From assembly GCA_028715785.1 (NCBI GenBank), contig JAQURC010000004.1, positions 92,662-156,661 on the forward strand: a DNA stretch of 64,000 nucleotides, read 5' to 3'. A program made the translations under genes and the position numbers. The notes below the pieces were generated by a model. That model searched no databases, was not told where the DNA came from, and saw nothing but the letters and a program-made list of their open reading frames with translations. Source of the stretch: Candidatus Omnitrophota bacterium (GTDB taxonomy: Bacteria; Omnitrophota; Gorgyraeia; Gygaellales; Profunditerraquicolaceae). Of this stretch, positions 1-64,000 are shown in pieces (within the stretch, counting starts at the first letter, position 1; every line of letters starts with the position of its first letter).

Positions 1-2
1 AC

Positions 3-125
3 TGCGCCTGGGTGTTGATCTACAAAGAGTTGGAGAAAAACAAAAAATTAGAATCATTAAAAGAAATCCGCGGCCCGAAAGATTTTAAGAAATCGATGAA
101 GCCGCATAAATTGACCATGAAATAA
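3..125 (+). CDS. 3' end of an upstream gene (partial); possibly a cysteine desulfurase-like C-terminus given the adjacent iscU
   Basis: Frame 3 is open from the window start to TAA at 123-125 (…CAWVLIYKELEKNKKLESLKEIRGPKDFKKSMKPHKLTMK*). It sits immediately upstream of iscU. Identity not established. Confidence 0.3.
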   Translation, partial: CAWVLIYKELEKNKKLESLKEIRGPKDFKKSMKPHKLTMK

Positions 126-126
126 T

Positions 127-564
127 ATGGCAGAACAGCTTCCTTACAGCGAAAAAGTCATGGACCATTTTATGAACCCCCGCAATGTCGGCGAGATTGC
201 CGACGCCAGCGGTATCGGCACCGTCGGAAACCCGGTTTGCGGGGACATTATGAAGATGTATTTGAAAATAGAGGGCCGGATAATCACGGATGTCAAGTTT
301 AAGACCTTCGGCTGCGGGGCGGCTGTGGCCACAAGCTCCATGGTTACCGAGATGGTCAAAGGAAAGAGTATCGATGATGCATTGAAGATTACCAATAAGG
401 CGGTTGCCGAAGCATTGGGGGGTTTGCCTGCGATTAAAATGCATTGTTCGGTTTTAGCGGAAGAAGCCCTGCGTTCGGCTTTAAAAGATTATTATATAAA
501 ACAAGGCAAAGAGGTCCCGTTTGAAGATAAGGGCCATACCGATGAAGGGGAACACCCTGTATAG
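127..564 (+). CDS. iscU: Fe-S cluster assembly scaffold IscU/NifU (N-terminal-domain type)
   Basis: 145 aa. Three conserved Cys in VCGD, FGCGAA and LPAIKMHCSVLAEEAL (the LPPVKLHCSMLAE-like motif). Confidence 0.85.
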   Translation: MAEQLPYSEKVMDHFMNPRNVGEIADASGIGTVGNPVCGDIMKMYLKIEGRIITDVKFKTFGCGAAVATSSMVTEMVKGKSIDDALKITNKAVAEALGGLPAIKMHCSVLAEEALRSALKDYYIKQGKEVPFEDKGHTDEGEHPV

Positions 565-573
565 TCTAGAGCT

Positions 574-1119
574 ATGTTGACAAAAGCCCAAATACGTAGT
601 AAAATTCTTTTGAAATTAAAAATACAGAAGGAGGAAGACCGAAACCGAAAAAGTAAGCTCATTAAAGACAAACTTTTAAGGAATAAGGTTTTTAAAAAGG
701 CGAAGATCGTCATGTTTTACATCGCTTTTGGTGGAGAGGTAAATACCGAAGAGATGATTAGGGAAGCTAAAAAAATAGGCAAGCTTATATGCGTGCCAAT
801 TTGCAGAAAAGATAGAGAAACCATGCAGCCAGCCATATTCGAAGATCACGCTAAATTAAAAAAAGGCCCTTACGGTGTTTTAGAGCCTGTAGCAGAGGCC
901 CTGGTTAAACCAGAAGACCTGGACCTTGTTATCGTGCCCGGAGTAGCCTTTGATAAAAAAGGCAGGCGCCTGGGCCGCGGCAAAGGCTGTTATGACCGTT
1001 TCTTAAACACTCTTTCTGATGCTGCCTCTTCCATAGGCCTGGCTTTCGATTTCCAAATCTTGCCCTTGGTCCCCACCACCAGTCATGATGTAAGCGTCAA
1101 ACAAATTATCTTCTCCTAA
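574..1119 (+). CDS. 5-formyltetrahydrofolate cyclo-ligase
   Basis: 181 aa. VPGVAFDKKGRRLGRGKGCYDRFL is the typical MTHFS C-terminal motif. Confidence 0.8.
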   Translation: MLTKAQIRSKILLKLKIQKEEDRNRKSKLIKDKLLRNKVFKKAKIVMFYIAFGGEVNTEEMIREAKKIGKLICVPICRKDRETMQPAIFEDHAKLKKGPYGVLEPVAEALVKPEDLDLVIVPGVAFDKKGRRLGRGKGCYDRFLNTLSDAASSIGLAFDFQILPLVPTTSHDVSVKQIIFS

Positions 1120-1166
1120 AAAACTCCTAAAAACTCTGACCAGCAAGGTTAAAAGGGAGGACAGAA

Positions 1167-2723
1167 ATGTTTCTTAACATAGTGGTACTGGTATTTATTG
1201 CCCTGGCCGCAGCATATTCCGGTTATTTCCTGAGAAAACATATCGCCGAGAAAAAACTAAAAAGCGCAGAACTTGAAGCCGAGCATATCCTGGAGGCAGC
1301 CAAGAAGGAGGTCCTGGATAAGCGCCGGGAAGCGGAGCTGGAAGCCAAAGATCTTTTATACCGCATGCGCCAGGATTTTGAACGGGAGATCAAAGACCGC
1401 AAGCTTGAGATTGTGAATCTTGAAAAGAGATTAACGCAGAAAGAAGAGAACATCGACCGCAGGCTGGACCTTTTAGAGAAAAAAGAAAAAGAGATCGACG
1501 CGCGCAATGATAATCTTAAGAAGCAGGAGGAGTCTTTAAAATTAAAAGATAGCCAATTGCACGCTTTAGTTGCCGAAGAAAAGGAAAGGCTGCAGAAAAT
1601 CTCTTCTTTATCGGCCGAGGAGGCAAAACAGATCCTGCTTAACCGCCTCAACGAAGAATTAAATAATGAAAAGGCGATATTCATCAAACGCCAGGAGGAA
1701 GAGGTGCGCAGTATCGCCGATAAGAAGGCCCGCGAGATTTTAAGCCTGGCGATCCAGCGCTGCGCGGCAGAGCATACCGTGGAATCAACCGTCAGCGTGG
1801 TAAATTTGCCCAATGATGAGATGAAAGGCCGGATCATCGGCCGCGAAGGAAGGAATATCCGCGCCCTGGAAATGGCTACCGGGGTAGATGTAATTATCGA
1901 CGATACGCCCGGGGCAGTGACCTTGTCCGGTTTTGACGCTGTGCGCCGCGAGATCGCCCGTTTAAGTTTAGAGAAGCTTATTTCCGACGGCAGAATTCAC
2001 CCCGGCCGCATTGAAGAAATTGTTGAAAAGACCAAAAAAGAGATGGATGAGAAAATCAAGGAGGAAGGGGAACGGGCTGCTTTTGAGTCCGGGATTAACG
2101 GCTTGCATCCGGAAATAATCAAGCTTTTAGGCCGGCTTAAGTACCGCACCAGTTACGGCCAGAACGCCTTGCAGCATTCAAAAGAGGTCTCCTTTTTATT
2201 GGGCATAATGGCTTCGGAACTGGGGCTTGATTTCAAGCTGGGCCGCAGGATCGGGCTTTTGCATGATATCGGCAAGGCGGTAGATCACCAGGTTGAGGGT
2301 ACTCACGCGAAATTAGGGGCGGAACTGGCTAAGAAGTATAATGAGAGCCCTGAAGTCGTTTCAGCGATTGAGTCGCACCATGAAGAAGCGCAGCCGCAAA
2401 GCATGTACGCAGTTTTAGCCGTAGCCGCCGATGCGGTAAGCGCCGCACGCCCCGGCGCCAGAAGGGAAACCCTGGAAATATATGTCAAGCGCCTGGATAA
2501 ATTGGAATCGATTGCCAACCTGTTTAAAGGGGTAGAAAAGTCTTTTGCCATCCAGGCCGGCCGGGAGATCCGCGTCATCGTGCAGCCGGAAAAAATAAGC
2601 GATAGCGAAGCAGTTACTTTGTGCAGGGATATACGTAAAAAGATCGAGGAGGGGATGGAATATCCCGGCCAGATAAAGGTTACGGTAATCCGCGAAACGC
2701 GCACTATTGAATATGCCAAGTAA
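1167..2723 (+). CDS. rny: Ribonuclease Y
   Basis: 518 aa. N-terminal TM helix, long coiled coil, KH domain ([28 protein letters not shown]) and HD domain (LLHDIGKA). SD aaaagggagg precedes the ATG. Confidence 0.9.
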
Positions 2724-2867
2724 TAAAATTGTGTAATGTGTAAAGTGTAATGCGTAATGCGGGTGTAAAGTAATTATGTGTAACGGAAAAAATAAGCCTT
2801 TTGCATTACACAATAAAACATTACACCTACATTACACGTTACACAGGTAACATTAAACAAAATAAGT
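2724..2867 (+). repeat. Intergenic array of GTGTAA(T/A)G direct repeats (left half) mirrored by (C/A)TTACAC repeats (right half); long imperfect palindrome between rny and the ymdB-like gene
   Basis: Read directly: gtgtaatgtgtaaagtgtaatgcgtaatgcgggtgtaaag…cattacacaataaaacattacacctacattacacgttacac. Confidence 0.6.
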
Positions 2868-3647
2868 ATGAATATTTTATTTATCGGAGATATCGTCGGC
2901 AGCCCGGGCAGAGAGGCGATTAAAAAATTAGTCGGCCCCTTAAGGCGGGATTTACAGATAGATTTTGTGATTGCCAACGCGGAAAATGCCTCCGGCGGTT
3001 CAGGGATTACCTCTAAGGTGGCCGAGGAGCTTTTTTCCTGCGGGGTAGACGTGCTTACTTCCGGCGACCATATCTGGAAGAAGAGCGAAATCTTTGAGTT
3101 GATTAACCGTGAGGAAAGGATTTTACGGCCGTTGAACTTTCCCGTTGGTGCGCCCGGGCGGGGGGCCGCGGTATTTAAAACCCAAGGCGGCCTTAAGGTC
3201 GGAGTGATCAATGTAAATGGCCGGGTTTTTATGGAGGCCCTGGAGTGCCCTTTTAAAACCGCACTTGCCGCCAGTGAAGAGCTGGCAAAAGAAACCAAAA
3301 TTATTATCGTGGATATTCACGCGGAGGCGACTTCTGAAAAAGTCGCCTTGGGCTGGTACCTGGACGGAAAGGTCTCGGCTGTTTTTGGCACGCATACGCA
3401 CATCCAGACCGCCGATGAAAAGATCCTGCCCAAAGGCACGGCATACTTAACCGATGCGGGTATGACCGGCCCTTATGATTCAGTAATCGGCAGAAGGGTT
3501 GAGGATGTGCTTACCCGTTTCTTAAGTTCCATTCCGGTTAAGTTTGAGGTAGCCCAGGAAAATATCCAGCTGCATGGGGTCCTGGTTGAGATAGACGAGA
3601 AAACCGGTAAGGCAGCCTCGGTCTTAAGGATACAGAAAAAACTTTAG
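2868..3647 (+). CDS. YmdB-like metallophosphoesterase (2',3'-cyclic-nucleotide phosphodiesterase family, TIGR00282-like)
   Basis: 259 aa. MNILFIGDIVGSPGR N-terminus plus GDH and GTHTH metal-binding motifs. Conserved rny-ymdB synteny as in Firmicutes. Confidence 0.8.
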   Translation: MNILFIGDIVGSPGREAIKKLVGPLRRDLQIDFVIANAENASGGSGITSKVAEELFSCGVDVLTSGDHIWKKSEIFELINREERILRPLNFPVGAPGRGAAVFKTQGGLKVGVINVNGRVFMEALECPFKTALAASEELAKETKIIIVDIHAEATSEKVALGWYLDGKVSAVFGTHTHIQTADEKILPKGTAYLTDAGMTGPYDSVIGRRVEDVLTRFLSSIPVKFEVAQENIQLHGVLVEIDEKTGKAASVLRIQKKL

Positions 3648-5540
3648 ATGAATAAAAATAAGCCGATGATTAAGATGGGCCGGGTTTTATCTTTCCTGAT
3701 TTTCTCTTTATTTTTTCTAAACGGCTTATGCGTTGCCCAGGTGCCGGATGAGCTGGAATTCAATCTGGATTTGGGCTCTCCTGCAATTCCCGCGCCTAAA
3801 ATATACAAATCCAACATCGATTTAAGCGGCAGAGGTATCCATCGCGATACAACCTGGCCGCAAACGGTAGCGGTTAAAGAAGCCTTAGATACCTGGCAGG
3901 CGGATTTGGGTTTTGGCAATTTTTACCGTATCCAATACAATCTTTGGGATGTTCAACAGCTCTCCAATAACAAAACCGCGCAAGAAAAACTATTAAATAA
4001 CTACGAAGAAGTTATCAAGAAAATCAGTGAAAGCGGCGGGACGGTAATCCTTGATTTATTCGGCACTCCCCATGGCTTAGGCAGGGTCCTTGACAAGAAC
4101 AGCGCTCCGCATAATTTAAAAGAATATAAGGAACTGGTCAAAAATACTATCCGCAGGCTGAGCTGCGAGAAAAAATATAATATCTGGTATGAGGTCTGGA
4201 ACGCGCCGGACCTGGAGGATTTCTTTCTGGGGGAAAGGTCAGAGTACTTTGCTCTTTACCGCAGCGTAGCCGAAGCAATAAAGGAGCTGCGCCAGGAAAC
4301 TAAAATACATATACCTCTGGGCGGGCCGTCGGTAAGCGCCTGGTTCAGGAACCTCCAGCCCAATAACATACTTTCGCCTGAAGGCAGCCTGATTTATGAG
4401 TTGATAAAATATTGTTACAGTTACCGGCTGCCCCTGGATTTTATCTCCTGGCACGCTTATTCCAGCGATCCGCAGGAGGAAAAACAGGACACTATTTATA
4501 ATAAACCTTTTGTTAAACTCATCCGCGAGTGGTTAAGTTACTTCCATTTTGACAGCAATATGCCCTTGGTTATCGATGAATGGAATTTTGACGCCTCCGC
4601 CAATATTCTGCCGGAAAGAGGCAGGAATGCCTATATTTGCGCCAGCTACATTCCGGCGCGGCTTAAAAACATGCAGGAGGCCCGGATTGATTATCAAACC
4701 TATTTCTGCCTTGAGGACTTTGGAGGCAGCAAAGGCGGACCGGCCAGGAACCTGGGTGTTTTTTCATTTGACCTGGCGCATTCGGAATCCAAAGGTTATG
4801 CCAAATCCAGCTACAATATTTTCCGCATGCTCAATCTCCTGGGGCAGGATTTATTTACCGCCGCAGTTAATGATGATTTTGTCGGGGTAATCCCCACCAA
4901 GTCACAGGATTATCTGGCCATACTTATTTATAATTATATCGACCCGCTTGCGGCAATGAATTATTTATCCCGCAATATAGTTTATTTAAACGGCAATGAC
5001 CGGAAATCATTATTAAACATCGTAAAATCCGACAGGATGGAAAAGGTCCTTTCCGGCCATCTGGATATTGCCACCTTGCGGCTTGGCGCTAAGGCAAAAG
5101 GAATGCTTGGCCGCTCAATAGAGCTGCAAAATTCAGTAAATAAGTTTTCCGTAACCAATCGCAAATTAAAAATTTCTCTTAAAGGCTTAAAAGATATTTA
5201 TGTCCTTAGTAAATATACTGTAGATAGCAAATGCAGCCGGGATTGCGAATTTAAATCCACGGAAGAGAAGGATGTAGATTTTAATCAGGATTATGTTGAG
5301 ACGGCGGAATTGAGCCCTTATTCAGCACAGCTTTTAGTTTTTAAGAAAAAACCTGCGCCGCCTACAGTTTTACCGGCTGAAGCAGGGCCAGAGGAAAAAC
5401 CTGTTCCGCCGCCACCTTTAGCTGGCGGAAGCCAAACCACGGTCTTGCCGGCCGAAGTAAAGGCGCAGGAGAGGCCCGCTGAAATAAAGCCGGCAGAGAA
5501 GGACCCTCTTAAAGAGACAAAAAATGCAGAAAACAAGTAA
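3648..5540 (+). CDS. Secreted clan GH-A-like (GH39/GH5-like) protein with Pro/Glu/Lys-rich C-terminal tail; possibly catalytically altered
   Basis: 630 aa. Signal peptide (MIKMGRVLSFLIFSLFFLNGLCVAQ). YEVWNAPDL sits where clan GH-A enzymes have the acid/base NEP. VIDEWNF is a candidate nucleophile region. The C-terminus is a PAPPTVLPAEAGPEEKPVPPPP low-complexity tail. Confidence 0.5.
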   Translation: MNKNKPMIKMGRVLSFLIFSLFFLNGLCVAQVPDELEFNLDLGSPAIPAPKIYKSNIDLSGRGIHRDTTWPQTVAVKEALDTWQADLGFGNFYRIQYNLWDVQQLSNNKTAQEKLLNNYEEVIKKISESGGTVILDLFGTPHGLGRVLDKNSAPHNLKEYKELVKNTIRRLSCEKKYNIWYEVWNAPDLEDFFLGERSEYFALYRSVAEAIKELRQETKIHIPLGGPSVSAWFRNLQPNNILSPEGSLIYELIKYCYSYRLPLDFISWHAYSSDPQEEKQDTIYNKPFVKLIREWLSYFHFDSNMPLVIDEWNFDASANILPERGRNAYICASYIPARLKNMQEARIDYQTYFCLEDFGGSKGGPARNLGVFSFDLAHSESKGYAKSSYNIFRMLNLLGQDLFTAAVNDDFVGVIPTKSQDYLAILIYNYIDPLAAMNYLSRNIVYLNGNDRKSLLNIVKSDRMEKVLSGHLDIATLRLGAKAKGMLGRSIELQNSVNKFSVTNRKLKISLKGLKDIYVLSKYTVDSKCSRDCEFKSTEEKDVDFNQDYVETAELSPYSAQLLVFKKKPAPPTVLPAEAGPEEKPVPPPPLAGGSQTTVLPAEVKAQERPAEIKPAEKDPLKETKNAENK

Positions 5541-6735
5541 ACATATTTATACCGTTTCAGAGATCACTCAGGCAATCAAGGGTTTACTTGAGGAGGCAAT
5601 CGGAGAGATCTGGCTTGAAGGGGAGATCTCCAATTTTAAGGCCGCCTCAAGCGGCCATTTTTATTTTTCACTCAAAGATCAAAACTCTTTGATCCTGGCA
5701 GCGATGTTTGCCAACGCAAATAAAGGGTTGAAGTTCAAGCTGGAGGATGGCCTGAAAGTCATCTGTTTTGGGAAAGTGGATGTCTATGGGCCGCGCGGCC
5801 AGTATCAAATTATTGTCGAACGGATCGAGCCCAAAGGAGTGGGTGCCCAGCAATTAGCTTTTGAGCAACTGAAAAAGAAATTAGAGTCAGAAGGGCTCTT
5901 TGAGGCGAGCCATAAAAAGCCGCTTCCCCGAATGCCGTTTTCGGTGGGAATAGTTACATCTGCCAAGGGCGCGGCAGTGCGCGATATTTTACAAATCCTT
6001 AAAAAAGGCGTCTCCTGCGTGGATGTGGTTTTGCGCGATGTGCGCGTGCAGGGGGAGCAGGCAGCCGCGGAAATTGCCCAAGCCATAGAAGACCTGAACG
6101 ATTTTTCCAAAACAGATCTGATTATTGTCAGCCGCGGAGGAGGGAGCACGGAGGACCTCCGGTCATTTAATGAGGAGATTGTGGCAAGAGCAATTTATAA
6201 TTCCCAACTTCCGGTAATATCCGCGGTAGGCCACCAAATTAATACCACCTTATCGGATCTTGCCGCGGATGTTTTTGTCGAGACTCCTTCGGCAGCCGCA
6301 AAGATCATTGTCGATAAGAAAAATGCATTGCTTGCCGGACTCACCGACTCCAGGCGCCAACTGGATTTTTCGATCAACGATAAAATCGGGGATTTAAAGA
6401 ACAGGCTTACCGGTTTTACGCATATGCTTAAAAGCCCGCGCGACCGCCTGCTTGAAAAACTACAACAGGTGGATGAATTGCTTTCCGGATTAAATTACAA
6501 TATGCGCCATACTCTGGAATTGGCCTCGGAACGCCGTAATTCGTCAATCCAAAGGCTGGGGGCATTAAGTCCGCTGTCCGTATTATCCCGCGGCTATAGC
6601 TTAAGCATGCGTATGCCCGCAGAAACAATCGTTAAAGATATCTCTCAAATAAAGCCGGGGGACAGACTAAAAACAGTTTTGCACAAAGGCTCATTTATCA
6701 GCGCTGTGGAGGAGGTATTTGGCAATGAAGGATAA
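5524..6735 (+). CDS. xseA: Exodeoxyribonuclease VII large subunit
   Basis: 403 aa. The OB-fold N-terminus (VSEITQAIKGLLEE…IWLEGEISNFK…SGHFYFSLKD) is typical of XseA. It overlaps the upstream gene by 17 nt. Confidence 0.9.
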   Translation: MQKTSKHIYTVSEITQAIKGLLEEAIGEIWLEGEISNFKAASSGHFYFSLKDQNSLILAAMFANANKGLKFKLEDGLKVICFGKVDVYGPRGQYQIIVERIEPKGVGAQQLAFEQLKKKLESEGLFEASHKKPLPRMPFSVGIVTSAKGAAVRDILQILKKGVSCVDVVLRDVRVQGEQAAAEIAQAIEDLNDFSKTDLIIVSRGGGSTEDLRSFNEEIVARAIYNSQLPVISAVGHQINTTLSDLAADVFVETPSAAAKIIVDKKNALLAGLTDSRRQLDFSINDKIGDLKNRLTGFTHMLKSPRDRLLEKLQQVDELLSGLNYNMRHTLELASERRNSSIQRLGALSPLSVLSRGYSLSMRMPAETIVKDISQIKPGDRLKTVLHKGSFISAVEEVFGNEG

Positions 6736-6964
6736 AGCGACGTTTGAGGAAGACCTAAAAAAGTTGCAGAAGATCGTTGAGGAGCTTGCCAGCGGGAAAA
6801 TTACCCTGGGAGAGTCGCTGAAGAAATACGAAGAGGGGGTAAAAATCGCGCAGGCCTGCTCGCAGACATTGGCCGAGGCGCAGCGCAAAGTGGAATTGCT
6901 GATGAAAAAGGACGGGAAGTTTTCCTTGGAAAAGTTCGACGATTCGGATAGCGAAGAAAAATAA
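6719..6964 (+). CDS. xseB: Exodeoxyribonuclease VII small subunit
   Basis: 81 aa. FEEDLKKLQKIVEELASGKITLGESLKKYEEG matches XseB. Overlaps xseA. Confidence 0.85.
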   Translation: MAMKDKATFEEDLKKLQKIVEELASGKITLGESLKKYEEGVKIAQACSQTLAEAQRKVELLMKKDGKFSLEKFDDSDSEEK

Positions 6965-6967
6965 AAT

Positions 6968-8833
6968 ATGTTTTTAGAAAAAATAAATTCACCGCGGGAT
7001 TTAAAAAAATTAAGCGCGGAAGAGCTCATCCCTCTGGCCGAGGAGATCCGCCAGAGGATGATTGAAGTTGTTTCCCAAACCGGCGGCCATCTTGCTTCCA
7101 GTCTTGGCGCCGTAGAGCTGATTATTGCCTTGCATTACTGTCTGGACACCCCCAAAGATAAAATTATTTTTGATGTGGGGCATCAGGCATACGCGCATAA
7201 AATATTAACCGGACGCAATCCCAGGTTTTCCACGCTTAGGCAATATCAGGGGTTAAGCGGTTTCCCCTCAAAGGATGAATCGGTCTATGATCCTTTTACA
7301 TCAGGCCATAGTTCAAACGCGGTTTCTCTGGGGCTGGGCCTGGTTTGCGCCAGGGACCTTTTGCCTGAAGAAGAGCAGTTTAAAGTGGTTTGTGTAATCG
7401 GCGACGGCTCTTTAAGCGGCGGGCTCTGTTTTGAAGGATTAAACAATGCCGGCCACCTGAAAAAGGACATACTGGTAGTCTTAAATACCAATGAATTAAG
7501 CATTGCCCCAAATGCGGGGGCGATCAGCAACTATCTGAATAAAATTATTTCTCTGCCGGTTTACAACCGTTTCCATAACAACATAGAAAATTTTCTAAAA
7601 ACCCGCGTTCCGCGCGGCAGCCGCCTGTTAAAACTTATGTCTAAGTTTGAAGAGGGCTTGAAAAGGCTGTTTGTGCCGGGGATGTTATTTGAAGAGCTGG
7701 GGTTCCGTTATTTTGGGCCTATCGATGGCCATGATTTAAATAAATTGACCTCGACATTAAAGAGTATTATCGAGACTAAAGGCCCCCGGCTCCTGCATGT
7801 AGTGACTAAAAAAGGCAAGGGTTGCGAGTTTGCCGAAAAGAACCCGGTAAAATTTCACGGTATCGGCTGTTTTGACATAAATACGGGTGAGGTTGAAGTA
7901 AAAAAATCTTCACCGGGATCGAAGAGTTATACTGAAATATTCCGCGATAAGATCGCGCGGCTGGCTAAAGAGGATAAACAGATTGTGGCCATAACCGCTG
8001 CCATGCCGGAAGGGACCGGATTGGATAAATTTCGGGATGATTTTGGCGAAAGATTTTTTGACGTGGGGATTGCCGAGGGGCATGCGGTTTGTTTTGCCGC
8101 CGGCCTGGCTAAGCAGGGATTTAAGCCGGTAGTGGCGATTTATTCCACTTTTTTGCAGCGCGCCTACGATCAGATAATCCAGGAAGTTTCCCTGCAGGAG
8201 CTGCCGGTAATATTTGCTATTGACCGGGCAGGAATTGTAGGGGAAGATGGTGTTACGCATCAGGGCATATTCGACATTGCTTATTTAAAAAGTATTCCAA
8301 ATTTAGTGATCATGGCGCCTAAGAACGGGATTGAGTTGGAGCAGATGCTGGAGTTTGCCCTGCGGTTAAATAAACCCGCGGCGATAAGATATCCTCGCGC
8401 CGGTGTTTCTATGGCAGATGGCCCGTTGACTCCGCTGAAATTAGGGAAAGCGGAATTAATTAAAGAAGGCAGGGATTTTACGATCGTTGCCTTAGGAAGC
8501 ATGGTTTTAGTTGCCAAAGAAGCAATTGAAATGCTGGGTAAAGAAGGGTTGTCCGGCAGTTTAGTCAATGGCCGGTTTGCCGCGCCTTTAGATACGGAAT
8601 TAATTCGGAGTGTTTGCGCAAAAACAAAATTTATTTTTACCGCGGAAGAAGGAATAAAAGATGCGGGTTTTGGCAGTTCTATCGCCCAGGAGCTGGGCGG
8701 CCAGGTAGAACGTATCGGCCTGCCATCTGCATTTATCCCGCACGGAGCAAGAGAGCTGCTTTTAGAAAAATACGGATTAACTGCTTCGGGGATTGCTGAA
8801 AGTATCCGGAAAGTGATAAAAAAGAATGGCTAA
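6968..8833 (+). CDS. dxs: 1-deoxy-D-xylulose-5-phosphate synthase
   Basis: 621 aa. TGGHLASSLGAVELIIALHY, a GDG TPP-binding motif and a transketolase-like C-terminal domain. Confidence 0.9.
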   Translation: MFLEKINSPRDLKKLSAEELIPLAEEIRQRMIEVVSQTGGHLASSLGAVELIIALHYCLDTPKDKIIFDVGHQAYAHKILTGRNPRFSTLRQYQGLSGFPSKDESVYDPFTSGHSSNAVSLGLGLVCARDLLPEEEQFKVVCVIGDGSLSGGLCFEGLNNAGHLKKDILVVLNTNELSIAPNAGAISNYLNKIISLPVYNRFHNNIENFLKTRVPRGSRLLKLMSKFEEGLKRLFVPGMLFEELGFRYFGPIDGHDLNKLTSTLKSIIETKGPRLLHVVTKKGKGCEFAEKNPVKFHGIGCFDINTGEVEVKKSSPGSKSYTEIFRDKIARLAKEDKQIVAITAAMPEGTGLDKFRDDFGERFFDVGIAEGHAVCFAAGLAKQGFKPVVAIYSTFLQRAYDQIIQEVSLQELPVIFAIDRAGIVGEDGVTHQGIFDIAYLKSIPNLVIMAPKNGIELEQMLEFALRLNKPAAIRYPRAGVSMADGPLTPLKLGKAELIKEGRDFTIVALGSMVLVAKEAIEMLGKEGLSGSLVNGRFAAPLDTELIRSVCAKTKFIFTAEEGIKDAGFGSSIAQELGGQVERIGLPSAFIPHGARELLLEKYGLTASGIAESIRKVIKKNG

Positions 8834-9029
8834 GATTGTAATCAATCAGCAAAGGTGTAAGGGGTGTTTTTTGTGCGTGAATTTTTGTCCCAAAGGTTTA
8901 ATTAAAAAAAGCAGGAAACTAAATAAGCGGGGGTTAAATTTTGCGGAATTTGATCCTAGCGGCGGATGTATCGGTTGCGCGATGTGCGCGGTAATCTGCC
9001 CGGATTGCTGCATCGAGGTATATAAATAG
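8826..9029 (+). CDS. 2-oxoacid:ferredoxin oxidoreductase delta subunit (2x[4Fe-4S] ferredoxin)
   Basis: 67 aa with two CxxCxxCxxxCP motifs. It is the first gene of a delta-alpha-beta-gamma set (OorDABC-like order). Confidence 0.8.
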   Translation: MAKIVINQQRCKGCFLCVNFCPKGLIKKSRKLNKRGLNFAEFDPSGGCIGCAMCAVICPDCCIEVYK

Positions 9030-9031
9030 AT

Positions 9032-10078
9032 ATGGAAAAGAAAAAAATATTGATTTCCGGCAACGAAGCAATCGCCGAAGGAGCGCTCCAGGCAGGCTGC
9101 ACCTTTTATGCCGGCTATCCGATTACTCCGCAGAACGAACTTATTGCTTATATGGCAAAGCACATGCCCAAGAAAGGTGTTTTTATCCAGGCAGAGTCAG
9201 AACCGGCGGCGATTAATATGGTTTACGGGGCTGCTGCCGCCGGAGCAAGGTCAATGACTTCATCCTCCAGCCCCGGGATCAGTTTAATGCAGGAAGGGAT
9301 ATCTTACATTGCCGGCTCCCGGCTCCCGGCGGTAATTGTCAATATTATGCGCGGCGGCCCGGGTTTAGGTAATATCGCTCCGGCGCAATCGGATTATTTC
9401 CAGGCCACTCGCGGCGGCGGGCACGGAGATTATCATCTAATCGTTTTGGCTCCGGGGTCCGTGCAGGAAGCCTATGATCTTACCCAAACCAGCTTTGATC
9501 TGGCGGATAAGTATCGTGTCCCGGTGATGATCCTGGGCGATGGAATTTTAGGCCAGATGATGGAACCGGTGCGGTTATCCGCTAAAAAAATCAAGGCCAA
9601 TACTTTTAAAGGCTGGGCGCTCACGGGTTGCCAGGGAAGAAAGCCCAATATCGTTAAATCGTTTTTTCTGCGCGAAGGGGCCTTGGAGGAATTTAATCTT
9701 AAACTGCAAAAAAATTATGAGCTTATCCGGAAAAAAGAAGAGCGCTATGAAGGTTTATTTTTGTCGGACGCCAAGGTAATCCTGGTCGCCTATGGCACAA
9801 TGGCCCGGATCGCTAAAAGTGTCATTAGCCAGTTAAGGAGCGCCGGTAAAAAAGTGGGGTTAATCCGGCCGATCAGCCTCTGGCCGTTTCCGCAAGAACC
9901 ATTTAATCTAAAAAATAAAAAGATAAAATACTTGGTGGTGGAGATGTCCTACGGGCAGATGCTTGAAGATGTAAAACTGGCCGTCTGCGGCCGGCAAAGG
10001 ATAGAATTTTTGGGCCGTTCCGGCGGGGGAGTCCCCAGCCAGGAAGAGATGATCAACAAAATTAAGAAAATATTATAA
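9032..10078 (+). CDS. 2-oxoacid:ferredoxin oxidoreductase alpha subunit
   Basis: 348 aa. ISGNEAIAEGALQAGCTFYAGYPITPQNE…AESEPAAINMVYGAAAAGARSMTSSSSPG. Confidence 0.85.
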   Translation: MEKKKILISGNEAIAEGALQAGCTFYAGYPITPQNELIAYMAKHMPKKGVFIQAESEPAAINMVYGAAAAGARSMTSSSSPGISLMQEGISYIAGSRLPAVIVNIMRGGPGLGNIAPAQSDYFQATRGGGHGDYHLIVLAPGSVQEAYDLTQTSFDLADKYRVPVMILGDGILGQMMEPVRLSAKKIKANTFKGWALTGCQGRKPNIVKSFFLREGALEEFNLKLQKNYELIRKKEERYEGLFLSDAKVILVAYGTMARIAKSVISQLRSAGKKVGLIRPISLWPFPQEPFNLKNKKIKYLVVEMSYGQMLEDVKLAVCGRQRIEFLGRSGGGVPSQEEMINKIKKIL

Positions 10079-10806
10079 TGGAAAAAATATTTTTCCGCGC
10101 AGAATCTTTATATGATGTGTCCACGCATTATTGCCCGGGCTGCGGCCACGGTATTGCCCACCGTTTGGTTGCCGAAGTGATTGATGAATTAGGCGTCCGG
10201 GAAAAGACTATCGGGATAGCCCCGGTAGGCTGTGCCGTAGTGGCTTATGATTACTGGAATTTTGATTGTTCGGAGGCAGCGCACGGCCGGGCACTGGCCG
10301 TGGCCACGGCGATAAAACGGGTGCATCCGCAGAATGTCGTTTTTACCTATCAGGGTGACGGGGACTTAGCGGCTATCGGCACGAATGAAACCATCCACGC
10401 GGCAAACCGCGGAGAAAATTTAACCGTGGTTTTTATCAATAACGCGGTTTATGGTATGACCGGCGGGCAGATGGCCCCCACCACGCTTTTGGGCCAGAAA
10501 ACCTCTACTTCTATCGAAGGCAGGCAAAAGGAAAAGCACGGTTATCCCTTGAAAATTTCTGAAATGCTGGCTTTATTGCCCGGGGTAACTTATGTGGAGA
10601 GGGTTTCCCTGCAATCTCCCCAGGAAGTGTTAAAAGCCAAACGCGCGATTAAACAGGCGTTTGAAAATCAGATCAACAATTTAGGATTTTCTCTGGTGGA
10701 GGTGCTTTCCCCCTGCCCGACTTATTGGGGCCAAAGCCCCAAAGAAGCGTTGGATTGGATCAGGGATGTGATGCAAAAAGAATTTCCTTTAGGAAGGATC
10801 AAATGA
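10078..10806 (+). CDS. 2-oxoacid:ferredoxin oxidoreductase beta subunit (TPP-binding)
   Basis: 242 aa. HYCPGCGHG… GDGD TPP motif. Start overlaps the alpha stop (ATAATGG). Confidence 0.85.
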   Translation: MEKIFFRAESLYDVSTHYCPGCGHGIAHRLVAEVIDELGVREKTIGIAPVGCAVVAYDYWNFDCSEAAHGRALAVATAIKRVHPQNVVFTYQGDGDLAAIGTNETIHAANRGENLTVVFINNAVYGMTGGQMAPTTLLGQKTSTSIEGRQKEKHGYPLKISEMLALLPGVTYVERVSLQSPQEVLKAKRAIKQAFENQINNLGFSLVEVLSPCPTYWGQSPKEALDWIRDVMQKEFPLGRIK

Positions 10807-11339
10807 CCGAGCGCGTAATTATCGCCGGCAGCGGCGGGCAAGGAGTAATGCTTTTGGGCAAGGTTATCGCTGAAGCGGCCATGCGCCAAAATAAGCAGGT
10901 TACTTATTTGCCGGCTTATGGGCCGGAGGTGCGCGGCGGGACCAGCCACTGCATGGTCACGATTTCTGACCGGGAAATCGGCTCTCCTTATGTAACCAAA
11001 GCGGACTCGCTGATAATTTTGAATAATCCTTCTTTGGAAAGGTTTAAGAGCAAGGTTAAAGATGACGGCCTGTTAATCTTGAATTCTTCTTTAGCCAAAA
11101 CTGATGCGTATCTGAAAGTGAAAATACTCCAATTTCCCTTTACGGATATCGCCGTAAAATTAGGCAATATAAAAGTGGCTAATATGGTCGCCTTAGGCTG
11201 TTACCTGGAGGCTAAAAAGATTATCAAGAGCCAAAATATTTTAGAAGTGTTTAAGTTTATGGCTCCGGCGGGTAACCCAAAGATTTTAGAGGTCAATGAA
11301 GCGGCTTTAAGAGAAGGGGGAAAATTATTTCATGGTTAG
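10803..11339 (+). CDS. 2-oxoacid:ferredoxin oxidoreductase gamma subunit
   Basis: MTERVIIAGSGGQGVMLLGKV is a POR gamma domain. ATG at 10803 is chosen over the ORF-track 10725 start because it abuts the beta stop. Confidence 0.8.
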   Translation: MTERVIIAGSGGQGVMLLGKVIAEAAMRQNKQVTYLPAYGPEVRGGTSHCMVTISDREIGSPYVTKADSLIILNNPSLERFKSKVKDDGLLILNSSLAKTDAYLKVKILQFPFTDIAVKLGNIKVANMVALGCYLEAKKIIKSQNILEVFKFMAPAGNPKILEVNEAALREGGKLFHG

Positions 11340-12630
11340 AGTCAGGTTCGCGCCCAGCCCTACGGGAAATTTGCATATCGGCGGAGGCCGCACCGCGCTG
11401 TTTAACTGGCTTTTTGCCCAGTCGCAAAACGGTAAATTCATTTTAAGGATTGAAGATACGGATAAGGAGCGCTCCAAGAAGGAGTTTGTCGAGGAGATAC
11501 TTTACAGCCTTAAATGGCTGGGTTTTAATTGGGATGAGCTTTACTATCAGAGCCAGCGTTTTGACCGGTACCGGGCCCACGCGGATAAGTTATTAAAATC
11601 CGGTTTAGCCTATATTGAAAAATCTCCCGAAGGCAAAGAAGCGATAATCTACAAAGTACCCGCGCAAAAAATAAAAGTAAACGATCTAATCCGCGGCCAG
11701 ATCGAGTTCGATTCCAGCCTGATCAAGGATCAGGTATTGATTAAATCCGACGGTACTCCTACCTATAATTTCGCCTGCGTGGTGGATGACGCACAGATGA
11801 ATATTACCCATATTATCCGGGGGGATGACCATATTTCCAATACCCCAAAACAGGTGCTTCTTTATGAGGCCTTAGGATTTGGTTTGCCGCTTTTTGCGCA
11901 CCTTCCTTTGATTATGGGGGTAGACGGAGGCAGGCTTTCTAAAAGGACCGGGGCAACCGCCATTAGTGATTACCGCAAGATGGGCTATTTGTCCGAGGCG
12001 CTCTTAAATTATCTTCTGCTGCTTAGTTGGGCTCCGGGTGATAACCGCGAGTTAGTCAGCATGCCGGAGGCGGTAAAATTATTCGACATAAAAAACGTGA
12101 ATAAAACCGCGGCCACTTTTGATTTAAAAAAATTGGACTGGATAAATAACCAGTATCTTAAGAATGCCGATCCGGAAAAATTGGCCGATGAACTTATCCC
12201 GCTTCTTGAGGCAAAGAATTATATCCCTAAAGATAATTTTGACCGCTCCTACCTTTTGAGCCTGGTAAAATTATTCCAGGCCAGGCTTCCCCGGCTGAAT
12301 GACTTTGTGGAATGGGCGGATTTTTTCTTTGTTGACCAGCCGGTAATGGATGAGACGGCGGTAAAAAAATATTTAGCCTCTGATTTGTCAAAGGAGTTTA
12401 AGCTTTTCGCGCAAAGGCTGGATAATCTGGCCGCCTTTGATGTGGTTAATATTGAAACCAGCTTCCGGGAGCTAGTGTCAGAGTTGGGTATCGAAGCCAA
12501 AAAGTTGATCCATCCGATTCGTGTTGCTTTGACCGGAAAAACTATCGGCCCGGGCTTATTCGAAGTAATTTATTATCTGGGTAAAGAAAAAAGCATAAAA
12601 AGGCTGTTAAAATGGGTAAAAGAGGCGTAA
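11332..12630 (+). CDS. gltX: Glutamyl-tRNA synthetase
   Basis: 432 aa. RFAPSPTGNLHIGGGRTALFNW (HIGH motif) and LSKR (KMSKS variant). Confidence 0.9.
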   Translation: MVRVRFAPSPTGNLHIGGGRTALFNWLFAQSQNGKFILRIEDTDKERSKKEFVEEILYSLKWLGFNWDELYYQSQRFDRYRAHADKLLKSGLAYIEKSPEGKEAIIYKVPAQKIKVNDLIRGQIEFDSSLIKDQVLIKSDGTPTYNFACVVDDAQMNITHIIRGDDHISNTPKQVLLYEALGFGLPLFAHLPLIMGVDGGRLSKRTGATAISDYRKMGYLSEALLNYLLLLSWAPGDNRELVSMPEAVKLFDIKNVNKTAATFDLKKLDWINNQYLKNADPEKLADELIPLLEAKNYIPKDNFDRSYLLSLVKLFQARLPRLNDFVEWADFFFVDQPVMDETAVKKYLASDLSKEFKLFAQRLDNLAAFDVVNIETSFRELVSELGIEAKKLIHPIRVALTGKTIGPGLFEVIYYLGKEKSIKRLLKWVKEA

Positions 12631-12826
12631 AAAAGTAATTTTTGCCCCCCTTGAAATTGGTAGTGGATTTATGTTATATTTAAGTAGACAGTTTAGTCAA
12701 AGGCAAGGGGTAAACTACCAGCGGGCAGGCAATGCCCAGGAATAAAAGCCAAGAAAATTTCCCCTTGCCTTTTTATTTTTATGCTATTATATTAATATCT
12801 AAACTGCATGTAAAAAGGGGGAAATA
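12631..12826 (+). other. Structured intergenic region after gltX; possible sRNA/leader ending in a terminator-like element
   Basis: AAAGGCAAGGGG (about 12700) pairs with CCCCTTGCC followed by TTTTTATTTTT (about 12760-12780). The loop contains a nested GGGCAGGCAATGCCC hairpin. Confidence 0.35.
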
Positions 12827-13066
12827 ATGGTAAAGAGGTTTTTTCTGCCGGCCATTCTTTTTATCTTTGTTTTTTTAACCAGTGGTTGCACTGTGGTCAG
12901 AGGCACGACCGGTGCTATCGGAGGATTGACCACAGGCGCGCTAGAAGGAGGCAGAGAAGGATTTAAGGAAGATGTCGAGGCGATCAACAAGGCCAACCGT
13001 TGGGTAGAAGAGAATCAGGGGTTTCTCAGCAGAGCTGACAATTGGGTAAAAGATAACCTTTGGTAG
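12827..13066 (+). CDS. Small lipoprotein (hypothetical)
   Basis: 79 aa. Lipobox-like signal (FIFVFLTSGC). GGAAATAATG SD. Confidence 0.5.
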   Translation: MVKRFFLPAILFIFVFLTSGCTVVRGTTGAIGGLTTGALEGGREGFKEDVEAINKANRWVEENQGFLSRADNWVKDNLW

Positions 13067-13101
13067 CATCTTAAGAGGTAAATATAAATAAAAGGGAAAA
13101 A

Positions 13102-13136
13102 GGGGCGTTTCTCCGCAAGGAACGCCCTGTTTTATT
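13102..13136 (+). terminator. Rho-independent terminator
   Basis: GGGGCGTTTCTCCGCAAGGAACGCCCTGTTTTATTG is a GC stem followed by a U-run. Confidence 0.7.
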
Positions 13137-13196
13137 GTAATTTCCAAAACATTTGCTTGATTTAGCTTTTTATCCACGGTATACTTTTTAACACAT

Positions 13197-13267
13197 TGCC
13201 CTGTCGTCTAATGGTAGGACACAAGATTCTGGATCTTGTTATCATGGTTCGAGTCCATGCGGGGCAG
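13197..13267 (+). tRNA. tRNA-Gln (anticodon CTG)
   Basis: Hand-folded cloverleaf. Acceptor TGCCCTG/CGGGGCA (U1-A72), anticodon stem CAAGA/TCTTG, loop TTCTGGA, T-arm CATGG-TTCGAGT-CCATG. No encoded CCA. Confidence 0.8.
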
Positions 13268-13305
13268 TTTTGATATTCTGACATTTCATAAATGTTGGGT
13301 AAAAA

Positions 13306-13728
13306 ATGGCCAAGACACAGGAAATCGAGAAGATCAGCAAGAAATCAAGATTTTCAAGCGCTTTTAAAGATTTAGCCGCCTTAGCCTTCATTGTCATTGT
13401 TACCTTGGGACTTTCGTATTTCTTCAATGTATTTATATTCCTGGTAGAGTTTTTTCAAAAACATCCCCGTTCGATAACCTGGATAGATGAAATTGTCACA
13501 GGCTTTTTAGTTTTAAGCATTGGTTTCGCGGTTTTCTCCTGGCGCAGATGGCGGGAGCTAAAAAAGGAAACTACTGAACGCTTAAGATTGCAAAAAGAGC
13601 TCATCAAAATTGCCGAGACAAAAGCAGAAACCGAAAGAATTATCTGTAAGCAGCTTAAGTGCGATATTGAAGTGTATAAAAAGATCGAAGAGGATATTTT
13701 ATCCCGCCGGGCTAAAGCAAATGGATGA
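13306..13728 (+). CDS. Small membrane protein (two predicted TM helices), hypothetical
   Basis: 140 aa, hydrophobic stretches then a charged coiled-coil tail. Its stop overlaps the next gene start (ATGGATGA). Confidence 0.45.
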   Translation: MAKTQEIEKISKKSRFSSAFKDLAALAFIVIVTLGLSYFFNVFIFLVEFFQKHPRSITWIDEIVTGFLVLSIGFAVFSWRRWRELKKETTERLRLQKELIKIAETKAETERIICKQLKCDIEVYKKIEEDILSRRAKANG

Positions 13729-15436
13729 AGGGATTACGATAAAAATTGCCGGCCAGGCCGGCCAGGGGATCCAAACAATAGGGGCGGCGCTTTGCAATAT
13801 CTTTAAAAGAAGCGGGCTCCATATTTTTGCCAGCCAGGACTATATGTCCAGGATCCGCGGCGGAAATAATTTTTTTCAGCTAAGGGTCTCCGGCAAGCCA
13901 ATTTCTACTTTGCGTCAAAAATCAGACATAACGGCAGCTTTGGATAAAGAAAGCGTGCAATTGCACCGCAATGATGTTGCCAGCGGCGGAATTATTGTTT
14001 TTGATAAGGCTAAATTTAATTTTTCCGGGCAAGACAACCTGCTTTTTGATGTCCCATTCTATAGTTTAGCCAATGCTATCGGGGAGAGTGATATTTTTAT
14101 CAATTCCGTTTGTTGCGGAGCAGTGGCCGGCTTGGCGCGGATAAACCCGGATTACCTTGAGCTGGTAATAAGGGATTTATTCGCGGAGAAAGACGAGGAA
14201 ATTATCAGTAAGAACGTGAAAGCGGCCCAAGCTGGTTATAATTTTGCCAGGGATAACTTCAAGGATGATAAATTCAAGGTAGCACCAGCGCCAGCCGGGA
14301 AAAACTTATTAATGAATGGCAATGACGCAATTGCTCTTGGGGCAATCAGGGCAGGTTGTAAATTTTATTCGGCCTATCCGATGAGCCCTTCGACCGGCAT
14401 TATGAACGTAGTTGCCCATTATGCAAACAGGTTTAATATTATAGTTGAGCAGGCAGAGGATGAAATTGCCGCTATTAATATGGTTATCGGCGCCTCATTT
14501 GCCGGAGCCCGCTCAATGACCGCTACTTCCGGAGGAGGCCTGGCATTGATGGTTGAGGGATTAAGCCTTGCCGCAATGACCGAAACCCCCGTTGTTGTCG
14601 TTGATGCCCAGCGTCCGGCTCCGGCTACCGGATTCCCCACGCGTACCGAACAAGCGGATTTAAATTTCCTTATTCACGCCGGCCACGGTGAGTTTGCTAA
14701 AGTAATATATGCTCCCGGCACTATCCAGGAGGCTTTTTATCTGACAGTCAAAGCGTTTAATATCGCGGAAAAATACCAGATTCCGGTTTTGATCATGACC
14801 GACCAGCACCTGGCTGATTCCCTGCAGGATATTGAGGGATTCGATTTAAATAAAGCCGGCGTGCGAAGGTTTATTATATCAAAAGAGGATTCTAAGAAAA
14901 TATCCGGTTATAAAAGATACCAGTTAACCGACTCCGGGATATCCCCGCGGGCTATACCTTCCTGGATTGAAGATGTTATTTATGCCGACAGCGATGAGCA
15001 TAATGAGGAGGGGCATATTACCGAAGAAGCTCAAATGCGCATACAAATGGTGAAGAAAAGATTTTATAGAAAAATGGCCGGGCTTGCGCAGGAGACAGAG
15101 AAGCCGACTGTATATAACGCAGAGAAGGCGCAAACTCTCCTGCTGGGGTTTGGTTCAACCTATGGCGTATTAAAAGAAACCTGTGAAGTTCTGGGTAAAG
15201 ATTTCGGGTTTGTGCATTTATCGCAAGTATGGCCATTCCCCAGTTTGGAATTAAGCCCGTTGTTAAAAAACAAAAAGAATGTTTTAACCGTAGAAAATAA
15301 CGCAGGCTCCCAGCTTGCCGGGCTGTTGATGCGGGAAACCGGCATTAAGGCCAACCGCTCCATATTGCGCTATGATGGAAGGCCCTTTAATCCGGACTAT
15401 CTTATTGAACAAATAAAGGCCGAACAAATAAAATAA
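13721..15436 (+). CDS. 2-oxoacid:ferredoxin oxidoreductase, fused gamma-alpha subunit (KorA-like, two-subunit type)
   Basis: N-terminal POR-gamma domain (ITIKIAGQAGQGIQTIGAAL) followed by an alpha domain (NGNDAIALGAIRAGCKFYSAYPMSPSTG…AEDEIAAINMVIGASFAGARSMTATSGGG). ATG 13721 is chosen over the 13610 ORF start, which overlaps the upstream gene. Confidence 0.8.
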   Translation: MDEGITIKIAGQAGQGIQTIGAALCNIFKRSGLHIFASQDYMSRIRGGNNFFQLRVSGKPISTLRQKSDITAALDKESVQLHRNDVASGGIIVFDKAKFNFSGQDNLLFDVPFYSLANAIGESDIFINSVCCGAVAGLARINPDYLELVIRDLFAEKDEEIISKNVKAAQAGYNFARDNFKDDKFKVAPAPAGKNLLMNGNDAIALGAIRAGCKFYSAYPMSPSTGIMNVVAHYANRFNIIVEQAEDEIAAINMVIGASFAGARSMTATSGGGLALMVEGLSLAAMTETPVVVVDAQRPAPATGFPTRTEQADLNFLIHAGHGEFAKVIYAPGTIQEAFYLTVKAFNIAEKYQIPVLIMTDQHLADSLQDIEGFDLNKAGVRRFIISKEDSKKISGYKRYQLTDSGISPRAIPSWIEDVIYADSDEHNEEGHITEEAQMRIQMVKKRFYRKMAGLAQETEKPTVYNAEKAQTLLLGFGSTYGVLKETCEVLGKDFGFVHLSQVWPFPSLELSPLLKNKKNVLTVENNAGSQLAGLLMRETGIKANRSILRYDGRPFNPDYLIEQIKAEQIK

Positions 15437-15449
15437 ACGCAAAAAATCA

Positions 15450-16307
15450 ATGAATATAAACGACTTAAAGAGTAATGATGAAATCGCCTGGTGCCCCGGC
15501 TGCGGGGATTTCGGAATTTTAAATGCCTGTAAAAAAGCCCTGGTTGCTATTGATAGACAGCCCAAGGATATTTTATTTGTCTCCGGGATCGGCCAGGCAG
15601 CCAAGCTTCCGCATTATATAAGGTGCAATTGTTTTAACGGCCTCCACGGCCGGGCGCTGCCTGCTGCCGTCGGCGCAAAGATTGCCAACCATAATTTAAC
15701 CGTAATTGTTACTACCGGAGACGGGGATTGTTACGGCGAAGGAGGCAACCATCTCCTGCATAATATCCGCAGGAATGTGGATATAACCGTTATTGTTTGC
15801 AATAATCAAATTTACGGCCTGACTAAGGGGCAGGCTTCACCGACTACGGACCTAGGATATGAAACCAAGGTTCAGGTTGATGGCGTAATCTTGGAACCTT
15901 TGCATCCGCTGGAGATGGCGATTGCCTTAGGCTGCGGATTCGTTGCCCGGGGATATTCAGCCGATTCCGAGCACCTTTCCTGGCTGATAACCGAAGGGAT
16001 AAAACATAAAGGGTTTTCCTTAATTGACGTATTACAGCCTTGCGTTAGCTTTAATAAAAAAAATACTTATGAATGGTATGCCAAGCGGGTATATAAAGTA
16101 AATGCCGATGCCTCATATAACCCCCAGGATAAGGCCGCTGCATATCAAAAAGCGGCAGAGTGGGGGGAGAGGATCCCGATTGGTTTAATTTATCGGCAGG
16201 AAAAAAAGACATATGAAGATAGAAGGGGTTTAAATGAAAGCAATCTTTTGATCGACGAAGATATCAAAGATATGGATATCCGTAAGGAGCTTGGAGAATT
16301 TTTCTAA
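15450..16307 (+). CDS. 2-oxoacid:ferredoxin oxidoreductase beta subunit (KorB-like)
   Basis: 285 aa. WCPGCGDFG, GDGD and GLTKGQASPTT TPP-binding region. Confidence 0.85.
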   Translation: MNINDLKSNDEIAWCPGCGDFGILNACKKALVAIDRQPKDILFVSGIGQAAKLPHYIRCNCFNGLHGRALPAAVGAKIANHNLTVIVTTGDGDCYGEGGNHLLHNIRRNVDITVIVCNNQIYGLTKGQASPTTDLGYETKVQVDGVILEPLHPLEMAIALGCGFVARGYSADSEHLSWLITEGIKHKGFSLIDVLQPCVSFNKKNTYEWYAKRVYKVNADASYNPQDKAAAYQKAAEWGERIPIGLIYRQEKKTYEDRRGLNESNLLIDEDIKDMDIRKELGEFF

Positions 16308-16312
16308 AAGCC

Positions 16313-17236
16313 ATGAAAATAAAAACAACTCTTTTATTCATTTTCTTTATTGTTTTTGGGATAGCCCTATTCTTTTCATATAAGATATATGAAAAAAACC
16401 TGGCCATCAGCAGAGAGCAGCGTGTTCTAAATAAGAAAAAAGAAGGGTGGCTGCGCCTGAAGAATACCCTGGGGAACAAAATCGGGAATTTTAAAGGCAA
16501 AGTCGGTTTAGTGGTCGAAGATTTAAGCACAGGCTGGGTAATCTCGTTTAATGAGGATACTTTGGTCCCTTCGGCAAGCTTGGTCAAGGTCCCCATCCTG
16601 CTTTCTTATTTTTATGCCGCCCAGGAAAACAAAGTCAACCTTAAAGACAATATAAAACTTAGGTCTTTTGAGAGGGTGCCCCGTTCAAAGGTGCCGGGGA
16701 GATCCCCCGCCGGTTCTCGATTTATGGTGGAAGAATTGTTTGATCCCATGATCACCGTAAGCGATAACGCTGCCGCCAACGCGTTGATAGATTTATTGGG
16801 GTTTGATACCCTGAATGCATATTTTAAGAAAATGGGATTAAAAAATACTAATATTGTCCGCAATATGCTGGATTTTAGAAGCAGAAGAAACGGCCAGGAA
16901 AATTATACTACTGCCGCCGATATGGCATATATATTGGAAAAGCTTTACCGCCGGCAGTTTTTAAATCAAGAAGTATCCGAGAAGTGCCTCATCCTGTTAA
17001 ATCAACAGAAGGTCAATGACCGCATCCCCAGGGAGCTTCCTAAGGATGAGGTTTCTGTCGCGCATAAGACGGGCCTGGAAAGGCATATTTGCCATGATGC
17101 GGGAATAGTGTATACCCAGAAAGGTAATTTTTTGATCTGTGTCCTGGTAAAACACCCGAACAGGCGCGCCTTACCCGCCAAGAAGCTGATTTCCGATATC
17201 GCATTATCCACCTATAATTACTATAAAAACCTTTAA
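16313..17236 (+). CDS. Class A beta-lactamase-fold serine hydrolase, membrane-anchored
   Basis: 307 aa. N-terminal TM. SxxK (SASLVK), SDN (VSDNAAAN) and KTG (HKTGL) motifs are all present. Confidence 0.7.
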   Translation: MKIKTTLLFIFFIVFGIALFFSYKIYEKNLAISREQRVLNKKKEGWLRLKNTLGNKIGNFKGKVGLVVEDLSTGWVISFNEDTLVPSASLVKVPILLSYFYAAQENKVNLKDNIKLRSFERVPRSKVPGRSPAGSRFMVEELFDPMITVSDNAAANALIDLLGFDTLNAYFKKMGLKNTNIVRNMLDFRSRRNGQENYTTAADMAYILEKLYRRQFLNQEVSEKCLILLNQQKVNDRIPRELPKDEVSVAHKTGLERHICHDAGIVYTQKGNFLICVLVKHPNRRALPAKKLISDIALSTYNYYKNL

Positions 17237-17250
17237 TTAATTTTTTCTCA

Positions 17251-17278
17251 TTGACAAAGCAATGCTTGGCCTTAAAAT
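17251..17278 (+). promoter_or_regulatory. Sigma70-like promoter upstream of the P-type ATPase
   Basis: TTGACA, 16-nt spacer, TAAAAT. Confidence 0.45.
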
Positions 17279-17319
17279 GAAAAAGAGGGCCGGGTTTTGC
17301 TTTTTTATACGGAGATTGA

Positions 17320-19875
17320 ATGGTAATTAAGGAAGAAGAGTTAAAAAATATTCAAGGCCTTACCGAGAAACAGGCCTTAGAGAGCATTAAAAAATACGGC
17401 TATAATGAGATTCCCTATCAGAAAAAGCGCAGTATTTTTGTAATATTCTTCAGCGTGGTAAAAGAACCCATGCTGCTTCTCTTAATCGGAAGCGGGCTGA
17501 TTTATCTATTTTTAGGCGAACCAAAAGACGCCTTGATGCTGCTTTCCTTTGTATTCGTCGTGGTGGGTATTACCTTCTATCAGGAGAGAAAAACCGAAAG
17601 GACCTTGGAGGCCTTGCGGGATCTTTCCAGCCCAAGAGCTTTGGTTATCCGCGGCGGGATCCGCAGGAGAATCGCCGGAGGCCAGGTAGCCAAGGACGAC
17701 ATCATCATTCTTCAAGAAGGCGACCGCGTGCCTGCCGACGCCGCGATCATATCCTGTTCTAATTTATCGGTAGATGAATCTTTGTTGACCGGGGAATCGC
17801 TGGCTGTGCGTAAATGTGAATGGGACGGGCAAGTCAGCAGTAAAAGGCCCGGCGGCGACGACCTTCCCTTTGTCTATTCGGGAACCTTAGTTGTGCATGG
17901 ACGGGGTCTGGCAAAAGTCAGCTCTATCGGGGCACATACTGAAATGGGTAAAATCGGCCACGCCCTCCGGGGTATTCGTCAAGAGAACACCTTATTGCAA
18001 AAAGAAATAGGAAAGATCGTGCGTAATTTTTCTATTGCCGGAGCGATACTTTGTTTATTGGTAATCCTGCTTTACGGCTTGACCCATGGGAATTGGTTAA
18101 ATGGGATTCTTTCCGGTTTAACCCTGAGCATGGCGATGCTGCCAGAAGAGTTTCCGGTAGTCTTAATCATCTTCCTTACTTTGGGCGCCTGGAGGATTTC
18201 CAAAAGCCAGGTCTTGACCAGGCGTACCCCGGCCATCGAAACCCTGGGGGCAGCCACGGTTTTGTGCACGGATAAAACCGGAACGCTTACTCTCAATGCT
18301 ATGCGTTTGACTGCTTTGTGCGTTAATGGCGTGCATTACGATGTCGGCGTTAAGAAACCTGAGGGCTTGCCGGAAGCAGTGCATAACCTTATGGAGTATG
18401 CTATTTTGGCCAGCCAAAAAGACCCTTTTGACCCGATAGAAAAGGAAGTAAAACGCCTGGGCGAGCTTTATCTGTCGGGTTCCGAACATATCCATAATAA
18501 CTGGAAAATCATCAAGGAGTATCCTTTATCCAAGGAGCAGCTGGCTTTATCTCATGTTTGGGAATCTCCGGATAAACAAAATTATATTATTGCCGCCAAA
18601 GGGTCTCCGGAGGCGATCGCCGACCTTTGCCATCTTAATCAAGAACAATATGCTCAATTAGTTAAATGTGTCGAGGAGATGGCTGCCCGGGGATTGCGTA
18701 TTTTAGGGGTAGCCAGGGCATCTTTTAGAAAAAAAGAACTCCCGGATTTACAGCATGATTTCATATTTGATCCGGTGGGTTTACTGGGATTCATCGATCC
18801 GGTGCGGCCGGCCGTTTCTTCTGCTATCAAGGAAGCCCACGGTGCAGGTATGCGCGTGATTATGGTTACCGGAGATTATCCGGGTACCGCTATCCACATC
18901 GCCAGAGAAATCGGTTTAAAAAACCCCGAGACTTATATAACCGGGCAGGAGCTGGAGGAGATGGACCAGCTTGCGCTCAGGGAAAAGATAAAAACAGTGA
19001 ATATCTTTGCCCGGGTGGTCCCTGAGCAAAAGTTGCTTATTATTAACGCCTTGAAAGCTAACCGGGCGATTGTAGCCATGACCGGAGACGGGGTTAATGA
19101 TGCTGCGGCCTTGAAATCGGCAGATATCGGTATTGCTATGGGGGAACGGGGCACGGATGTGGCTCGAGAGGCATCGGCATTGGTATTGCTTAATGATGAT
19201 TTTTCATCGATTGTGCAGGCGGTCAAACTCGGCAGGAGGATTTTTGATAACCTGAAGAAAGCCATCGCCTATATTTTTGCCATACATGTGCCGATTGCCG
19301 GGATGTCATTTTTACCGGTTTTGTTTAATTTACCGATCGTGCTTTTGCCTGCGCACATCGCTTTTTTGGAATTGATTATCGATCCGGCCTGCTCCACTGT
19401 TTTTGAGGCCTGTCCCGATGAGAATAATATCATGAACAGGCCGCCGCGGAACTTGAACGAATCCTTATTCAGTAAAAAAGCGTTTATTTTCAGCTTGTTG
19501 CAGGGCGTAGGCGTATTAACAGTAGTGTTTTTGGTATTCATGCTGGCATTATATCTTAAGAAGGGGGAACTGGAGGCGCGCACATTGTCTTTTGCCACCC
19601 TGGTGTTTGCCAATATAATGTTAATTATAACCAATCTTTCCTGGTCTAAAAACCTGACCGGCATTCTTAGGGCAAAGAATAAAGCCTTGTGGGTGGTAGT
19701 GTTGCTGGCAGTAAGCGCGCTTTTTTTGGTTATTTATCTTCCGGTATTGCGCGGCCTTTTTCATTTTTCAATTTTATCCCCCTCGGATTTATTGATTACT
19801 TTGGCCAGCGGAGTGGTGAGTTTATTATGGTTTGAAGGTTTTAAGGCGTTGAATAAGAAAAGGATTCCGCTATAA
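17320..19875 (+). CDS. Cation-transporting P-type ATPase (Ca2+/Mg2+ type, P2)
   Basis: 851 aa. DKTGTLT phosphorylation site, TGDGVNDAAAL hinge, about 10 TM segments. Confidence 0.9.
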   Translation: MVIKEEELKNIQGLTEKQALESIKKYGYNEIPYQKKRSIFVIFFSVVKEPMLLLLIGSGLIYLFLGEPKDALMLLSFVFVVVGITFYQERKTERTLEALRDLSSPRALVIRGGIRRRIAGGQVAKDDIIILQEGDRVPADAAIISCSNLSVDESLLTGESLAVRKCEWDGQVSSKRPGGDDLPFVYSGTLVVHGRGLAKVSSIGAHTEMGKIGHALRGIRQENTLLQKEIGKIVRNFSIAGAILCLLVILLYGLTHGNWLNGILSGLTLSMAMLPEEFPVVLIIFLTLGAWRISKSQVLTRRTPAIETLGAATVLCTDKTGTLTLNAMRLTALCVNGVHYDVGVKKPEGLPEAVHNLMEYAILASQKDPFDPIEKEVKRLGELYLSGSEHIHNNWKIIKEYPLSKEQLALSHVWESPDKQNYIIAAKGSPEAIADLCHLNQEQYAQLVKCVEEMAARGLRILGVARASFRKKELPDLQHDFIFDPVGLLGFIDPVRPAVSSAIKEAHGAGMRVIMVTGDYPGTAIHIAREIGLKNPETYITGQELEEMDQLALREKIKTVNIFARVVPEQKLLIINALKANRAIVAMTGDGVNDAAALKSADIGIAMGERGTDVAREASALVLLNDDFSSIVQAVKLGRRIFDNLKKAIAYIFAIHVPIAGMSFLPVLFNLPIVLLPAHIAFLELIIDPACSTVFEACPDENNIMNRPPRNLNESLFSKKAFIFSLLQGVGVLTVVFLVFMLALYLKKGELEARTLSFATLVFANIMLIITNLSWSKNLTGILRAKNKALWVVVLLAVSALFLVIYLPVLRGLFHFSILSPSDLLITLASGVVSLLWFEGFKALNKKRIPL

Positions 19876-19901
19876 CTTGATAAAGAAAGAATGACAGCAT
19901 A

Positions 19902-21029
19902 ATGTTTTTAATTTTTCTGGCAGCAATTTTTATCCGCCCTTTTATTTCTATCCAGGCTTTTCCTTATTTAAACCTTATTTATTCTACGGGCTTTTTAATC
20001 TTTCTGGGAATATATGTAATCTGCAAAAAAACGTTGCCCTTAAAACTTCGGGCTTTAAACGGCCCGGCTATTTTATTCATTTTAGCATTATTCATCTCCC
20101 TGATTTTTTCTCAGAATAAGATAAACAGCTTAGCGGAACTCTATAAGTATATAACCGGCCCGCTTTTATTTCTTGCCGCTGCTTCTCTGCCGGAGAATAA
20201 GCAGTCATTAGCGATAGAGACAATTGTGCTTGCCGGATTAGCTGTCAGCTTTTTGGCGATATATCAATATTTCTTAGGTTTTAGCCGTGTGTCGGATTAT
20301 TTAGCAAATAACAACAGGCTTTTATTTCCTTTTGCTTCGGATTACCTGTCCCGCAGAAGGGTTTTTTTGCCTTTCGTGACCCCCGGGGTTTTAGGAGGTT
20401 ATTTAGCCATGGTGATCCCGCTATTTTTGATTAACAAGAATCGGATTTGGCTGGTTGTGCCGGTATTTTTGGCCTTATTCCTTACGGGTTCTCTGGGGGC
20501 ATTTTTAAGCTTGTTTTGCGCTCTGATTATTTATTTCTGCTTAGGGGGAAAATTAACGAAGAGAAAAACCGCCGTTCTTTTTGGGTTATTTATATCGATA
20601 ATGATTATTTTTGTTTACCGTTCGGCAGCCCGGATTGAACATATCCAGCCTTTTTTCTCTACGGTTATGAGGTTAAATTATTGGAAGGATGCTTTAGGGA
20701 TAATCCAGGCGCATCCTTTGGCCGGCGTAGGCTTAGGCAATTTTAACCTGAAGGCCAGCCGTTATGCGCACAATTCTTATTTACAAATCTGGGCGGAGAT
20801 GGGGGTATTAGGTTTATTTGCTTTTAGCTGGATCGTATATACGGTTCTTAAGCCCCATATTAGAAACCTGAAACGATTGCCTTATAAGAGACAAGCTGCC
20901 TGTCTGTTTGTAGCAAGCCTGGTTTTTTTAATGCATAATTTCTTAGACTTTACGTTTTTTCTGCCGGAAGTGGTTTTTGTGTGGTGGTTAATTTTAGGGC
21001 TGATCGTATCCCAAGATAAAAGCAAATGA
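19902..21029 (+). CDS. O-antigen ligase (WaaL/Wzy_C) family membrane protein
   Basis: 375 aa polytopic membrane protein. AHNSYLQIWAEMGVLGL matches the Wzy_C signature. Confidence 0.7.
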   Translation: MFLIFLAAIFIRPFISIQAFPYLNLIYSTGFLIFLGIYVICKKTLPLKLRALNGPAILFILALFISLIFSQNKINSLAELYKYITGPLLFLAAASLPENKQSLAIETIVLAGLAVSFLAIYQYFLGFSRVSDYLANNNRLLFPFASDYLSRRRVFLPFVTPGVLGGYLAMVIPLFLINKNRIWLVVPVFLALFLTGSLGAFLSLFCALIIYFCLGGKLTKRKTAVLFGLFISIMIIFVYRSAARIEHIQPFFSTVMRLNYWKDALGIIQAHPLAGVGLGNFNLKASRYAHNSYLQIWAEMGVLGLFAFSWIVYTVLKPHIRNLKRLPYKRQAACLFVASLVFLMHNFLDFTFFLPEVVFVWWLILGLIVSQDKSK

Positions 21030-22318
21030 CTAAAAAAAAGATTATTATTTTAGGGGCCGGTCTTGCCGGCTTAAGTGCCGCCTGGCATCTTAAGGAAAGG
21101 GGGATAAGGGCCGCTATATATGAAAAAGAAGATACTGTCGGGGGCTTGTGCCGGTCCAAACAGGTCAATGGTTTTGTTTTTGATTGTGACGGCCACCTCT
21201 TCCATTTCCGAAACAGCTACACGCTGGAGCTGGTGAAAAAATTACTAAAAGGCAATTTAGCCCGCCATGAGCGCAGCGCCTGGATCAATAATTTTGGTAT
21301 TTTTAGCCGGTATCCTTTTCAGGCCAACCTCTGCGCCCTCCCCAAGCCGATAGCCAGCGAATGTTTGTGGGGGTTTATCCGTGCCACCGATTCCAGGGCA
21401 AAGAGCAGCCAGGAGAATTTTTTAAAATGGATTTACGACACTTTTGGTGAAGGTATCGCCAGGCATTTTATGGTACCCTACAATAAGAAATTTTGGACGG
21501 TCCCTTTAGAACGGATGAGTTGCCCCTGGACGGATAAATTTATCCCGCAGTTTGGCTTATCGGAAGTAGTCAACGGATTTTTTGAAAAGAGCAATATTCA
21601 GCTAGGTTATAATGCTTTTTTTTGGTATCCTAAAAAAGGAGGGATAATCCAGCTGCCGATGGCATTTGAAAAACAAATAGGCGAAGTTTTCAAGAATTGC
21701 TGTGTCAGCCAGATCGATCTTAGGAAAAAAGAGATGACCATAAAAGGAAGGGGCAGGGAAAGGTTCGATACCCTGATCTTAACGATACCACTGCCGGAGT
21801 TGATCAAAATAATCAAGCCGTTACCCGGCAGGATCCTTGATAGTTTCAACAGGCTGCGTTGGAATTCGATTTTTAATTTGAACCTTGGCGTAGAAGGGCC
21901 TTGCCAGGAGGGTAAGCATTGGGTGTATTTCCCGCACAAAGAGACAGTTTTTTTTAGGGCGGGATTTTTCCATAATTTTTCCAGCCTTACTGTCCCCGAT
22001 GGCAAGAGCGCGTTATACACAGAAGTTTCATATCCAAAGAACAAACCGATCAACAGGGAAAGGATGGTCAAACGGATTTTAAGCGACCTTTATAAGGCAA
22101 GGATCTTAAATAAAGATAACAAGGTAGTGGCGTTAGATACCAATGACCTAAGATACGGTTATCCGATCTATGACCGGTATTATCCCCGGGCAACCGCGGA
22201 AATAAAGAAATTTTTATCGTCTAATAACATAATTGCCTGCGGGCGTTATGGAGGCTGGCAGTATATGTCGATGGAAGACGCGCTCTTAGACGGCAAAGCA
22301 GCAGCCTCTGCCATTTAA
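21026..22318 (+). CDS. FAD/NAD(P)-binding oxidoreductase (amine-oxidase/UDP-galactopyranose-mutase-like fold)
   Basis: 430 aa. Rossmann motif IIILGAGLAGLSAA…YEKEDTVGG at the N-terminus. Located in the glycan cluster. Confidence 0.6.
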   Translation: MTKKKIIILGAGLAGLSAAWHLKERGIRAAIYEKEDTVGGLCRSKQVNGFVFDCDGHLFHFRNSYTLELVKKLLKGNLARHERSAWINNFGIFSRYPFQANLCALPKPIASECLWGFIRATDSRAKSSQENFLKWIYDTFGEGIARHFMVPYNKKFWTVPLERMSCPWTDKFIPQFGLSEVVNGFFEKSNIQLGYNAFFWYPKKGGIIQLPMAFEKQIGEVFKNCCVSQIDLRKKEMTIKGRGRERFDTLILTIPLPELIKIIKPLPGRILDSFNRLRWNSIFNLNLGVEGPCQEGKHWVYFPHKETVFFRAGFFHNFSSLTVPDGKSALYTEVSYPKNKPINRERMVKRILSDLYKARILNKDNKVVALDTNDLRYGYPIYDRYYPRATAEIKKFLSSNNIIACGRYGGWQYMSMEDALLDGKAAASAI

Positions 22319-22341
22319 ACCGGTAAACAATCCCAAAATAA

Positions 22342-23193
22342 ATGCTTTCGGTAATAGTTACAACTTTTGACAGCGCCAAATTTATCAAACCCTGCCTGGA
22401 TTCTATATTTAATCAGGGGTACGGGGACTTGCAAGTGATCGTTGTTGATAACGGCTCAAAAGACGGGACCTGCGATTTTATAAAAGTAAATTATTCCAAA
22501 GCCAGGTTAATTACAAACAAGAATAATTTAGGCGCCTGCCATGCGAAGAATCAAGGTATTGAAATTGCTTCGGGTGAATGGATTTTGACCCTGGATTGCG
22601 ACGTCGTATTGGAGGATGGGTTTATCGGGGAAATTATGGAATTTGCAAATAATTCAAAGGACTCGATAGGCATGATCCAGCCAAAGATTTTAACTCAAGG
22701 CAAAAAAGAGATCTATTCCTGCGGCATAGGCCTTTCCTGGTTAAGCAGGTTCCATGATATCGGTCGAGGTTTTACGGATACGCAAAGATTCGATGTTTCG
22801 CTTCCGGTCTTCGGCGCTTGCTGCGCCGCGGCTTTATATAGGCGTAAAATGCTGGAAGAGGTCAAAGACAGCCACGGTTATTTTGACCGAAGGTTCTTTT
22901 TCCTTTTTGAGGACGCGGATTTATCCTGGCGCGCGCAAAAGAGAGGGTGGCTTTGCATGTATTATCCCAAGCCAAGGTGTTTTCATCGCGGAAACAGCTC
23001 GTCCACGGATAAAAAAAACCGGCAGATTTTAAGTTTTGGCAACCGGCAGCTGGCAATATTTAAAAACCAGAATCCGATATTAATCCTATTAATGTTTCCG
23101 TTATACCTGGTTTATGACCTGCCCAGATTTTTAATGCTGGCTGTGAAATTTAAGTGTAAATTTCCGAAATTCAGCGGTTATAATCCACGATGA
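22342..23193 (+). CDS. Family 2 glycosyltransferase
   Basis: 283 aa. LSVIVTTFDSAKFIKPCLDSI…VVDNGSKDGT…LDCD are GT2 DxD-type motifs. Confidence 0.75.
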   Translation: MLSVIVTTFDSAKFIKPCLDSIFNQGYGDLQVIVVDNGSKDGTCDFIKVNYSKARLITNKNNLGACHAKNQGIEIASGEWILTLDCDVVLEDGFIGEIMEFANNSKDSIGMIQPKILTQGKKEIYSCGIGLSWLSRFHDIGRGFTDTQRFDVSLPVFGACCAAALYRRKMLEEVKDSHGYFDRRFFFLFEDADLSWRAQKRGWLCMYYPKPRCFHRGNSSSTDKKNRQILSFGNRQLAIFKNQNPILILLMFPLYLVYDLPRFLMLAVKFKCKFPKFSGYNPR

Positions 23194-24095
23194 TGGTCAG
23201 CGTAGTTATCGTAACTATCGGGGCAAAAGATTATCTTAAATCATGCCTGGATTCTCTTAAGCGGCAGACTCATCCTCCTTTTGAAATAATTGTCATCGAT
23301 AATTCTCTTAAGTCAGGTTTGGCCCAGGATCTCAATAAGCTGTATCCAGCGGTTAAGATTTATCCCGGTTCCGGCGATTCATTTTACGCCCAGGCTTTGA
23401 ACAAAGGCATAAACTTAGCCGGAGGGAAATTTATCCTTTGCCTTAACGACGATGTCGTTTTAGATAAAGATTTTATTCAGCAGGCGCTAAAGGGCTTTTT
23501 GGTTGAAAATAATGTAGGTTCGGTGGGCGGTAAGATTTTGCGCAGCGACGGAAAAACCCTGGACAGCACCGGTTTGTTTTTAACCCCCTGGCGTGCGGCT
23601 AAAGAACGGGGTTATGGCCGGCCGGATTCAGGGCAGTTTGAGAAAGCAGGTTTCATCTTTGGCGTAAACGGGGCCGCAGCTTTTTATCGTAAGCAGATGC
23701 TGGAGGATGTCAAAGATATAAACGGTTACTTTGATTTAAGGTTTGGCATGTTCTACGAGGACCTGGATATTTCCTGGCGGGCAAAGCGCCGCGGCTGGCC
23801 GGCTTATTACATTCCCACGGCCTTAGCCTATCATGTGCGCGGAGGGTCATTTCGTCCGGATTCCGGCATCGGCAAAGCCGTTGCACGCAGGTATCTAAAT
23901 GACCGGCTGCACTGCGATTTAATTAAAAACCGGTATCTTACTATATCGAAAAATGAAACCTTTTGGGGTTTTCTTTTGCACCTTGTCCCGGTATTAATTT
24001 ATGATTTGTGCGCCTGGAGCTATATTTTGATTTTTTGCCCAAGAGTTATAAAGCTATTTTTTAGAAGATCAAGGGGATTAGATAACAAACCATAA
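23190..24095 (+). CDS. Family 2 glycosyltransferase
   Basis: 301 aa. VSVVIVTIGAKDYLKSCLDSL…VIDNS…LNDD. Paralogous to the preceding gene. Confidence 0.75.
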   Translation: MMVSVVIVTIGAKDYLKSCLDSLKRQTHPPFEIIVIDNSLKSGLAQDLNKLYPAVKIYPGSGDSFYAQALNKGINLAGGKFILCLNDDVVLDKDFIQQALKGFLVENNVGSVGGKILRSDGKTLDSTGLFLTPWRAAKERGYGRPDSGQFEKAGFIFGVNGAAAFYRKQMLEDVKDINGYFDLRFGMFYEDLDISWRAKRRGWPAYYIPTALAYHVRGGSFRPDSGIGKAVARRYLNDRLHCDLIKNRYLTISKNETFWGFLLHLVPVLIYDLCAWSYILIFCPRVIKLFFRRSRGLDNKP

Positions 24096-24148
24096 GAAAA
24101 GTTTTTGACAATTTAAAGTTATACTCTAGAATAGCAGGTAGAATTTAT

Positions 24149-24229
24149 GCGCGGGTGGTGGAATGGCAGACACGCAAGCATGAGGGGCTTGTGCCGAAAG
24201 GCTTGGGGGTTCAACTCCCCCCTCGCGCA
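24149..24229 (+). tRNA. tRNA-Leu (anticodon GAG), long variable arm
   Basis: Acceptor GCGCGGG/CTCGCGC, anticodon stem CAAGC/GCTTG, loop ATGAGGG, T-arm GGGGG-TTCAACT-CCCCC, discriminator A. Confidence 0.8.
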
Positions 24230-24239
24230 TTAGAATCTA

Positions 24240-24291
24240 GGGGACGGTTCTATTTTTCTCATATTAAATTCAGAAAAATAGAACCGTCCCC
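24240..24291. terminator. Perfect 20-bp-arm hairpin (bidirectional terminator-like) between tRNA-Leu and the convergent response-regulator gene; member of a repeated hairpin family (second copy at 52821-52873)
   Basis: GGGGACGGTTCTATTTTTCT-catattaaattc-AGAAAAATAGAACCGTCCCC. Confidence 0.7.
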
Positions 24292-24296
24292 ATGTT

Positions 24297-25232
24297 TTAT
24301 GCTTTTTCCTGCCGCTTGTCTTTGACGTAGTTGCTTTTTTCCATGCTCTTGGCAAGCTTCTTTAACTCCGCGCCAATCTCACCGATCTGGGCCACATGCG
24401 AGATCTCGCGCATTTCATTGGTTACCACGCCGATAGATATCGACAGGAGCGGGATTTTGTGGATCTTGCTTTGGCGGTCATAGCCGATGATAAAGCCGTT
24501 CTCCCGGTCTTCCTGATTGTAAAATGACGGAGAGATTTGGTCAAAGTCATGGATTATCTTTTCGCAGATTTTATTTGCGTAATCCGGAGTGGTTATAACC
24601 ACAAAGTCATCGCCTCCGATGTGCCCGACAAAATCATCGGGCCTGCCCCATTCTTTGATCGCCCCCAGCAGTATGCGGGCAGTTTCCCGGATTACATTAT
24701 CTCCGTGTTCAAATCCGTATTTGTCATTGTAGGCTTTGAATTTATCCAAATCCGCGTAGCAGACCGCAAACTGTTTTTTACTTTCGATGCATTTGGAAAG
24801 CTCATTAAGGATGGCCACGTTTCCGGGCAGCCGGGTAAGCGGGTTTGCTTCCAGGTCTCTTTGCGTGCGCCGTAAGACCATGCGTATCCTTGCCAGGAGT
24901 TCTTTGGGCTCAAAAGGCTTGACCACATAATCGTCGGCTCCGGCGTCAATGCCGCCGATCTTGTCGCTGACCTCCCCTTTGCCGGTGACCATAATTACCG
25001 GCAGATGCTGCAATAGCAAATCTTTTTTAACTAAGTTGCACACCTGGCGCCCGTCCATTTTAGGCATTTTGTAATCCAGGAGCGCTAAGTCCAGAGGCTT
25101 GGAGCGGATTATCTCTAAGGCCTCTTGGCCGTTTACGGCCTCAATAATTTCGTAATTTTCTTCGGAAAGAGTAAGCTTAAGAATATCTCTTATATCCGGG
25201 TCATCATCAGCAACAAGTATTTTTATGCTCAT
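24297..25232 (-). CDS. Response regulator, REC + GGDEF-type diguanylate cyclase domain (GGDDF variant)
   Basis: MSIKILVADDDPDIRD…D…K REC domain. GGDEF-domain body with signature HIGGDDFVV. Start at MSIKIL is chosen over the longer ORF-track start. Confidence 0.8.
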   Translation of the reverse strand: MSIKILVADDDPDIRDILKLTLSEENYEIIEAVNGQEALEIIRSKPLDLALLDYKMPKMDGRQVCNLVKKDLLLQHLPVIMVTGKGEVSDKIGGIDAGADDYVVKPFEPKELLARIRMVLRRTQRDLEANPLTRLPGNVAILNELSKCIESKKQFAVCYADLDKFKAYNDKYGFEHGDNVIRETARILLGAIKEWGRPDDFVGHIGGDDFVVITTPDYANKICEKIIHDFDQISPSFYNQEDRENGFIIGYDRQSKIHKIPLLSISIGVVTNEMREISHVAQIGEIGAELKKLAKSMEKSNYVKDKRQEKA

Positions 25233-25236
25233 AGTT

Positions 25237-26715
25237 TTATTCGCCGGCCTTAAGGGTAAAACTGAAGGTTGAACCTTCACCGAGCTTGCTCTTTACCCAA
25301 ATTTTGCCCTGGTGGGCTTCAACAATGTGTTTGACCAGAGTAAGCCCCAGGCCGGTGCCTTTTACCTGCTGGTTAATCGTGTTGTCGACGCGATAAAATT
25401 CTTCAAAAATATGTTCTTGAGCTTCTTGCGGAATACCAAAACCACTGTCAACAACATCGATCTGAATTATTTTATTGGCGCAGTTTGCGTTGATATTAAT
25501 TTTTCCGTTTTGCGGAGTAAACTTCAGCGCGTTGCCGACCAGGTTGATAAATACCCTTTCGATCTGCCCGCGATCGGCCATTATCTTTTGGCAACTATCA
25601 ACTATATTGCTGCCAAAACTTATATTTTTTGTCTTTAATTGTTCAGAAAGCAAATCGGCAACCTTCTCGATAACCGTTTTTAAATCCAGGCTTTCAATCT
25701 TCATGTCCACCTTGCCCGATTCAATGCGGGAGATATCCAGGAGGTCGTTTACCATATGCACCAATTCATCACTGTGGCGGTTTATTTTCTCAAGCCTGTT
25801 TTTTATTTCATCCGGCATTGTTCCCAGCTTACCGGTCAGTAAAATAGCCGCGTAACCCTTGATTGATGTCAGGGGGGTCCTCAATTCGTGCGATACGCTG
25901 GAGATAAAATCGCTTTTACGTTTGCTTATTGTCTTTACTTCTTCCAGGGCTTGAGTCAACTGGCGGGTCCTTTCCTCAACCTTTATCTCTAGTTCCTGCT
26001 GCGACTTCCATATTTTTTCAAATAGTCGGGCGTTATCTAAAGTCTGGCTGATTTGATTGGCCAATATGCTGATAAATTCCTGATCCCCTTTGGTGATGGA
26101 AGCCTCCGTATTTTGGGTGCCGACAAAGATAAACCCTCGGTCTCCCTCCTGAGTGAGTACCGGACAGATAATAAATGAATGCACCAAAAACATCCGGCGG
26201 ATCTTGTCTTTTGCCAAGAAGCCTTCGGGCATAAACTCAGAGGAGGCGCTTATGCCGTTTTGAATCAAGTCCAGAAAATAATCTTTATTGGCGTTAAGCG
26301 CGGTTTCTATTTTTGCCGCCTCTTCATCATTGTATCCCAAGCGTAAGTATGGGCGGAATTCTCTTTCCAGGCTCTTCCATAAAAAAGCCAGCGACCTCTC
26401 AAACCCCAGCTCTTCCAGGTATTTATTGTCTATTTTTTTGAAGATCTGTTTTTCTTCCAAGGTCGTATTTATTTCCTGGGAAAGTTTTTGCAGCGTATCT
26501 AACCCTGAGATTTTTTTATCCAATTCTTCCTGGGCCTTGTTTAACTCCATATCCGTGCGCATGATCAATTTAGCCTGTTCATCCATCTCTTCAAGAGAGA
26601 GGTTCAGAGTCTTTATTTTATCGCCTGCTTCTTTTAAGCGTTGTATTTTAGAAAGCAATGATATTCCCAGGGAAGCGACAATTAGACAGATACTGATGAA
26701 TATGAAGGAAAGCAT
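25237..26715 (-). CDS. Sensor histidine kinase (TM, coiled coil, GAF-like, HisKA, HATPase_c)
   Basis: 492 aa. H-box (SHELRTPLTSIKGY), N-box and G-boxes (GTGLGLTLVKHIV). Confidence 0.85.
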   Translation of the reverse strand: MLSFIFISICLIVASLGISLLSKIQRLKEAGDKIKTLNLSLEEMDEQAKLIMRTDMELNKAQEELDKKISGLDTLQKLSQEINTTLEEKQIFKKIDNKYLEELGFERSLAFLWKSLEREFRPYLRLGYNDEEAAKIETALNANKDYFLDLIQNGISASSEFMPEGFLAKDKIRRMFLVHSFIICPVLTQEGDRGFIFVGTQNTEASITKGDQEFISILANQISQTLDNARLFEKIWKSQQELEIKVEERTRQLTQALEEVKTISKRKSDFISSVSHELRTPLTSIKGYAAILLTGKLGTMPDEIKNRLEKINRHSDELVHMVNDLLDISRIESGKVDMKIESLDLKTVIEKVADLLSEQLKTKNISFGSNIVDSCQKIMADRGQIERVFINLVGNALKFTPQNGKININANCANKIIQIDVVDSGFGIPQEAQEHIFEEFYRVDNTINQQVKGTGLGLTLVKHIVEAHQGKIWVKSKLGEGSTFSFTLKAGE

Positions 26716-26716
26716 T

Positions 26717-27904
26717 TTATTGATCTCCTATGGCTAAAATATCTATGCTTTGGTTACGGAAATAGGTCTTGCCCAGGGAATTAATCGACTTAAGCGGGGC
26801 CTGTTCCCCGTTGGTGCAGATGCCTATTAAAGGAGTGTCTTTGCCGAATACTTCTTTAATTACGCCAAGTTCTATGTCGCTTTGTCTGCCCAGGAGGGAA
26901 AGTCTGGCGGCGGAATCAAATACCATTACGAATTTTATTTTTAGCCCTCCCAGGCTCCTCTTTGCTTCTTCGCAGGCGGCAAGTGCGGCTTCCAGGCGGG
27001 AGTCTCCGGTACTGATCATCAATCTTATCTTGCTGCCTTGAGGGACGTCTCCCTGGGTAACCAGCGATCCGTCATCTCTTATCGATATTATATTACGCAG
27101 AAGGTACTCCTTTTCTCCCGGCAGATAAATTCCTAGAGGGTAGGAAATAGATATGCGCCGTAATTCTTTGGCTAATTCCAGCGTATCTTTAGCAAAGTAA
27201 TCTTCATAAAGTTTTACTGCCGCTTCCCCGTCGATCTCCTGGATAACATTACTGTTTGATCCGGTAACGCAGCGCATTTTTCCCAAAGCAAACCACCCAT
27301 GTTTTATGCCGAATCCAAAATTAAATTTTCCGCCAAAAAGTATCCCGCTGCAGGATCCGGAAAGCAGATGGTCGTTAACGTATTGAAAAGTTTTTTGATT
27401 GGTAAAATTATCCGCAGCCGAGGCACCGATCAAAGGAAAGCTTCTTCCCAAATTTTCTTGCAAGCCGTTGATTAAACTTGTCCCTTCGGTTGTCAGTTTG
27501 TCCGAAAAAATTATGCTTAAGCTCCGGCGCACATTTTTGAAACCGTACAATAATTTATTGGCCAGCTCTTTCCCCGATGAAAACGCAGTATCCTTATTTA
27601 TATCTTTGATCGAGGCGATATTAAAAAAAGTCTGCTGGTTTAAGCTTACGAGCAAAACAGCGAATCCATATTTAAATATGCCTTTATTGGTCAGGATCCC
27701 CTGGCTGCTGCAGCCCAATATAGGGATTTCTCCCAGCAGGTTATGCGCGGTTCTTAATAGCAAAGGATGCGCAAATTCCGTGGAAGTAAAAATAAATGCC
27801 AGGCTTGCCGGCATGTTTGCCAACCCGATTACCGCCTGCCCGATTGCTTCATTAGCGGCTTGGATATGTTCTTTGAGCTGGCTAAAACCAAAACCTATCT
27901 TCAT
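26717..27904 (-). CDS. FIST-domain sensory protein (FIST_N + FIST_C)
   Basis: 395 aa. LAFIFTSTEF…LGEIPILGCSSQG N-terminal pattern typical of FIST. It is the first gene of the FIST-HK-RR operon. Confidence 0.7.
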   Translation of the reverse strand: MKIGFGFSQLKEHIQAANEAIGQAVIGLANMPASLAFIFTSTEFAHPLLLRTAHNLLGEIPILGCSSQGILTNKGIFKYGFAVLLVSLNQQTFFNIASIKDINKDTAFSSGKELANKLLYGFKNVRRSLSIIFSDKLTTEGTSLINGLQENLGRSFPLIGASAADNFTNQKTFQYVNDHLLSGSCSGILFGGKFNFGFGIKHGWFALGKMRCVTGSNSNVIQEIDGEAAVKLYEDYFAKDTLELAKELRRISISYPLGIYLPGEKEYLLRNIISIRDDGSLVTQGDVPQGSKIRLMISTGDSRLEAALAACEEAKRSLGGLKIKFVMVFDSAARLSLLGRQSDIELGVIKEVFGKDTPLIGICTNGEQAPLKSINSLGKTYFRNQSIDILAIGDQ

Positions 27905-28014
27905 GGAAATTTAGTATATAACGCAAATATATGAGGGTCAATCGAATTTTTGTTTATCTCATTAAATTCTTGACCGCCGGCATTCTTTATACTAGAATAG
28001 CAGAAAAATAATCC

Positions 28015-28089
28015 GGCCCCATCGTCTAGCCTGGTCTAGGACGTCAGGTTCTCAGCCTGTAAACACGAGTTCAAATCTCGTTGGGGCTA
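28015..28089 (+). tRNA. tRNA-Glu (anticodon CTC)
   Basis: GGCCCCATCGTCTAGCCTGGTCTAGGAC…TTCTCAG…ACGAG-TTCAAAT-CTCGT-TGGGGCT-A. G1-U72 wobble. The 27:43 mismatch makes the anticodon call slightly uncertain. Confidence 0.7.
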
Positions 28090-28112
28090 TAATATTATAA
28101 AAGGAGGGAATA

Positions 28113-28355
28113 ATGCGCCAACATTTAGGGTTCCTAAAGGCTTCCAGTGCAGTGGTTAAAGTTGCCGCCTGGATTTTTTTATTTTTCGGCATGGTGGGAG
28201 GAAGTTCCTTGTTATTAGGCCTGGTTCCGAATAATCCGCGCTGGATGGGGATTATTGTTTTGGCATTTTATATGTTTATGTTTTTCTTTTTCTTCTTAAT
28301 TGCCAAGATTGCCGATCTTTTGATTAAGATCGTAAATGAAATAAAGAAAGAATAG
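28113..28355 (+). CDS. Small membrane protein, hypothetical
   Basis: 80 aa with two hydrophobic helices. GGAGGG SD. Confidence 0.4.
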   Translation: MRQHLGFLKASSAVVKVAAWIFLFFGMVGGSSLLLGLVPNNPRWMGIIVLAFYMFMFFFFFLIAKIADLLIKIVNEIKKE

Positions 28356-28375
28356 TTTCGGACTCCAACTTTTGA

Positions 28376-28428
28376 ATAGGGACAGCCATTTTTTATTTAA
28401 AATAAAAAATGGCTGTCCCTATTTATTT
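28376..28428 (+). terminator. Long perfect hairpin terminator
   Basis: TAGGGACAGCCATTTTTTATTT-aaa-ATAAAAAATGGCTGTCCCTATTTATTT. Confidence 0.7.
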
Positions 28429-28485
28429 GACAAATTCATAAATAAGCGTTATAGTTAATTTTATAATGTCCAATCTGGAGGATTC

Positions 28486-30783
28486 ATGGGTATTGTCCAT
28501 AAACTCAAGCCTGAAGTCTTGAATTTTATTCTCGAAAATAAACAGAGAGATTCTAGCTTAAGCTGCCGTAGTTTAACGCAGCTAATTCTTGAGAAACTCC
28601 AAATCAAGGTTTCAAAATCAAGTATCAATAGTGTTTTTAAAGAACATAATTTAAGCATGCCTGTTGGCAGGAGGCAGAAGCACAAGAAGAGGAAATTCAA
28701 CATGCCTATTTTACCGGTTATTGAGGGGACTAAAGCTATTACGCTGGTTACCGAGCCGCAAAAAACAGAACCGGCGATAACCGGAAAAACAGGTAAAGAG
28801 GGGATTATTAAGGGAGAGAAAAAAGAAGAAATCAGCTCAGAAGAAAAGCGTATTAAGGAAGCAGAAGAGTGGGCTGTGAAATTGCAGGATGAGGAGCGGG
28901 CAAGAGTAGAGCAACGGCTGAATCTTGAAAAACAAAGGGTTGAAAATGATGCGAAGAAAAAAGCCGAAGAGGCAGAAGTAAGAGCCTTTTTGGAAGAAGA
29001 ATCCAAAGCCAAGGCTCAAGAAGAACTTAAGCAGCGTCGACTGGACAAGGCCGCCCGGGAAGCAGAAGAGAAGAAACGATTAGAAGAAGAAAATCTTAAA
29101 CGGATCGAAGAAGAAAAAGCGGCACAAGAAGCTAAGAAAGCTGAAGAAGAAAGGATTACACAAGAAGCTGAAAAAGAGCGCTTGGCAAAACTTGCAGAGC
29201 AAGAAGCAGCTAAGAAGAAAGCCGAGGAAGAGAAAGCCGCGCAGGAGGCTAAGAAAGCTGAAGAAGCAAAGGCCGCCCGGGAAGCAGAAGAGAAGAAACG
29301 ATTAGAAGAGGAAAATCTTAAACGGATTGAGGAGGAGAAAGCCGCGCTGGCAGCTAAGAAAGCCGAGGAAGAAAAAGCCGCGGAAGAAGCTGCGCTAAAA
29401 GCTGAAAAAGAAAAATGGGCAAGACTGGCGGAAGAGGAGCTTAAAATCAAGCAACAAAAGGAGAAAGCATCCCAGGAGAGAACTTGTTCAGGGGCAATAT
29501 TACTTCAGGCGTTGGATTGCCTGATCGGGGCAGGCAGAGAAATCAATGCAGCTATTTGCAAGAAATTGGGGGCTGCTCCGGAAGATCTTCTGAGCCTTAC
29601 GCAAGCAGTAATGTTCAGGTCTTTATTCGGCAAAGACAACTTTTCCGGGCTTTGTAATTTAGCCGGCCAGCAGTATTCTCAAGAGAAGCTGGAGGATTAT
29701 TATGGACAGATCAAGGGGATCGAAAATATAAAAGCAGAGGTCAACAGGATTATCTCCGCCGCTTTTACCGAGGCCAGAGGGGTAAAGATGCATTTTATCG
29801 ACGGGAGCATTATTCATCTGGACGGGCAACTGCATTCTACCTGGTCTACCCAGTACATCCCTTATGATTTTTCAAGCCCTGCCTATGAATTGAAAAACAA
29901 TTTAAATAAATATTTTTTTGAAGGGCAGCCTTTGGTTTTATTTTCCGCTCCCGGGTATGATATTGCGCCAAAAGATTTTTTCAGCCTGCTTTTAAATATC
30001 GGTTCAACGGATAAATACGCGGATAATTTAATTTTATTCGGAAATAAATTGGAAGAGATAGAAAAGATATCCTTAAATAATAAAAATAAATATTCCCTGG
30101 TTTTTGGCCTTTGGCCCTGGCAGTTCACCGGCAGCCGCAAGGTCAGGAGGATCGGCGATTTTGATTTAAGGCACATTGACTGCGTAGACAAAGACTTGTA
30201 TCTGGCGGAGATTGAGATTGATTTATTGCGGCCGCCTTTGAATGAGAGCATAAACTTAAAGGGCTGCGCTATAAAAACTACCCTTGCAGAAAAAATCCGT
30301 TTGGTTGTCTTTAGCAATCCTGAGAAACCGATGAGCCTGGATGAGCTGGCAGGTGCATATTTAAACCGTTGGCCTAATTTTGAGGAGGCATACCAGGACT
30401 TCAGCCGTAAAATCGAACTTTTTTCTTATACCGGCAACGAACAAAAATTTCTTTCCAAGGATAGGTTTGAGATTGGCGCGCAAGGATCGAACCTGGAATT
30501 GGGAGATATCTTTGCCAATTATATTAGGATGCTGGATCTTTATTTACGCTGGCATTTTTTACCGGCAGAATATACCGAAAGAGACCTTTCTTTTACCGGT
30601 AGAAATTTCTATAATGTCCCGGTACGTATTGCTTCTGCCCCCGGTAAAATTAAGGCAAGAATACAGGTTGGGCAGGGGTATGAATTCCTGAAAGATTTGA
30701 AATATCTTGTCTGCCGGTTTAATGAGCGGCAGATAGACTTGCTAAACGGCTCGCGCCTTTATTTTGAGGGCGATTTCAAATAG
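28486..30783 (+). CDS. Large hypothetical protein: N-terminal HTH-like region, about 270-aa E/K/A-rich coiled coil, about 430-aa C-terminal domain of unknown function
   Basis: 765 aa. N-terminus (KLKPEVLNFILENKQRDSSLSCRSLTQLILEKLQIKVSKSSINSVFKEH) resembles a winged HTH. The central part is (KAEEEKAAQEAKK)n. Confidence 0.55.
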   Translation: MGIVHKLKPEVLNFILENKQRDSSLSCRSLTQLILEKLQIKVSKSSINSVFKEHNLSMPVGRRQKHKKRKFNMPILPVIEGTKAITLVTEPQKTEPAITGKTGKEGIIKGEKKEEISSEEKRIKEAEEWAVKLQDEERARVEQRLNLEKQRVENDAKKKAEEAEVRAFLEEESKAKAQEELKQRRLDKAAREAEEKKRLEEENLKRIEEEKAAQEAKKAEEERITQEAEKERLAKLAEQEAAKKKAEEEKAAQEAKKAEEAKAAREAEEKKRLEEENLKRIEEEKAALAAKKAEEEKAAEEAALKAEKEKWARLAEEELKIKQQKEKASQERTCSGAILLQALDCLIGAGREINAAICKKLGAAPEDLLSLTQAVMFRSLFGKDNFSGLCNLAGQQYSQEKLEDYYGQIKGIENIKAEVNRIISAAFTEARGVKMHFIDGSIIHLDGQLHSTWSTQYIPYDFSSPAYELKNNLNKYFFEGQPLVLFSAPGYDIAPKDFFSLLLNIGSTDKYADNLILFGNKLEEIEKISLNNKNKYSLVFGLWPWQFTGSRKVRRIGDFDLRHIDCVDKDLYLAEIEIDLLRPPLNESINLKGCAIKTTLAEKIRLVVFSNPEKPMSLDELAGAYLNRWPNFEEAYQDFSRKIELFSYTGNEQKFLSKDRFEIGAQGSNLELGDIFANYIRMLDLYLRWHFLPAEYTERDLSFTGRNFYNVPVRIASAPGKIKARIQVGQGYEFLKDLKYLVCRFNERQIDLLNGSRLYFEGDFK
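29040..29345 (+). repeat. In-frame tandem duplication (about 222 bp period, about 74 aa) within the coiled-coil region
   Basis: aaggccgcccgggaagcagaagagaagaaacgattagaaga(a/g)gaaaatcttaaacggat(c/t)ga(a/g)ga(a/g)ga(a/g)aaagc occurs at about 29047 and about 29270. Confidence 0.7.
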
Positions 30784-30818
30784 CCGTAATTAATTTTCGA
30801 TTGTTATTAAAATATTTA

Positions 30819-30847
30819 TTGACTTGGCCCGCTTTATTTGATAATAT
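30819..30847 (+). promoter_or_regulatory. Sigma70-like promoter for the Tad locus (upstream of the PPIase gene)
   Basis: TTGACT, 17 nt, TAATAT. AAAGGAG SD before ATG 30890. Confidence 0.5.
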
Positions 30848-30889
30848 CTAGCAAACCACGCGTCATCGTGAGCGTGAAAGGAGCTATAG

Positions 30890-31795
30890 ATGAGGCGCAA
30901 AAACCCGTCGGTTACTCTTGTCTGCGTATTGTCGGTTTTATTTTTATTCTTATCCGGTTGCGAGCAGGTTAAAAAGTTAAAAGTTCCTTCCAAAGCTAAA
31001 TCCTGGCAGACGCAGGGAACGGTGGTTGCCTATGTCAGCGACCTGCCCATTACCTTAGAGCAGTTAGAGCAGGAAATCCGCAGTTATAATGAATCCACGG
31101 ACAACCCCGAAGCTAAAATCAATACGCGCGAGCAGAAAATCGCCTATTTAAACGAAGAGCTAATCAGGCGCTACCTTTTGTATTTAGGGGCAAAAGCCAG
31201 GGGGCTGGATGAGCAGCCGAAAACCCGGGAACTCTTGAGGAACCTGGAAATTAATGTCTTAGCCAGCCAGATTCTCCACGACGAAATAGACAATATAACG
31301 GTTACCTCCTCGGAAATCGAGGAGTTTTACAATACCTTTAAAGACCAGTACCGCCAGGAAGAAGAAAGAAGAATCCGGGAAATTGTTTTGGATGGCGAAA
31401 CAGAAGCAAAAGATACTCTTATAGAACTGCTCAAAGGCGCGGATTTTGCCGCCTTGGCGGCACAGCGCTCAAAAGCGCAAAGCGCATCAGGCGGAGGGGA
31501 TTTAGGGTTCATCAAGAAGGGTAAGCGCGGAGGGGATTATGCGCGCTTTGATGAAATAGCTTTTTCCCGTTCGCTGGAAGCAGGCCAGCTAAGCACCGTC
31601 TTTAAGGAAAAGAACGGTTACTACATAATAAAGATAGAAGCGATCAAAGGCGGCCAGGTAAGGGCTTTATCGGAGGTATGGGACGAGATTAAAAAGAACG
31701 TCCTGTTCCTTAAACAGCAGCAAAAATTAAAAGAAATAACCGCCGGCTTGTTAAAGAAAACAAAAGTAGTCATACATCAGGACCTGATAAAATAA
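30890..31795 (+). CDS. Parvulin-type peptidyl-prolyl isomerase (PrsA/SurA-like) lipoprotein
   Basis: 301 aa. Lipobox (LFLFLSGC). PpiC domain (GGGDLGFIKKGK…LEAGQLSTVFKEKNGYYIIK). Confidence 0.7.
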   Translation: MRRKNPSVTLVCVLSVLFLFLSGCEQVKKLKVPSKAKSWQTQGTVVAYVSDLPITLEQLEQEIRSYNESTDNPEAKINTREQKIAYLNEELIRRYLLYLGAKARGLDEQPKTRELLRNLEINVLASQILHDEIDNITVTSSEIEEFYNTFKDQYRQEEERRIREIVLDGETEAKDTLIELLKGADFAALAAQRSKAQSASGGGDLGFIKKGKRGGDYARFDEIAFSRSLEAGQLSTVFKEKNGYYIIKIEAIKGGQVRALSEVWDEIKKNVLFLKQQQKLKEITAGLLKKTKVVIHQDLIK

Positions 31796-32703
31796 TGAAG
31801 ATAGAATTGAGAAGAAAATTTCCCCTGATTATCGCGGTTGTCTGCGGGATTGCGGCGATAATATTATTAAATCTTTATCTTAGAAAAAGAGAAGTTGAAA
31901 TTTGGGATAAAATGAGGCAGCAGGAGCAAAGGGCTTTGGCTGCCAAACCGAAAGTAACAATGGGGGTTGTGCTGGTGGCAAAAAGAGAAATTCCGGTGCA
32001 GACGCCGATTACTGCCGAAGACCTTACGTTTAAACAGGTGCCGGTGGAATATATCCAACCCGGCGCAGTTACTTCTCTTGAACAGGTTATCGGCCAAATT
32101 GCTTCAGGCCCGATCGGCGCCGAAGAACAGATACTTAGCACAAAGCTCCTTCCTCCCGGCAACGTCGGCAAAACCCTTTCGGAAATTACCCCTGAAGGCA
32201 AAAGGGCAGTAACTGTTTCAGTGGACAACCTTTCCAGCATCGCCGGTTTGCTAAAGCCCGGCGATTACGTGGATATATTTGCCCTTATTGCTTTGCCTAA
32301 GAAGGCTACGCCGCAGGCAAAGGAAGAACCGGGTCCGCGCTTAATTTCCCTTTTTCAAGGCATTCAAGTATTAGCCATGGGGAATGAGCTGGTCATCTCA
32401 AAAAATAAAACAAAAGAAAGCAGCACTGCTGCCGCCGCGCAAACCGTTACTTTTGCGCTTACGCCCCAGGAAGCGGCATTGCTTTCTTTTGTCCAGGAAC
32501 ACGGCAAGATCAAATTAGCCCTGCGTTCCTCGCAGGACACCAAGGTTGAGGCGGTTGCCCCGGCTGACTGGGACGCCCTGTTGAATTATTTATCTACCAG
32601 CCAGGGCGAGAAAGCCGGTTTGGAAGGCCAGCCGGTAGTCGAGATATACCGCGGATTACAAAAGGAAGTCATTCCTTTATCCGCCTCAAGTAAAGAAAAA
32701 TGA
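31795..32703 (+). CDS. cpaB: Flp pilus assembly protein CpaB/RcpC
   Basis: 302 aa. N-terminal TM plus SAF-like domain. Position upstream of the secretin is typical of cpaB. Confidence 0.75.
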   Translation: MKIELRRKFPLIIAVVCGIAAIILLNLYLRKREVEIWDKMRQQEQRALAAKPKVTMGVVLVAKREIPVQTPITAEDLTFKQVPVEYIQPGAVTSLEQVIGQIASGPIGAEEQILSTKLLPPGNVGKTLSEITPEGKRAVTVSVDNLSSIAGLLKPGDYVDIFALIALPKKATPQAKEEPGPRLISLFQGIQVLAMGNELVISKNKTKESSTAAAAQTVTFALTPQEAALLSFVQEHGKIKLALRSSQDTKVEAVAPADWDALLNYLSTSQGEKAGLEGQPVVEIYRGLQKEVIPLSASSKEK

Positions 32704-34352
32704 AAAATATTTTCAAATACGCATTTTTACTGTTTTTTATTTTGTTTGCCGGCCGGGCCTATTCCAGCGAACCGGAGCTTATAACTTTATATGTCTCCGA
32801 AGTCAAGATTTTTTCCGTAAATGCGCCCACCCGCGTGGTGATCAATAATCCCAATATCATCGATGTCACTTCAATAAGCAAAGAAGATATGGTGGTAGCG
32901 GCCAAGAATCCGGGCACAACCAATTTGCTCTGGTGGGATGCAGCCGGGCAGCACTCATTGCGGATAGAGGTTTTTCTGGAAGATATGAATTTGGTTAAAA
33001 AGAGGATAGACGCCCTGTTAAAAGAATTAAACCTTCCCGATGTCCTTACGCGGCCCTCGGATAACGAGGGTAAGGTTTTGCTTTTAGGAAGCGTAAAGAC
33101 GCCGGCGGACTTAGAGCGCCTGGATGTCGCGTTAAGTTCGCTGAAAGGAAAAACCGCCAATCTTATCCAGCTAAAAGAAGAAAGGGCGGTAGTAGAGATT
33201 AAAGTGCAGGTTCTGGAATTAAATAAAGATGCTACCTCGACTTTAGGCCTCAGTTTTCCGGGCTCGATTGATATTACCGAAATAGGCTCACCGGGGTTAG
33301 CTGCTGCAGGCACAAAGTGGGGAAAACTATTTAAAGTATCGAACGTAAACCGCGATGCGTTCACTTTAACATTGGATGCCCTGGTCCAGGAAGGTAAGGC
33401 GCGCATACTTTCCCAGCCCCAGCTTGCTTGCCAGAGCGGCAAGGAAGCTGAGTTATTAGTAGGCGGAGAAAAGCCCATATTCAATACTACCATAGCTGCT
33501 ACTACCGGAGCCAGCGGTACAAATATAGAGTATAAAGAATACGGCATTAAGTTAAAGATAAAACCCACGGTAACCGAAGATAAACAGATTAAGCTGGCAT
33601 TGAATGTGGAAGTCAGTGACGTGGGCACAGCGGACACCATCGGTACCACTACCACAGGCACGACTACGGCCAAGGCATACCCCTTAACCAGGCGCAACGC
33701 ATCCACCCAGCTTTTTCTTAATGACGGCCAGATGATGGGTATAGGCGGGTTGACAAAACAAAAGTCCGAGGAGGATATCCGCAAAACCCCTTTCCTGGGG
33801 GATGTGCCGGTGTTAGGCGTATTGTTTAGAAAAAAAACAACCAAAGTAGGCGGCGGTGAAGGGGAGAGAGGCGATACAGAACTGTTAATTACGCTTACCC
33901 CCACGATTATAAAAGAACCCGCGCTTGCCGAAGCGGCATCCAAGACACAACCGCTCCCTTCAACCACCGGCATGCCTATAGTCAGAGAAGGCGCTAAAAT
34001 TGCAGCGCCTCCGCCCCCCGCTAAAACCAAAGTAATTTCTTCTGCTAAAGAAGTAGCCAGCCAGGCGATGTCCGAATACATGCGCGAAATTACCAAACGC
34101 ATACAGGATAATTTCGTTTATCCTTGGGCAGCTAAACAAGACCAAATGCAGGGTTCGGTAATATTGGGGTTGCGTCTTGATTCTACGGGCGCGCTCTTAG
34201 AGGCCCAGGTCAAACACTCGTCGGGATACAGCATATTTGACGAGAACGCAGTAAATATAGTTAAAAAGCTGTCTCCTTATCCCCCGTTTCCTGCGCAGCT
34301 CAATAAAAAGGAACTCTGGATAGATATCCCGATTGTCTATAAACTGGAATAA
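32700..34352 (+). CDS. cpaC: Tad secretin CpaC/RcpA with C-terminal TonB_C-like domain
   Basis: 550 aa. Secretin core (GQMMGIGGLT…TPFLGDVPVLGVLFRKK…TELLITLTPTII). C-terminal about 90 aa (FVYPWAAKQDQMQGSVILGLRLDSTGALLEAQVKHSSGYSIFDENAVNIVKKLSPYPPFP) matches the TonB C-terminal pattern. Confidence 0.8.
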   Translation: MKNIFKYAFLLFFILFAGRAYSSEPELITLYVSEVKIFSVNAPTRVVINNPNIIDVTSISKEDMVVAAKNPGTTNLLWWDAAGQHSLRIEVFLEDMNLVKKRIDALLKELNLPDVLTRPSDNEGKVLLLGSVKTPADLERLDVALSSLKGKTANLIQLKEERAVVEIKVQVLELNKDATSTLGLSFPGSIDITEIGSPGLAAAGTKWGKLFKVSNVNRDAFTLTLDALVQEGKARILSQPQLACQSGKEAELLVGGEKPIFNTTIAATTGASGTNIEYKEYGIKLKIKPTVTEDKQIKLALNVEVSDVGTADTIGTTTTGTTTAKAYPLTRRNASTQLFLNDGQMMGIGGLTKQKSEEDIRKTPFLGDVPVLGVLFRKKTTKVGGGEGERGDTELLITLTPTIIKEPALAEAASKTQPLPSTTGMPIVREGAKIAAPPPPAKTKVISSAKEVASQAMSEYMREITKRIQDNFVYPWAAKQDQMQGSVILGLRLDSTGALLEAQVKHSSGYSIFDENAVNIVKKLSPYPPFPAQLNKKELWIDIPIVYKLE

Positions 34353-34354
34353 TA

Positions 34355-36532
34355 ATGGCACAGGTTATTTCTATCTTCAGCACCAAAGGCGGCGTAGGCA
34401 GGACTTTTATTGTCACCAACCTTGCCATTGCCTTGGCGCAGAAATTAACCAAAGGCAAAAAAGTCTTGCTTTTTGATACGGATTTGCAGCTGCCGGGCAA
34501 TATGGCGATGCTTTTGAATTTAAAGCCGAAAAAGCCCCTGATCGATCTTATCCCCGATTGGCGCAAAGGCAATTATACACCTTCCCAGATTGGCGAATAT
34601 ATCCTCCATTATCCGGCTACAAACATGGATCTGCTTCCATTAATATTAACTGCCGAAGAAAGGCCGTATGTAGATGAAAAATTTATCTCTTGCGTCCTGA
34701 GCGACTTAAGCAAAGAATATGAATTTATCGTCTGCGACAGCGGCAGGACATTTAATAAGGCGCTGGTATCTATCCTTGAGCAGACAAATTTGATTTTACT
34801 GGCGATTAACCCGGATATCCTTTCGGTTTATCAGGCAAAAGAAGATGTAAAGACGCTGCAGTCGCTGTATTTTCCCGTAAAGATGATGCGGGCGGTTCTA
34901 AACCGCGCGGAAAGCACGGGCGCGGTATCCTGGCAGGAGGTAAGGGCGGCTTTGCCCTGCGACATAATCAGCCGTATCCCGTCGGAAGGCAGGGCTGTGG
35001 GTTCGGCCTTAAACCGCGGGATACCTGTTGTGCTGGATAGCCCGCGATCGCGGGTAAGCATTGTGCTGGATAAATTAGCCGAGGATTTACTCGCTCACCC
35101 TGATTTTTTTATCTCCCATAAAAAATTGGAAGCAGCTGTTCCGGCAGGGGAAAAAGAGAAAATTTTTTTAGAAGAGGATATCTCCTCTCTGGAATCGCTT
35201 TCCTTAGGCGGCCGTAAGCCCGCAGAGAGAAGACTTACCCGCGAAGAAAAAATAGATGAGTTAAAACAGCGGGTGCATAAGCACGTTATTCAGGAGCTGG
35301 ATTTACGGCGGCTGGACCGCGTAGCCGGGGACCTGACAAAAATCGGGGAATTGCGCCAGAAGACAATGAAAGCGATTAATACTGCGCTAACCGATGAAGC
35401 AGGGGCGCTTATTTCCTCGCGCGAGCAGCGGGAGAGCCTTATAAAGGAGATCAGCGATGAGATTTTGGGCCTGGGCCCTTTAGAAGACTTGATCAATGAT
35501 CCCGGAATTACCGATATTTTAGTTAACAATAAGAGCCAGATCTACATCGAAAAGCACGGCAGGTTAGAGTTAGTTTCCAAGCGTTTCGTATCCAATGACC
35601 AGGTGCGCCAGATAATCGAGCGTATTATTGCCCCCTTAGGCAGGAGAGTGGATGAGTCGGTGCCGATGGTTGACGGCCGGCTTTCCGACGGCTCGCGCGT
35701 TAACGCGATTATTCCTCCGCTTTCCCTTACCGGGCCTACGCTTACGATTAGAAAATTCAGCCAGGAGCGGCTGAAGGTTAATGATTTGGAGCGGTTGAAT
35801 GCCTTAAATAATACAATGGCGGAATTTCTTAAGGCCTGTGTTGTCTGCCGCAAGAATATAATTATTTCAGGAGGCACCGGTTCGGGAAAAACCACGGTTT
35901 TAAATGTGCTCTCGGAGTTTGTTCCCGACGGAGAGCGGGTTATTACTATTGAAGATGCCGCGGAATTAAAACTTCACCATCAGCACTGGGTGCGCCTGGA
36001 GTCGCGGCCGCCGAATATCGAGGGAAAAGGGGCGATTTTCGTGCATGATTTGTTCAGGAATTCCCTGCGTATGCGGCCCGACCGGATTATCATCGGGGAA
36101 TGCCGTGGCCAGGAGGCTCTGGATATGCTTCAGGCGATGAACACCGGCCACGACGGCTCAATGACCACTATTCATGCCAACTCCACCCAGGATGTCTTGG
36201 CGCGCCTTGATTCCCTGATCCTGATGAGCGGTATCGAGATTCCCCTGCGGGCAATCCGCGAAATGATCGCCTCAAGCATTGATATGATCGTCCATACCGC
36301 CCGTTTTTCCGACGGTTCAAGGAAGATTACCCAGATAACGGAAGTTACCGGCATGGCCGATGAGATGCATATCGGATTAAATGATATCTTTATTTTTAAA
36401 CAGTCCGGCATTGACAGCCAGGGAAAAATTCAGGGAGAATTTAAAGCCACGGGAATATTGCCGACCTTTTTAGACGATATACGCAAAACCGGCAGTAATT
36501 TTTCAGAAGAAATATTCAAAAAGAAAGAGTAA
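34355..36532 (+). CDS. Fused TadZ/CpaE-like ParA/MinD ATPase + TadA/CpaF secretion ATPase
   Basis: 725 aa. N-terminal deviant Walker A (IFSTKGGVGRT). C-terminal domain has Walker A GGTGSGKTT, Asp box and His box (TIHANS) of the T2SS/T4SS ATPase family. Confidence 0.85.
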   Translation: MAQVISIFSTKGGVGRTFIVTNLAIALAQKLTKGKKVLLFDTDLQLPGNMAMLLNLKPKKPLIDLIPDWRKGNYTPSQIGEYILHYPATNMDLLPLILTAEERPYVDEKFISCVLSDLSKEYEFIVCDSGRTFNKALVSILEQTNLILLAINPDILSVYQAKEDVKTLQSLYFPVKMMRAVLNRAESTGAVSWQEVRAALPCDIISRIPSEGRAVGSALNRGIPVVLDSPRSRVSIVLDKLAEDLLAHPDFFISHKKLEAAVPAGEKEKIFLEEDISSLESLSLGGRKPAERRLTREEKIDELKQRVHKHVIQELDLRRLDRVAGDLTKIGELRQKTMKAINTALTDEAGALISSREQRESLIKEISDEILGLGPLEDLINDPGITDILVNNKSQIYIEKHGRLELVSKRFVSNDQVRQIIERIIAPLGRRVDESVPMVDGRLSDGSRVNAIIPPLSLTGPTLTIRKFSQERLKVNDLERLNALNNTMAEFLKACVVCRKNIIISGGTGSGKTTVLNVLSEFVPDGERVITIEDAAELKLHHQHWVRLESRPPNIEGKGAIFVHDLFRNSLRMRPDRIIIGECRGQEALDMLQAMNTGHDGSMTTIHANSTQDVLARLDSLILMSGIEIPLRAIREMIASSIDMIVHTARFSDGSRKITQITEVTGMADEMHIGLNDIFIFKQSGIDSQGKIQGEFKATGILPTFLDDIRKTGSNFSEEIFKKKE

Positions 36533-38808
36533 TGAACTTCTTCCGCAAAAACCTACCGACAAACCGCCGCAGCCAGATCGCCGTAATTATCACTTTTGTC
36601 ATCGCGGTAATTTTTTTATTCATGGCGGTATTTATAAATTTAAGCAAGGTAAGCCAGGTTAAGACCACCACCAGCACTGCCGCGGATAAGGCCGCTTTAA
36701 GTCTGGCCTCGCAGTTGGGCAGTATGAGCCATTATTATAAGGATAAGGTGTTAGGGGGGCAAACAGAGAAGACCGGGTATGGCTGGTTAGCGTTGATGTT
36801 GGTTTTAGTCGGTTCCATTGTAGGAGGAATTTTAATAAGTCCGGTAGTTCTTCTTACCGGATTGGGCTTGTTAGTTTCGATGTCAATGTCTACGTCTATG
36901 CTTGAAGGGATAAGCGATAGATTCAATAAAGAGATGACTACCTATACTGCCTTAAGGGAGAGCGCTCTGTTTGGGGCATTGCTTTCTACGCAGAGCGATG
37001 ATGTTGAGTTAAAAAGGGTAGGGGCGGGTATTTTCCGCGACGAGGTAACCGGCAAAGACTATGATTTAAGCGCTATCCCTGAAATGCGCAATGCGAATAA
37101 AGTAGGCAGGTTCGCTGCCTGGTATTATGCCTTGCGGCAGCCGCTGGTGAGCGATGATGATTTAAAAGAGGCCTTGGATAAATTTAAAAACGGGCTCAAG
37201 AGATTTATCGCTATTGACGAATGGGACAATACAAAGTGGAAGATTAGCAGGCTTTCTTATTTTATCGAGCCGGTTCCGGCGCAAAATTCGGCTAATTACG
37301 AAATTACCTGTACTTCCTGCCCTGCTTGGGTTAAAGATATTGCCCACAAACAAATAGCAATCATGAAAATAGACGCAACTCAACCGGACGGACCAAGCCA
37401 GATTACCGGCGGTTTTTTAAAAGATAAGTTTTTAAGCTTATTGAGCCGATTGAGCTATGCATATGGGCTAACCTTTTGCAGTAAACCTGAAACGTTTACC
37501 CAAACAGCAATCTGTGACGATGTAGTTAAGCTGATGGAAGACTTGAGGATGTTTTTATTCAGAAGTAAAGAGCTTGTGGATACGCCTATGACTGAGGCAT
37601 TAAACAGCACAACGCAATGGCTTCCTTTTTTTTACGATTCTGCGCAGCATAATCTGGATAAAAGCAGTATAGATGGGGATTTGGAGGATGACGCTTATGA
37701 GCGTTTGACTCGCGACCAGAATACTATCAATTCTTGGATTACAGAGTTGGAAAAATTAAATAATACCACAATTAAGCCCGAAATAATAAATAACCATGGA
37801 GGTTATTGCGAACAAGGAAGGCCGGATAGCGATGTGGTTAGTAATTGTTTTACTGCTTTAGAATCTTGCTATTGTTGGCATACTGAATGCGGTGAATATA
37901 GTTGTTGGAAGGTATGCGATGGAAGTAAATGCAAGACATCGCTTCCTGCCCGATGGCATGGCAATTATGGAACTTGCACAGGCAGCGGATTCAACCATAC
38001 CACGCATCCGGTCTGTCAAAAAGGGGATTTATACCAAGCGCAGCCTGATTATCTTGGTTCTAATTGGTGCAATAAGTTGAGGTCTGTCCCTTGTGTGTCT
38101 CATAATGATAGCTGCGATCAATGCAGTCCGCCTCCCACCAGTACTGTAATGGATAATTCCTACAATTTTCAAGGCCAGATGTCCTGGGAGAATACCTCCG
38201 GCCCGACCGAAGTCGAGCAAGCGCTCAAAATTCTGCGGGCCTTGAATTATGATATCGGTAGTATAAAAAAGAGTATCGAGGAGTATGTAGATGCGCAAAT
38301 AAAACATCTTACTCCGACGTGTTTACCGGGATTGCCATGCGCCCTTAAAATAAGAAACGAAATCGTTTATGCCTGGAAGGATAAGCCTAAGTCGGATGGC
38401 AGCCAGCAATTCTCTCACTTTGTGCAGGTAGCGATAGAAGGTTATCCAGAGAAGCTTCCTTATATTAGCGAAACTGTGAAGTGGTTAGGGCAGAAGAAGA
38501 CCTGGAAATTAGAAAATGCCGCAGGAGATCTTAAAATAATGGTCCGGCGTTACGATCAAGACCAGCCGACGGATGTAGGGAAAACAGATAAAGGGTGGGA
38601 GCTTAAGCGCAGGAAAACACCCGGTGCCGAAGAATTTTCTCCCAAACAATTAGAGGATATAGTAGCGGATATCCAGGCCGACGGCAAAATAGACTCAACC
38701 CAGAATTCTGTCGACTCAATTTTAGGTTACGCGATTACCAGCTGCAGCAAGGCGCATTACGGCCCGGAAAAAAGAGATATTTATATAAGTGGAACTAAAT
38801 GTGAGTAA
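36532..38808 (+). CDS. TadG-like pilus-associated protein with large Cys-rich extracellular domain
   Basis: 758 aa. N-terminus (RRSQIAVIITFVIAVIFLFMAVFINL) resembles the Tad N-terminal domain of TadE/TadG. About 24 Cys concentrated in residues 420-530. It ends in tandem TAA TAA. Confidence 0.5.
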   Translation: MNFFRKNLPTNRRSQIAVIITFVIAVIFLFMAVFINLSKVSQVKTTTSTAADKAALSLASQLGSMSHYYKDKVLGGQTEKTGYGWLALMLVLVGSIVGGILISPVVLLTGLGLLVSMSMSTSMLEGISDRFNKEMTTYTALRESALFGALLSTQSDDVELKRVGAGIFRDEVTGKDYDLSAIPEMRNANKVGRFAAWYYALRQPLVSDDDLKEALDKFKNGLKRFIAIDEWDNTKWKISRLSYFIEPVPAQNSANYEITCTSCPAWVKDIAHKQIAIMKIDATQPDGPSQITGGFLKDKFLSLLSRLSYAYGLTFCSKPETFTQTAICDDVVKLMEDLRMFLFRSKELVDTPMTEALNSTTQWLPFFYDSAQHNLDKSSIDGDLEDDAYERLTRDQNTINSWITELEKLNNTTIKPEIINNHGGYCEQGRPDSDVVSNCFTALESCYCWHTECGEYSCWKVCDGSKCKTSLPARWHGNYGTCTGSGFNHTTHPVCQKGDLYQAQPDYLGSNWCNKLRSVPCVSHNDSCDQCSPPPTSTVMDNSYNFQGQMSWENTSGPTEVEQALKILRALNYDIGSIKKSIEEYVDAQIKHLTPTCLPGLPCALKIRNEIVYAWKDKPKSDGSQQFSHFVQVAIEGYPEKLPYISETVKWLGQKKTWKLENAAGDLKIMVRRYDQDQPTDVGKTDKGWELKRRKTPGAEEFSPKQLEDIVADIQADGKIDSTQNSVDSILGYAITSCSKAHYGPEKRDIYISGTKCE

Positions 38809-38988
38809 TAAAAAGTTATTTTTCTTCAGCCTCTTATATTTTTTTTTCTATTCGGAGTCGGCTTAGCGCAAGCGGAATCCGCAATTGATATCCTCGTTTT
38901 CTCGCCTCATCCCGATGATGAAACCCTCGCCTGTGGCGGAACCATCCTTAAGGCAATCCAAGAAAATAAAAAGGTAAAAATTGTTTTT

Positions 38989-41982
38989 TTGACTAACGGA
39001 GATGGCAATATAGCCGAGGAACTCCCTGCGCCCGAAGATTATATTTCTTTGGGAGAAAAACGCCAGCAAGAAGCATTGCGGGCAACCGGAAAACTCGGCC
39101 TTAAGGAGGAAGATATAATATTTTTAAGTTACCCCGATACCGGCTTATCTTCCCTTTGGAGAGAAAGCTACAATGTTAATCGCGAGAATTCAAAAGCTGC
39201 CCCTTATAATTTCTATAAATCAAAAACTACAAAAAAGATTTTTTCTCCTTACAAGATAACTTATAATCATGCAAAGAAGGGATGTACACGGGAGAATCTT
39301 CTATTAGACATTAAGGATATTTTAAAGGAATATAAGCCAAAAAGTATTTATACACCTCATCTTTTAGATGGTTCTCCCGACCATCAAGCAACTACCAGGC
39401 TGGTGTTTGATGCTTTAAATGAATTGGCGGGCACTGGTAGACATAGCTGGATTGGTTCTTTGGGGGTCTCCTATTATCTTATTCATCCCCCGGTTATGGA
39501 ATCAGAACAAGGATATTCTATTTGGCCGGATAAAAATTCGGCATTACTGGATGCCCCCGCCGTCTTTACCGAGAAGCCTCCCCGCAGTGAAAATATCGTT
39601 AGTTTTAAACAAAACAAAAGAGAGGCACTGGAAGAATATCGCACGCAACTGGATACAGAAGAAAAGATTTTCCTGGAGAGTTTTATTAAAGATAACGAAA
39701 TATTCTGGGATGCGCCCCCAGATAAACTAAGCCACCTTAGTGAGGTTAGGGATGAATGGGAAAGAGTTGGCAGGATAATGCAGAATCAGGGATATAATGT
39801 AAATTTTGGAGTAATCGCTGATATCGCTGATTCCCTGGAAAATATGCGTAACCCTTTAGCTAGAAAGGGCCGGATGTATTCCGAGCATTCTTCTTTGGTT
39901 GCGGAATTGGTTCTTTCCGCGGTTACCGGGATGGATAAAACAGGGGTAATACCGGTAGTCAAGCATTTTCCCGGTTTGGGCTCCAATAATGCCGATACGC
40001 ATATTTCACTACCAGTGATAAAAAAATCAAAAAAAGAACTTTATAAACGCGACCTGGTACCCTTTAAAGAGCTGATTAAAAAAAATGTGCATTTCTGGGT
40101 AATGAGCGACCACGCCATTTATCCATATTTAAGCCAAGAACCGGCCTCCTTGTCTTATGCAGTCCAAACTCAGGTTTTGCGGAAAAAACTGGGTTTTGAA
40201 GGCGTAATCATTACCGATGAACTTTTAAATATGCAGGCGATTGAAGAATACGCAAGAATTGAAAAAATTAAAGAACCCTATATCGGCGAGATTATCGTAA
40301 GGGCGTTTCAGTCTGGGGCGGATATTGGCCTATTTTATGTAGATTCTCCCCAACAGGCAAAAAAGGTGATAATAGAGGTAATCAATTCGGTCAAGCAGGC
40401 AGTGGTTAAAGGAAAAATCAAAGAAGAGGAAATAGATGCTTCGGTCAGAAGGATACTTAAAGACAAAGAAAGAATATTTAAACAGCCGCTAGAGCATTTT
40501 CTCAAAGAGATGACCTTGAAAGAAAAAATTTCCCAGAAACTTTTTACAGATGCCTACACTTCTAAAGAAGAAGATACCCGGGAATGGTTAGAAATATTAA
40601 AAGAGTATAATCTTGCGGGCATATTGCCGCGCAATTCTAAAATTATACCACAACTACAAAATAACTCTAAGATCCCGTTATTTATTGCTACCCAGTATGA
40701 AGGAGGGCTAATTACCTATGGCCATAATTTTTGTACGCGCAGTGCGTATATAATGGGCAAGGAATCTGAGCGATTGATTCTTAAGGCAGGGATTAAGATC
40801 CCCTCCCTATCTTTTAGGAAAACAAAAATCAGGCATTTATATAGTGAACGACAAGCATCCTCTTTATTTTCAAAATTAAATAAAGCGAGGCGCCAGGCGT
40901 TGGCCGCTTCTTTGCTTAATAGCATTGATAAACTGATTACGGCCTGGTCAGAGTTGGAGGAAAAAGGATATACCGCGCCAAACCCCAATCATCTTTCCCC
41001 GTTAACGATCTACTCTAACGGAAGATTTGAGATCAAACCGTATGAGGATATGGCGGATTTACCCGTCGCCTGGACAAAAAAATTCCCCGATGAGGATACT
41101 GCCCTGTGCGCTTATTATTTGTTTAAGAAGACATTTGATGATTGGCCGGATAGCCAAAAGAGAGCAGAGGAGGCAAAGAGTATAGTTTCCCGCCTGGTTT
41201 CTTTCAGAGAAAGAGTGGAAGAACAAACAAGCAAAATAGATAAAAGCCGGATACGCATCCTCTGTTTGGCTGGCCATCCTGATGATGAAGATGGCGAAGC
41301 GCTTGCCTATTTCAGCAAGAAATTCAATTGTGAAACTTATGTGCTTTTAGCAACGCGCGGGGAAGGAGGAGAAAATAAAATCGGCTCTGCCCGCAAGGAA
41401 AAATTGGGACTTTTACGCACCAAAGAGATGGAAAAAGCCGCGTCAATTTTAGGGGTAAAAAAAGTATATTATTTAGGCAAGACAGATTTTGGTTATACTT
41501 CTTCTGTGGAAGAGGTATTTAAGCAGTGGGGCAAAGAAGATACATTAGAAAAACTAGTTTATTTTATCCGCCTGATTAAGCCGCAGATTATTATTACTAA
41601 GCACAATGAAGCTAACTCCAGGGAACACGGCCAGCATCAGGCTTTAATTATGTTGGCTAAAGAGGCGTTTGATTTAGCCGGCGGTCCAAGGGTTTACCCC
41701 GGGATGATTGCCGATGGGCGCTTGCCTTGGCAGCCGCTTAAGTTTTATCAAAGGGCTATAGAGATGAATGCTTTCCCAGTAAAAATTACAATTAATCCGG
41801 ATGAGTATATTTTTCCCGGAAATAAAACATACCGCCAAATTTCGATGGAGGCATTGAGACAACATCGCACCCAGGGGATATCCAAATGGTTCAAAGAGAC
41901 CGGAGATGTTTCTTATCAGTTAGTTGCATCTAAAGTTAAGCAAGTATGCCCGGAGGGTTCCTTCTTTGCGGGAATCAATTAA
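38989..41982 (+). CDS. Tri-domain enzyme: PIG-L/LmbE deacetylase - GH3 (NagZ-like beta-N-acetylhexosaminidase) - PIG-L/LmbE deacetylase; true start likely upstream (about 38801) via a frameshift
   Basis: PIG-L motifs (H)PDDE occur twice (ILVFSPHPDDETLACGG upstream in-frame; LAGHPDDEDGEALAY at the C-terminus). GH3 motif KHFPGLGSNNADTHISLPV. See the finding on the T9 frameshift. Confidence 0.65.
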   Translation: MTNGDGNIAEELPAPEDYISLGEKRQQEALRATGKLGLKEEDIIFLSYPDTGLSSLWRESYNVNRENSKAAPYNFYKSKTTKKIFSPYKITYNHAKKGCTRENLLLDIKDILKEYKPKSIYTPHLLDGSPDHQATTRLVFDALNELAGTGRHSWIGSLGVSYYLIHPPVMESEQGYSIWPDKNSALLDAPAVFTEKPPRSENIVSFKQNKREALEEYRTQLDTEEKIFLESFIKDNEIFWDAPPDKLSHLSEVRDEWERVGRIMQNQGYNVNFGVIADIADSLENMRNPLARKGRMYSEHSSLVAELVLSAVTGMDKTGVIPVVKHFPGLGSNNADTHISLPVIKKSKKELYKRDLVPFKELIKKNVHFWVMSDHAIYPYLSQEPASLSYAVQTQVLRKKLGFEGVIITDELLNMQAIEEYARIEKIKEPYIGEIIVRAFQSGADIGLFYVDSPQQAKKVIIEVINSVKQAVVKGKIKEEEIDASVRRILKDKERIFKQPLEHFLKEMTLKEKISQKLFTDAYTSKEEDTREWLEILKEYNLAGILPRNSKIIPQLQNNSKIPLFIATQYEGGLITYGHNFCTRSAYIMGKESERLILKAGIKIPSLSFRKTKIRHLYSERQASSLFSKLNKARRQALAASLLNSIDKLITAWSELEEKGYTAPNPNHLSPLTIYSNGRFEIKPYEDMADLPVAWTKKFPDEDTALCAYYLFKKTFDDWPDSQKRAEEAKSIVSRLVSFRERVEEQTSKIDKSRIRILCLAGHPDDEDGEALAYFSKKFNCETYVLLATRGEGGENKIGSARKEKLGLLRTKEMEKAASILGVKKVYYLGKTDFGYTSSVEEVFKQWGKEDTLEKLVYFIRLIKPQIIITKHNEANSREHGQHQALIMLAKEAFDLAGGPRVYPGMIADGRLPWQPLKFYQRAIEMNAFPVKITINPDEYIFPGNKTYRQISMEALRQHRTQGISKWFKETGDVSYQLVASKVKQVCPEGSFFAGIN

Positions 41983-41986
41983 AAAT

Positions 41987-42454
41987 ATGCCCAAGAAAAA
42001 TAGCTCTTGGAATTATTATCATAAAATCTTGATTGTAGGGACAAGTATTTGGATGCTGCTATTTTCAGCTATCGGAAATATTTACGCTCAAGAACCGGAA
42101 GAGGAGTCATTCAATAGAGGAAAGGATTATTTTAAAAAACAGAAGTATGAGGAAGCACTGATTGCATTTGATGCGGCTATCCACATTAATCCGAAGTACG
42201 CAGATGCTTATTTTTACCGCGGGGTTGTTTATGCGGATAGATACAAATTTGATGAGGCTCTTTTGGATTATGCCAAGGCAATAGAAATTGATCCAAATTT
42301 AAGTTATGTTTATGTTAATCGCGCAATGGTGTATTTTTTAATAAAAGAATATGATAAAAGTTGGGAAGATACGCATAAGGCAGAGTCGTTAGGGTATAAG
42401 GTGGATGAGAAGTTCCTTGAAAGTCTCAAAAAAGCTTCCAACAGGGGAAATTAA
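41987..42454 (+). CDS. TPR-repeat protein, secreted/periplasmic
   Basis: N-terminal hydrophobic segment then three TPR units (YFYRGVVYADRYKFDEALLDYAKAIEIDPN…). ATG 41987 is chosen because it lies just after the upstream stop. Confidence 0.65.
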   Translation: MPKKNSSWNYYHKILIVGTSIWMLLFSAIGNIYAQEPEEESFNRGKDYFKKQKYEEALIAFDAAIHINPKYADAYFYRGVVYADRYKFDEALLDYAKAIEIDPNLSYVYVNRAMVYFLIKEYDKSWEDTHKAESLGYKVDEKFLESLKKASNRGN

Positions 42455-42796
42455 ATGAAAATCATTAATCTAAGCAATAACGCGGTTTTGGCGGATAAGG
42501 CCGGGATGGCGGATACGTTCTGGAAGCGGTTGGTGGGCCTGCTTAACCGCAATTCACTGGAAAAAGGAGAAGCCCTGATCCTAAAGCCGGCAAACAGCAT
42601 CCACACATTTTTTATGCGTTTTCCCATAGACGTTTTATTCCTGGACAAAAACAGCAAGATTATCGCCTTGTTTCCCGTGCTTAGGCCTTTTCGGATTACC
42701 CCTGTTTATTTTGGCGCTTATTTAGCCATTGAATTGCCGGCAGGCACCCTCCAACTTACGCAAACAAAATTAGCAGATAGCATTAAAATCGAATAA
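42455..42796 (+). CDS. DUF192-family protein
   Basis: 113 aa. LILKPANSIHTFFMRFPIDVLFLD matches the DUF192 (COG1430) pattern. Confidence 0.65.
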   Translation: MKIINLSNNAVLADKAGMADTFWKRLVGLLNRNSLEKGEALILKPANSIHTFFMRFPIDVLFLDKNSKIIALFPVLRPFRITPVYFGAYLAIELPAGTLQLTQTKLADSIKIE

Positions 42797-42917
42797 ATGT
42801 CCAATTACCTAATGAATGTTCAAAATAATGTCCAATCTGTATAAAATTATCCCTCTAGACAAAAGAATCCCTCATAACTCGTAACAATTTACCATTGAGA
42901 AGCATGCTGTGTCATTG

Positions 42918-42976
42918 CGAGGAGTTTTAAGATTGCTTCGCTCTCTTCGGTCGCTCGCAACGACACCGAGTGACCT
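42918..42976. repeat. Palindromic repeat element (GTGTCATTGCGAGGAG … CTCGCAACGACAC), family member A
   Basis: 13-bp inverted repeat with an internal GATTGCTTCG core. Related copies at 51613-51720 and 53045-53113. Confidence 0.6.
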
Positions 42977-43045
42977 CCAAAAGCCAGACTGTTACAAAGC
43001 AAGTTTAAATCTCTGGAAACGCTTTCTTTTGTGAGGGATATATAC

Positions 43046-43074
43046 TTGACAAGCACCCCCCTGCGTGGTAATCT
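43046..43074 (+). promoter_or_regulatory. Strong sigma70-like promoter for the pilin gene array
   Basis: TTGACA, 17 nt, TAATCT, about 60 nt upstream of the first pilin ATG. Confidence 0.55.
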
Positions 43075-43135
43075 TTAATTGTAAAATAAAAAGGCGTTTC
43101 TCGACGGTAATTGAAACCGGTTAAGGAGTTATTTT

Positions 43136-43345
43136 ATGGGGTTTATAATGGCTTTTAAAAAGGCCGATAAAAGCCATCTTGCGCCAAGAAAATTCTCCGA
43201 TAAAAAAGCGCAGTCAATATTTGAATACGTAATATTAACGGCCGTGGTAGTGGCAGTTGTTTTGATTTTTGGGCCGTATTTCGATGATATAAAAAAGTCC
43301 TGTACTAAAGCTTTTAATGATGCAGTCACGGAGATCGTAAAATGA
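43136..43345 (+). CDS. Flp-family type IVb pilin 1
   Basis: 69 aa. Class III signal-like KKAQSIFEYVILTAVVVAVVLIF. Confidence 0.7.
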   Translation: MGFIMAFKKADKSHLAPRKFSDKKAQSIFEYVILTAVVVAVVLIFGPYFDDIKKSCTKAFNDAVTEIVK

Positions 43346-43485
43346 GAAACAAAGCGCAAAGCACAATCGAATACGCCTTATTGATTGCCATTGTGGCGGC
43401 GGCATTTTTGGCAATGAACGTCTATATGCAGCGTTCGGTGCAGGCGAATTTTAACGTAATTGAAGAGCAGATAAATACGCCGTAA
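43342..43485 (+). CDS. Flp-family pilin 2 (47 aa; below the ORF-track size cutoff)
   Basis: MRNKAQSTIEYALLIAIVAAAFLAMNVYMQRSVQANFNVIEEQINTP*. ATG overlaps the previous stop (TAAAATGA). Confidence 0.65.
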   Translation: MRNKAQSTIEYALLIAIVAAAFLAMNVYMQRSVQANFNVIEEQINTP

Positions 43486-43505
43486 CAAAAAGGAGGGAAT
43501 TAAAT

Positions 43506-43673
43506 ATGCGTAACAGAAAGGGCCAGAGTATCTTGGAGTACGTAATTGTGTTAACCGTAATAGTTATTGCGGTTGCTCTAGCAGCTAATACTTTAATTAG
43601 ACCCGCGGTGAAACAGGGGTTAGACGATGCTGCTAAAACCATCAACAAAGCTACGGAACAATTGCCAAAATAA
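43506..43673 (+). CDS. Flp-family pilin 3 (55 aa; below the ORF-track cutoff)
   Basis: MRNRKGQSILEYVIVLTVIVIAVALAANTL… has the G/XXXXEY motif. GGAGGG SD. Confidence 0.65.
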   Translation: MRNRKGQSILEYVIVLTVIVIAVALAANTLIRPAVKQGLDDAAKTINKATEQLPK

Positions 43674-43701
43674 TTTAATTTTTAGGGGGAGGTGAACAAA
43701 G

Positions 43702-44052
43702 ATGCTAAACAAAAAGGGCCAGAATACAGCGGAATACGCGATTCTTATCGCCTTGATAATTGCAGCAGCGGTAGGGATGCAGACTTACGTTAAGAGGGGT
43801 TTGCAGGGAAGGGTAAAGGACGTCGTTGATCATACCGGCCAGGAAGCGGAAGTGGGCGGGGCCAATTTGGGCTTTAGCGGCGACCAATATGAGCCATATT
43901 ATGCGGAGTCCGACACAAAGGTAAAAAGCGAGAGGACCGCCGAAGAAACATTGGGTAAACGCGGCGAGATTACCCGCAGTCAGGTAAAAGAAGAAACCAA
44001 GGTTGACGTAGGGGGAGTTGAGAAAGTCCACGGCACAACCGGAGCTGATTAA
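43702..44052 (+). CDS. Flp-like pilin 4 with about 70-aa C-terminal extension
   Basis: MLNKKGQNTAEYAILIALIIAAAVGMQTYVKRGLQGR… SD GGAGGTGAACAAAGATG. Confidence 0.7.
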   Translation: MLNKKGQNTAEYAILIALIIAAAVGMQTYVKRGLQGRVKDVVDHTGQEAEVGGANLGFSGDQYEPYYAESDTKVKSERTAEETLGKRGEITRSQVKEETKVDVGGVEKVHGTTGAD

Positions 44053-44066
44053 GGAGGTGAACAAAG

Positions 44067-44414
44067 ATGTTTAACAAAAAGGGCCAGAGCACATTAGAAT
44101 ACGCGTTGATAACCGCAGTGATAATTGCCGGGCTTTTGCTGATGCAGCATTATATGAAGCATGGTTATGCCGGGAGATTAAAGTCGTCTACCGATGATAT
44201 CGGCGAACAGTATGACCCCAGCAAATACAGCGGAAAATTTAAAGTAACCAATAAGAGCTATACACAGCAGACTCTTAAGGACAAAGCCACAAGTCAGACC
44301 TATCTTGACCTGGGCGGTACCGAGTCCGGCGCCGGCAGGGTGCAGAAAAAAGAAAGCCTTGGCGATGAAAGGGTTGAAAGTTGGGGCCAGGATGAGAGCC
44401 TGTATAGTAAATAA
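44067..44414 (+). CDS. Flp-like pilin 5 with C-terminal extension
   Basis: MFNKKGQSTLEYALITAVIIAGLLLMQHYMKHGYAGR… SD and leader nearly identical to pilin 4. Confidence 0.7.
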   Translation: MFNKKGQSTLEYALITAVIIAGLLLMQHYMKHGYAGRLKSSTDDIGEQYDPSKYSGKFKVTNKSYTQQTLKDKATSQTYLDLGGTESGAGRVQKKESLGDERVESWGQDESLYSK

Positions 44415-44424
44415 AATAACGGCA

Positions 44425-44754
44425 ATGCGCCGGGCGCAAAGCGTGGCTGAATATAGCATTTGTCTGGCATTGGTTTTAGCCGCGCTTTTGGGCATGCAGA
44501 TCTATGTAAAAAGGGGACTGCAGGGCAGATACAAAGAAGCGGTGGACCACGCGGCTAAACAGGCCGCAAGTGCGGCTCAATTGACTACAAGCCCTAAACA
44601 ATATGAGCCATACTATGTCCAGGACAAATTTACAGTTAATCAATCTAAGATAGTCAGTGAAGATATAGGGCATAAAGGCCAAACAACCCGGGATATCCTT
44701 GAGGATAAGGTAGGTATTGAGCAGGGTAGTAAAGCGATAAGGGATGTACAATAA
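44425..44754 (+). CDS. Flp-like pilin 6 with C-terminal extension
   Basis: MRRAQSVAEYSICLALVLAALLGMQIYVKRGLQGR… The internal ATG at 44425 is preferred to the ORF-track start 44305, which overlaps pilin 5. Confidence 0.6.
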   Translation: MRRAQSVAEYSICLALVLAALLGMQIYVKRGLQGRYKEAVDHAAKQAASAAQLTTSPKQYEPYYVQDKFTVNQSKIVSEDIGHKGQTTRDILEDKVGIEQGSKAIRDVQ

Positions 44755-45922
44755 AATGAAAATGCGCAAAACAGGCCAGAGCATAAATGAATATGTGTTG
44801 GTAATCGTCCTGGTTACCTTGGCCGGGATAGGTATGCAGAATTATATTAAGCGGGGCATACAGGGTATAGTGAAGACCTCTGCCGATACGCTGGCTGGTG
44901 AAAAGGGGGATACGGTTGTGTATTCGGGCAGCGACAAGAGTATTTTAACCCGCTATGATCAAGCCGGCAATTTACAGTGGAACCCGGTCGCGGTATCATA
45001 CGAGAGCAGGCTTAGCGGAGGTTTTTTCGTAGCAGAGAAGACCGGCAACCAAGTCCAGTATATTCATTATCCCGATACATCCGATCTTAATAATAAAATA
45101 ATCATCGGCGGCCAGGACCAGGCAAGCGGTGATTTTACCAGCTATGACTGGGAAGGTTACGTAGACGCGGTTTATGATAAAGACGGAAAATTAATAAAGA
45201 AATTTACTCCTCAAGAGGCAAGGGATAATTATTCTAAATATGACATAGTATTATTAAGTTCCGCGGCGGCCAAATCCATGGTTCAAAATGGAGTAGTTGA
45301 GCGAGGACTAATTGAATTTGGATATAAGGACCCTTTAAAACCACTAACGTTTAATACCCCCACCCCCAGAAAAATCACTGTGAAGACGTATTCAAAGTAT
45401 AGCGGCCCGAAAAGTTTAGCGTTAGCGGATTGGCATCCGGCCATGACAGCGTATAAAGAAAAAATGGAAGAAGATAAGATCGGGGGGTTTATTCAAACAG
45501 AAATAAAAGGCAGTATGGTTTATTACTACACCTTTACTACCAACCCTAAAGATAGAGTACTTATCGGCGGAGAGGATACCCGCACAGGTGATTTTACAGG
45601 ATTTGACCCGGATGGTTTTCCTGTATCGACCGTAGATGGCAAACTCAACGTGCTTAGGACATATAGCGGTTATCTAACTGACCCGGAAACAGAAGAAATT
45701 GTGGGCGTAACCGGCAGCGACGGCAAAATTTATGGGCAGCACCAAATAGTAACAATAAGCCCTGCTCTTCAAACTACCGGTCCGGCAACAGTTGCTATTC
45801 CGATGAGGACAAAGACCATAGACAATGATACGACTCAGGTTACAGGCGCTTGGGAGGCAACTTATAAATTAGGTACGGATATCTATAAACCGAAGGGCAA
45901 TACGCCCCCAATAAAAAAATAA
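44744..45922 (+). CDS. Flp-like N-terminus fused to about 350-aa C-terminal domain (pilin-like adhesin/minor pilin 7)
   Basis: MKMRKTGQSINEYVLVIVLVTLAGIGMQNYIKRGIQG… then a large Gly/Thr/Tyr-rich globular region. Start may be 44756. Confidence 0.65.
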   Translation: MYNKMKMRKTGQSINEYVLVIVLVTLAGIGMQNYIKRGIQGIVKTSADTLAGEKGDTVVYSGSDKSILTRYDQAGNLQWNPVAVSYESRLSGGFFVAEKTGNQVQYIHYPDTSDLNNKIIIGGQDQASGDFTSYDWEGYVDAVYDKDGKLIKKFTPQEARDNYSKYDIVLLSSAAAKSMVQNGVVERGLIEFGYKDPLKPLTFNTPTPRKITVKTYSKYSGPKSLALADWHPAMTAYKEKMEEDKIGGFIQTEIKGSMVYYYTFTTNPKDRVLIGGEDTRTGDFTGFDPDGFPVSTVDGKLNVLRTYSGYLTDPETEEIVGVTGSDGKIYGQHQIVTISPALQTTGPATVAIPMRTKTIDNDTTQVTGAWEATYKLGTDIYKPKGNTPPIKK

Positions 45923-45924
45923 TT

Positions 45925-46314
45925 ATGTTACTACAAATGAATAAAAAATATAGATTAGGCAGACCAAACGCGCAATCGACACTGGAATACGCCATCGTGG
46001 TTGCTTGCATAGTAGCGGCGCTTATAGGGATGCAGTTTTACGTAAGGCGGGGAATCCAGGGAAGGCTAAGAGCGGCAGGGGATGAGATCGGCGAGCAGTA
46101 TACTCCACTTAACGTGGAATCAAAAATTACTACAGAAACAACTTCAAATACGACAATAAGCCAGAGCCTGGTCCCCTTAAAAAAGGACGGTAACCCTATA
46201 TTTGACCAGTATGGTTTACCTGTGTATGGAATGAAAACAGAAGCGGGTATTGATGAAACTACCTCCAAAAGCGGAAAAGAAACATTAGGGGAGTTTGAAA
46301 ATGGTTTATTTTAA
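45925..46314 (+). CDS. Flp-like pilin 8 with C-terminal extension
   Basis: …RPNAQSTLEYAIVVACIVAALIGMQFYVRRGIQGR…. Confidence 0.65.
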   Translation: MLLQMNKKYRLGRPNAQSTLEYAIVVACIVAALIGMQFYVRRGIQGRLRAAGDEIGEQYTPLNVESKITTETTSNTTISQSLVPLKKDGNPIFDQYGLPVYGMKTEAGIDETTSKSGKETLGEFENGLF

Positions 46315-47332
46315 TAAAAAAGCGCAAAGTTTAACCGAGTTATCTGCTTTTGGCTCGGTACTTTTATTGGCGTTGTCTTTTCTTATAAGTTATGGGATGC
46401 GTTATAATTACCAGCAGGATATACAGATGCGCGCTTTTCGCACGGCCCTGGCTGAGGCCTATAACGTTACGCGGCCCGATGCCTCAGCTTCGGTTGTGCT
46501 GCTTAATGATAAGCATGTACCCGATCCCCGCGATATGTTTGGTGTAGGTAATATTGTTCCGGTGCAAGCCGAAGCCGAAGTAATCTGGGGCAACACTCTG
46601 CAGGATAAATATACCGACCTCACAGATAGATCACGTTTGCCCCGGAAGAAATATGTGGTTAACGGCAAAGAATACGAATATAGGACTGCAGGCTTTGGTT
46701 TCATTACCAATGCTGTTAAGATCGACGGTAGTGCTGCCAATCCATTTTACGTAATGCTTCCTAATAACAATGAACCACAGCTTGTGACTTGGGATAAGCT
46801 GCGTTGTTATCAACCCACCGGAGATTTACCTAAACAAGCAATGATTTTGCTGAATCCCGAAGCAGCTGATGCCGACAAACAAAAAGAAATAATCACTGAA
46901 GTTTATTTAAAGCGGGGAGAAAAATTGTATGTAAAGTATCAGGTTATCGGAGTAAGGACTGATCCTCCTACCGCTTCTGATGGAGCCTCGATTGACCGGT
47001 TGGATTTATTAAGCCCGGATTCAGGCGAGATTAATCCCAATTATACTCAGTTAAACAATGATGTTGATAATGATGGTATTCCGGATGTGACTCCCAATAA
47101 TCTCCAAGGGCTATTGTTTAATGATGAGCAGAATATCAGGCGCAGCGGCACGCTTACAATAGAAGAAACTCCCCAAAAAACTATAAGCACCAGCACATAT
47201 AGTTTTAGCAATAAAGCCGGGAAACCTACGACGATTACGCATAAAATTAGAGATAATTCCGGGGTGATTATGCCTGTCAGCTCTCCTTTTGATGGAAGGA
47301 CCAGGATATCCGAATGGACAACGCCAAAGTAA
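46295..47332 (+). CDS. TadE/TadF-like pseudopilin with large C-terminal domain
   Basis: 345 aa. KKAQSLTELSAFGSVLLLALSFLISYG is a TadE-like N-terminus. Confidence 0.6.
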   Translation: MKMVYFNKKAQSLTELSAFGSVLLLALSFLISYGMRYNYQQDIQMRAFRTALAEAYNVTRPDASASVVLLNDKHVPDPRDMFGVGNIVPVQAEAEVIWGNTLQDKYTDLTDRSRLPRKKYVVNGKEYEYRTAGFGFITNAVKIDGSAANPFYVMLPNNNEPQLVTWDKLRCYQPTGDLPKQAMILLNPEAADADKQKEIITEVYLKRGEKLYVKYQVIGVRTDPPTASDGASIDRLDLLSPDSGEINPNYTQLNNDVDNDGIPDVTPNNLQGLLFNDEQNIRRSGTLTIEETPQKTISTSTYSFSNKAGKPTTITHKIRDNSGVIMPVSSPFDGRTRISEWTTPK

Positions 47333-47571
47333 AGGCGCAAGTTGCGCTTGAATTTGTCACTGCCTTTATTTGCACCATTCTTTTATTGGTGCTGACTACG
47401 CAGCTTCTTGTCTGGTTTGGCAATAATATCGTTAACCGGCAGAAGGCATATGAAAGCACGCGGAGCATGGCACTTACCCTGGATACATCTGAACCCGTTG
47501 TCCCCAAAAAAGATTTTTATACGCCTTCTAAATTAAAGATATTCGGAAATACGGAAGAGTTACCAAAATAA
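47314..47571 (+). CDS. TadE-like pseudopilin (small)
   Basis: 85 aa. AQVALEFVTAFICTILLLVLTTQLLVWF. Confidence 0.55.
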   Translation: MDNAKVKAQVALEFVTAFICTILLLVLTTQLLVWFGNNIVNRQKAYESTRSMALTLDTSEPVVPKKDFYTPSKLKIFGNTEELPK

Positions 47572-47576
47572 TTAAA

Positions 47577-47786
47577 ATGAGAAAAAAAGGGATGAGCGTG
47601 GTAGAATATAGCTTGCTGGTTGCCATAGTAATCGCCGCGCTTCTGGCAATGCAGGTTTATGTTAAGCGGGCGGTAAGCGGACGCTGGAAGGAAGCAGGGG
47701 ATGTGTTTGGCTTTGGCAGGCAGACCTCCAAGACGATCCTAAGAACCCAGCCGCCCACAGGCGGCGGCGAATTACCAGGAATGTAA
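47577..47786 (+). CDS. Flp-family pilin 11
   Basis: 69 aa. MRKKGMSVVEYSLLVAIVIAALLAMQVYVKRAVSGR. Confidence 0.65.
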   Translation: MRKKGMSVVEYSLLVAIVIAALLAMQVYVKRAVSGRWKEAGDVFGFGRQTSKTILRTQPPTGGGELPGM

Positions 47787-47787
47787 A

Positions 47788-48633
47788 ATGAGAATATTAA
47801 TTATCTTGCTTATTTTCGGCTCAATCGCTGGTTTGGCCTACGAATTAATTCCTTTATTCTTAGAACGTTATTCTCAGCTCCAGAGTAAGCGTATGGAAAA
47901 GGCCTCGAAAGAGCTGCACCAGATGTTTATCTTTACCGAGAAACACCGCTTACTGCCGATGTTTACGATCACGCCTCTGGTGCTGGGCACGTTGGGATTC
48001 ATTATCCTGCGTAACCCGCTGGGCGCTTTAATCGGCGCGGGGCTTGGTTTGTTATTGCCCCGGATATGGATTAAAAATATGGGCCGAAAAAGACAGAATG
48101 ATTTCGGCAGGCAGCTGGTAGACGCGCTTATGCTCCTTTCCAGTTCTCTTAGGGCCGGGATGAGTTTGCCCCAGGCATTCGAGGTGCTTACCGAAGAGAT
48201 GCCCGCGCCGATCAGCGATGAGTTCGCCCTGGTGATCAAAGAAAATAAAATGGGCGTAACCTTAGAGGATTGCCTGGCGCATCTTAAACAAAGAATCCCT
48301 CTGGATGATTTGGAATTATTGACTACCGCTATAAGCATCTCCCGGGAAACCGGAGGGGATTTGACTGAAATTTTCGCAAACCTGGTGCATACTATCAGGG
48401 AAAAAAGAAAATTAGATGACCGTGTAAGGGTATTGACCGTGCAGGGCCGGCTGCAGGGGGCGATTATGGGCCTTTTGCCGATAGCGTTCGGAGTCTTCAT
48501 TTACTTCATTAATCCGAGCAATTTTGACGTAATGCTTAATGACCGGTTCGGCCAGATGCTGCTTGTCTGGGCGGTAATTTCCGAAGTAATCGGAGTAATC
48601 CTTATCCGGAAATTAAGCAAGGTGGATATATAA
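47788..48633 (+). CDS. tadB: Flp pilus assembly protein TadB (T2SS F-family membrane protein)
   Basis: 281 aa polytopic membrane protein with a T2SSF-domain pattern. Follows the pilin array. Confidence 0.8.
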   Translation: MRILIILLIFGSIAGLAYELIPLFLERYSQLQSKRMEKASKELHQMFIFTEKHRLLPMFTITPLVLGTLGFIILRNPLGALIGAGLGLLLPRIWIKNMGRKRQNDFGRQLVDALMLLSSSLRAGMSLPQAFEVLTEEMPAPISDEFALVIKENKMGVTLEDCLAHLKQRIPLDDLELLTTAISISRETGGDLTEIFANLVHTIREKRKLDDRVRVLTVQGRLQGAIMGLLPIAFGVFIYFINPSNFDVMLNDRFGQMLLVWAVISEVIGVILIRKLSKVDI

Positions 48634-48635
48634 AT

Positions 48636-49517
48636 ATGGAACTTGTGCTGATTATTTTATTGCTGTTTACCAGCATCGGATTTGTGGCCTACCATGTTTC
48701 TAACCGCAAGCTGGTCGAAGAAGTGCATCTGCCTTCCGAGATTACCGGTGAATCGGGATCCAAGCTTAAGGCGTTTAATCTTAAGAATATTTTAAGCGGG
48801 CCGGCCGGCTTTATCGAGCGCTTGTTCGGTAAATCAAGCTTCTCTTTGCCGGCCAGCGATTTGCATAAACGGCTGGCTTCTTCAAATAAAATAATGAGCC
48901 CTACCCAATTTATGGTATTAAAATTTTTCCTGGCGCTGGCTGTGCCGTTGGCTGCCCTTATTGCTTTTCAGGCAAAACCCGTGGTCCTGATCTTCTGCGC
49001 CGGCATCGGTTTTATTTTACCGGACATCTGGCTGAATAACCTTATCAAGAAAAGGCGCGCCTTGATTGTAAAAGACCTGCCTTTGGTAATTGATCTTTTG
49101 AATATCTGCGTGGGCGCGGGCCTTGATTTTATGGTGGCGGTTAACCGCGTGATCCAGGAGTTCAGGCCCTGCGCGCTTATTGAGGAAATGAAGATAATGA
49201 CCAATGAAATACAAATGGGCATCTCCCGGCGTGACGCGTTAAAGAATATGTCTGCCCGCATAAATAACCCCGAGATCAGCTCGTTTGTGAGGACGCTTTT
49301 ACAGGCAGACAGGATCGGCACGCCGATCAGCGAGGCATTGAAGATGCAATCAGAGGAGATCCGGTTGCGCTGGTTCCAAAAAGGCGAAGAGATGGCTTTG
49401 AAAGCCCCGATTAAGCTTTTATTCCCCTTGTTGATATTCATCCTTCCTGTAGTTTTAATCATTGTGGCCGGCCCAATTTTGATCCAGTTCACCCGCGGCG
49501 GCATGGTTAAATTCTAA
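48636..49517 (+). CDS. tadC: Flp pilus assembly protein TadC
   Basis: 293 aa. Paralogous T2SSF-domain membrane protein directly after tadB. Confidence 0.8.
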   Translation: MELVLIILLLFTSIGFVAYHVSNRKLVEEVHLPSEITGESGSKLKAFNLKNILSGPAGFIERLFGKSSFSLPASDLHKRLASSNKIMSPTQFMVLKFFLALAVPLAALIAFQAKPVVLIFCAGIGFILPDIWLNNLIKKRRALIVKDLPLVIDLLNICVGAGLDFMVAVNRVIQEFRPCALIEEMKIMTNEIQMGISRRDALKNMSARINNPEISSFVRTLLQADRIGTPISEALKMQSEEIRLRWFQKGEEMALKAPIKLLFPLLIFILPVVLIIVAGPILIQFTRGGMVKF

Positions 49518-49547
49518 ATTAAATAAAATTTAAATAGAAAAGGCAGG

Positions 49548-49585
49548 GCCGGATCTAATAGATTCGGCCCTTTTATTTTAGTTAG
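49548..49585 (+). terminator. Rho-independent terminator of the Tad operon
   Basis: AGGGCCGGATCTAATAGATTCGGCCCTTTTATTTT. Confidence 0.7.
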
Positions 49586-49629
49586 ATTTCATCCCTTGTT
49601 GCGTCTATTGCGATAGAAAGGGGGTTTAG

Positions 49630-50136
49630 ATGAGCGCAAAAGAGATTTCGGCAGAGGTAGTGGCAATGAAGATTTTGTTGGTACGCGACAAGAAGGTAAT
49701 GTTGGATTCAGATTTGGCAAGCCTTTATGGAGTAGAAACAAAAAATTTGAATTTGCAGGTCAAGAGGAATATAAGGCGTTTTCCGTACGATTTCATGTTT
49801 CAATTAACCCAGGGAGAAACTTTGAGGTTGCAGAATGCAACCTCAAAGCGTGGTGGCCGCAGGTATTTGCCCTATGTTTTTACTGAACAAGGTGTAGCAA
49901 TGCTTTCTACGGTTTTGAATTCCGAACGAGCAATCCAGGTTAATATCGCTATTATGCGGGCGTTCGTAAAGTTACGAGAGGTTTTGTTAACGCATAAGGA
50001 TTTAGCGCAGAAACTTGAGGAATTGGAACGGAAATACCAATTGCATGAAATAGACATTCAGGTAATATTTGAGGCGATCAAGAAGTTGCTTGAGCCGCCG
50101 GATGAGCCTCCAAAGCCGAGATTTGGGATGAATTGA
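49630..50136 (+). CDS. ORF6N-domain protein (KilA-N/antirepressor-associated family), copy 1
   Basis: 168 aa. …KVMLDSDLASLYGVETKNLNLQVKRNIRRFPYDFMFQLT…RRYLPYVFTEQGVAMLSTVLNSERAIQVNIAIMRAFVKLRE matches the ORF6N pattern. Confidence 0.7.
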   Translation: MSAKEISAEVVAMKILLVRDKKVMLDSDLASLYGVETKNLNLQVKRNIRRFPYDFMFQLTQGETLRLQNATSKRGGRRYLPYVFTEQGVAMLSTVLNSERAIQVNIAIMRAFVKLREVLLTHKDLAQKLEELERKYQLHEIDIQVIFEAIKKLLEPPDEPPKPRFGMN

Positions 50137-50167
50137 GATTGAATGCGTATTGATAAGCCTCAATTAT

Positions 50168-50479
50168 TTACCTATAAACTTCTCTTCTATGATCAATTCT
50201 AATTATGCCGATATATTTTTCTGTCTTTGAAAAGAAATATATTACCCTGTAATCACCAATGCGATATGAATAGCAGCCTTTGAATTCTGCCTGTAAGGGT
50301 TTACCTATAAGGGGGCCGCTGGCAATGTACTCTAATGCTGAAGCAATCCTTTCTTTAAGTTTTTTATCTTTGAGTTTTTGGAATTGACCTGAGGAGATAC
50401 TCGAAAATCTGATAGGATAGCCCATATTAATTTCTTTGCAGCCTGCCAACCACTTCTTTAAAGCTTTTAGTTTTACCAA
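50168..50479 (-). CDS. RelE/ParE-family type II toxin
   Basis: …GCYSYRIGDYRVIYFFSKTEKYIGIIRIDHRREVY is a typical RelE/ParE C-terminus. The likely real start is at MGYPIRF (about 50425), directly after the antitoxin stop. Confidence 0.7.
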   Translation of the reverse strand: MVKLKALKKWLAGCKEINMGYPIRFSSISSGQFQKLKDKKLKERIASALEYIASGPLIGKPLQAEFKGCYSYRIGDYRVIYFFSKTEKYIGIIRIDHRREVYR

Positions 50480-50696
50480 GACTTAATTCTCTTTTTGCCT
50501 TTCTAATTTCTCTCAAAGCTTTTTTATCGGACATTATTTCTAAAGTTTCAAGCCATCCTTCAAATTCATCAGCATTCATTACTACTGCCGCTGGTTTTCC
50601 CTGCTTAGTTATTATAAATCTTTCAAGCCTTTTGTCAGAATCTCTAATAAGCTCTAAAAAATGCGCCTTTGCTTCGGTAACAGTCAATGTAGTCAT
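50427..50696 (-). CDS. Phd/YefM-family antitoxin
   Basis: 89 aa. MTTLTVTEAKAHFLELI…KQGKPAAVVMNADEFEGWLETLEIMSD. Confidence 0.75.
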   Translation of the reverse strand: MTTLTVTEAKAHFLELIRDSDKRLERFIITKQGKPAAVVMNADEFEGWLETLEIMSDKKALREIRKAKRELSLGKTKSFKEVVGRLQRN

Positions 50697-50943
50697 ATCT
50701 TTACCTCCCTAAATATTTCTCTTTTTCCATTTAAAGTATAAATCATAATTCTAAAGTTGTCAAGGACAAAATGACTATTTTTATGACTATAAAGGATAGA
50801 TACTTCTCGGGGTCCCTTCGCCTAATCCCGCATGGATACGATCCTGTTCCCCGATTGGCTCGGAAACAGGGTCGTAATTAGTTTCCTTTTTATAGTTAGA
50901 TTCCATCTCCTGTTACGTCAGTTGCGATAGAAAGGGGGTTTAG

Positions 50944-51456
50944 ATGAGCGCAAAAGAGATTTCGGCAGAGGTAGTGGCAACGAAGATTTTGTTGGTGAGA
51001 GGTAGGAAGGTGATGTTGGATAGGGATTTGGCGGAGTTGTATGGAGTAAAGACGCGGGATTTGAATAAAGCAGTCGCAAGGAACAGGAGTCGTTTCCCGG
51101 ATGACTTTATGTACCAGCTTACAAGAGAAGAGGTTGCAATCTTGAAGTTCCAATTTGGAACATCAAGTTGGGGTGGAACGAGAAAACCTCCGAATGTTTT
51201 TACTGAGCAGGGCGTTGCAATGCTTTCTGGTGTATTGCATTCTAAGCGAGCAGTGCAGGTTAATATCGCTATTATGCGGGCATTTGTGAAATCACGTGAA
51301 TTGTTATTAACACATAAAGAACTGGCCCAGAAGCTTGAAGAATTAGAGCGTAAGTATCAATTACACGAAACGGATATCCAGGTGATATTCGAGGCGATCA
51401 AGAAGTTGCTTGAGCCGCCGGATGAGCCTCCTAGGCCGCGGTTTGGGATGAATTGA
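50944..51456 (+). CDS. ORF6N-domain protein, copy 2 (paralog of 49630-50136)
   Basis: 170 aa. About 80% identical to copy 1, including an identical first 11 residues and a near-identical 5' leader. Confidence 0.7.
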   Translation: MSAKEISAEVVATKILLVRGRKVMLDRDLAELYGVKTRDLNKAVARNRSRFPDDFMYQLTREEVAILKFQFGTSSWGGTRKPPNVFTEQGVAMLSGVLHSKRAVQVNIAIMRAFVKSRELLLTHKELAQKLEELERKYQLHETDIQVIFEAIKKLLEPPDEPPRPRFGMN

Positions 51457-51612
51457 GATTGAATCGTCTCTATTTCCCGATTGGCTCGGAAACTGTTTCC
51501 AACCTAATCGGGAAATAGGGTCGTATTCTGCTCCTATTTATTATGTCCAGTCTGGATTATAAAGACATATTATTGTCCATTCTGAATTAATATTTGTCCA
51601 ATCAGGCTGTCC

Positions 51613-51720
51613 AGTGTCATTGCGAAGGAGCGAAGTGTCTCCAGTGTCATTGCGAGGCGCCAGAGGCACCGAAGCAATCTCGGTTTAGATTGCTTCGTCA
51701 CTACGCTCCTCGCAATGACG
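51613..51720. repeat. Palindromic repeat element, family member B (two tandem left arms GTGTCATTGCGA(A/G)G…, GAAGCAATCTCGG core, right arm CTCCTCGCAATGACGC)
   Basis: Read directly. The + strand ORF 51594-51851 overlapping it is probably spurious. Confidence 0.6.
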
Positions 51721-51813
51721 CTTACTCGAAATACGCCCCTATTTCCCGATTGGCTCGGAAACAGGGCCGCATTTACCAAAAGAAAACGTTACCAAAAATA
51801 GCCGATTTTTTAC

Positions 51814-51842
51814 TTGACAGCGTCTATGCGGGGTGTTATATT
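51814..51842 (+). promoter_or_regulatory. Sigma70-like promoter upstream of the giant ORF
   Basis: TTGACA, 17 nt, TATATT, about 170 nt upstream of ATG 52011. Confidence 0.45.
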
Positions 51843-52010
51843 TGGGTGTAAGTTAAAAAGCCTTTTTTATTTGAAAACTTAATAAGAGATTTAAAAAACA
51901 TTTAATAATCCGGTAACCTTATGAAAAGAACCTTCATTAAAAAAATGAAAAGTCTTGGGGTAAGGGGAAATATTTATTTTTTATTTAGTACTATAGGTAA
52001 TAAGTAAAAG

Positions 52011-55000
52011 ATGAATACAAAACAGCCGCAGACAGAAAACAGTATCGAGCAACCGAAAAGTGAATTCAAGTCAAGTTTTAAAGCTTGGATCCGCGCGGTT
52101 GCTTTTGTTGTTATCGCGGTATTCCTGCCGGAGCAGGCGGCCCAGGCAATGGGCTATGATCCCACCACAATCTGGAACCATTCTTATTTTGTGAACCAGG
52201 GTAAAAACGGATTTTTAACTTATCTTGTCGCGGATAATATCAAACGTTCCCTGGATTCCCTGTCATACAAACAATTAAATCAGGTTCAACTGGATAAAAA
52301 TTTAGTAATTGAGACAGCCCCGCTTAAAGAATCAGAAACTATTGCGAAGGTCTCTGCGCCAATCAAGGGAGACCAAAGCAATTTTTTTGGTAAAATCGGC
52401 AATGCCCTACAAAGCGGCAGTGTGTCAATTTTCCGCCTTTTAACAAGCGGCCTGAAGAAAGATTCCTCACCCGATCAATCCCTCCCCACCACAAGGCAAG
52501 GAACCGCCTCCAGCCAGAAACCGTCACTTTATTTGACCGGATCAGTGGTAAAACAAATCAACCTGTGGCTTAAGGATCCAAAGACACAGGTTGATAACAA
52601 CTGCGGTATCAACGCGCTGAATGCTTTATTTGTCCAATCAGGAATTAAAGTAACCCGTGAGGAATTGGCAACCCGGGCGATTATGGTTGATTTTCTTTCA
52701 GGCAATTTAAGGGAGTTTAAAGGCGAGCTTGCCTTATCCCTTTTTGCCCTGCAAAAAACCGCCGCATCCTTTGGCCTTAAAACCGCTTTAGTCAAAATTC
52801 CCGCTTCGGCATTGAATCAAGGGGACGGTTCTGTTTTTCTAACACCAAACTCAGGAAAAATAGAACCGTCCCCTTTATTTCAAGTGGTTCCCTTCATCAC
52901 CTATCTTTTATCCGAGCATTTCGTCTTAGTCACCCGCGTAACCGAAGACAAGGTTTATTACAAAGAAGACAAAGAAGAAGCCAATATGCCCAAGGAGATT
53001 TTTCTCAAGGGCTTTACCGGCAATTGCCTGGTGCTTGCGGATTCTGTGTCATTGCGAGGGAGCGAAGCGACCCCCGTGTCATTGCGAGGAGCCGCAGGCG
53101 ACGAAGCAATCTCGTTCCTCTCCGACCAAGAAGCATTGCAAATCAGCGGAAAAGAGAGTTTAACCGATAGGTATAATTCATTGAAGTCATATGTCAGCAA
53201 CACCGCCAAATCCACCATCTCCACCGCCAAATCCTATGTTTCCACAGCCCGCAGCACCTATACTACCGCAAGCAATGTTTACAACGCAGTCAAGTCTGTA
53301 ACCGGTATTTCCGCAAGCTCTATTGTGACAAGAAGCTCCATCCCCAGCAATCCTCTAAGCGCCATCAGCGTTCCTGTAACCACATATAACTATCTGGCTA
53401 GCCCCTCCACCAAAGGAAATTTAGGCAAAAGCTATGGCGCTGCAAATACCCTGCAAACCGATTTCGCTTTAACCGTACCCAAGCGTGCATATGATTTTAC
53501 CGGCTGGGTAGATACTGTCAGCGGCCTTAATTCAAACCTGGGAACCAAGCTTTATCAGAGCTCCAGTCTAGTCAGATCCATCTCCGATGCTTATTCTGGG
53601 GTCAAAGGAAGAACCGAGTCCTCTTTAAAGCAAACCTACGGAATAGGGACTTATAATAATTTTATTAAACCATCAGAGGAATTTATTGCGGATAATGCAA
53701 TTATTACGGTTGCTACCTTAGGCGCTGGTTCAGCTGCCGGCCTTGCGGGAAGTACAGCCGCTCGGCTGGGCTCTGTAAGCCGCATTGCCGAACCTGTCAT
53801 TTCTCGCCTGCCTCAAATTAGCCGCTACACCGGCTCAATTTCTCGTTATCTACCAAACGGAGTTAATAGGATGCTTGGAAGCACCGAAGGAAGCCTCAAT
53901 ATTGCTTCCCATATTCCTAATTTGGAGCGGCTATCCAATACCGCCAAATGGGCGGGGACAAAAATATCTGGCGGCGCTAAATGGCTGACTAAACTTACAT
54001 CTCCGCGGCTACCACAGGTAAGAAATGCTATTAGAACAGAAATAAATATTATAAATAATGCACAGGGCTTAGCTCGTACATATAGACAAGTGACCTTTAT
54101 TCCAAGAATGGGCTGGAAGGCCACAGGCTATATCGGTAATTTTGTTAATATTCGCCCGCTAACTACTTACGGTTCGCTCGTTGGCATAGGGATGTATGAG
54201 TCATATGGCAAAGATATAAAAAGGGATCCATATCGCGGTGAAGCCGACCTTTTATGGTTAGGAAGCACTTGGCATCATTTCGCCCTTAATGATAAAAAAT
54301 CCGAAACATTTAAAACAAATTTAGAACAAAAAGGATTAACTTCAGATATTTATCTATTTGAAGAGGGTCGCCGCAAAGAGGAGGAAAATCCAGGGCTCTT
54401 AGGTCAGCTTTATGCAGCACCTTATCATTTTGGAAGCGGGTTGATTGGTTTCACTAAATTTGTTCCTTCTGCCGCGGATAAGGTATATTCAAGAGGTCGA
54501 AACGAAGGCATTAAAGCCGGCGCGCAAGAAGCATTTAGCACCGGAGTTGGCGTGGGTTCATTCTTGGCAGATTATTATGTTGCCACTCCGTATAATATAG
54601 TTTCCTCAACAATTAATTACGCATTCGGGTCGCAGATCAAAGGCATTAAGATCGGCGCCTTCCAGGAACTGTTATCTCAAAATCAAACTTTAAAACCTTG
54701 GGTATCTGACGGAGCTGTTCTTGCTCCGGAAGCAAAAGCCAAAGATTATTATCCTAATTTTGGTTTCTTTATCGGCTCAGCTCCTTTGATGCGCGGCCCG
54801 ATACAGAAAAGTATGCATGATAGAAGCGCCATAAAGCCGGAAAAAACTTCTACAGGCGCTCTTAGCCGCACCCACAAAATTATTATGGAGAAGAGCGACG
54901 CTACGTTTAATTTTCTTCTTGTTCCGGTTAACGCGGTTGCCGGCCCGATGTTTGGAGCGTTGCAATATTCCAAGGCGCGAGGAACCAATCTGCTAAACGG

Positions 55001-58000
55001 CGCGTTAATCCGCTCCGGTTTTAACCCCAAAGAATTCGGTATCAGGCCGGAAGCAAAAGCATCGTTTGGCGATACTGTTTTTGTAACGCCTTGGAAAACG
55101 CAAGTAGCAGGAGGAATTATAGGTTTGCCTCTTGAGATTCCCGGGGTTAAAAAACGCGCGCAGTTGTATTTCCTGCCCGGCGGTATTCTTTCTCCGCTAG
55201 CTCCCGATCAAATGGCTCCACTCAGAGCAATAGCCAAAGAATACGGTGCTGATTATAACCGCTTAAGGAAGGCAGGAGCTACGCCTGATAGAATCCTTAA
55301 GATGCAGGATGGCAAGATAATTCCTCGAGGTCCGGCAACAGGAATAGAGGTAACTCCGGAATTAAAAACAATAGCTTCCTATGAAAAGGCAGTAACCGGC
55401 AGGTTAACTGATAGGGATGCGAAAGGGGGCAACTGGAAAGCAATTAGGGAATTATCCGATGCCGCCCTTATACAAAAAGCCACAGAGAATTCAGGAGTAA
55501 AATCCCAATTTGCTAAATTAGAAATATCTATGCGCGGTTTGTCGGGCAATTCCCAACTCATAAAAGATTATCTGGGGAGAGTAGATAGCAGTATAGATGT
55601 TAGAAAGATAGCCGAACTCGATAAAGCTTACAGTAAAATTCAAGCCCGCAATGAGATTTTCCAGCCGATAGATTACGCTTTAGCCAAATCCGGTAAAGAA
55701 ATAATAAATAGACAAAGAGATTTTGAATTAGCAGGATTAAAACAGAGTATCGAAGAGACCAAAACAGCCCAGATTGCTGAAGTTAAAGCCGGTGCCGAAG
55801 TAAAAAAGGCGCAGTGGGGATATACGATAAATCCGACTTCAGGCAATCTGAATAAAATAGCAAAATCGGAAGTAAATCTGGCACGAATATCCCTTCCTTT
55901 GGAGATAGCCCGAAAGATAAACGAAGGGAAAAAAGAATTGAATGGGGTAACTCAAAAAATAGATGAAGTGGAAAAACAGATTCGTTTAAATGAACGTAAT
56001 TTCCTTCGTAAGCCAGATCCCGAAAATTCACAAAAGAGGAGAGAATTATCCGCAAAGAAAGCGGAATTAATGGCTGATCAAACAAGGTTGAGCAGCCTGG
56101 TTGAAGTTGAAGGAATAAAACACCAATTGGTCTCCCTGGTAATTGCCGGGAAGTTTGGAACTAAAGACCATAATCAGGCTGCTGAAGAGTTTAATATGAA
56201 AGCGGATTTAAGCAACGGTGTTGAGGGGATTTTAAGTAGCCAACTTAAGCACGATATGCTGAGAAGATTTGAACGTATTAAAACAAAAGGAGATAGTAGC
56301 AGTTTCAACCGGGCTTGGAATAAAATAAATCCAAATTCAGAATACAATCGGGCAATAAAAACTTTAAATGCTATTAAAGACATAGATATCAGTAAAATAG
56401 ATGGAGCTATTAAAGATACGAAAAATGAAATACTAAAATCAGCGGCATTAAATGATAATTCAAGGCAGGAACTGGCCAGAAAATTTTATGAAGATGGTAT
56501 TACTGCTGAAACGATTAAAGCAAAAGGTTTTTGGGAAAATTGGCACGAACTCGGACAGGGTTTAAGTGGGATTAACCAAGAGAGAATGAATGACGGGATG
56601 CAGAAATTGTTTAAACTGGAGGTGCTTAAGCTCGACCAGAAAGAATTGGAAGGAAAAACTAACCTCGGGTTTAGGATTGATTTCGATGAAGGAAAAAAAC
56701 TTAAAGCGGATACAGATGAGCGGAAGATCTTTGATACCCTGAGAAAATTGGACGAGAAAGAAAACCAGGGCATAAAGTATGAATTTCAAAAATCAGTTGG
56801 TGATTTAATAAAAGGCTGGAAGTGGAAAGAAACTTTCAAAGACCAAAATAAAGTTACCGATAGCAAGAATGAGGTAGCTAGCATATTGGCTAATCATTTA
56901 TCAATATTAAAGAATCCCGATTCAATGAATAATCCGGAATTTAGGGGCCAAGATAATTCACTTAAAGATTCCAGAGGAAAAACTGAACTGGGCATATTCT
57001 TGGCTTTAACCACTTTTAAACACTCCGGCCGCGAAGATCTTGGTTTATTTGCTACTCCTAATGAGTTAGAACGGGTATATAAGAGGGTATTGGAGGATTA
57101 TCTGGGAGGGGAAAAAATCAGTATTGGAGAAGGAATAGATGGGGTCAAAGTTACGATTGGCGGAGCAGATTATACCTTTATAAAAATTACCGATAAAGAT
57201 ATTCAATCTTCTTACTTAGCTGATAATTTAGGCAAATTAAATGATATTTTTAAAGACAAGATCATCCTCACTGATATCTCTACTTTACAGAATCTTAATA
57301 TGCAAAAGATCGTTCCTTCGCAAGGGCCAGTGGAAAAGCAATTGGCTAAGCGGCTGGCTGAGATTATTTATGACCGGGCAGTTATAATCGATGAAATCCA
57401 TCAGGTTTCTCAATCCCCTTATCATATAGTTGGTTTTGACGGCAAGGCTCTTGCAGAGTTTTTAAAACCTGCCGAGTATGAAAAATATGTTGATGTTGCT
57501 GAAAAAATAGACAGAAAATTCCAAGAATTGGCTAACCTTGAAGAAGTTACAAATAATAAGGGTGAGCCAGTCACAACAGTCAAAGGCTATGGTAATTTAG
57601 GGGATAGATTAATTAAAATGGAATATGTTGATGAATATAAAGGTCTTACGACAGCAGGAGAAAATGAATTCAAGAGATTATTAGGCGATAAATTTGTAAC
57701 GCAAGCAGAGAATAAAGATTTCAGTATCGAACGGCTTTTGGTAAATTCTTTTGTCAGGAACCTATCTATGAAGGAAGAGCAGGAGGGTGGTTTTGGCCTG
57801 AAGAAAAACGAGAGTCAGGAAGACGAGGCCCATCCGGTGCATTTTGGAAAGATTAATGAGAAAATGCAGTGGTCAACTCCGGAAGAGGCAATTTCGCGCT
57901 GGGTTATCGGTTTTCGGATGAAAGGTGTCAAGACGAAAGATAAAGATAATAATATTATTGATATTCCAGTAGGGGAAATTATCAGTAAAATAAAAATAAG

Positions 58001-61000
58001 CGAAGAATCGGTAAAAGTCTCTCCGATTTCGGTTCTTGCCAATTTCAAATCCTCTAAAACATTCTTCTCGGCCACTCCTTTTTACGCGGAAACTATGTCT
58101 GACCTTTTAGGGGTAAGGTATCAAGGTAACGCGGCGAAGTTTATGGCTAAAGTTAAATTTGATTTAGAAGGAAAGATAGGTAAGGAAAAAGTTGGAATAG
58201 GTGATTATGGAGAAATGATTAAAGACGGCAAGTTTAAATTAGGTGCTGATAGGCCGAATATTATCCTGCCGGCTTTACTGGCGCATATTCCTGATTTTCT
58301 GAATAAAGTTTTTGAGGCTGCCGGCGGCAGAGAGGTTTTCTATATTGAAGCCGATGGAACTGTTTCTAAAATAGGACAAGATGGCCAGAGAATCGGAAAA
58401 TTGGAATCGAAATTGGATTCCTCGGGTAAGATTATTAAAATTAAACCCTTGGAACGGCTTGAAAAGAGAGTAAATGGAGAGGATAAGGATGAAGGTGATA
58501 GGAATATAGTTGTAGTATTCAGTCCTTCCAAATTAACCAGTTTCAGTTTTGAGGTCAAGAAAGCCGAACTCGGACAAAAAGAAGCTCAGTATACACTTAT
58601 TATTGATAAGGATACTTCAGCTACTGATTACTGGCAGGCTTTGAGAAGGAATAGGCAGAATCTGGAAGATTTCAATGTTATTTTCAATGGCCGGGCTGGT
58701 GAGCCGTTAGAGTCCATCTGGGAAAATTTAGTAAAAACCGAAAATTTAAAAAAGAATGACGCTTTGGTTAAAGCTATAACCGAAACCCATCAGGATGCCA
58801 TGGCTGGCCGGTTTGTTAGGTTCGCGGAGGTTTTTCCGGAAAAGGCTGACCTGGCTTACCAGTTGCTTAAGGCTTTTCAGAGTAAACACGCAAAAGACGC
58901 CGATATTACTCCGGATAAGATACGCTCTAATGCTTATCGGCAGATTATTAGCGGCTTCAACAGTGACATTACATTCTTTGATGATGTAATCAAAGATTTT
59001 TCCCCCCTGTTTCTTTCCAAGAGAATAACTGAAAGCAATGGAAAAACTGAGCATACTTTAAAATTTAAATTAACTTCCGCGGAAAAGAGATTTTTCGAAG
59101 ACTATCTTAAACAAGACAAGATCTTCAGAGACAGGAATGGCTTGGATTCAAGTAGAAGCACGGGGGTTGATAAAGCCAAGGTAAAATCCGAGTTAGAAGC
59201 TATAGCCAGGTTTAAAGGCATACCTAATCTTGAGGCCGCTCGGTTTAGGGATTATTTGGCCCAAAGATATTCAACCAAAGAATTAATAAGGAAAAAAGTT
59301 TCTTCCCCGGAATCCAAAGAGGCTATTGTAGTGGCACAACAGAAAATTCAAGATGCGCTGGAAACTAAAAATGGAAAAACTCCCAAAGAATTAGCCGCCG
59401 ATATAAGACAAGATTTAATCGAACGTGGTTACACTGAATCAGCGGTTGCCGGAGTCTTAAGCCAGATGTATCCTTCCTTGAAAGAGAGCAATTGGCTAGC
59501 AAGGCGAGGGATAAATGCCAACTATATTTGGCAAGGCGTATTAGGATTTGGGCAGGCATTCTTGTTTATCAATAATCAGGAAAATAAAGAGAAAGATTGG
59601 TTTACAAAACTTATAGAAAAATTAAACTTTTCCTTGGGTTATGGCAAGGCAATTGGCACTATTCAGTCTTTTAGCGGTGAGTTTGAACCCGAATTTAAGG
59701 AGTTTTTATCAAAATACTATGAAACTGATGGCGCAAAGGGAAATATGCGGACAGCGTTAAGGTCATCTTTAGATAAGATGATTGCCGCATCAGTAAGGGG
59801 CGTGTGGGAGTCGAGAAAAAATTTAGAATTCTACAAATATATGAAGGATATAGCGGAAAAAAACATCCCAAAAGACGAAATAAGCAGGCTCGATAAATTA
59901 TTGAATCACCAAATAGCCAGGACAAATGAATTGAATGTTTTGAAAGCAAGATTGGGGAGGCCCAATGATCTAGATGAGTTGCAAGTGGCTTTATGGGCGC
60001 AAAAATTTGTAAGCCCTTCAGAAGAAAAATCCAGGATAATGGGTAAAATAATGAAAGCGCTGGGGATGGAAGAAAAGTTAAAGGATATAGTTAGCTTGGT
60101 TAAGGACAATATTCTTAAGGAAGCAAACGGAAAAATAAATGACGCTGGTAAAAAAATCCCCGAGTTGATAATTGTTTTCGGTGACGCCAATAAAAAAGCT
60201 ATTGAGGATACTGTAAAAGCGCAGAATAAATATTATGAAGATGAGGAAATAAATAAAGTGCAAATTCCAGTATATCTTGATGAATCGGTGAAAAACAACC
60301 TAATAAGTTCTTTAGGGATATTCTACAATCAAGATGATCCCTCCTTAGGAGCATCGAGCAGATATTACTCCACGGAGTTCCTGATGGAGTATTTGGTTAA
60401 ACCTTTACAAGAAAAAATTTCTCTCGATAAAAAAACTCAAGTATTTGTTGTGCCGGTAGGTAGAATACCTTTATCTGCCAGGGAACACGGAATTGTTACC
60501 AATATCTTAGGGGAAGGTTCGGCGCAGGCCAAAGGCGCTTTCATCAGCACCCATCCTTATACTACAGGCTGGATGGGCGGTTTTATATCAACTATCGGGA
60601 AAATATCCTGGGATTTATTTGGGACAGGATTTAAAACTTCATTGCAGAGAGTAATGAACCATGAATTAGGGCACGTTCACGGATTAGGCCACGATGCGAA
60701 AGCAGCATATTCTGTGATGTCTTCCTCTGAGAAAGAAGATGGCTCATTCTGGTCTTGGAAATGGCACTTCTGGAGAAAAGATAATACTTATCGGAAAGAG
60801 CATCTCGATGCAGTCAAAAATGATATAAAAGAAAAGGGAACAGATGTCTCTAGGGGCGTGGCTACTCCTGCCAATGAGCCAGGCACAGGTACTGCGGCTG
60901 AAGATGAAGATAAACGCGACGGCGGCATGGTTAGGGGCGGGCAGGCAAATGTATTTATAAATGGTGAAAACGTAAATAAACAAATTTTTGATAGAGAGGC

Positions 61001-64000
61001 TGTTGATTCTTATCAGCTGGCTATAGAAAGATTAGGAGAAACGTCATTAGGTATTAACGCATTTAATAAATATGGAAATGGGACAGCTTCGGTCAATCAG
61101 AATTTTGCCACGCCATTGTATGATCATTTAGCTAAGCTGGTAAGCGAGAATAAAATAGCCGAGGCTAAACAGGCCATAAATAATTTGGTCGGGTTTATTT
61201 ACAGGCAATGGGGCGGGGGGATTATCGACACCGACCATAAGTATTTACTGGATTATGGAGTGGATGGGAATGGCGAAATAATTTGGCTTGACCCGGGCAA
61301 AGCTTCTTCCAGAAAGACAGATTTTGTGATTGACTCGTATCGGGAGAGCGGAGACATTAAAGGTTCTTTACTTGGATTAAGCCAGGAATTATATAATTAT
61401 TATATAGGATTGACGGCTAATTTTGCTGATGAATTCCAGAAACGTTGGCCTGAAGGATCTCCGGCTGATACGGATTACATATTTGATGGCGGCAAAGGGA
61501 CGGCGGATGGCGGGATGGTGGAAACTGTGGCCAAATTGATTGCCGAATACAGAATAGCATTACCGCTTGACGAAGCCATAGCGAAAGTAAGAGAATTGGG
61601 TTATTCTGAAGAATTAATAACTAAGGCAATCGGTTACAATATTGGATTAGGAAGCGGGTCTTCTAACAATCCTTTGGATCGCGGCGGTAATAAGCAAGAC
61701 AAGACAGGGCAGTGGCCGGCATCTCCGGTGCTTCCGTTGGCTCCAGCAAGTGTGTCAGGCATTAATGTTGTTAGCCATAGCGGGGTTGCAGGCAGCTCTA
61801 ATCAGGCCTTAGTTGATAGTAACAGGCCATTATTACCTAATAATGATGGCGGTGCTAAGTTTATTCCTATTATAAAACTTAAACTTAATGGTATATTGAC
61901 TAGTTTTACTAGTGGTTTGGCTCCGCCCGCGGCCCTCACCAAAACTTTTATCTCAAATGTAGCAAGTAGTGTAGCAAATGCAGTAAGAAGCGCAGTTGAA
62001 TTAGCTGAGAAACTCTCAGGTGCCCAGAGTGCAAACTCCGGAAACGGAGAAAAAGGGCAGGATGCGGAAGGTGCGTCCGGCAATAATATAGGTAAGAGAA
62101 GCATAGCTGTGAAAGCAAGTTCAATAAGAACCGAAGGTGCGGCAGAAATTGCCAAAATCCGAGGTTCTCTTCGTGCGTTTGACTTCCTCAAGTTCAAAAA
62201 TTCGTTAATTCCCGCATTAAATCAATTTATTAATAAATTATCAGGGGTCAGCTCCTGGCTGTCCTCAAAGACAGTTCTGGCCTACAGGAGCACCCTTGAT
62301 TTAAATAATGCTGAAGCCATTCCTTCTTTACGCGATGGGGGGAATGTAGAGATTGGTAAAATTGTTAGAGAGATTGGTATTTTAGTTGAACACGAGGTGG
62401 ATGAGCTTAAGCGTAATCGAAAGAATGGTGAAACTATCGCAGGAAGATATCCCGGAGAGAAGAATAGGGGCACAAGAGATGCTATAATTCGTAAAGCAGA
62501 GGATAATCTAAAGTTGATGCGTAAATGGGGTTTGAATAGGTCTTTGACTGCGGATGAAGTGGGTTTAGACCTTGATGATGATTTTAGCGCTAAGATGACA
62601 ATATATGGAGCCATCTCCGGGGTAAACGGCTCCAGAGAGAAAATTGGCGACAAGCAGCTGATTATGAAGCTAGATAAAATTATCGAAACTATAAAGCAGC
62701 TATCAGATGAAGATAAGGTAGAACTAATATTGGAAGTATTAAAGGGTATGCCATTGTTAGAAAGCGCAAAAATTATAAAACCCCTAGAGCAGCACTTAAA
62801 AGAAGGTTATCTCATGAGACTGTTGCCTGAGGACAGAGAAAAGTTAGAGAGGATTTTAGGAGAGCATCGGGATTATAATGGTAATGAGCAAATATTAAAA
62901 ATGCTTGAAGAAATCAAAAAAGGACAGGAAGAATTTGAAGTTAGGCTAGATAAAACTGAGGAAAAGATAGAAGATGTAAAACAAGAAGCAGGAGCAGCAA
63001 AACAAGAAGCAGGAGCAGCAAAACAAGAAGCAGGAGCAGCAAAACAAGAAGCAGGAGCAGCAAAACAAGAAGCAATGTTATTAGGTACAGAGATAACTAA
63101 AACTAAGGCAATGGCACTCGATGCACGTAGACATGCGGTAGGGACAGGAGATGATTGTTTAGTTGGTGCGGTCAAAGATCCAAATGTTAGAAAAGAAGCA
63201 GATAGAGAACTTCGTATAGAAGCCGGTGTTGATGAATCTGTTCCCTATGTGGTTAAGGATTTATATGCTGGTATGAAGATAATCAGGCAAGCTTATGATA
63301 AGTTTATTGAAAAATATAGGGCTGAAGGGAACTGGAAAAAGGTAGAAACTTTAAAACAGGAAAAATTGACCGTAGTGAAAGTAAAAGAAGGAAATAAAGC
63401 GATTGAACTGCTTTCAAAATATTCTGGAAGAATAAGCATAATAGTTCAAAAGTCCCAAGATCTACTGCATGTTTATCAGGTAACAGGTTATAATTCTGAG
63501 ACTGGAATGATTTCATACTCTGAGGATAATGGAGAGGGTCATACTGTTGGATATGGAGAGATTGCTTTGGATGAAATCACTAAGATCTACGGCGAATATG
63601 TGTTTGTTTTAGAGGAAGGAGTAGTTAATGGGGCAGGATTAAAAGCAAATGTATTAACTGAGAAAGAGCAGAAAGCAATTAAGAACGTTGGTGGAGCTGG
63701 TGTAGATGCTAGCAGTGTAAACAATGGCGTAACTGACAACACTAGTAATACGAATAATGGTAATGGTAGTATGGATAGCAGTGTAGGCTCAGTCGCAGAA
63801 AATAATGCAGGAAACACCAATGCAGGGTCTAATAATGCAGATGCAACAGGAGCAAATGCTCTGGCAAACACCGGTATTCAGGCAGCCGGTAATGACATGG
63901 GCCATGGCGGGTCAGCTGCTGGGGTTGCCGCTTCGTCCGCGGCTCCTGGCGACGCAACCGGGACAGTAAAAATAGGGGATGTGGAAGGTCTTTCTTCTGT
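52011..64000 (+). CDS. Giant multi-domain protein, 5' portion (at least 3996 codons, no stop before the window end): N-terminal TM anchor, C39-like cysteine-peptidase motif, long alpha/coiled-coil-rich body, metzincin HExxHxxGxxHD motif, Asn/Gly/Ala-rich C-terminal part
   Basis: Manual translation in the frame of ATG 52011 (preceded by an in-frame TAA) met no stop codon through 64000. The ORF track shows only short minus-strand ORFs here because no stop codon closes the + ORF. TM is AWIRAVAFVVIAVFLP. Cysteine-peptidase motif DNNCGINALNALFVQSGIKVTREELA. Metzincin motif VMNHELGHVHGLGHD at 60660-60695. Confidence 0.75.
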   Translation, partial: MNTKQPQTENSIEQPKSEFKSSFKAWIRAVAFVVIAVFLPEQAAQAMGYDPTTIWNHSYFVNQGKNGFLTYLVADNIKRSLDSLSYKQLNQVQLDKNLVIETAPLKESETIAKVSAPIKGDQSNFFGKIGNALQSGSVSIFRLLTSGLKKDSSPDQSLPTTRQGTASSQKPSLYLTGSVVKQINLWLKDPKTQVDNNCGINALNALFVQSGIKVTREELATRAIMVDFLSGNLREFKGELALSLFALQKTAASFGLKTALVKIPASALNQGDGSVFLTPNSGKIEPSPLFQVVPFITYLLSEHFVLVTRVTEDKVYYKEDKEEANMPKEIFLKGFTGNCLVLADSVSLRGSEATPVSLRGAAGDEAISFLSDQEALQISGKESLTDRYNSLKSYVSNTAKSTISTAKSYVSTARSTYTTASNVYNAVKSVTGISASSIVTRSSIPSNPLSAISVPVTTYNYLASPSTKGNLGKSYGAANTLQTDFALTVPKRAYDFTGWVDTVSGLNSNLGTKLYQSSSLVRSISDAYSGVKGRTESSLKQTYGIGTYNNFIKPSEEFIADNAIITVATLGAGSAAGLAGSTAARLGSVSRIAEPVISRLPQISRYTGSISRYLPNGVNRMLGSTEGSLNIASHIPNLERLSNTAKWAGTKISGGAKWLTKLTSPRLPQVRNAIRTEINIINNAQGLARTYRQVTFIPRMGWKATGYIGNFVNIRPLTTYGSLVGIGMYESYGKDIKRDPYRGEADLLWLGSTWHHFALNDKKSETFKTNLEQKGLTSDIYLFEEGRRKEEENPGLLGQLYAAPYHFGSGLIGFTKFVPSAADKVYSRGRNEGIKAGAQEAFSTGVGVGSFLADYYVATPYNIVSSTINYAFGSQIKGIKIGAFQELLSQNQTLKPWVSDGAVLAPEAKAKDYYPNFGFFIGSAPLMRGPIQKSMHDRSAIKPEKTSTGALSRTHKIIMEKSDATFNFLLVPVNAVAGPMFGALQYSKARGTNLLNGALIRSGFNPKEFGIRPEAKASFGDTVFVTPWKTQVAGGIIGLPLEIPGVKKRAQLYFLPGGILSPLAPDQMAPLRAIAKEYGADYNRLRKAGATPDRILKMQDGKIIPRGPATGIEVTPELKTIASYEKAVTGRLTDRDAKGGNWKAIRELSDAALIQKATENSGVKSQFAKLEISMRGLSGNSQLIKDYLGRVDSSIDVRKIAELDKAYSKIQARNEIFQPIDYALAKSGKEIINRQRDFELAGLKQSIEETKTAQIAEVKAGAEVKKAQWGYTINPTSGNLNKIAKSEVNLARISLPLEIARKINEGKKELNGVTQKIDEVEKQIRLNERNFLRKPDPENSQKRRELSAKKAELMADQTRLSSLVEVEGIKHQLVSLVIAGKFGTKDHNQAAEEFNMKADLSNGVEGILSSQLKHDMLRRFERIKTKGDSSSFNRAWNKINPNSEYNRAIKTLNAIKDIDISKIDGAIKDTKNEILKSAALNDNSRQELARKFYEDGITAETIKAKGFWENWHELGQGLSGINQERMNDGMQKLFKLEVLKLDQKELEGKTNLGFRIDFDEGKKLKADTDERKIFDTLRKLDEKENQGIKYEFQKSVGDLIKGWKWKETFKDQNKVTDSKNEVASILANHLSILKNPDSMNNPEFRGQDNSLKDSRGKTELGIFLALTTFKHSGREDLGLFATPNELERVYKRVLEDYLGGEKISIGEGIDGVKVTIGGADYTFIKITDKDIQSSYLADNLGKLNDIFKDKIILTDISTLQNLNMQKIVPSQGPVEKQLAKRLAEIIYDRAVIIDEIHQVSQSPYHIVGFDGKALAEFLKPAEYEKYVDVAEKIDRKFQELANLEEVTNNKGEPVTTVKGYGNLGDRLIKMEYVDEYKGLTTAGENEFKRLLGDKFVTQAENKDFSIERLLVNSFVRNLSMKEEQEGGFGLKKNESQEDEAHPVHFGKINEKMQWSTPEEAISRWVIGFRMKGVKTKDKDNNIIDIPVGEIISKIKISEESVKVSPISVLANFKSSKTFFSATPFYAETMSDLLGVRYQGNAAKFMAKVKFDLEGKIGKEKVGIGDYGEMIKDGKFKLGADRPNIILPALLAHIPDFLNKVFEAAGGREVFYIEADGTVSKIGQDGQRIGKLESKLDSSGKIIKIKPLERLEKRVNGEDKDEGDRNIVVVFSPSKLTSFSFEVKKAELGQKEAQYTLIIDKDTSATDYWQALRRNRQNLEDFNVIFNGRAGEPLESIWENLVKTENLKKNDALVKAITETHQDAMAGRFVRFAEVFPEKADLAYQLLKAFQSKHAKDADITPDKIRSNAYRQIISGFNSDITFFDDVIKDFSPLFLSKRITESNGKTEHTLKFKLTSAEKRFFEDYLKQDKIFRDRNGLDSSRSTGVDKAKVKSELEAIARFKGIPNLEAARFRDYLAQRYSTKELIRKKVSSPESKEAIVVAQQKIQDALETKNGKTPKELAADIRQDLIERGYTESAVAGVLSQMYPSLKESNWLARRGINANYIWQGVLGFGQAFLFINNQENKEKDWFTKLIEKLNFSLGYGKAIGTIQSFSGEFEPEFKEFLSKYYETDGAKGNMRTALRSSLDKMIAASVRGVWESRKNLEFYKYMKDIAEKNIPKDEISRLDKLLNHQIARTNELNVLKARLGRPNDLDELQVALWAQKFVSPSEEKSRIMGKIMKALGMEEKLKDIVSLVKDNILKEANGKINDAGKKIPELIIVFGDANKKAIEDTVKAQNKYYEDEEINKVQIPVYLDESVKNNLISSLGIFYNQDDPSLGASSRYYSTEFLMEYLVKPLQEKISLDKKTQVFVVPVGRIPLSAREHGIVTNILGEGSAQAKGAFISTHPYTTGWMGGFISTIGKISWDLFGTGFKTSLQRVMNHELGHVHGLGHDAKAAYSVMSSSEKEDGSFWSWKWHFWRKDNTYRKEHLDAVKNDIKEKGTDVSRGVATPANEPGTGTAAEDEDKRDGGMVRGGQANVFINGENVNKQIFDREAVDSYQLAIERLGETSLGINAFNKYGNGTASVNQNFATPLYDHLAKLVSENKIAEAKQAINNLVGFIYRQWGGGIIDTDHKYLLDYGVDGNGEIIWLDPGKASSRKTDFVIDSYRESGDIKGSLLGLSQELYNYYIGLTANFADEFQKRWPEGSPADTDYIFDGGKGTADGGMVETVAKLIAEYRIALPLDEAIAKVRELGYSEELITKAIGYNIGLGSGSSNNPLDRGGNKQDKTGQWPASPVLPLAPASVSGINVVSHSGVAGSSNQALVDSNRPLLPNNDGGAKFIPIIKLKLNGILTSFTSGLAPPAALTKTFISNVASSVANAVRSAVELAEKLSGAQSANSGNGEKGQDAEGASGNNIGKRSIAVKASSIRTEGAAEIAKIRGSLRAFDFLKFKNSLIPALNQFINKLSGVSSWLSSKTVLAYRSTLDLNNAEAIPSLRDGGNVEIGKIVREIGILVEHEVDELKRNRKNGETIAGRYPGEKNRGTRDAIIRKAEDNLKLMRKWGLNRSLTADEVGLDLDDDFSAKMTIYGAISGVNGSREKIGDKQLIMKLDKIIETIKQLSDEDKVELILEVLKGMPLLESAKIIKPLEQHLKEGYLMRLLPEDREKLERILGEHRDYNGNEQILKMLEEIKKGQEEFEVRLDKTEEKIEDVKQEAGAAKQEAGAAKQEAGAAKQEAGAAKQEAMLLGTEITKTKAMALDARRHAVGTGDDCLVGAVKDPNVRKEADRELRIEAGVDESVPYVVKDLYAGMKIIRQAYDKFIEKYRAEGNWKKVETLKQEKLTVVKVKEGNKAIELLSKYSGRISIIVQKSQDLLHVYQVTGYNSETGMISYSEDNGEGHTVGYGEIALDEITKIYGEYVFVLEEGVVNGAGLKANVLTEKEQKAIKNVGGAGVDASSVNNGVTDNTSNTNNGNGSMDSSVGSVAENNAGNTNAGSNNADATGANALANTGIQAAGNDMGHGGSAAGVAASSAAPGDATGTVKIGDVEGLSS
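52821..52873 (+). repeat. Second copy of the GGGGACGGTTCT(G/A)TTTTTCT…AGAAAAATAGAACCGTCCCC hairpin element, located in-frame inside the giant ORF
   Basis: GGGGACGGTTCTGTTTTTCT-aacaccaaactc-AGGAAAAATAGAACCGTCCCC encodes …GDGSVFLTPNSGKIEPSP…. Confidence 0.7.
53045..53113 (+). repeat. Palindromic repeat family member C (two tandem GTGTCATTGCGAGG arms + GAAGCAATCTCG core), in-frame inside the giant ORF
   Basis: About 85% identical to 51617-51690. Encodes …SVSLRGSEATPVSLRGAAGDEAISF…. Confidence 0.65.
62977..63075 (+). repeat. 21-bp in-frame tandem repeat (about 4.5 copies) encoding (KQEAGAA)n
   Basis: aaacaagaagcaggagcagca repeated head to tail. Confidence 0.8.

Follow-up and report, generated by a model that had tools for sequence, protein, structure and literature searches.

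Results

Gene content of the locus

The window analysed here, 64 kb of a 160-kb contig from the metagenome-assembled genome (MAG) of a Candidatus Omnitrophota bacterium, holds what is quite probably a conserved Omnitrophota version of the Tad (type IVc pilus) envelope-spanning filament machine, situated just upstream of a giant surface-protein gene. The Omnitrophota are uncultured, ultra-small, and widespread, and are supposed to lead a predatory or parasitic life, probably a predatory one. The following features were annotated, with positions counted from the first letter of the window:

24297–27904, reverse strand: divergent regulatory operon (Pfam)
24297–25280, reverse strand: REC-GGDEF response regulator (Pfam)
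25237–26715, reverse strand: GAF-HisKA-HATPase histidine kinase (Pfam)
26717–27904, reverse strand: FIST sensor (Pfam)
28486–30783, forward strand: p765, a conserved orphan protein of 765 aa (comparison of loci, AlphaFold2)
30890–31795, forward strand: PPIC-type peptidyl-prolyl isomerase (PPIase), predicted lipoprotein with lipobox LSGC (Pfam Rotamase_2/3)
31795–32703, forward strand: RcpC/CpaB periplasmic alignment protein (Pfam RcpC, E = 4.4e-25, and SAF; conserved order)
32700–34352, forward strand: Tad-type secretin (RcpA/CpaC-like) fused to TonB_C, 550 aa (Pfam, NCBIfam, AlphaFold2, Foldseek)
32775–32972, forward strand: pil_N part of the secretin (Pfam T2SS-T3SS_pil_N, residues 26–91)
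33378–33914, forward strand: secretin domain (Pfam Secretin, residues 227–405, E = 1.5e-40)
33921–34037, forward strand: disordered, P/K/E/A-rich linker of the secretin
34038–34349, forward strand: TonB_C fold of the secretin
34355–36532, forward strand: TadZ-like MinD/ParA domain fused to a TadA/CpaF secretion ATPase, 725 aa (Pfam, NCBIfam)
about 34364–35101, forward strand: TadZ-like MinD/ParA domain, Walker A KGGVGRT, without receiver domain
about 35348–36340, forward strand: TadA/CpaF secretion ATPase part
36532–38808, forward strand: TadG-like large pseudopilin-like protein (Pfam Tad, TadE/G-like, E = 3.3e-4, below cut-off)
38989–41982, forward strand: GH3 (NagZ-like beta-N-acetylhexosaminidase) fused to a PIG-L-family de-N-acetylase (Pfam, NCBIfam)
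41987–42454, forward strand: secreted TPR protein, comparable to TadD, without lipobox (Pfam TPR families; signal-peptide-like N-terminus)
42455–42796, forward strand: small cytoplasmic DUF192 (COG1430) protein (Pfam DUF192, E = 2.3e-16)
43148–47786, forward strand: 11 pilin/pseudopilin-like genes (translations, motif scan)
43148–43345, 43342–43485, 43506–43673, 43702–44052, 44067–44414, 44425–44754, forward strand: pilin-like genes 1 to 6
44762–45922, 45937–46314, 46301–47332, 47314–47571, 47577–47786, forward strand: pilin-like genes 7 to 11
47788–48633, forward strand: TadB-like inner-membrane platform protein, 281 aa (Pfam T2SSF, E = 1.7e-17)
48636–49517, forward strand: TadC-like inner-membrane platform protein, 293 aa (Pfam T2SSF, E = 2.3e-15)
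52008–64000, forward strand: start of a giant gene, at least 3,997 codons open and running past the window end (open-frame scan)

Pfam identified RcpC, a secretin, a T2SSE ATPase, and two T2SSF platform proteins, which bears out the assignment of the locus to the Tad-type (type IVc) machines in the first-pass annotation, whose open reading frames and coordinates also stand. Missing from the parts that it had listed for 30819 to 49585 were the conserved 11 pilin-like genes, p765, and FIST/kinase/GGDEF module, and the adjacent giant gene. Characteristic of a Tad system are the RcpA/CpaC secretin accompanied by RcpC/CpaB (Pfam pil_N, Secretin, and RcpC) and the pair of T2SSF proteins lying side by side as TadB and TadC; a TadD-type lipoprotein pilotin and RcpB were not recognised. 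The TadG-like protein has a hydrophobic Tad motif at its N-terminus, is rich in Cys towards its C-terminus, and has homologs in many related loci.

The products of the pilin array all have a leader that is short and basic, a hydrophobic helix, and the motif [G/A]|Q(S/N/V)xxE[Y/L/F]. A scan for this motif over the forward strand of the 64-kb window returned 11 matches in the array and one elsewhere, and across 81 related loci it returned 382 open reading frames, 361 of which have Gln at +1, with 4 to 12 pilin-like genes per locus, several of them large (345–392 aa). Matches of the array pilins to Class_IIIsignal, Flp_Fap, Flp1_like, and N_methyl all fall below Pfam cut-offs, Flp_Fap reaching at most 18.6 bits against a cut-off of 32.2 beside a G/XXXXEY-type motif in the 11 ORFs. 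In all, about 11 putative pilin-like substrates have a class-III/Flp-type cleavage site, the +1 Gln signal being archaeal-style.

A secretin with a TonB C-terminal domain

The first-pass annotation had read a TonB C-terminal pattern at the end of the secretin, and the motif YP...QGSV...LD.TG...SSG...FDE.A...PYPPFP is indeed present. A Pfam search of 32700–34352 supported the domain: residues 471–549 match TonB_C at E = 1.6e-16 (60.9 bits against a cut-off of 24.6) over profile positions 2–79 of 79, and TonB_2 matches as well. Further support came from NCBIfam tonB_Cterm (55.4 bits against a cut-off of 27.1), a PDB sequence search, and the predicted fold, in which the C-terminus (residues 447–550) has a pLDDT of 92–97 and the linker (residues 408–446) one of about 40 (AlphaFold2, 117-sequence alignment). 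In Foldseek, the C-terminal domain matched 5lw8 (TM 0.75, rmsd 2.4) and 9dc4_T (TM 0.77, rmsd 1.5), and also FusB, HasB, and TolA. The best PDB sequence matches of the whole protein were 8jvb and RcpA 8odn (the latter at E = 3.8e-27), and its closest PDB relatives are Tad-type secretins, RcpA 8odn among them.

TonB_C is present in all 120 secretin homologs among the matches listed. Throughout the family the YP and SSG motifs are invariant, the linker varies from 10 to 352 aa in length, and TonB_C is present twice in 10 members. At its N-terminus the protein has a signal peptide and then secretin domains, not the inner-membrane anchor working with ExbB/ExbD that marks a TonB protein, and Pfam scans of the 64-kb window found neither ExbB/ExbD genes nor a TonB-box protein; the public name "TonB family protein" is therefore misleading. 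The architecture appears to be undescribed in the searchable literature.

A fused TadZ-TadA ATPase

The first-pass annotation had also proposed that TadZ and TadA form a single 725-aa polypeptide, and a domain search of 34355–36532 showed the two halves in one frame, with Pfam placing AAA_31/CbiA/ParA over residues 2–190 and T2SSE over 372–647 (E = 4.9e-62), and NCBIfam placing minD_arch over 4–249, a "KGGVGR-motif variant AAA ATPase" domain, and the TadA family over 332–662. The TadA-family model TIGR03819 scored 348 bits, slightly under its equivalog cut-off of 373. The Walker A sequence KGGVGRT fits the K/RGGxGxS/T pattern of the atypical TadZ Walker A, and in an 18-sequence alignment every sequence keeps K11, G12, G13, G15, and T17 of the TadZ half; the TadA half is equally invariant in its Walker A, Asp-box, Walker B, and His-box residues. 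The TadZ-like domain is not a TadZ/CpaE proper: it scores highest against MinD models, starts as a MinD-like domain at residue 2, lacks a receiver domain, and is joined to TadA. Both halves occur in about 115 of the 120 ATPase homologs among the matches listed, the exceptions being mostly shorter and from short contigs. In this protein, a hexameric ATPase of the TadA/CpaF type that retains every catalytic motif is permanently joined to a receiver-less TadZ-like MinD/ParA domain.

Prepilin peptidase

The reported lack of a TadV/CpaA-type prepilin peptidase between 30.8 and 49.6 kb was extended to the whole 64-kb window, where Pfam scans found no Peptidase_A24 in any plausible ORF and a six-frame search found no GxGD motif in a membrane context. 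A linked A24 peptidase was likewise found in none of the 81 related loci (6,069 ORFs), and PF01478 is present in both Omnitrophota genomes with readable Pfam lists (supplement, PMC10066038).

Accessory and flanking genes

Homologs of all three proteins of the FIST/kinase/GGDEF operon lie upstream of the locus in 34–40 of the 81 related loci. The p765 protein starts with an HTH-like stretch of about 68 aa, continues as a coiled coil rich in K/E/A, and ends in a C-terminal domain of some 440 aa; it had no Pfam, NCBIfam, or PDB sequence match. Its homologs are found in about 60 of the 81 loci, usually between the DUF192 and pilin genes, and the family is annotated from Omnitrophota alone save for one MAG labelled Nitrospirota. 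The AlphaFold2 model (pLDDT 86.5, pTM 0.88) suggests a weakly Tn5/IS4-transposase-like fold in the C-terminal domain, the top five Foldseek matches all being Tn5 transposase at weak scores (E = 5e-3, TM 0.25). No convincing terminal repeats were found, and a mobile gene would not be expected to keep a constant position in about 60 loci, as this one does.

The GH3::PIG-L protein (Pfam Glyco_hydro_3, E = 2.2e-45; PIG-L, E = 3.1e-34) is encoded in related loci L001–L005 and L011 as well, and the DUF192 gene directly follows the ATPase gene in most of the 81. The giant ORF begins with an N-terminal TM/signal segment and has a weak C39-peptidase-like region (Pfam Peptidase_C39, E = 2.4e-4); locus L001 carries a gene for 32,492 aa at the same position.

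Conservation across the phylum

Among the 81 related loci the conserved order is PPIase, RcpC, secretin, TadZA, DUF192, p765, pilins, TadB, and TadC, with the PPIase gene opening the conserved core in nearly all. At least 80 species share the secretin fusion together with the same gene order, as do 145 of 150 protein-cluster representatives (50% identity), and the ATPase fusion is likewise present throughout the loci. The first-pass annotation had called the locus atypical; the two fusions and the missing linked peptidase are real, but all three are standard across the phylum, being the norm of a large, phylum-wide Omnitrophota family.

Discussion

Relation to published Tad-like systems

The locus is already known as the Omnitrophota "Tad complex" (Seymour et al. 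2023, PMC10066038) and as a "T2SS-like" locus consistently upstream of giant genes (West-Roberts et al. 2023, bioRxiv 10.1101/2023.11.21.568195), so that its adjacency to a giant gene has been reported before. As published, it has the same secretin, ATPase, two platform proteins, rcpC, and Rotamase_2 PPIase, together with numerous small genes bearing class III signal peptides, and the giant gene follows directly downstream. Neither of these papers contains the words "secretin", "TonB", "prepilin", or "TadV" or describes a fusion; new relative to them are the TonB_C tail, the TadZA fusion, the peptidase absence, p765, and the FIST/kinase/GGDEF module. A 2026 preprint noted "TonB-domain" genes flanking giant genes, which were not identified there as secretins.

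Canonical Tad/Cpa systems (A. actinomycetemcomitans tad, Caulobacter cpa, P. aeruginosa rcp-tad; RcpA-TadD 8odn) share TadA/CpaF, TadB/TadC, RcpC/CpaB, an RcpA/CpaC-type secretin with pil_N, TadG-like and pilin genes, and a G/XXXXEY-type cleavage motif with the Omnitrophota locus. Unlike it, they have a separate TadZ with a receiver-like domain, a usually linked TadV/CpaA, a TadD lipoprotein pilotin and RcpB, one or two Flp genes instead of 11, and a secretin without TonB_C. Another likeness, drawn from architecture published in 2026, is Bdellovibrio bacteriovorus, a predator in which a receiver-less TadZ, a linker, and TadA form one polypeptide, the tad loci contain no TadV, and PilD processes Flp1 in trans (bioRxiv 10.64898/2026.07.08.737194); there, however, the tad genes are dispersed with tadC separate, and the paper makes no mention of a secretin TonB_C. 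Omnitrophota TadB and TadC group with those of Bdellovibrionales, whereas Omnitrophota RcpA is reported to be unrelated to theirs (PMC10066038). The Kil system of Myxococcus xanthus is likewise a predator's Tad-like system with a remodelled ATPase (KilF, with an N-terminal FHA domain fused), an atypical secretin, and a dispensable, replaceable prepilin peptidase (PMC8460266). It differs in the fusion partner of the ATPase, in having the kil genes in two clusters, and in its short KilC secretin, for which no TonB_C is mentioned (PMC8460266).

Proposed working of the machine

The TadZ-TadA fusion would hard-wire a positioning/recruitment module to the motor at 1:1, as in Bdellovibrio TadZA, and the ATPase may drive pilin polymerisation from the platform via RcpC and the secretin for host or prey contact. 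Cleavage of the pilins would fall to an A24 peptidase (PilD- or EppA-like) whose gene lies elsewhere in the genome. There is nothing unusual in a prepilin peptidase that is unlinked: such enzymes are known both to lie unlinked and to be shared among systems (PMC6668835, PMC8460266), tadV is a "loner" in the TXSScan model, and MSH loci are always without a peptidase (PMC6668835).

For the secretin tail, envelope tethering or partner docking would be the likely roles. A ring of tethered TonB_C domains would hang from the outer membrane on the periplasmic side and anchor or dock the pore, with peptidoglycan or, through beta-augmentation, a partner strand as the site of attachment, substituting for the anchoring parts of other secretins (N0 or AMIN domains, pilotin). 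The tail shares its fold with TonB/TolA C-terminal domains (PF03544: H. pylori TonB-CTD 5lw8, Neisseria TonB 9dc4_T, FusB 7zc8), along with the YP/SSG signature and a preceding Pro/Lys/Glu-rich spacer, but in contrast to TonB/TolA the Omnitrophota secretin is without an N-terminal inner-membrane anchor and an ExbBD context. Tethered to an outer-membrane channel, TonB_C is therefore unable to transduce proton-motive force in the classical manner.

Alternative explanations

Since the window derives from a MAG, the two fusions might be suspected a priori of being sequencing, assembly, or ORF-calling artefacts that join adjacent genes, but the chance of this is virtually nil: nearly all listed homologs of both proteins carry both halves, and the same continuous frames, at 30–93% identity, recur in hundreds of independent assemblies (NCBI, JGI, ENA, Logan). 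Another alternative, which we regard as rather unlikely though the least so of those weighed here, is that the machine is functionally type II secretion-like, its pilin-like proteins forming a short pseudopilus piston in place of an adhesive retractile pilus and its cargo being the neighbouring giant protein, fragments of it, or hydrolases such as GH3::PIG-L. In its favour are the published T2SS-like label and position upstream of giant genes, the giant-gene adjacency here and in L001, the number and size of the pilin-like genes, and the lipoprotein PPIase chaperone and glycan-processing enzyme within the cluster. The component set is nevertheless Tad-type (the TadB/TadC pair, RcpC, a CpaF-like ATPase, and an RcpA-like secretin); the NCBIfam GspD and GspE models score far below their cut-offs (138 bits against 351 and 47 against 630), Pfam found no GspC, GspL, or GspM domains among the locus proteins, and giant proteins have TM segments and SecA-like domains of their own (bioRxiv 10.1101/2023.11.21.568195). 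That a novel non-A24 enzyme of the locus, such as DUF192 or p765, matures the pilins would explain why a prepilin peptidase is never linked, and would accord with the want of an A24 gene in 81 loci, the conservation of DUF192 and p765 as locus members with no assigned role, and a +1 Gln signal unlike that of classical bacterial pilins. It is nonetheless highly improbable, as DUF192 and p765 have no TM segments, whereas cleavage takes place in the membrane, A24 genes do occur in Omnitrophota genomes, and the sharing of peptidases in trans is well documented.

As to the secretin tail, an alternative to tethering or docking is that TonB_C acts as in a true TonB, as a force-transducing head that gates or energises the pore by coupling the secretin either with a motor of the ExbBD/TolQR type or with outer-membrane proteins that bear a TonB box. 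The canonical motifs and fold are kept, the linker resembles a TonB spacer, and P. aeruginosa type IVa pili need PocAB-TonB3, homologs of ExbBD-TonB, with a contact between TonB3 and PilQ's N0 domain proposed (PMC5285504). We nevertheless judge this reading decidedly unlikely; the domain sits on an outer-membrane protein and not on an inner-membrane anchor able to receive proton-motive force, no gene for ExbB/ExbD, TolQ/TolR, or a TonB-dependent receptor was found in the 64-kb window, TBDR-type architecture is reported to be absent around giant loci, and some linkers are just about 10 aa long. A bolder reading, and an equally long shot, is that the phylum-wide secretin::TonB_C fusion is a "Rosetta stone". 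In Omnitrophota a ring of 13–15 tethered heads would then dock or gate the pore by capturing a beta-strand from a partner, which might be the adjacent giant protein or the machinery that exports it. If true, this reading would supply a physical reason for the long-unexplained need for TonB3/PocAB in Pseudomonas type IVa pilus assembly.

Implications

The cluster and the adjoining giant gene are the leading candidate for the host-contact machinery of Omnitrophota. The corrected parts list, comprising a TonB-headed secretin, a motor fused to a positioning module, about 11 pilins, a transposase-like protein, and a c-di-GMP module, offers concrete handles for structural and cell-biological work, for which V. 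archaeovorus co-cultures are one possible system. The secretin::TonB_C fusion is also a natural experiment on secretin anchoring, and may bear on whether TonB-like domains talk to secretins.

Public annotation mislabels the secretin::TonB_C and ATPase proteins as "TonB family protein" and "MinD", respectively.

Organization of the locus

The window derives from a Candidatus Omnitrophota metagenome-assembled genome. The locus encodes a complete set of Tad-type components with intact ATPase motifs and is a known system in a form specific to this lineage, already published as the Omnitrophota 'Tad complex' (Seymour et al., PMC10066038). West-Roberts et al. (bioRxiv 10.1101/2023.11.21.568195) reported it as a 'T2SS-like locus' upstream of giant genes, comprising gspD/E/F, rcpC, a Rotamase_2 PPIase and small genes with class III signals. 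The words secretin, TonB, prepilin and TadV are absent from the texts of both papers, as is any account of a fusion. A 2026 preprint noted 'TonB-domain' genes flanking giant genes, which were not recognised there as secretins. The ORF coordinates of the first-pass annotation were confirmed, and the following features of the window were delimited:

24297-27904, minus strand: FIST sensor, GAF histidine kinase and REC-GGDEF response regulator, divergent from the locus
28486-30783, plus strand: p765, 765 aa, with an HTH-like region, a coiled coil and a 440-aa orphan domain
32700-34352, plus strand: secretin, 550 aa, with the Pfam domains T2SS-T3SS_pil_N (residues 26-91), Secretin (residues 227-405, E = 1.5e-40) and full-length TonB_C (residues 471-549, E = 1.6e-16, 60.9 bits against a cut-off of 24.6)
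34355-36532: TadZ::TadA ATPase, 725 aa, with a MinD/ParA-type domain (residues 2 to ~250) and a T2SSE/TadA domain (residues 372-647), both by Pfam and NCBIfam
38989-41982, plus strand: GH3 (NagZ-like)::PIG-L de-N-acetylase fusion, a single 997-aa protein
43148-47786, plus strand: 11 pilin-like ORFs, each with a short basic leader, the motif [G/A]|Q(S/N/V)xxE[Y/L/F] and a hydrophobic helix
49630-50136 and 50944-51456: two paralogous ORF6N-domain genes, between TadC and the giant gene
50168-50696, minus strand: ParE-type toxin and a small upstream ORF, between TadC and the giant gene
52008-64000, plus strand: giant ORF of at least 3,997 codons, running off the end of the window

Gene order was strongly conserved among 81 related loci (L001-L081), in which a lipoprotein PPIase, RcpC, secretin::TonB_C, TadZ::TadA, DUF192 and a p765 homolog are followed by several pilin-like genes, a pseudopilin-like protein of 250-390 aa, a TadG-like protein and TadB/TadC. 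The window shares with L002-L005 a variant in which the TadG-like gene, the GH3::PIG-L fusion and a TPR protein are placed between the ATPase and DUF192, and p765 lies upstream of the PPIase. Nothing relevant to DUF192/COG1430 was found in the literature searched, and the family is not mentioned in the archaeal pilus census.

The pilin-like motif had only one further match on the plus strand of the 64 kb, and the related loci contained 382 pilin-like ORFs (median 8 per full-length locus), with Gln at +1 in 361, Tyr at +6 in 310, and Gly or Ala in equal numbers at -1. A Gln at +1 characterises the EppA-type class III signal peptides of archaea rather than classical bacterial pilins, and N-terminal pyroglutamate on these proteins is possible. 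The Pfam families Class_IIIsignal, Flp_Fap, Flp1_like and N_methyl matched the pilin-like ORFs of the window below their cut-offs only.

A secretin with a TonB C-terminal domain

The claim of the first-pass annotation that the secretin carries a TonB C-terminal domain was borne out by Pfam search of 32700-34352, by NCBIfam, in which tonB_Cterm scored above its cut-off, and by structure prediction. An AlphaFold2 model built on an alignment of 117 homologs was confident over residues 447-550 (pLDDT 92-97) and poor over residues 408-446 (pLDDT ~40). Foldseek ranked the secretins 9wfd and 8jvb and RcpA 8odn first for the window secretin, and matched its C-terminal domain to the TonB C-terminal domains 5lw8 (TM 0.75, rmsd 2.4 A) and 9dc4_T (TM 0.77, rmsd 1.5 A), with FusB, HasB and TolA as further matches; the isolated C-terminus also aligned end to end with the Helicobacter TonB C-terminal domain.

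The Secretin and TonB_C domains were both present in 120 of 120 listed secretin homologs. A scan of one genome per species recovered 196 relatives, and the best 80 of these all align to query residues ~1 to 550 and are nearly all labelled Omnitrophota. A search of 1.84 billion cluster representatives returned 314 proteins at E <= 1e-30, and a TonB_C-like domain closes 145 of the best 150 of these (down to 30% identity), four of the five exceptions being truncated proteins. In ten distant members among these 150 (P0273, P0276, P0284, P0286, P0287, P0292, P0314, P0333, P0378 and P0387) the domain occurs in two tandem copies. The linker joining it to the secretin has a high content of Pro, Lys, Glu and Ala and varies in length between 10 and 352 aa (median 40) in the best 150 representatives, and the TonB_C motifs YP and SSG are invariant across the family. 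One distant fusion protein carries an archaeal-MAG label, which is probably a binning error.

No paper in the literature searched mentions RcpA or CpaC together with TonB C-terminal terms, and the secretin::TonB_C fusion therefore seems not to have been described there, though it is visible in public annotations. Public database names are misleading for the fusions of both the secretin and the ATPase. Secretin fusions carry the name 'TonB family protein', as does an NCBI protein on a 160-kb contig that is 100% identical to the window secretin ('TonB family protein [Candidatus Omnitrophica bacterium]'). ATPase fusions among the homologs P0128-P0240 were observed under the names 'septum site-determining protein MinD' or a generic T2SS/T4P ATPase.

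The TadZ::TadA fusion

Pfam and NCBIfam searches of 34355-36532 found both halves of the ATPase, in agreement with the earlier reading of TadZ and TadA as a single polypeptide of 725 aa. The Walker A motif of the TadZ-like domain, KGGVGRT, fits the NCBIfam 'KGGVGR-motif variant AAA ATPase' and agrees with the TadZ pattern K/RGGxGxS/T (bioRxiv 10.64898/2026.07.08.737194). About 115 of 120 listed ATPase homologs combine ParA-type domains with T2SSE at ~720 aa. Those that do not are for the most part shorter sequences from short contigs, together with one 1,158-aa protein with another domain set. Residues K11, G12, G13, G15 and T17 of the TadZ-like domain are invariant in the ATPase family, as are the Walker A (GGTGSGKTT), Asp box, Walker B and His box of the TadA half.

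Assembly artefacts were considered as a source of the fusions and were ruled out by the comparative evidence across homologs. Some genomes have, upstream of the locus, a second T2SSE ATPase, which is PilB3-like, stands alone and measures 450-490 aa (L007 1851-3329, minus strand, and similarly in L008 and L010); it adjoins TolC/HlyD/MacB export genes in L007, and the window lacks it.

Prepilin peptidase

The first-pass annotation had seen no TadV/CpaA-type peptidase at 30.8-49.6 kb, and this absence extends to the whole 64-kb window, where Pfam scans of all plausible ORFs found no Peptidase_A24 and no frame contained a GxGD motif in a membrane context. Among the related loci, no Peptidase_A24 was among the matches listed for 59 polytopic membrane ORFs, A24 was likewise absent from the listed families (25 of 26) in a repeat Pfam scan of the 22 small candidates, and none of 6,069 ORFs of the 81 loci had a GxGD motif in a hydrophobic context.

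Eleven substrates with a canonical cleavage site nevertheless imply a prepilin peptidase, and we infer that it is encoded elsewhere in this genome. The absence of a linked peptidase is not exceptional, since the Myxococcus Kil peptidase is dispensable (PMC8460266), Bdellovibrio tad loci lack TadV and its T4aP PilD cuts Flp1 in E. coli (bioRxiv 10.64898/2026.07.08.737194), and PF01478 occurs in both of the Omnitrophota genomes with readable Pfam lists in the supplement of Seymour et al. (PMC10066038). Bdellovibrio is a direct precedent for a TadZA fusion with a missing TadV (bioRxiv 10.64898/2026.07.08.737194), and Omnitrophota TadB/TadC group with those of Bdellovibrionales (PMC10066038).

The locus had been called atypical on account of the two fusions and the missing linked peptidase. 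That observation is correct and robust and all three features are real. The interpretation given with it holds for the most part, but it overstated the unusualness of two of the three. The features are lineage-wide and not local to this genome.

Proposed mechanism

Every secretin subunit ends in a flexible tether and a TonB_C head, and the motor is joined 1:1 to an ARD-less TadZ-like domain. The motor would polymerise pilins from TadB/TadC, through RcpC and the secretin, and the TadZ part may serve in positioning or recruitment by analogy with Bdellovibrio TadZA, in which the TadZ-linker region is the part that binds RomR, a polarity hub (bioRxiv 10.64898/2026.07.08.737194). The TonB_C domains would form a ring on the periplasmic side of the outer membrane by which the pore is anchored or docked, either to peptidoglycan or to a partner strand through beta-augmentation, as TonB_C does with TonB boxes; the shortest linkers, of ~10 aa, favour a partner that lies near this membrane. 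Energy transduction of the classical TonB kind is unlikely, because the domain lacks an inner-membrane anchor and the neighbourhood contains no genes for ExbBD or TonB-dependent receptors. The machine might produce an adhesive pilus, or it might act as a secretion piston that exports the giant protein or hydrolases.

Type IVa pili of P. aeruginosa require the ExbBD-TonB homologs PocAB-TonB3, and a contact between TonB3 and the PilQ N0 domain has been speculated (PMC5285504); a secretin::TonB_C fusion that occurs in nature may be relevant to this question.

Flanking genes

Homologs of the FIST, kinase and REC-GGDEF genes keep the same upstream position in 34-40 of the 81 related loci, suggesting that the machine is controlled by c-di-GMP. 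The ORF6N genes and ParE toxin at 49630-51456 look like mobile or addiction-module insertions. The giant ORF has an MNTKQ... start at 52011, a TM/signal segment and a weak C39-peptidase-like region (NCGINAL), and a gene of 32,492 aa holds its position after TadC in L001.

The GH3::PIG-L fusion recurs in L001-L005 and L011. A role in trimming GlcNAc-containing glycans is possible, whether on the cell's own wall, on prey walls or on pilins. The related loci are frequently bordered by genes for glycosylation (PMT_2 membrane proteins with TPR repeats, STT3, Wzy_C, GT2), as at L001 3724-6013 and in the upstream regions of L014, L021, L028 and L040, and a Wzy_C protein and two GT2 genes lie upstream of the locus at 19902-24095 in the window. 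Pilin glycosylation is a possibility.

The orphan protein p765 had no Pfam, NCBIfam or PDB sequence match, and its family carries only Omnitrophota annotations apart from one MAG labelled Nitrospirota. Its C-terminal 447 aa gave a confident AlphaFold model (pLDDT 86.5, pTM 0.88), for which the top five Foldseek matches were weak ones to Tn5 transposase (E = 5e-3 to 2e-2, TM about 0.25). The protein contains the motif AYLNRWPNFEEAYQDFSRK, which we take to recall the YxxRWxIE...K motif of IS4/IS5-type transposases. Searches for IS-like terminal inverted repeats around the gene gave only weak, chance-level pairs, none convincing, and the position of the gene is fixed across species. These observations suggest a domesticated transposase-derived protein, which may regulate or rearrange the pilin array. 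A perfect inverted repeat of 24 nt (AATAGGGACAGCCATTTTTTATTT and its complement, 28375-28423), its arms separated by 1 nt, precedes the start codon of p765 by about 60 nt and could be a terminator or an operator.

Follow-up and report, generated by a model that had tools for sequence, protein, structure and literature searches.

The stretch of DNA analysed here (64,000 nucleotides; the window) carries components of a Tad/Flp pilus operon adjoining the gene of a large enzyme. The neighbouring genes encode RcpC/CpaB, secretin, TadZ/TadA ATPase and TadE/G-like proteins, with Pfam matches to RcpC (4.4e-25), Secretin (1.5e-40), CbiA/ParA together with T2SSE (4.9e-62) and, weakly, Tad (3.3e-4). The Tad synteny is conserved in relatives at 52–53% identity. 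The gene immediately upstream of the enzyme gene had been called TadG-like in a first reading of the letters alone (the sequence-only reading); the similarity is there but weak, at 21.4 bits against a cut-off of 22.3 for the Pfam family Tad (PF13400). The features of the junction and of the enzyme gene are as follows.

36532–38808, + strand: upstream gene, 758 aa, its N-terminus weakly TadE/G-like, from the ORF list and direct reading of the sequence
38801–38803, + strand: GTG, proposed true start of the enzyme gene, overlapping the 3′-terminal codons of the upstream gene (GTGAGTAA)
38801–38866, + strand: zero-frame short ORF of 21 codons (MSNKKLFFFSLLYFFFYSESA) plus TAG, the product expected without slippage
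38839–38847, + strand: T9 slippery run, proposed slippage site, kept as T9 or T10 in relatives
38848–38874, + strand: LFGVGLAQA, last part of the signal peptide, by translation of the PIG-L frame
38875–41982, + strand: the enzyme in its mature form (three modules, 1,035 aa) with its stop codon, from translation and Pfam
38893–39414, + strand: LmbE/PIG-L de-N-acetylase domain 1
38908–38922, + strand: HPDDE motif (H12-P-D-D-E16) of domain 1, upstream of the annotated TTG
38989–38991, + strand: TTG chosen by ORF callers to begin the protein, including in the database entries P0001 and P0002; position 39 of the mature form
39763–40458, + strand: C-terminal two-thirds of a GH3 (NagZ-type) barrel (Pfam profile positions 106–314)
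40480–40809, + strand: N-terminal third of the GH3 barrel (MTLKEKISQK … IPLFIATQYEGG), here following the other two-thirds
41251–41772, + strand: LmbE/PIG-L de-N-acetylase domain 2, with an invariant H801-P-D-D-E805

The upstream gene stops at TAA 38806–38808, which is followed directly by a second in-frame TAA (38809–38811), and its ORF shares one frame with that of the enzyme (the PIG-L frame). The PIG-L frame is free of stops from 38812 onwards and encodes KVIFLQPLIFFFLFGVGLAQAESAIDILVFSPHPDDE; from 38812 to TTG 38989 it contains no ATG, GTG or TTG, and the near-cognate codons that it does hold there include ATT 38818 and ATA 38836. The sole canonical start 5′ of the signal peptide is GTG 38801, which opens a frame one base ahead of the PIG-L frame, encodes VSNKKLFFFSLLYFFFYSESA and meets a stop at TAG 38864. 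ATG 38799 was considered as a start and rejected, as TGA comes directly after it. Neighbouring genes of the operon also overlap by 1–4 nt, many of them without a Shine-Dalgarno sequence, and the overlap of the GTG with the end of the upstream gene would fit translational coupling. Direct reading of the sequence and the ORF list thus bear out what the sequence-only reading had noticed here, namely a common frame across the double TAA, the lack of ATG, GTG or TTG before the PIG-L N-terminus, a GTG overlapping the upstream stop in a different frame, and the T9 run itself. The signal-peptide-like stretch and the conserved PIG-L N-terminus that it had placed upstream of 38989 are likewise present, and conservation of the N-terminal residues extends to about 50 homologs.

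The two frames are joined when the run is T10 (or T7 or T13), and the T10 version yields a 1,060-aa product with the signal peptide and all domains. Of the two lengths suggested earlier, T10 therefore stands, and T8 is rejected, as its product is a 28-aa dead end. In the window, whose GC content is 44%, T9 is the only homopolymer of at least nine bases; a zero-order composition estimate predicts approximately one A/T run of this length per 64 kb, so that T9 by itself is unremarkable. What is notable is where it lies and that five lineages have kept it: TATA+T9 is invariant across relatives, in flanking sequence that is only 59–66% identical, and the T7 runs near it are not conserved.

The domain content of the enzyme is clear. 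Pfam places PIG-L (PF02585) in two stretches (2e-50), above the gathering score and with matching folds, and the GH3 N-terminal domain (PF00933) between them (2.6e-45), likewise with the fold present, so that the earlier call of two LmbE-type domains and one NagZ-type domain was correct. Domain 1 carries the HPDDE sequence that we take, from established knowledge of MshB/LmbE enzymes, to be the metal-binding/catalytic motif of the family; in domain 2, H918 and H921 are nearly invariant. The larger GH3 segment contains the KHFPGLGSNNADTH motif and an invariant D448, and the NagZ-specific motif K-H-(F/I)-P-G-x-G-x4-D-(S/T)-H is present in the GH3 domain. Signal-peptidase cleavage is predicted at AQA|ES, between 38874 and 38875, from the −3/−1 rule rather than from a predictor, and the A/I-x-A motif before this site is kept in relatives as AQA, APA, TQA or IQA.

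A feature that the sequence-only reading did not see is that the NagZ-type barrel is circularly permuted. The segments of the (β/α)8 barrel do not lie in their canonical order, since profile positions 106–314 precede positions 1–105. Searched alone against Pfam, the segment after the GH3 match gave no GH3 match; a single sequence is too weak here and a family profile is needed, and such a profile of 40480–40809 matches residues 11–106 of YbbD/NagZ (E = 3e-4). In the AlphaFold model of the enzyme (pLDDT 86.7), the same segment forms β-α-β-α-β-α, and when the segments are re-ordered, PF00933 positions 2–314 are matched in one stretch.

The junction was compared in five lineages from different samples and assemblers (window/L004, L001/L002, L005, L003 and L021, with assemblies from Logan, JGI, an NCBI MAG built with megahit, and ENA). 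Four related Omnitrophota assemblies have 84–90% protein identity, and there is one mosaic in addition; the mosaic-looking L021, which is perhaps not an independent data point, was recovered by a DNA-pattern scan of metagenome contigs among 17 mostly unrelated PIG-L genes. A protein-pattern scan of the metagenome contigs gave zero matches, and a search for junction contigs with the C-terminus of the upstream protein gave two weak or partial matches only, of which one contig was checked and ends short of the junction. All five lineages have the same layout, with a GTG over the upstream TAA, a PIG-L frame that is −1 to this GTG, and no canonical start before the signal peptide; the GTG is at the same position in each, a conservation confounded by the overlapping Cys-Asp/Glu codons of the upstream gene. 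The run, at an offset of 37–38 from the GTG, counts ten T's (T10) in L003 and nine in the other four lineages. L003 has lost one nucleotide upstream of the run and gained one T within it, and the two indels together restore exactly the −1 requirement rather than bringing the gene into frame. The zero-frame stop lies at an offset of 63 from the GTG in four of the five lineages and of 93 in L003.

These comparisons bear first on the possibility that the run is a homopolymer error of sequencing or assembly and that its true length is T10. Long homopolymers are error-prone in some sequencing technologies, which speaks for an error; however, the break is present in five assemblies from different samples and pipelines, L003 would need T11, the independent re-assemblies L004 and L001/L002 give identical run lengths, and no frame break tied to a homopolymer occurs at any other gene junction of the window. 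A break kept in five independent assemblies indicates a real site, and an error, which the sequence-only reading had listed as an option, is effectively excluded. A second account, that ribosomes read through the upstream TAA and fuse the TadE/G-like protein to the enzyme, would draw on the frame that both ORFs share in all five lineages; given that the GTG overlaps the stop, this shared frame and the −1 relation to the GTG are one and the same observation. Against it, the window has two consecutive TAA codons with a cleavable signal peptide directly after them, TAA acts as a normal stop in other parts of the window, the two genes are separate with spacers in the outgroups, and in L025 the enzyme gene directly follows the ATPase gene without a TadG-like gene between them. 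The chance of such read-through is close to nil.

The segment before TTG 38989 behaves as part of the protein. The enzyme ORF is intact over 1,056–1,074 codons in four close lineages, with dN/dS of 0.13–0.18, and in the 38 codons before the TTG the values are 0.07–0.15, as low as or below those of the remainder of the gene; this constraint and the presence of HPDDE in the segment imply that it is translated in the PIG-L frame. In the distant homologs (45–56% identity), the gene begins with ATG throughout and encodes a signal peptide as well as D(I/V)L(I/V)FSPHPDDE, and two outgroup loci have ordinary starts, which together indicate that the N-terminus is needed by the protein and that the frame break is derived. 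It would be hard to reconcile with these data that the enzyme is expressed from the internal TTG only, or that the gene is decaying, with the upstream residues as a relic. Gene callers do choose such a start in three database entries, but the relic would then comprise both a signal peptide and an active-site motif, and the called start in L003 is GTG 3001, with a different candidate again in L005. This account is highly improbable, and TTG 38989 is almost certainly, to judge from the sequence, an internal codon. Only slightly less improbable is the use of a non-canonical start codon of the PIG-L frame, such as ATT 38818 or ATA 38836, which would dispense with a frameshift. Near-cognate codons do occur in this frame in the window, L001, L005 and L021; on the contrary, L003 has no ATT, ATA or ATC before the run and just a CTG after it, ATA 38836 would give a 13-residue leader without a charged n-region, the PIG-L frame before the run would place Q, P and H in the hydrophobic core, and nearly all confident genes of the window begin with ATG.

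The locus thus presents a conserved frame discontinuity before an intact and constrained ORF, with no other canonical start and no visible stimulator, and slippage at the T-run, by the polymerase or by the ribosome, is probably what bridges it. According to this model, which we infer (as regards the slippage, the slipping agent, its efficiency and any attenuating role) from the logic of the sequence and from precedent, the gene of a secreted LmbE–NagZ(permuted)–LmbE enzyme would start at GTG 38801, over the stop of a Tad-operon gene. Its first approximately 15 codons, encoding a Sec signal peptide from its n-region through most of its hydrophobic core, would lie in one frame and everything after T9 in the −1 frame, so that the full-length protein of 1,060 aa (MSNKKLFFFSLLYFFFLFGVGLAQA|ESAIDILVFSPHPDDE…) would arise only from decoding events that shift at the run. 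RNA polymerase may slip on the T9 template and add one U, giving U10 messages; the protein would be no different if instead the ribosome slipped by −1 on U UUU UUU. Without a shift, a message would give a 21-residue hydrophobic peptide. The site may in this way act as a built-in attenuator: with full-length messages in the minority, the enzyme would be kept to a small part of the amount reached by the coupled upstream pilus proteins. In the codon-position analysis of the 35 nt from the GTG to the run, variable sites fall at 7/11 third positions of the GTG frame and at 4/12 and 4/12 of the others, which is the direction expected but a weak signal from too few sites.

As to the agent, the polymerase, which the sequence-only reading had not named, is likelier than the ribosome; that reading had given three options (error, phase variation or programmed frameshifting), of which programmed or tolerated recoding is now the best supported. 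About nine A/T residues is the length at which slippage by bacterial RNA polymerase becomes significant, and some AT-rich bacteria seem to suppress it (PMC1088944). Three sequence hallmarks of a transcriptional slippage site are found together at this locus: an A/T run of approximately nine or more, two ORFs that one extra nucleotide would join, and phylogenetic conservation of the run and of the frame break. That transcriptional slippage at T9 accounts for the full-length protein has, in our judgement, somewhat less than an even chance. A ribosomal −1 programmed frameshift, in which ribosomes from GTG 38801 would slip on U UUU UUU with the mRNA unchanged, is distinctly less probable. The in-phase X XXY YYZ heptamer is present in the GTG frame of the window and of L003, as any T run of at least nine includes one, the zero-frame stop follows soon after at offset 63, and the product would be the same as from a U10 message. 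However, a heptamer would suffice for the ribosome, and the run is kept at nine or more, the length for polymerase slippage, whereas the nearby T7 is not conserved. The E. coli dnaX site has a Shine-Dalgarno sequence and a hairpin as stimulators; at T9, no Shine-Dalgarno-like stimulator is visible 5–15 nt upstream of the run, and no conserved hairpin or pseudoknot lies 3′ of it (RNAalifold consensus −0.9 kcal/mol, 3 pairs, no covariation). Single-sequence folding at the run is not unusual (z = +0.27), a search for an intrinsic terminator at the T-run found none, and Rfam families in the window are limited to tRNAs; the lack of RNA structure, unusual fold and terminator argues against both a stimulated ribosomal frameshift site and a terminator role.

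Slippage may also take place in the DNA, with replication toggling the run between T9 (OFF) and T10 (ON) and the consensus reporting an OFF majority. The classical layout of a contingency locus is a gene of surface-associated function that carries a homopolymer at its 5′ end, and the length of the run at this locus does differ between lineages (T9 and T10); since phase-variable genes are also under purifying selection, the dN/dS values do not contradict it. By contrast, all five consensus sequences are in one non-zero phase and none is ON, the T10 of L003 is combined with an upstream 1-nt deletion and is thus OFF again, which a simple switch does not explain, and the run length stays the same when a population is assembled independently. 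Phase variation, which is compatible with transcriptional slippage rather than exclusive of it, is therefore a rather improbable account of the locus.

Polymerase slippage on homopolymers has been described in several bacterial systems. The mxiE, spa13, mxiA and spa33 genes of Shigella flexneri employ transcriptional slippage in an operon for a secretion apparatus (PMC1088944; PMC5009743; PMC4256274), with measured slippage efficiencies of 15–55% (PMC4256274); the mxiE site is described in PMC1088944 as a “run of Us” with no length stated. As in mxiE, two overlapping ORFs would be joined here by one non-templated U, the longer product would be the functional one, and the operon encodes an envelope machine. 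Unlike mxiE, the predicted site lies within the region encoding the signal peptide, 38 nt from the start codon, so that the unshifted product would be no folded domain but a peptide of 21 aa. Frame restoration at poly-A tracts also occurs in the secretion-system genes tssM1 of Citrobacter rodentium and tssM3 of Yersinia, in which the ratio of products is functionally important (PMC4256274); the dependence on a homopolymer is shared, but tssM has an A11 in mid-gene and two functional length variants, whereas a single functional product is proposed for the T9 gene. In Thermus thermophilus dnaX (A9) and E. coli dnaX (A AAA AAG), slippage by the polymerase or by the ribosome leads to the same outcome (PMC1088944), and the recoding there yields a shorter second product, unlike that of the T9 gene. 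In Blochmannia and Buchnera, frameshifts in poly-A/T tracts of at least nine are kept between species and rescued by polymerase slippage, and the frameshifted ORFs are described, in a paper citing Tamas 2008 (PMC2567471) and Wernegreen 2010 (PMC2877537), as free of degradation and under purifying selection (PMC3017870). These endosymbiont genomes are extremely AT-rich, contain more than 100 such tracts each and are subject to strong drift; in contrast, one tract of at least nine in 64 kb at 44% GC is exceptional rather than a product of base composition. By analogy, the T9 site would be a new instance, from uncultivated Omnitrophota, of a kind of recoding already known elsewhere; a literature search on frameshifting and recoding in Omnitrophota returned nothing relevant.

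Compared with NagZ/YbbD GH3 enzymes and with deacetylases of the LmbE family (MshB, BshB and diacetylchitobiose deacetylases), the present protein differs in that three modules are fused, the GH3 module is permuted, the product is predicted to be exported and the gene lies within a Tad pilus operon. The remodelling of a GlcNAc polymer beside the pilus, as had been suggested, is a reasonable role backed by the Tad synteny, with the substrate putative. It is tempting to speculate further that the frameshift is an actively selected attenuator, perhaps responsive to transcription, and that the protein belongs to an undescribed class of exported enzymes, fixed in Omnitrophota Tad operons, that deacetylates and trims a GlcNAc polymer. 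This combined proposal is doubtful as a whole. The polymer would then be peptidoglycan of the cell itself or of a host, or else a glycan resembling PNAG or chitin, at the place where the pilus touches or traverses a cell wall, and the tenth T of L003 with its upstream base loss would be a footprint of selection; taken jointly with the attenuator, these points are equally tentative. Active maintenance of the frameshift is suggested by one observation, the compensated indel pair in L003, and because the five lineages are related, the shared state may have been inherited once rather than selected repeatedly.

In the database entries that were checked (P0001, P0002 and P0003), the protein begins at an internal TTG or GTG; all three starts drop the signal peptide and those of P0001 and P0002 also drop the HPDDE of domain 1, so that both the location and the activity of the enzyme would be mispredicted. 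The site is a phylogenetically supported candidate for recoding in an uncultivated phylum and in a genome of moderate GC content, where long homopolymers are rare, which makes it a stronger example of selected slippage than those in drift-prone endosymbionts. Its place in the hydrophobic core of a signal peptide, where a variable poly-Phe stretch would be harmless, illustrates a low-cost location for slippage sites. The arrangement also suggests that the level of a glycan or cell-wall enzyme is deliberately held far below that of the co-translated structural proteins of the pilus. The tri-module enzyme with its permuted NagZ domain would be a conserved and as yet unstudied part of the Tad systems of Omnitrophota, which are thought to be used in attachment.

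The junction between the enzyme gene and the ORF preceding it reads …AAATGTGAGTAATAAAAAGTTATTTTTCTTCAGCCTCTTATA-TTTTTTTTT-CTATTCGGAGTCGGCTTAGCGCAAGCGGAATCC… in the window, and the following features bear on its translation.

36532-38808, forward strand: upstream ORF (weakly TadE/G-like), with its stop TAA at 38806 and a second in-frame TAA directly after
38801, forward strand: GTG (proposed start) overlapping the upstream stop, in a frame one base ahead that encodes VSNKKLFFFSLLYFFFYSESA and then reaches TAG at 38864
38908-38922, forward strand: HPDDE motif in deacetylase domain 1, 5′ of the annotated TTG

The frame of the enzyme (the PIG-L frame; product KVIFLQPLIFFFLFGVGLAQAESAIDILVFSPHPDDETLACGG…) is that of the upstream ORF and is open from 38812 to 41982; read-through of the TAA codons is the least probable explanation considered here. 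From 38812 up to TTG 38989, the start chosen by ORF callers, this frame contains no ATG, GTG or TTG. The only near-cognate codons in this interval, ATT at 38818 and ATA at 38836, could serve non-canonical initiation, which we regard as improbable. The GTG frame and the PIG-L frame meet inside the T9 run (38839-38847). When the gene was rebuilt in silico with varied run lengths, T7, T10 and T13 gave a product of ~1,060 aa (for T10, MSNKKLFFFSLLYFFFLFGVGLAQA|ESAIDIL…), and T8, T9, T11 and T12 gave peptides of only 21-29 aa. The sequence-only reading had therefore described the frames, the starts and the run correctly, except that it also named T8 as a joining length.

Pfam identifies two PIG-L domains and a GH3 N-terminal domain in the enzyme, as had been proposed from the sequence. 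A database search returned ~90 homologs, nearly all from Candidatus Omnitrophota, and the ones sharing 45-56% identity have an ATG-initiated signal peptide and then D(I/V)L(I/V)FSPHPDDE; the PIG-L N-terminus is thus conserved. Compared with three close relatives, the 38 codons at 38875-38988, upstream of the TTG, show dN/dS of 0.07-0.15, and the remainder of the gene shows 0.13-0.18. These low values indicate that the segment is translated in the PIG-L frame under purifying selection and that the gene is not decaying. An internal TTG start, or a relic, is accordingly very improbable given this selection and the HPDDE motif lying upstream of the TTG. The gene calls for the three nearest database proteins all truncate the N-terminus.

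The DNA of these three proteins and of two further relatives was fetched, and five lineages were compared: the window (to which the Logan contig L004 is identical); L001/L002 (90% protein identity to the window; two assemblies 99.985% identical to one another); the NCBI MAG L005 (89%); and the JGI contigs L003 (83%) and L021, the last with a junction resembling that of L001 and an enzyme just 57% identical. All five carry a GTG overlapping the upstream TAA (GTGAnTAA) and a PIG-L frame shifted by −1 from that GTG; ahead of the signal peptide, the PIG-L frame has no canonical start in any of them. The T9 run starts 38 nt past the GTG in four lineages, and L003 has T10 at 37 nt; its tenth, “repairing” T is accompanied by the loss of one base upstream (GTTATTTTTC to GTTTTTTTC), so that overall a −1 shift is still needed. 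Across the four colinear lineages, the 13-base stretch TATA+T9 does not vary. The signal-peptide DNA around it shows only 59-66% identity when the window is compared with the other lineages, and T7 runs nearby are not constant. In the outgroup loci L024 and L025 (52-53% identity), Tad synteny is kept and the enzyme has an ordinary ATG after spacers of 22-62 nt. Thus, the broken-frame layout is derived within one clade and was then retained there.

An assembly error, one option of the sequence-only reading, has a very slight chance, because the frame break recurs in five assemblies made from different samples by different pipelines. The T9 run is the only homopolymer of ≥9 bases in the 64-kb window, and none of the ~20 other overlapping or abutting gene pairs there lies on a homopolymer; they have normal ATG starts. 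By a zero-order estimate at the window's composition, ~1 A/T run of ≥9 is expected by chance; rarity by itself would thus not make the case for T9, which depends on its position and conservation. Judged by these comparisons, the frame break is real and not an artefact.

In L021 (Ga0180015_1002349, minus strand, 806-4200), identity to the window and L001 is 83-90% over the TadG-like 3′ end, the frameshifted junction and roughly 100 nt at the start of the enzyme gene. The rest of the enzyme (880 aa) is shorter and only 57% identical, a pattern that suggests a locus of recombinant or mosaic origin, or a chimeric contig. The TadE/G-like gene (window 36748-38726 against L001, L003 and L005) is far more diverged than its neighbors: only its 5′ end, a ~500-nt block and the last ~80 nt are alignable by blastn, and the flanking ATPase and enzyme genes are 84-90% identical between lineages. 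Further along the window, identical 22-nt leaders (ttgcgatagaaagggggtttag; 49608-49629 and 50922-50943) stand before ATG 49630 (168 aa) and ATG 50944 (170 aa), which suggests tandem paralogs with a duplicated ribosome-binding region. A single forward ORF runs from ATG 52011 off the window end (52011-64000, at least 3,996 aa, with an N-terminal membrane- or signal-like segment), explaining the apparent scarcity of listed ORFs past ~51.5 kb.

The reconstructed N-terminus, with two lysines, a ~17-residue hydrophobic core and an AQA|E site, predicts by the −3/−1 rule that the enzyme is exported. In a 50-sequence alignment, on which a confident AlphaFold model was built (pLDDT 86.7, pTM 0.73), the NagZ motif KHFPGLGSNNADTH does not vary, nor do the two HPDDE motifs. 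The central domain departs from the canonical order of barrel segments.

39763-40809, forward strand: permuted GH3 (β/α)8 barrel, NagZ-type, mature residues 297-645

The Pfam GH3 match is restricted to profile positions 106-314, and mature residues 298-540 align with YbbD 134-376. The family profile of the next segment, 536-645 (MTLKEKISQK…IPLFIATQYEGG; β-α-β-α-β-α in the model), matches YbbD residues 11-106 (E = 3e-4), and its top three PDB matches are all YbbD. Swapping the two pieces gives a single colinear match to positions 2-314. By profile and model, then, the barrel is circularly permuted, the N-terminal-third segment being placed after the C-terminal two-thirds; this holds over ~50 family members, with an invariant EGG motif. 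A GH3 subfamily with “permuted domain topology” has reportedly been described (PMC5104943); from the title of that paper it appears to involve domain order, which in our judgement is distinct from permutation within the barrel. Many homologs (e.g., P0004, P0005 and P0007) have an additional conserved domain of ~230 aa at the C-terminus (…GGNLVVF…YGKGSYIYT…KNLANM…), which neither the window's protein nor its close relatives possess.

The enzyme gene lies in a Tad/Flp operon (PPIase, RcpC/CpaB, secretin-TonB_C fusion, TadZ-TadA fusion, weak TadE/G-like, enzyme, TPR protein, DUF192), a linkage kept in relatives at 52-53% identity. Plausibly, the enzyme would deacetylate and trim a polymer containing GlcNAc at the pilus. 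Both fusions, of a secretin to TonB_C at its C-terminus (32700-34352) and of a TadZ-like (CbiA/ParA) domain with a TadA-type T2SSE ATPase (34355-36532), are unusual and recur in the relatives' loci.

Any account must explain how ribosomes that begin at GTG 38801 reach the −1 frame in or near the run, or how they start without a canonical codon. Bacterial RNA polymerases slip measurably on A/T runs of ≥9, as at Thermus dnaX (A9) (PMC1088944), and in Shigella mxiE a single extra nucleotide at a stretch of Us brings two ORFs together (PMC1088944; PMC5009743); efficiencies of 15-55% have been measured (PMC4256274). Conserved frameshifts in poly-A/T tracts of Blochmannia and Buchnera, with intact and selected ORFs, have been attributed to slippage rescue (PMC3017870). 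Since the run here is held at a polymerase-relevant length and not at the ribosomal seven bases, we tentatively rank transcriptional slippage first. Ribosomes slipping by −1 on U UUU UUU with no stimulator, which would yield the same protein, come second and are less likely: seven bases would do, no conserved RNA structure was found 3′ of the run (RNAalifold −0.9 kcal/mol, three pairs, no covariation), and no Shine-Dalgarno-like element is visible 5′ of it. Single-sequence folding is not unusual (z = +0.27), and no terminator was found. DNA-level phase variation, also offered by the sequence-only reading, seems less likely still; of its options, programmed frameshifting fits the evidence best.

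With transcriptional slippage, ribosomes handed on from the upstream pilus gene would initiate at GTG 38801, which fits the 1-4-nt gene overlaps and the weak or absent Shine-Dalgarno sequences of the operon. RNA polymerase would slip at T9, and the slipped messages would put the signal-peptide start into the PIG-L frame. The likely outcome is attenuation, in which only a minority of the ribosomes from the pilus gene would make the enzyme. The site is a new and well-supported candidate for a homopolymer slippage site, a class already known, in an unusual setting: within a signal-peptide core, beside a coupled start, in a moderate-GC uncultivated lineage.

Follow-up and report, generated by a model that had tools for sequence, protein, structure and literature searches.

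A dispersed, REP-like hairpin repeat linked to Ssn-type GIY-YIG nucleases, with a probable in-frame insertion in a giant Omnitrophota gene

Three loci of one repeat family, here called F1, lie within the 64-kb stretch of Candidatus Omnitrophota DNA that was analysed (the window). We consider it likely that F1 is a hairpin repeat of the REP-like kind, dispersed, tagged with CGTC/TGTC and linked to Ssn-type nucleases, that its copies in the window are lineage-specific, and that the one within a giant gene (copy C) is in-frame and tolerated. If F1 has any effect on the pilus locus or the giant-gene locus, that effect is probably incidental or neutral. All three loci had been pointed out in an earlier note made from the sequence alone; copies B and C were recovered within 1 nt of the positions given there, and copy A, placed at 42918-42976, was found at 42910-42966, about 8-10 nt off (Table 1).

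Table 1. Positions of the repeat copies and neighbouring features in the window.
Feature	Position	Strand	Description
F2 hairpin, intergenic copy	24234-24297	.	z -9.0
F1 copy A	42910-42966	.	Repeat search, inverted repeats I3/I4; weak fold
F1 copy A, left part	42910-42924		Only left tag and box 1
F1 copy A, full unit read from the minus strand	42930-42966		After 5-nt loop; AGATTGCTTCG...GCTCGCAACGACA
TGTCCANTCTR pair	51544-51584	+	30 nt apart; upstream of giant gene, four Omnitrophota genomes
F1 copy B	51614-51720		Truncated unit plus complete head-to-head dimer
F1 copy B, truncated unit	51614-51643	+	GTGTCATTGCGAAGGAGCGAAGTGTCTCCA; tag, box 1 and spacer present, box 2 absent
F1 copy B, complete head-to-head dimer	51644-51720	.	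Repeat search, folding
F1 copy B, plus-strand unit	51645-51680	+	TGTC-ATTGC-GAGG-spacer-CGAA-GCAAT-CT
F1 copy B, loop	51681-51686
F1 copy B, minus-strand unit	51687-51720	-	CGTC tag
Giant-gene promoter, predicted	51814-51842	+	Sigma-70-type, TTGACA-17-TATATT, 11/12
Giant ORF	52011-64000	+	ATG at 52011, open to window end, at least 3,996 codons
Peptidase_C39 in giant ORF	52722-53045	+	aa 238-345; PF03412, E 4.5e-6
F2 hairpin in giant gene	52815-52879	.	GGGGACGGTTCTGTTTTTC / GAAAAATAGAACCGTCCCC; repeats D9, I16, I17
F1 copy C	53046-53114	+	Inside giant ORF; left-arm units only, no right arm
F1 copy C, truncated unit	53046-53075	+	Codons 346-355 of giant ORF, SVSLRGSEAT
F1 copy C, full sense unit	53076-53114	+	PVSLRGAAGDEAIS

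Copy B is the only complete palindrome among the three window loci, and its predicted RNA fold had a minimum free energy of -45.9 kcal/mol (z -7.8), none of 200 shuffles being as stable. Copy A, which is a head-to-head dimer derivative with an internal deletion, folded weakly (-23.9 kcal/mol, z -2.0) and the left-arm fragment C not at all (z +0.36), and the palindromic character ascribed to the family by the earlier note holds in full for B only, the intragenic copy C being no palindrome. Copy A is located between a DUF192 gene (end 42796) and the Flp pilin operon, and copy B is bordered by conserved TGTCCA motifs on one side and by the giant-gene promoter on the other. The 12-mer GTCATTGCGAGG occurs exactly five times in the 64 kb, against about 0.008 occurrences calculated for chance, and all four intact units of the window have the GTC tag and a C directly 3' of the stem; the spacer of the full unit in copy C, AGCCGCAGGCGA, contains the mini-hairpin GCC-GCA-GGC. 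In agreement with the roughly 85% reported previously for the intragenic copy, 51614-51682 and 53046-53114 (repeat family D11) were 86% identical over 69 nt (59/69 by direct count). In both B and C, a full unit comes after a truncated one of 30 nt, and because this composite is common to them and rare elsewhere (3/134 units), the two copies share descent.

At the level of the family, the F1 unit measures about 36-40 nt (up to about 45 nt) and comprises a tag (YGTC), a base stem of 5 bp (ATTGC/GCAAT), shoulders rich in G and A (GAGG...CGAA) and a distal, variable mini-hairpin, usually with a GNA triloop, with a C after the stem; the boxes are YGTCATTGCGAGG and CGAAGCAATC, with the GNA-loop mini-hairpin between them. 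Two units arranged head-to-head form the long palindrome, each half being itself a hairpin, and among the matches listed a right half followed within 80 nt for 86/134 left halves. The base preceding GTC was C or T in 128/134 units, and the C after the stem was present in nearly all units selected via the nuclease protein. Spacers measured 6-19 nt, with GAA, GCA or GTA loops in their mini-hairpins and stems exceeding those of shuffles in length. A CAG tail was found in 47/134 units; the window copies instead end in CTCG. The base stem covaries (ACTGC/GCAGT 11 times, GTTGC/GCAAC five times, ATCGC/GCGAT three times, and ATTCT/AGAAT in Planktothrix), 34 of the 76 variant units being fully paired compared with a mean of 17.7 and a maximum of 24 in shuffles. 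With a 21-base pattern, for which about 4 chance matches were calculated in 596 Gb, F1 was detected at no fewer than 120 reference-genome loci from at least 14 phyla, and at a minimum of 120 viral contig loci.

A subclade of small, single-domain GIY-YIG nucleases homologous to SsnA has F1 as its cognate flanking repeat. At two loci (L029 and L085), a GIY-YIG ORF (PF01541) lies exactly between F1 halves, and in the reverse test, starting from the nuclease, an F1 box was present within 150 nt at 73/73 evaluable metagenomic loci, with boxes on both sides of the gene at 62 of the 73 and full left and right halves at 44. The associated protein (95-98 aa, a single domain, PF01541 as its only Pfam match) aligned over 89 aa, with 43.8% identity (E 1.9e-26), to SsnA of N. 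gonorrhoeae, a 94-aa ORF surrounded by nine canonical NTS repeats; a Rhizobium relative carries canonical SRMs on its flanks, and UPF0213 structures were matched weakly. Since the gene stands between the halves and its product shares 44% identity with the NTS-flanked SsnA, we place F1, as a variant, with the Ssn-related hairpin repeats and the CGTC-tagged REPs. Most F1 copies are nevertheless distant from any ssn gene: among the matches listed, such a gene was found at only 2 of 120 genome loci and at none of 120 viral loci. In the 64-kb window, tblastn and a profile search (best E 2.3) gave none.

Copy C enters the giant ORF at codon phase 0, adds the peptide SVSLRGSEATPVSLRGAAGDEAIS and begins exactly where the Peptidase_C39 match ends, with more than 3,600 further codons after it; the reading frame is thus preserved, as had been proposed. 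The segment is absent from 8/8 giant-protein homologues, the nearest of which are only 26-44% identical, so that the edges of the insert are approximate. In a structure model of the giant protein (9-sequence alignment, mean pLDDT 42), pLDDT falls below 50 at aa 348-364, corresponding to copy C, within an otherwise confident C39 model. Because the frame is free of stops and the site is modelled as a disordered linker, copy C is best read as a tolerated in-frame insertion of a half-element fragment following the C39 domain; it may have been transposed there, or copied from the nearby B by duplication or gene conversion. The earlier proposal that these elements enter coding sequence without disrupting it extends beyond this gene: F1 is in-frame in at least five Pfam-verified housekeeping genes of other phyla (GMP synthase (GuaA), PfkB kinase, KsgA, ATP-dependent DNA ligase and FGAM synthase (PurL)), with Pfam domains spanning or flanking the element, and the family is stop-free in 4/6 frames.

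A second palindrome family, F2, unrelated to F1 and overlooked by the earlier note, was also observed. Its copy in the giant gene is an intact 22-bp hairpin (-37.9 kcal/mol, z -9.0) that lies in-frame within the C39 domain (aa 269-290, NQGDGSVFLTPNSGKIEPSPLF); none of the eight homologues has this segment, and pLDDT is below 50 at aa 272-285. The intergenic copy starts 4 nt past tRNA-Leu(GAG) (24148-24230).

SsnA binds and cuts its repeat only as ssDNA and in a strand-specific manner (PMC11893778). If this published biochemistry applies to the F1-associated nuclease, the F1 unit would be recognised only as ssDNA and in a single orientation, with cleavage a few nucleotides 5' of the tag. The window copies are probably lineage-specific acquisitions: A and B landed in permissive intergenic DNA, and C, the left-arm fragment 1.4 kb from its relative B, came to lie in-frame at the boundary of the C39 domain, just as the unrelated F2 did inside that domain.

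Other readings of F1 were weighed against a nuclease-linked repeat. The earlier note had suggested a motif, regulatory or for recombination, linking the pilus and giant-gene loci, and a functional cis-element of this kind, or one controlling transformation, might be expected from their placement: all three loci lie in a 10.2-kb region that surrounds the Tad/Flp operon and the giant gene, and some 80-95 nt separate A and B from the TTGACA promoter element downstream of each. There is also a parallel in the Neisseria NTS, which cluster near genes for membrane or host-interaction proteins, that is, around surface-protein genes, and modulate transformation (PMC11893778). However, F1 boxes were absent from three syntenic Tad-to-giant-gene loci of related Omnitrophota (L204-L206) that retain both the promoter and the TGTCCANTCTR pair, and the proposed regulatory link is therefore unsupported. 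The clustering of three loci within 10.2 kb of the window had a calculated p of ~0.07, not significant alone, copy A is a deleted derivative, copy C is inside an ORF, and neither an ssn gene nor competence is in evidence for this organism, all of which makes a shared cis-element improbable. Judged by sequence conservation, the TGTCCANTCTR pair, of which single copies occur at 42829 and 28467, would be a better candidate than F1 for a shared regulatory site; the sequence around the giant-gene promoter is conserved upstream of the homologue P0005. Somewhat less improbable, although still unlikely, is that the intergenic copies act as RNA, like many REPs, in the form of stable 3' hairpins that block exonucleases or dampen read-through from the gene upstream, which would be compatible with a nuclease-linked repeat. 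The very stable fold of B and the location of A and B downstream of same-strand genes (DUF192 and ORF6N) are consistent with such a role, most REPs reportedly lying beyond the 3' ends of coding regions, where they are plausibly part of transcripts (Di Nocera 2013, PMC3733652). Against it, copy A folds weakly, no U-tract follows either hairpin, the terminator scan was empty at both sites and an Rfam search yielded no family match; moreover, both the GNA triloops of the mini-hairpins and the strand specificity of the tag favour recognition as ssDNA, and SsnA does not bind RNA (PMC11893778). F1 was also rejected as an intrinsic terminator, there being no site with a GC-rich stem and T-run at either intergenic copy.

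Of the earlier label "MITE/REP-like", the second half stands, F1 consisting of dispersed hairpin units, and the first does not. A classical MITE, a non-autonomous derivative of an IS moved by a DDE transposase that acts in trans on its terminal inverted repeats, would share with F1 the terminal inverted symmetry, short length, high copy number and wide dispersal. Yet no direct repeat indicative of a target-site duplication was found at the ends of 131/146 complete F1 hairpins, the only consistently nested gene encodes a 95-aa GIY-YIG nuclease and not a transposase, and the internal stem covaries, which inverted repeats bound by a transposase need not do; this very improbable reading is largely refuted. 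It is more far-fetched still that the giant protein inherited the SLRG...DEAIS segment as an ancestral coding motif, with the intergenic copies derived from it or merely similar. The segment is in-frame in a long ORF, as such a motif would be, but its absence from every homologue and its nucleotide match to a consensus spanning at least 14 phyla refute this, and it also closely resembles the non-coding copy B nearby. The earlier note would have abandoned an insertion had the repeat lacked further copies and the homologues shared the peptide; neither was the case.

The nuclease-linked, REP-like reading of F1 can be set beside several known repeat systems. The REP/REPIN-RAYT systems, or REPtrons (Bertels & Rainey 2011, PMC3116915), likewise consist of short hairpin units, form larger hairpins from inverted doublets, have one small nuclease gene between repeats, lack target-site duplications and are inferred to be recognised as ssDNA hairpins. 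They differ in their HUH Y1 transposase and GTAG tag, F1 having a GIY-YIG nuclease and a YGTC tag, and their sequences are lineage-specific and vertically inherited, whereas that of F1 is common to many phyla. With that tag and that gene, F1 was rejected as a GTAG-tagged REP with a RAYT.

Rickettsia palindromic elements (RPE) resemble F1 as in-frame palindromic repeats in functional genes that add a peptide while the protein is kept. They are about 100-150 bp long and are known only from Rickettsia; F1, compared by description only, is shorter and occurs in many phyla, and its intragenic copy in the window is a half-element. Copy C and the cases elsewhere are nonetheless RPE-like in standing in-frame in functional genes, and copy C also in being absent from the homologues.

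The CGTC-tagged REPs (Di Nocera, De Gregorio & Rocco, BMC Genomics 2013, PMC3733652), to which RPE-4 and RPE-6 have been assigned, share with F1 a CGTC/TGTC tag, a stem starting with AT, a mostly head-to-head dimeric arrangement and a CCA-type tail (GCAAT-CCAG in many F1 copies). Both are found in Bradyrhizobium, sphingomonads, Micavibrio and Rickettsiales, with some members inside genes and no transposase association. The families described in that paper have stems of 8-9 bp, loops of 4-5 nt and a short tail of the CCA type, which the longer and interrupted F1 unit does not match, although F1 may be counted among the Bradyrhizobium variants. That paper concluded that there is no dedicated enzyme, whereas F1, as in Chenal 2025, has a GIY-YIG nuclease partner.

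The SRM/NTS repeats (Chenal et al., Nat Commun 2025, PMC11893778) share with F1 an oriented 5' (C/T)GTC-AT tag, a C right after the stem, a position on both sides of single-domain GIY-YIG genes (about 94-98 aa) and repeats far more numerous than genes, and the F1-associated protein is an SsnA homologue. The NTS unit is a 28-nt hairpin with an 8-bp perfect stem and a 4-nt loop, whereas F1 combines a 5-bp stem, shoulders and a GNA-loop mini-hairpin. The published SRM pattern, HGTCWYN(0-2)YYVSBRHN(0-5)WNVSBRGN(0-2)RNCYNB, matched 0/134 F1 units, had no hits in the window and was hit in 2/80 F1-type ssn loci, the NTS control matching as it should. Unlike NTS, F1 is nearly invariant in sequence over at least 14 phyla, and while NTS are rarely intragenic (2% in N. 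meningitidis; PMC11893778), F1 is found repeatedly in-frame in genes.

The 64-kb window has five exact copies of the 12-mer GTCATTGCGAGG of the F1 hairpin-repeat family, compared with approximately 0.008 expected by chance (own calculation). The three loci at which the earlier note had placed the motif were all recovered with small coordinate corrections, and its estimate of around 85% identity between the intragenic copy (C) and the copy upstream of the giant gene (B) also held, since 51614-51682 and 53046-53114 were 86% identical in the repeat search and matched at 59 of 69 positions by direct count. The description of the copies as palindromic, which was followed up by RNA folding, applied fully to copy B, the sole copy with a complete palindrome (minimum free energy of -45.9 kcal/mol, z -7.8). 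Copy A, in which the inner part of the left arm is missing, folded weakly (z -2.0), and copy C, made up of left-arm material only, did not fold (z +0.36). The sequence directly 3' of copy C (TCCTC...GAC) may be left over from a right arm, but its short length does not permit such a claim. Copies B and C share a composite in which a 30-nt truncated unit is followed by a full unit. This arrangement was considered as a possible signature of the mobilisation mechanism, but it is rare elsewhere (3/134 units among the matches listed) and is therefore taken to reflect a common origin of B and C. Most likely, copy C goes back to a B-like copy that was duplicated locally or transferred by recombination.

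Positions of repeats, motifs and genes, in window coordinates unless another locus is named (L204, L205 and L206, related Omnitrophota loci; L202, Planktothrix agardhii plasmid p1)
Feature	Coordinates	Remarks
F1 copy A	42910-42966	near Flp pilin operon
F1 copy B	51614-51720	upstream of giant gene
F1 copy C	53046-53114	inside giant ORF
F2 hairpin, encodes NQGDGSVFLTPNSGK	52815-52879	in-frame, C39 domain; intact 22-bp hairpin, z -9.0
F2, other window copy	24234-24297	begins 4 nt after tRNA-Leu(GAG)
F3 (CCCTATTTCCCGATTGGCTCGGAAACAGGG)	50836-50880, 51462-51523, 51731-51775	middle copy palindromic dimer, z -8.7
TGTCCANTCTR, window	51544-51584; 42829-42839; 28467-28477	first entry: pair, giant gene
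TGTCCANTCTR, relatives	L204 319-390; L205 9205-9245; L206 9377-9417	
Conserved Omnitrophota order, Flp/Tad operon first	43136-49517 and 52011-64000	also L205, L206
Duplicated ORF6N-domain genes	49630-50136, 50944-51456	78-82% nt identity
Perfect 24-bp palindrome AATAGGGACAGCCATTTTTTATTT / AAATAAAAAATGGCTGTCCCTATT	28375-28423	~290 nt downstream of tRNA-Glu
Tandem repeat inside giant ORF	62969-63074	21-nt unit, at least 4 copies, 91-100% identical, encodes KQEAGAA-type repeats
Private insertion of giant-protein homologue P0005	L204 1310-1345	
Ssn-family gene	L202 18847-19131	F1-like flanking repeats

The giant ORF starts at ATG 52011, is preceded by an in-frame stop at 52005 and stays open to the end of the window (at least 3,996 codons). 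Copy C lies within it in codon phase 0 and reads SVSLRGSEATPVSLRGAAGDEAIS, which confirmed that the reading frame is kept by the intragenic copy. Eight homologues of the N-terminus of the giant protein, mostly from Omnitrophota MAGs and with 26-44% identity, were aligned with it; all eight lack SVSLRGSEATPVSLRGAAGDEAIS, which was found in the window protein only, and the same applied to NQGDGSVFLTPNSGK within the C39 domain. The latter is encoded by a hairpin of F2, a family formed by GGGGACGGTTCTNTTTTTC with its complement and unrelated to F1. Beyond the window, F2 was essentially not found, save for one solo-arm match in viral contigs, of unrelated sequence and judged to have arisen by chance. 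The Pfam C39 match ends at residue 345 and copy C starts at residue 346. In an AlphaFold model built from the 9-sequence alignment, pLDDT values were 70-89 over most of the C39 core and below 50 at residues 272-285 and 348-364, i.e., the F2 and F1 inserts, respectively. Two peptide insertions of hairpin origin, both in loops, are thus tolerated by the giant gene. Elsewhere in the C39 domain, the homologue P0005 carries a private in-frame 8-aa insertion (GLSPKGTVP), encoded by the imperfect palindrome GGGACTCTCCCC-GAA-GGGGACTGTCCC and independent of the window inserts.

The copies had also been proposed to act as a shared regulatory or recombination motif linking the pilus and giant-gene loci. 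Three related genomes keep the gene order of the window, in which the Tad pilus operon is followed by a variable TA/Abi island and then by the giant gene with its N-terminal C39 peptidase domain, and neither F1 nor F2 nor F3 was found in these three syntenic Omnitrophota loci. The promoter TTGACA-17-TATATT upstream of the giant gene is, by contrast, kept in related genomes, and four Omnitrophota genomes share a conserved TGTCCANTCTR pair, with a spacing of approximately 30 nt, ahead of their C39 giant gene; intrinsic-terminator features were not found at the intergenic copies A and B. A regulatory or recombination link through F1 is therefore unsupported and unlikely. F1 in the window is probably selfish or neutral DNA. 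The better candidate link between both loci is TGTCCANTCTR, of which the window has a single copy ahead of the Flp pilin promoter and which is plausibly a shared transcription-factor site. With regard to the remaining gene order, the Flp/Tad operon comprises many small pilin genes followed by two T2SSF genes, and toxin-antitoxin, Abi or ORF6N modules occupy the variable island. F3 copies are located 3' of each of the two duplicated ORF6N-domain genes and bracket F1 copy B. The perfect palindrome downstream of tRNA-Glu could serve as a terminator in both directions or represent a further REP-like element.

A scan of one genome per species (596 Gb) with the pattern GTCATTGCGAGG-N6-20-GAAGCAATC returned at least 120 F1 loci, where approximately four chance matches were expected (own calculation), and at least 120 loci were likewise obtained with this pattern from predicted viral contigs. 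Among the matches listed, hosts belonged to Chloroflexota, Alpha-, Gamma- and Deltaproteobacteria, Bacteroidota, Ignavibacteriota, Patescibacteria, Planctomycetota, Omnitrophota, Armatimonadota, Gemmatimonadota, Verrucomicrobiota, Latescibacterota and Helicobacter, and a right half was present within 80 nt of 86 of the 134 left halves, with a median loop of 24 nt. The spacer between the boxes is variable in sequence and tends to fold into a mini-hairpin with a GAA, GCA or GTA loop (e.g., GCGAAGC, GCCCGAAGGGC, GACCGAAGGTC), with longer stems than those of shuffled spacers. Each half is a hairpin by itself, as indicated by covariation of the 5-mer that follows GTC with the one that precedes the terminal C (ACTGC/GCAGT in 11 units, GTTGC/GCAAC in 5 and ATCGC/GCGAT in 3) in units drawn from loci chosen by protein, not by repeat sequence; 34 of the 76 variant units were fully paired, compared with a mean of 17.7 and a maximum of 24 in shuffles. 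Outside the element, conservation is confined to a pyrimidine before GTC, and no target-site duplications (TSDs) were found at 131 of the 146 complete elements. The half-hairpins, the dimer layout and the absence of TSDs therefore define F1 as a head-to-head dimer of oriented hairpin units and not as a TIR-plus-TSD MITE, one of the two labels (MITE/REP-like) previously suggested for it. Searches of Rfam returned tRNAs only at the gathering threshold and, at a permissive threshold, nothing on F1 and just sub-threshold generic miRNA-hairpin matches on F2.

Stop-free frames amount to four of six in the F1 consensus and five of six in copy C. F1 was found in-frame in genes for GMP synthase, PfkB kinase, KsgA, ATP-dependent DNA ligase and FGAM synthase, where Pfam domains extend across the element or lie next to it. 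The family is thus repeatedly tolerated within reading frames, similar to the Rickettsia RPEs, which are also tolerated in-frame in genes. Only lower-GC, Pfam-confirmed cases were counted. In GC-rich genomes, extended open frames surrounding F1 (e.g., loci L045, L063, L016 and L065) were rejected as intragenic evidence because such frames arise there by chance, and a candidate at locus L108, with no Pfam domain, was left uncounted. The in-frame copies in other genes, along with the eight homologues devoid of the segment, uphold the original view of a REP-like element whose insertion into coding sequence is tolerated.

At two loci, L029 (Planctomycetota) and L085, the F1 halves are approximately 310 nt apart and enclose an ORF of 95-96 aa, the Pfam match of which is a GIY-YIG domain only. 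For the reverse test, we employed 80 metagenomic loci encoding relatives of this nuclease, 73 of them with enough flank. An F1 box was located within 150 nt in all 73 evaluable loci; boxes were present on both sides of the nuclease gene in 62, and a full left half upstream together with a full right half downstream in 44. Median distances between the F1 unit and the protein match were 26 nt upstream and 10 nt downstream, and the gene lay most frequently inside one dimer (19 loci), followed by a position between two dimers (10 loci). Relatives of the protein are very numerous (at least 7,999 of 8,000 scored candidates with E <=1e-5), the best matches listed are mostly 95-99 aa long, and NCBIfam holds no model for the F1-linked nuclease. 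With an E value of 1.9e-26, this nuclease matched a 94-aa Neisseria gonorrhoeae ORF flanked by nine canonical Neisseria Transformation Sequence (NTS) repeats, while canonical Ssn-related motifs (SRMs) flank a Rhizobium relative (53% identical) and an F1-like unit with a compensated stem flanks a Planktothrix relative (57% identical). The Ssn-family gene of P. agardhii plasmid p1 is situated inside a defence island, with a type IIL MmeI restriction-modification gene on one side and the DISARM helicase gene drmA on the other. The PLSDB 'plasmid' records NZ_CP119140.1 (L201) and NZ_CP119142.1, which gave the NTS-flanked ssnA for comparison, are mislabelled 2.17-Mb N. gonorrhoeae chromosomes.

Taken together, F1 is probably a dispersed hairpin repeat that accompanies an Ssn-type nuclease. 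Its copies would be specific to the lineage, and one fragment would have become fixed in a disordered linker of the giant gene. A more far-reaching reading, which we regard as unlikely, is that F1 and the GIY-YIG gene would form a self-propagating gene-repeat unit of a new Ssn specificity class, moving as ssDNA, spreading near-unchanged across phyla and actively seeding in-frame peptides in proteins, including essential enzymes and the giant surface protein; in this Omnitrophota lineage, the copies at the Tad/giant locus would then modulate how DNA for surface proteins is recombined or taken up, in the manner of NTS/SsnA in Neisseria. Among the matches listed, the nuclease gene was carried by 2 of 120 genome loci and by none of 120 viral loci, and a search of the 64-kb window for it found none. 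For the window alone, the result of a nuclease-associated dispersed repeat is modest. More generally, the search-ready signature YGTCATTGCGAGG-N6-20-CGAAGCAATC defines a multi-phylum class of Ssn-associated repeats missed by the published SRM pattern. This class would add an enzyme with its site to the candidates for programmable ssDNA cleavage. F1 also accounts for very common spurious small ORFs in MAG annotation (SLRGAKRRSNL, VIASEAKQS, DCFASLAMT, LLRFARND), and RPE-style in-frame insertions extend well past Rickettsia, to housekeeping enzymes in members of the CPR, Bacteroidota and Proteobacteria.

A literature search with the raw F1 sequence retrieved unrelated PCR primers only, and one on GIY-YIG proteins with palindromic elements retrieved fungal mitochondria only. 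The CGTC/TGTC-tagged REPs, as defined in the account of Di Nocera et al. 2013 (PMC3733652), have stems starting with AT, CCA tails and mostly a head-to-head dimer arrangement; the class takes in Neisseria dRS3 and Rickettsia RPE-4 and RPE-6, and is concluded in that account to be without a dedicated transposase. As described by Chenal et al. 2025 (PMC11893778), the Neisseria NTS (CGTCATTCCCGCGMAVGCGGGAATCYRG) and related SRM hairpins flank ssnA, whose product is a 94-aa single-domain GIY-YIG protein that binds the repeat as ssDNA only, on one strand, and cuts a few nt upstream; cutting is affected by the GTC tag and binding by the C that follows the stem. By analogy, F1 would presumably be cut by Ssn. 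The pattern in its published form sets F1 apart: any match to it was present in only 2 of 80 F1-type ssn loci, and a search with it would not have found the F1 core architecture. Since F1 flanks the gene for an SsnA-homologous GIY-YIG nuclease (43.8% identity) and has the tag (YGTCAT) and tail (AATC-C/T) in common with NTS/SRM, but, unlike SRM, none of the 134 F1 units among the matches listed fits the published degenerate pattern, we filed it as a variant of the Ssn/SRM and CGTC-REP kind with a differing core architecture.
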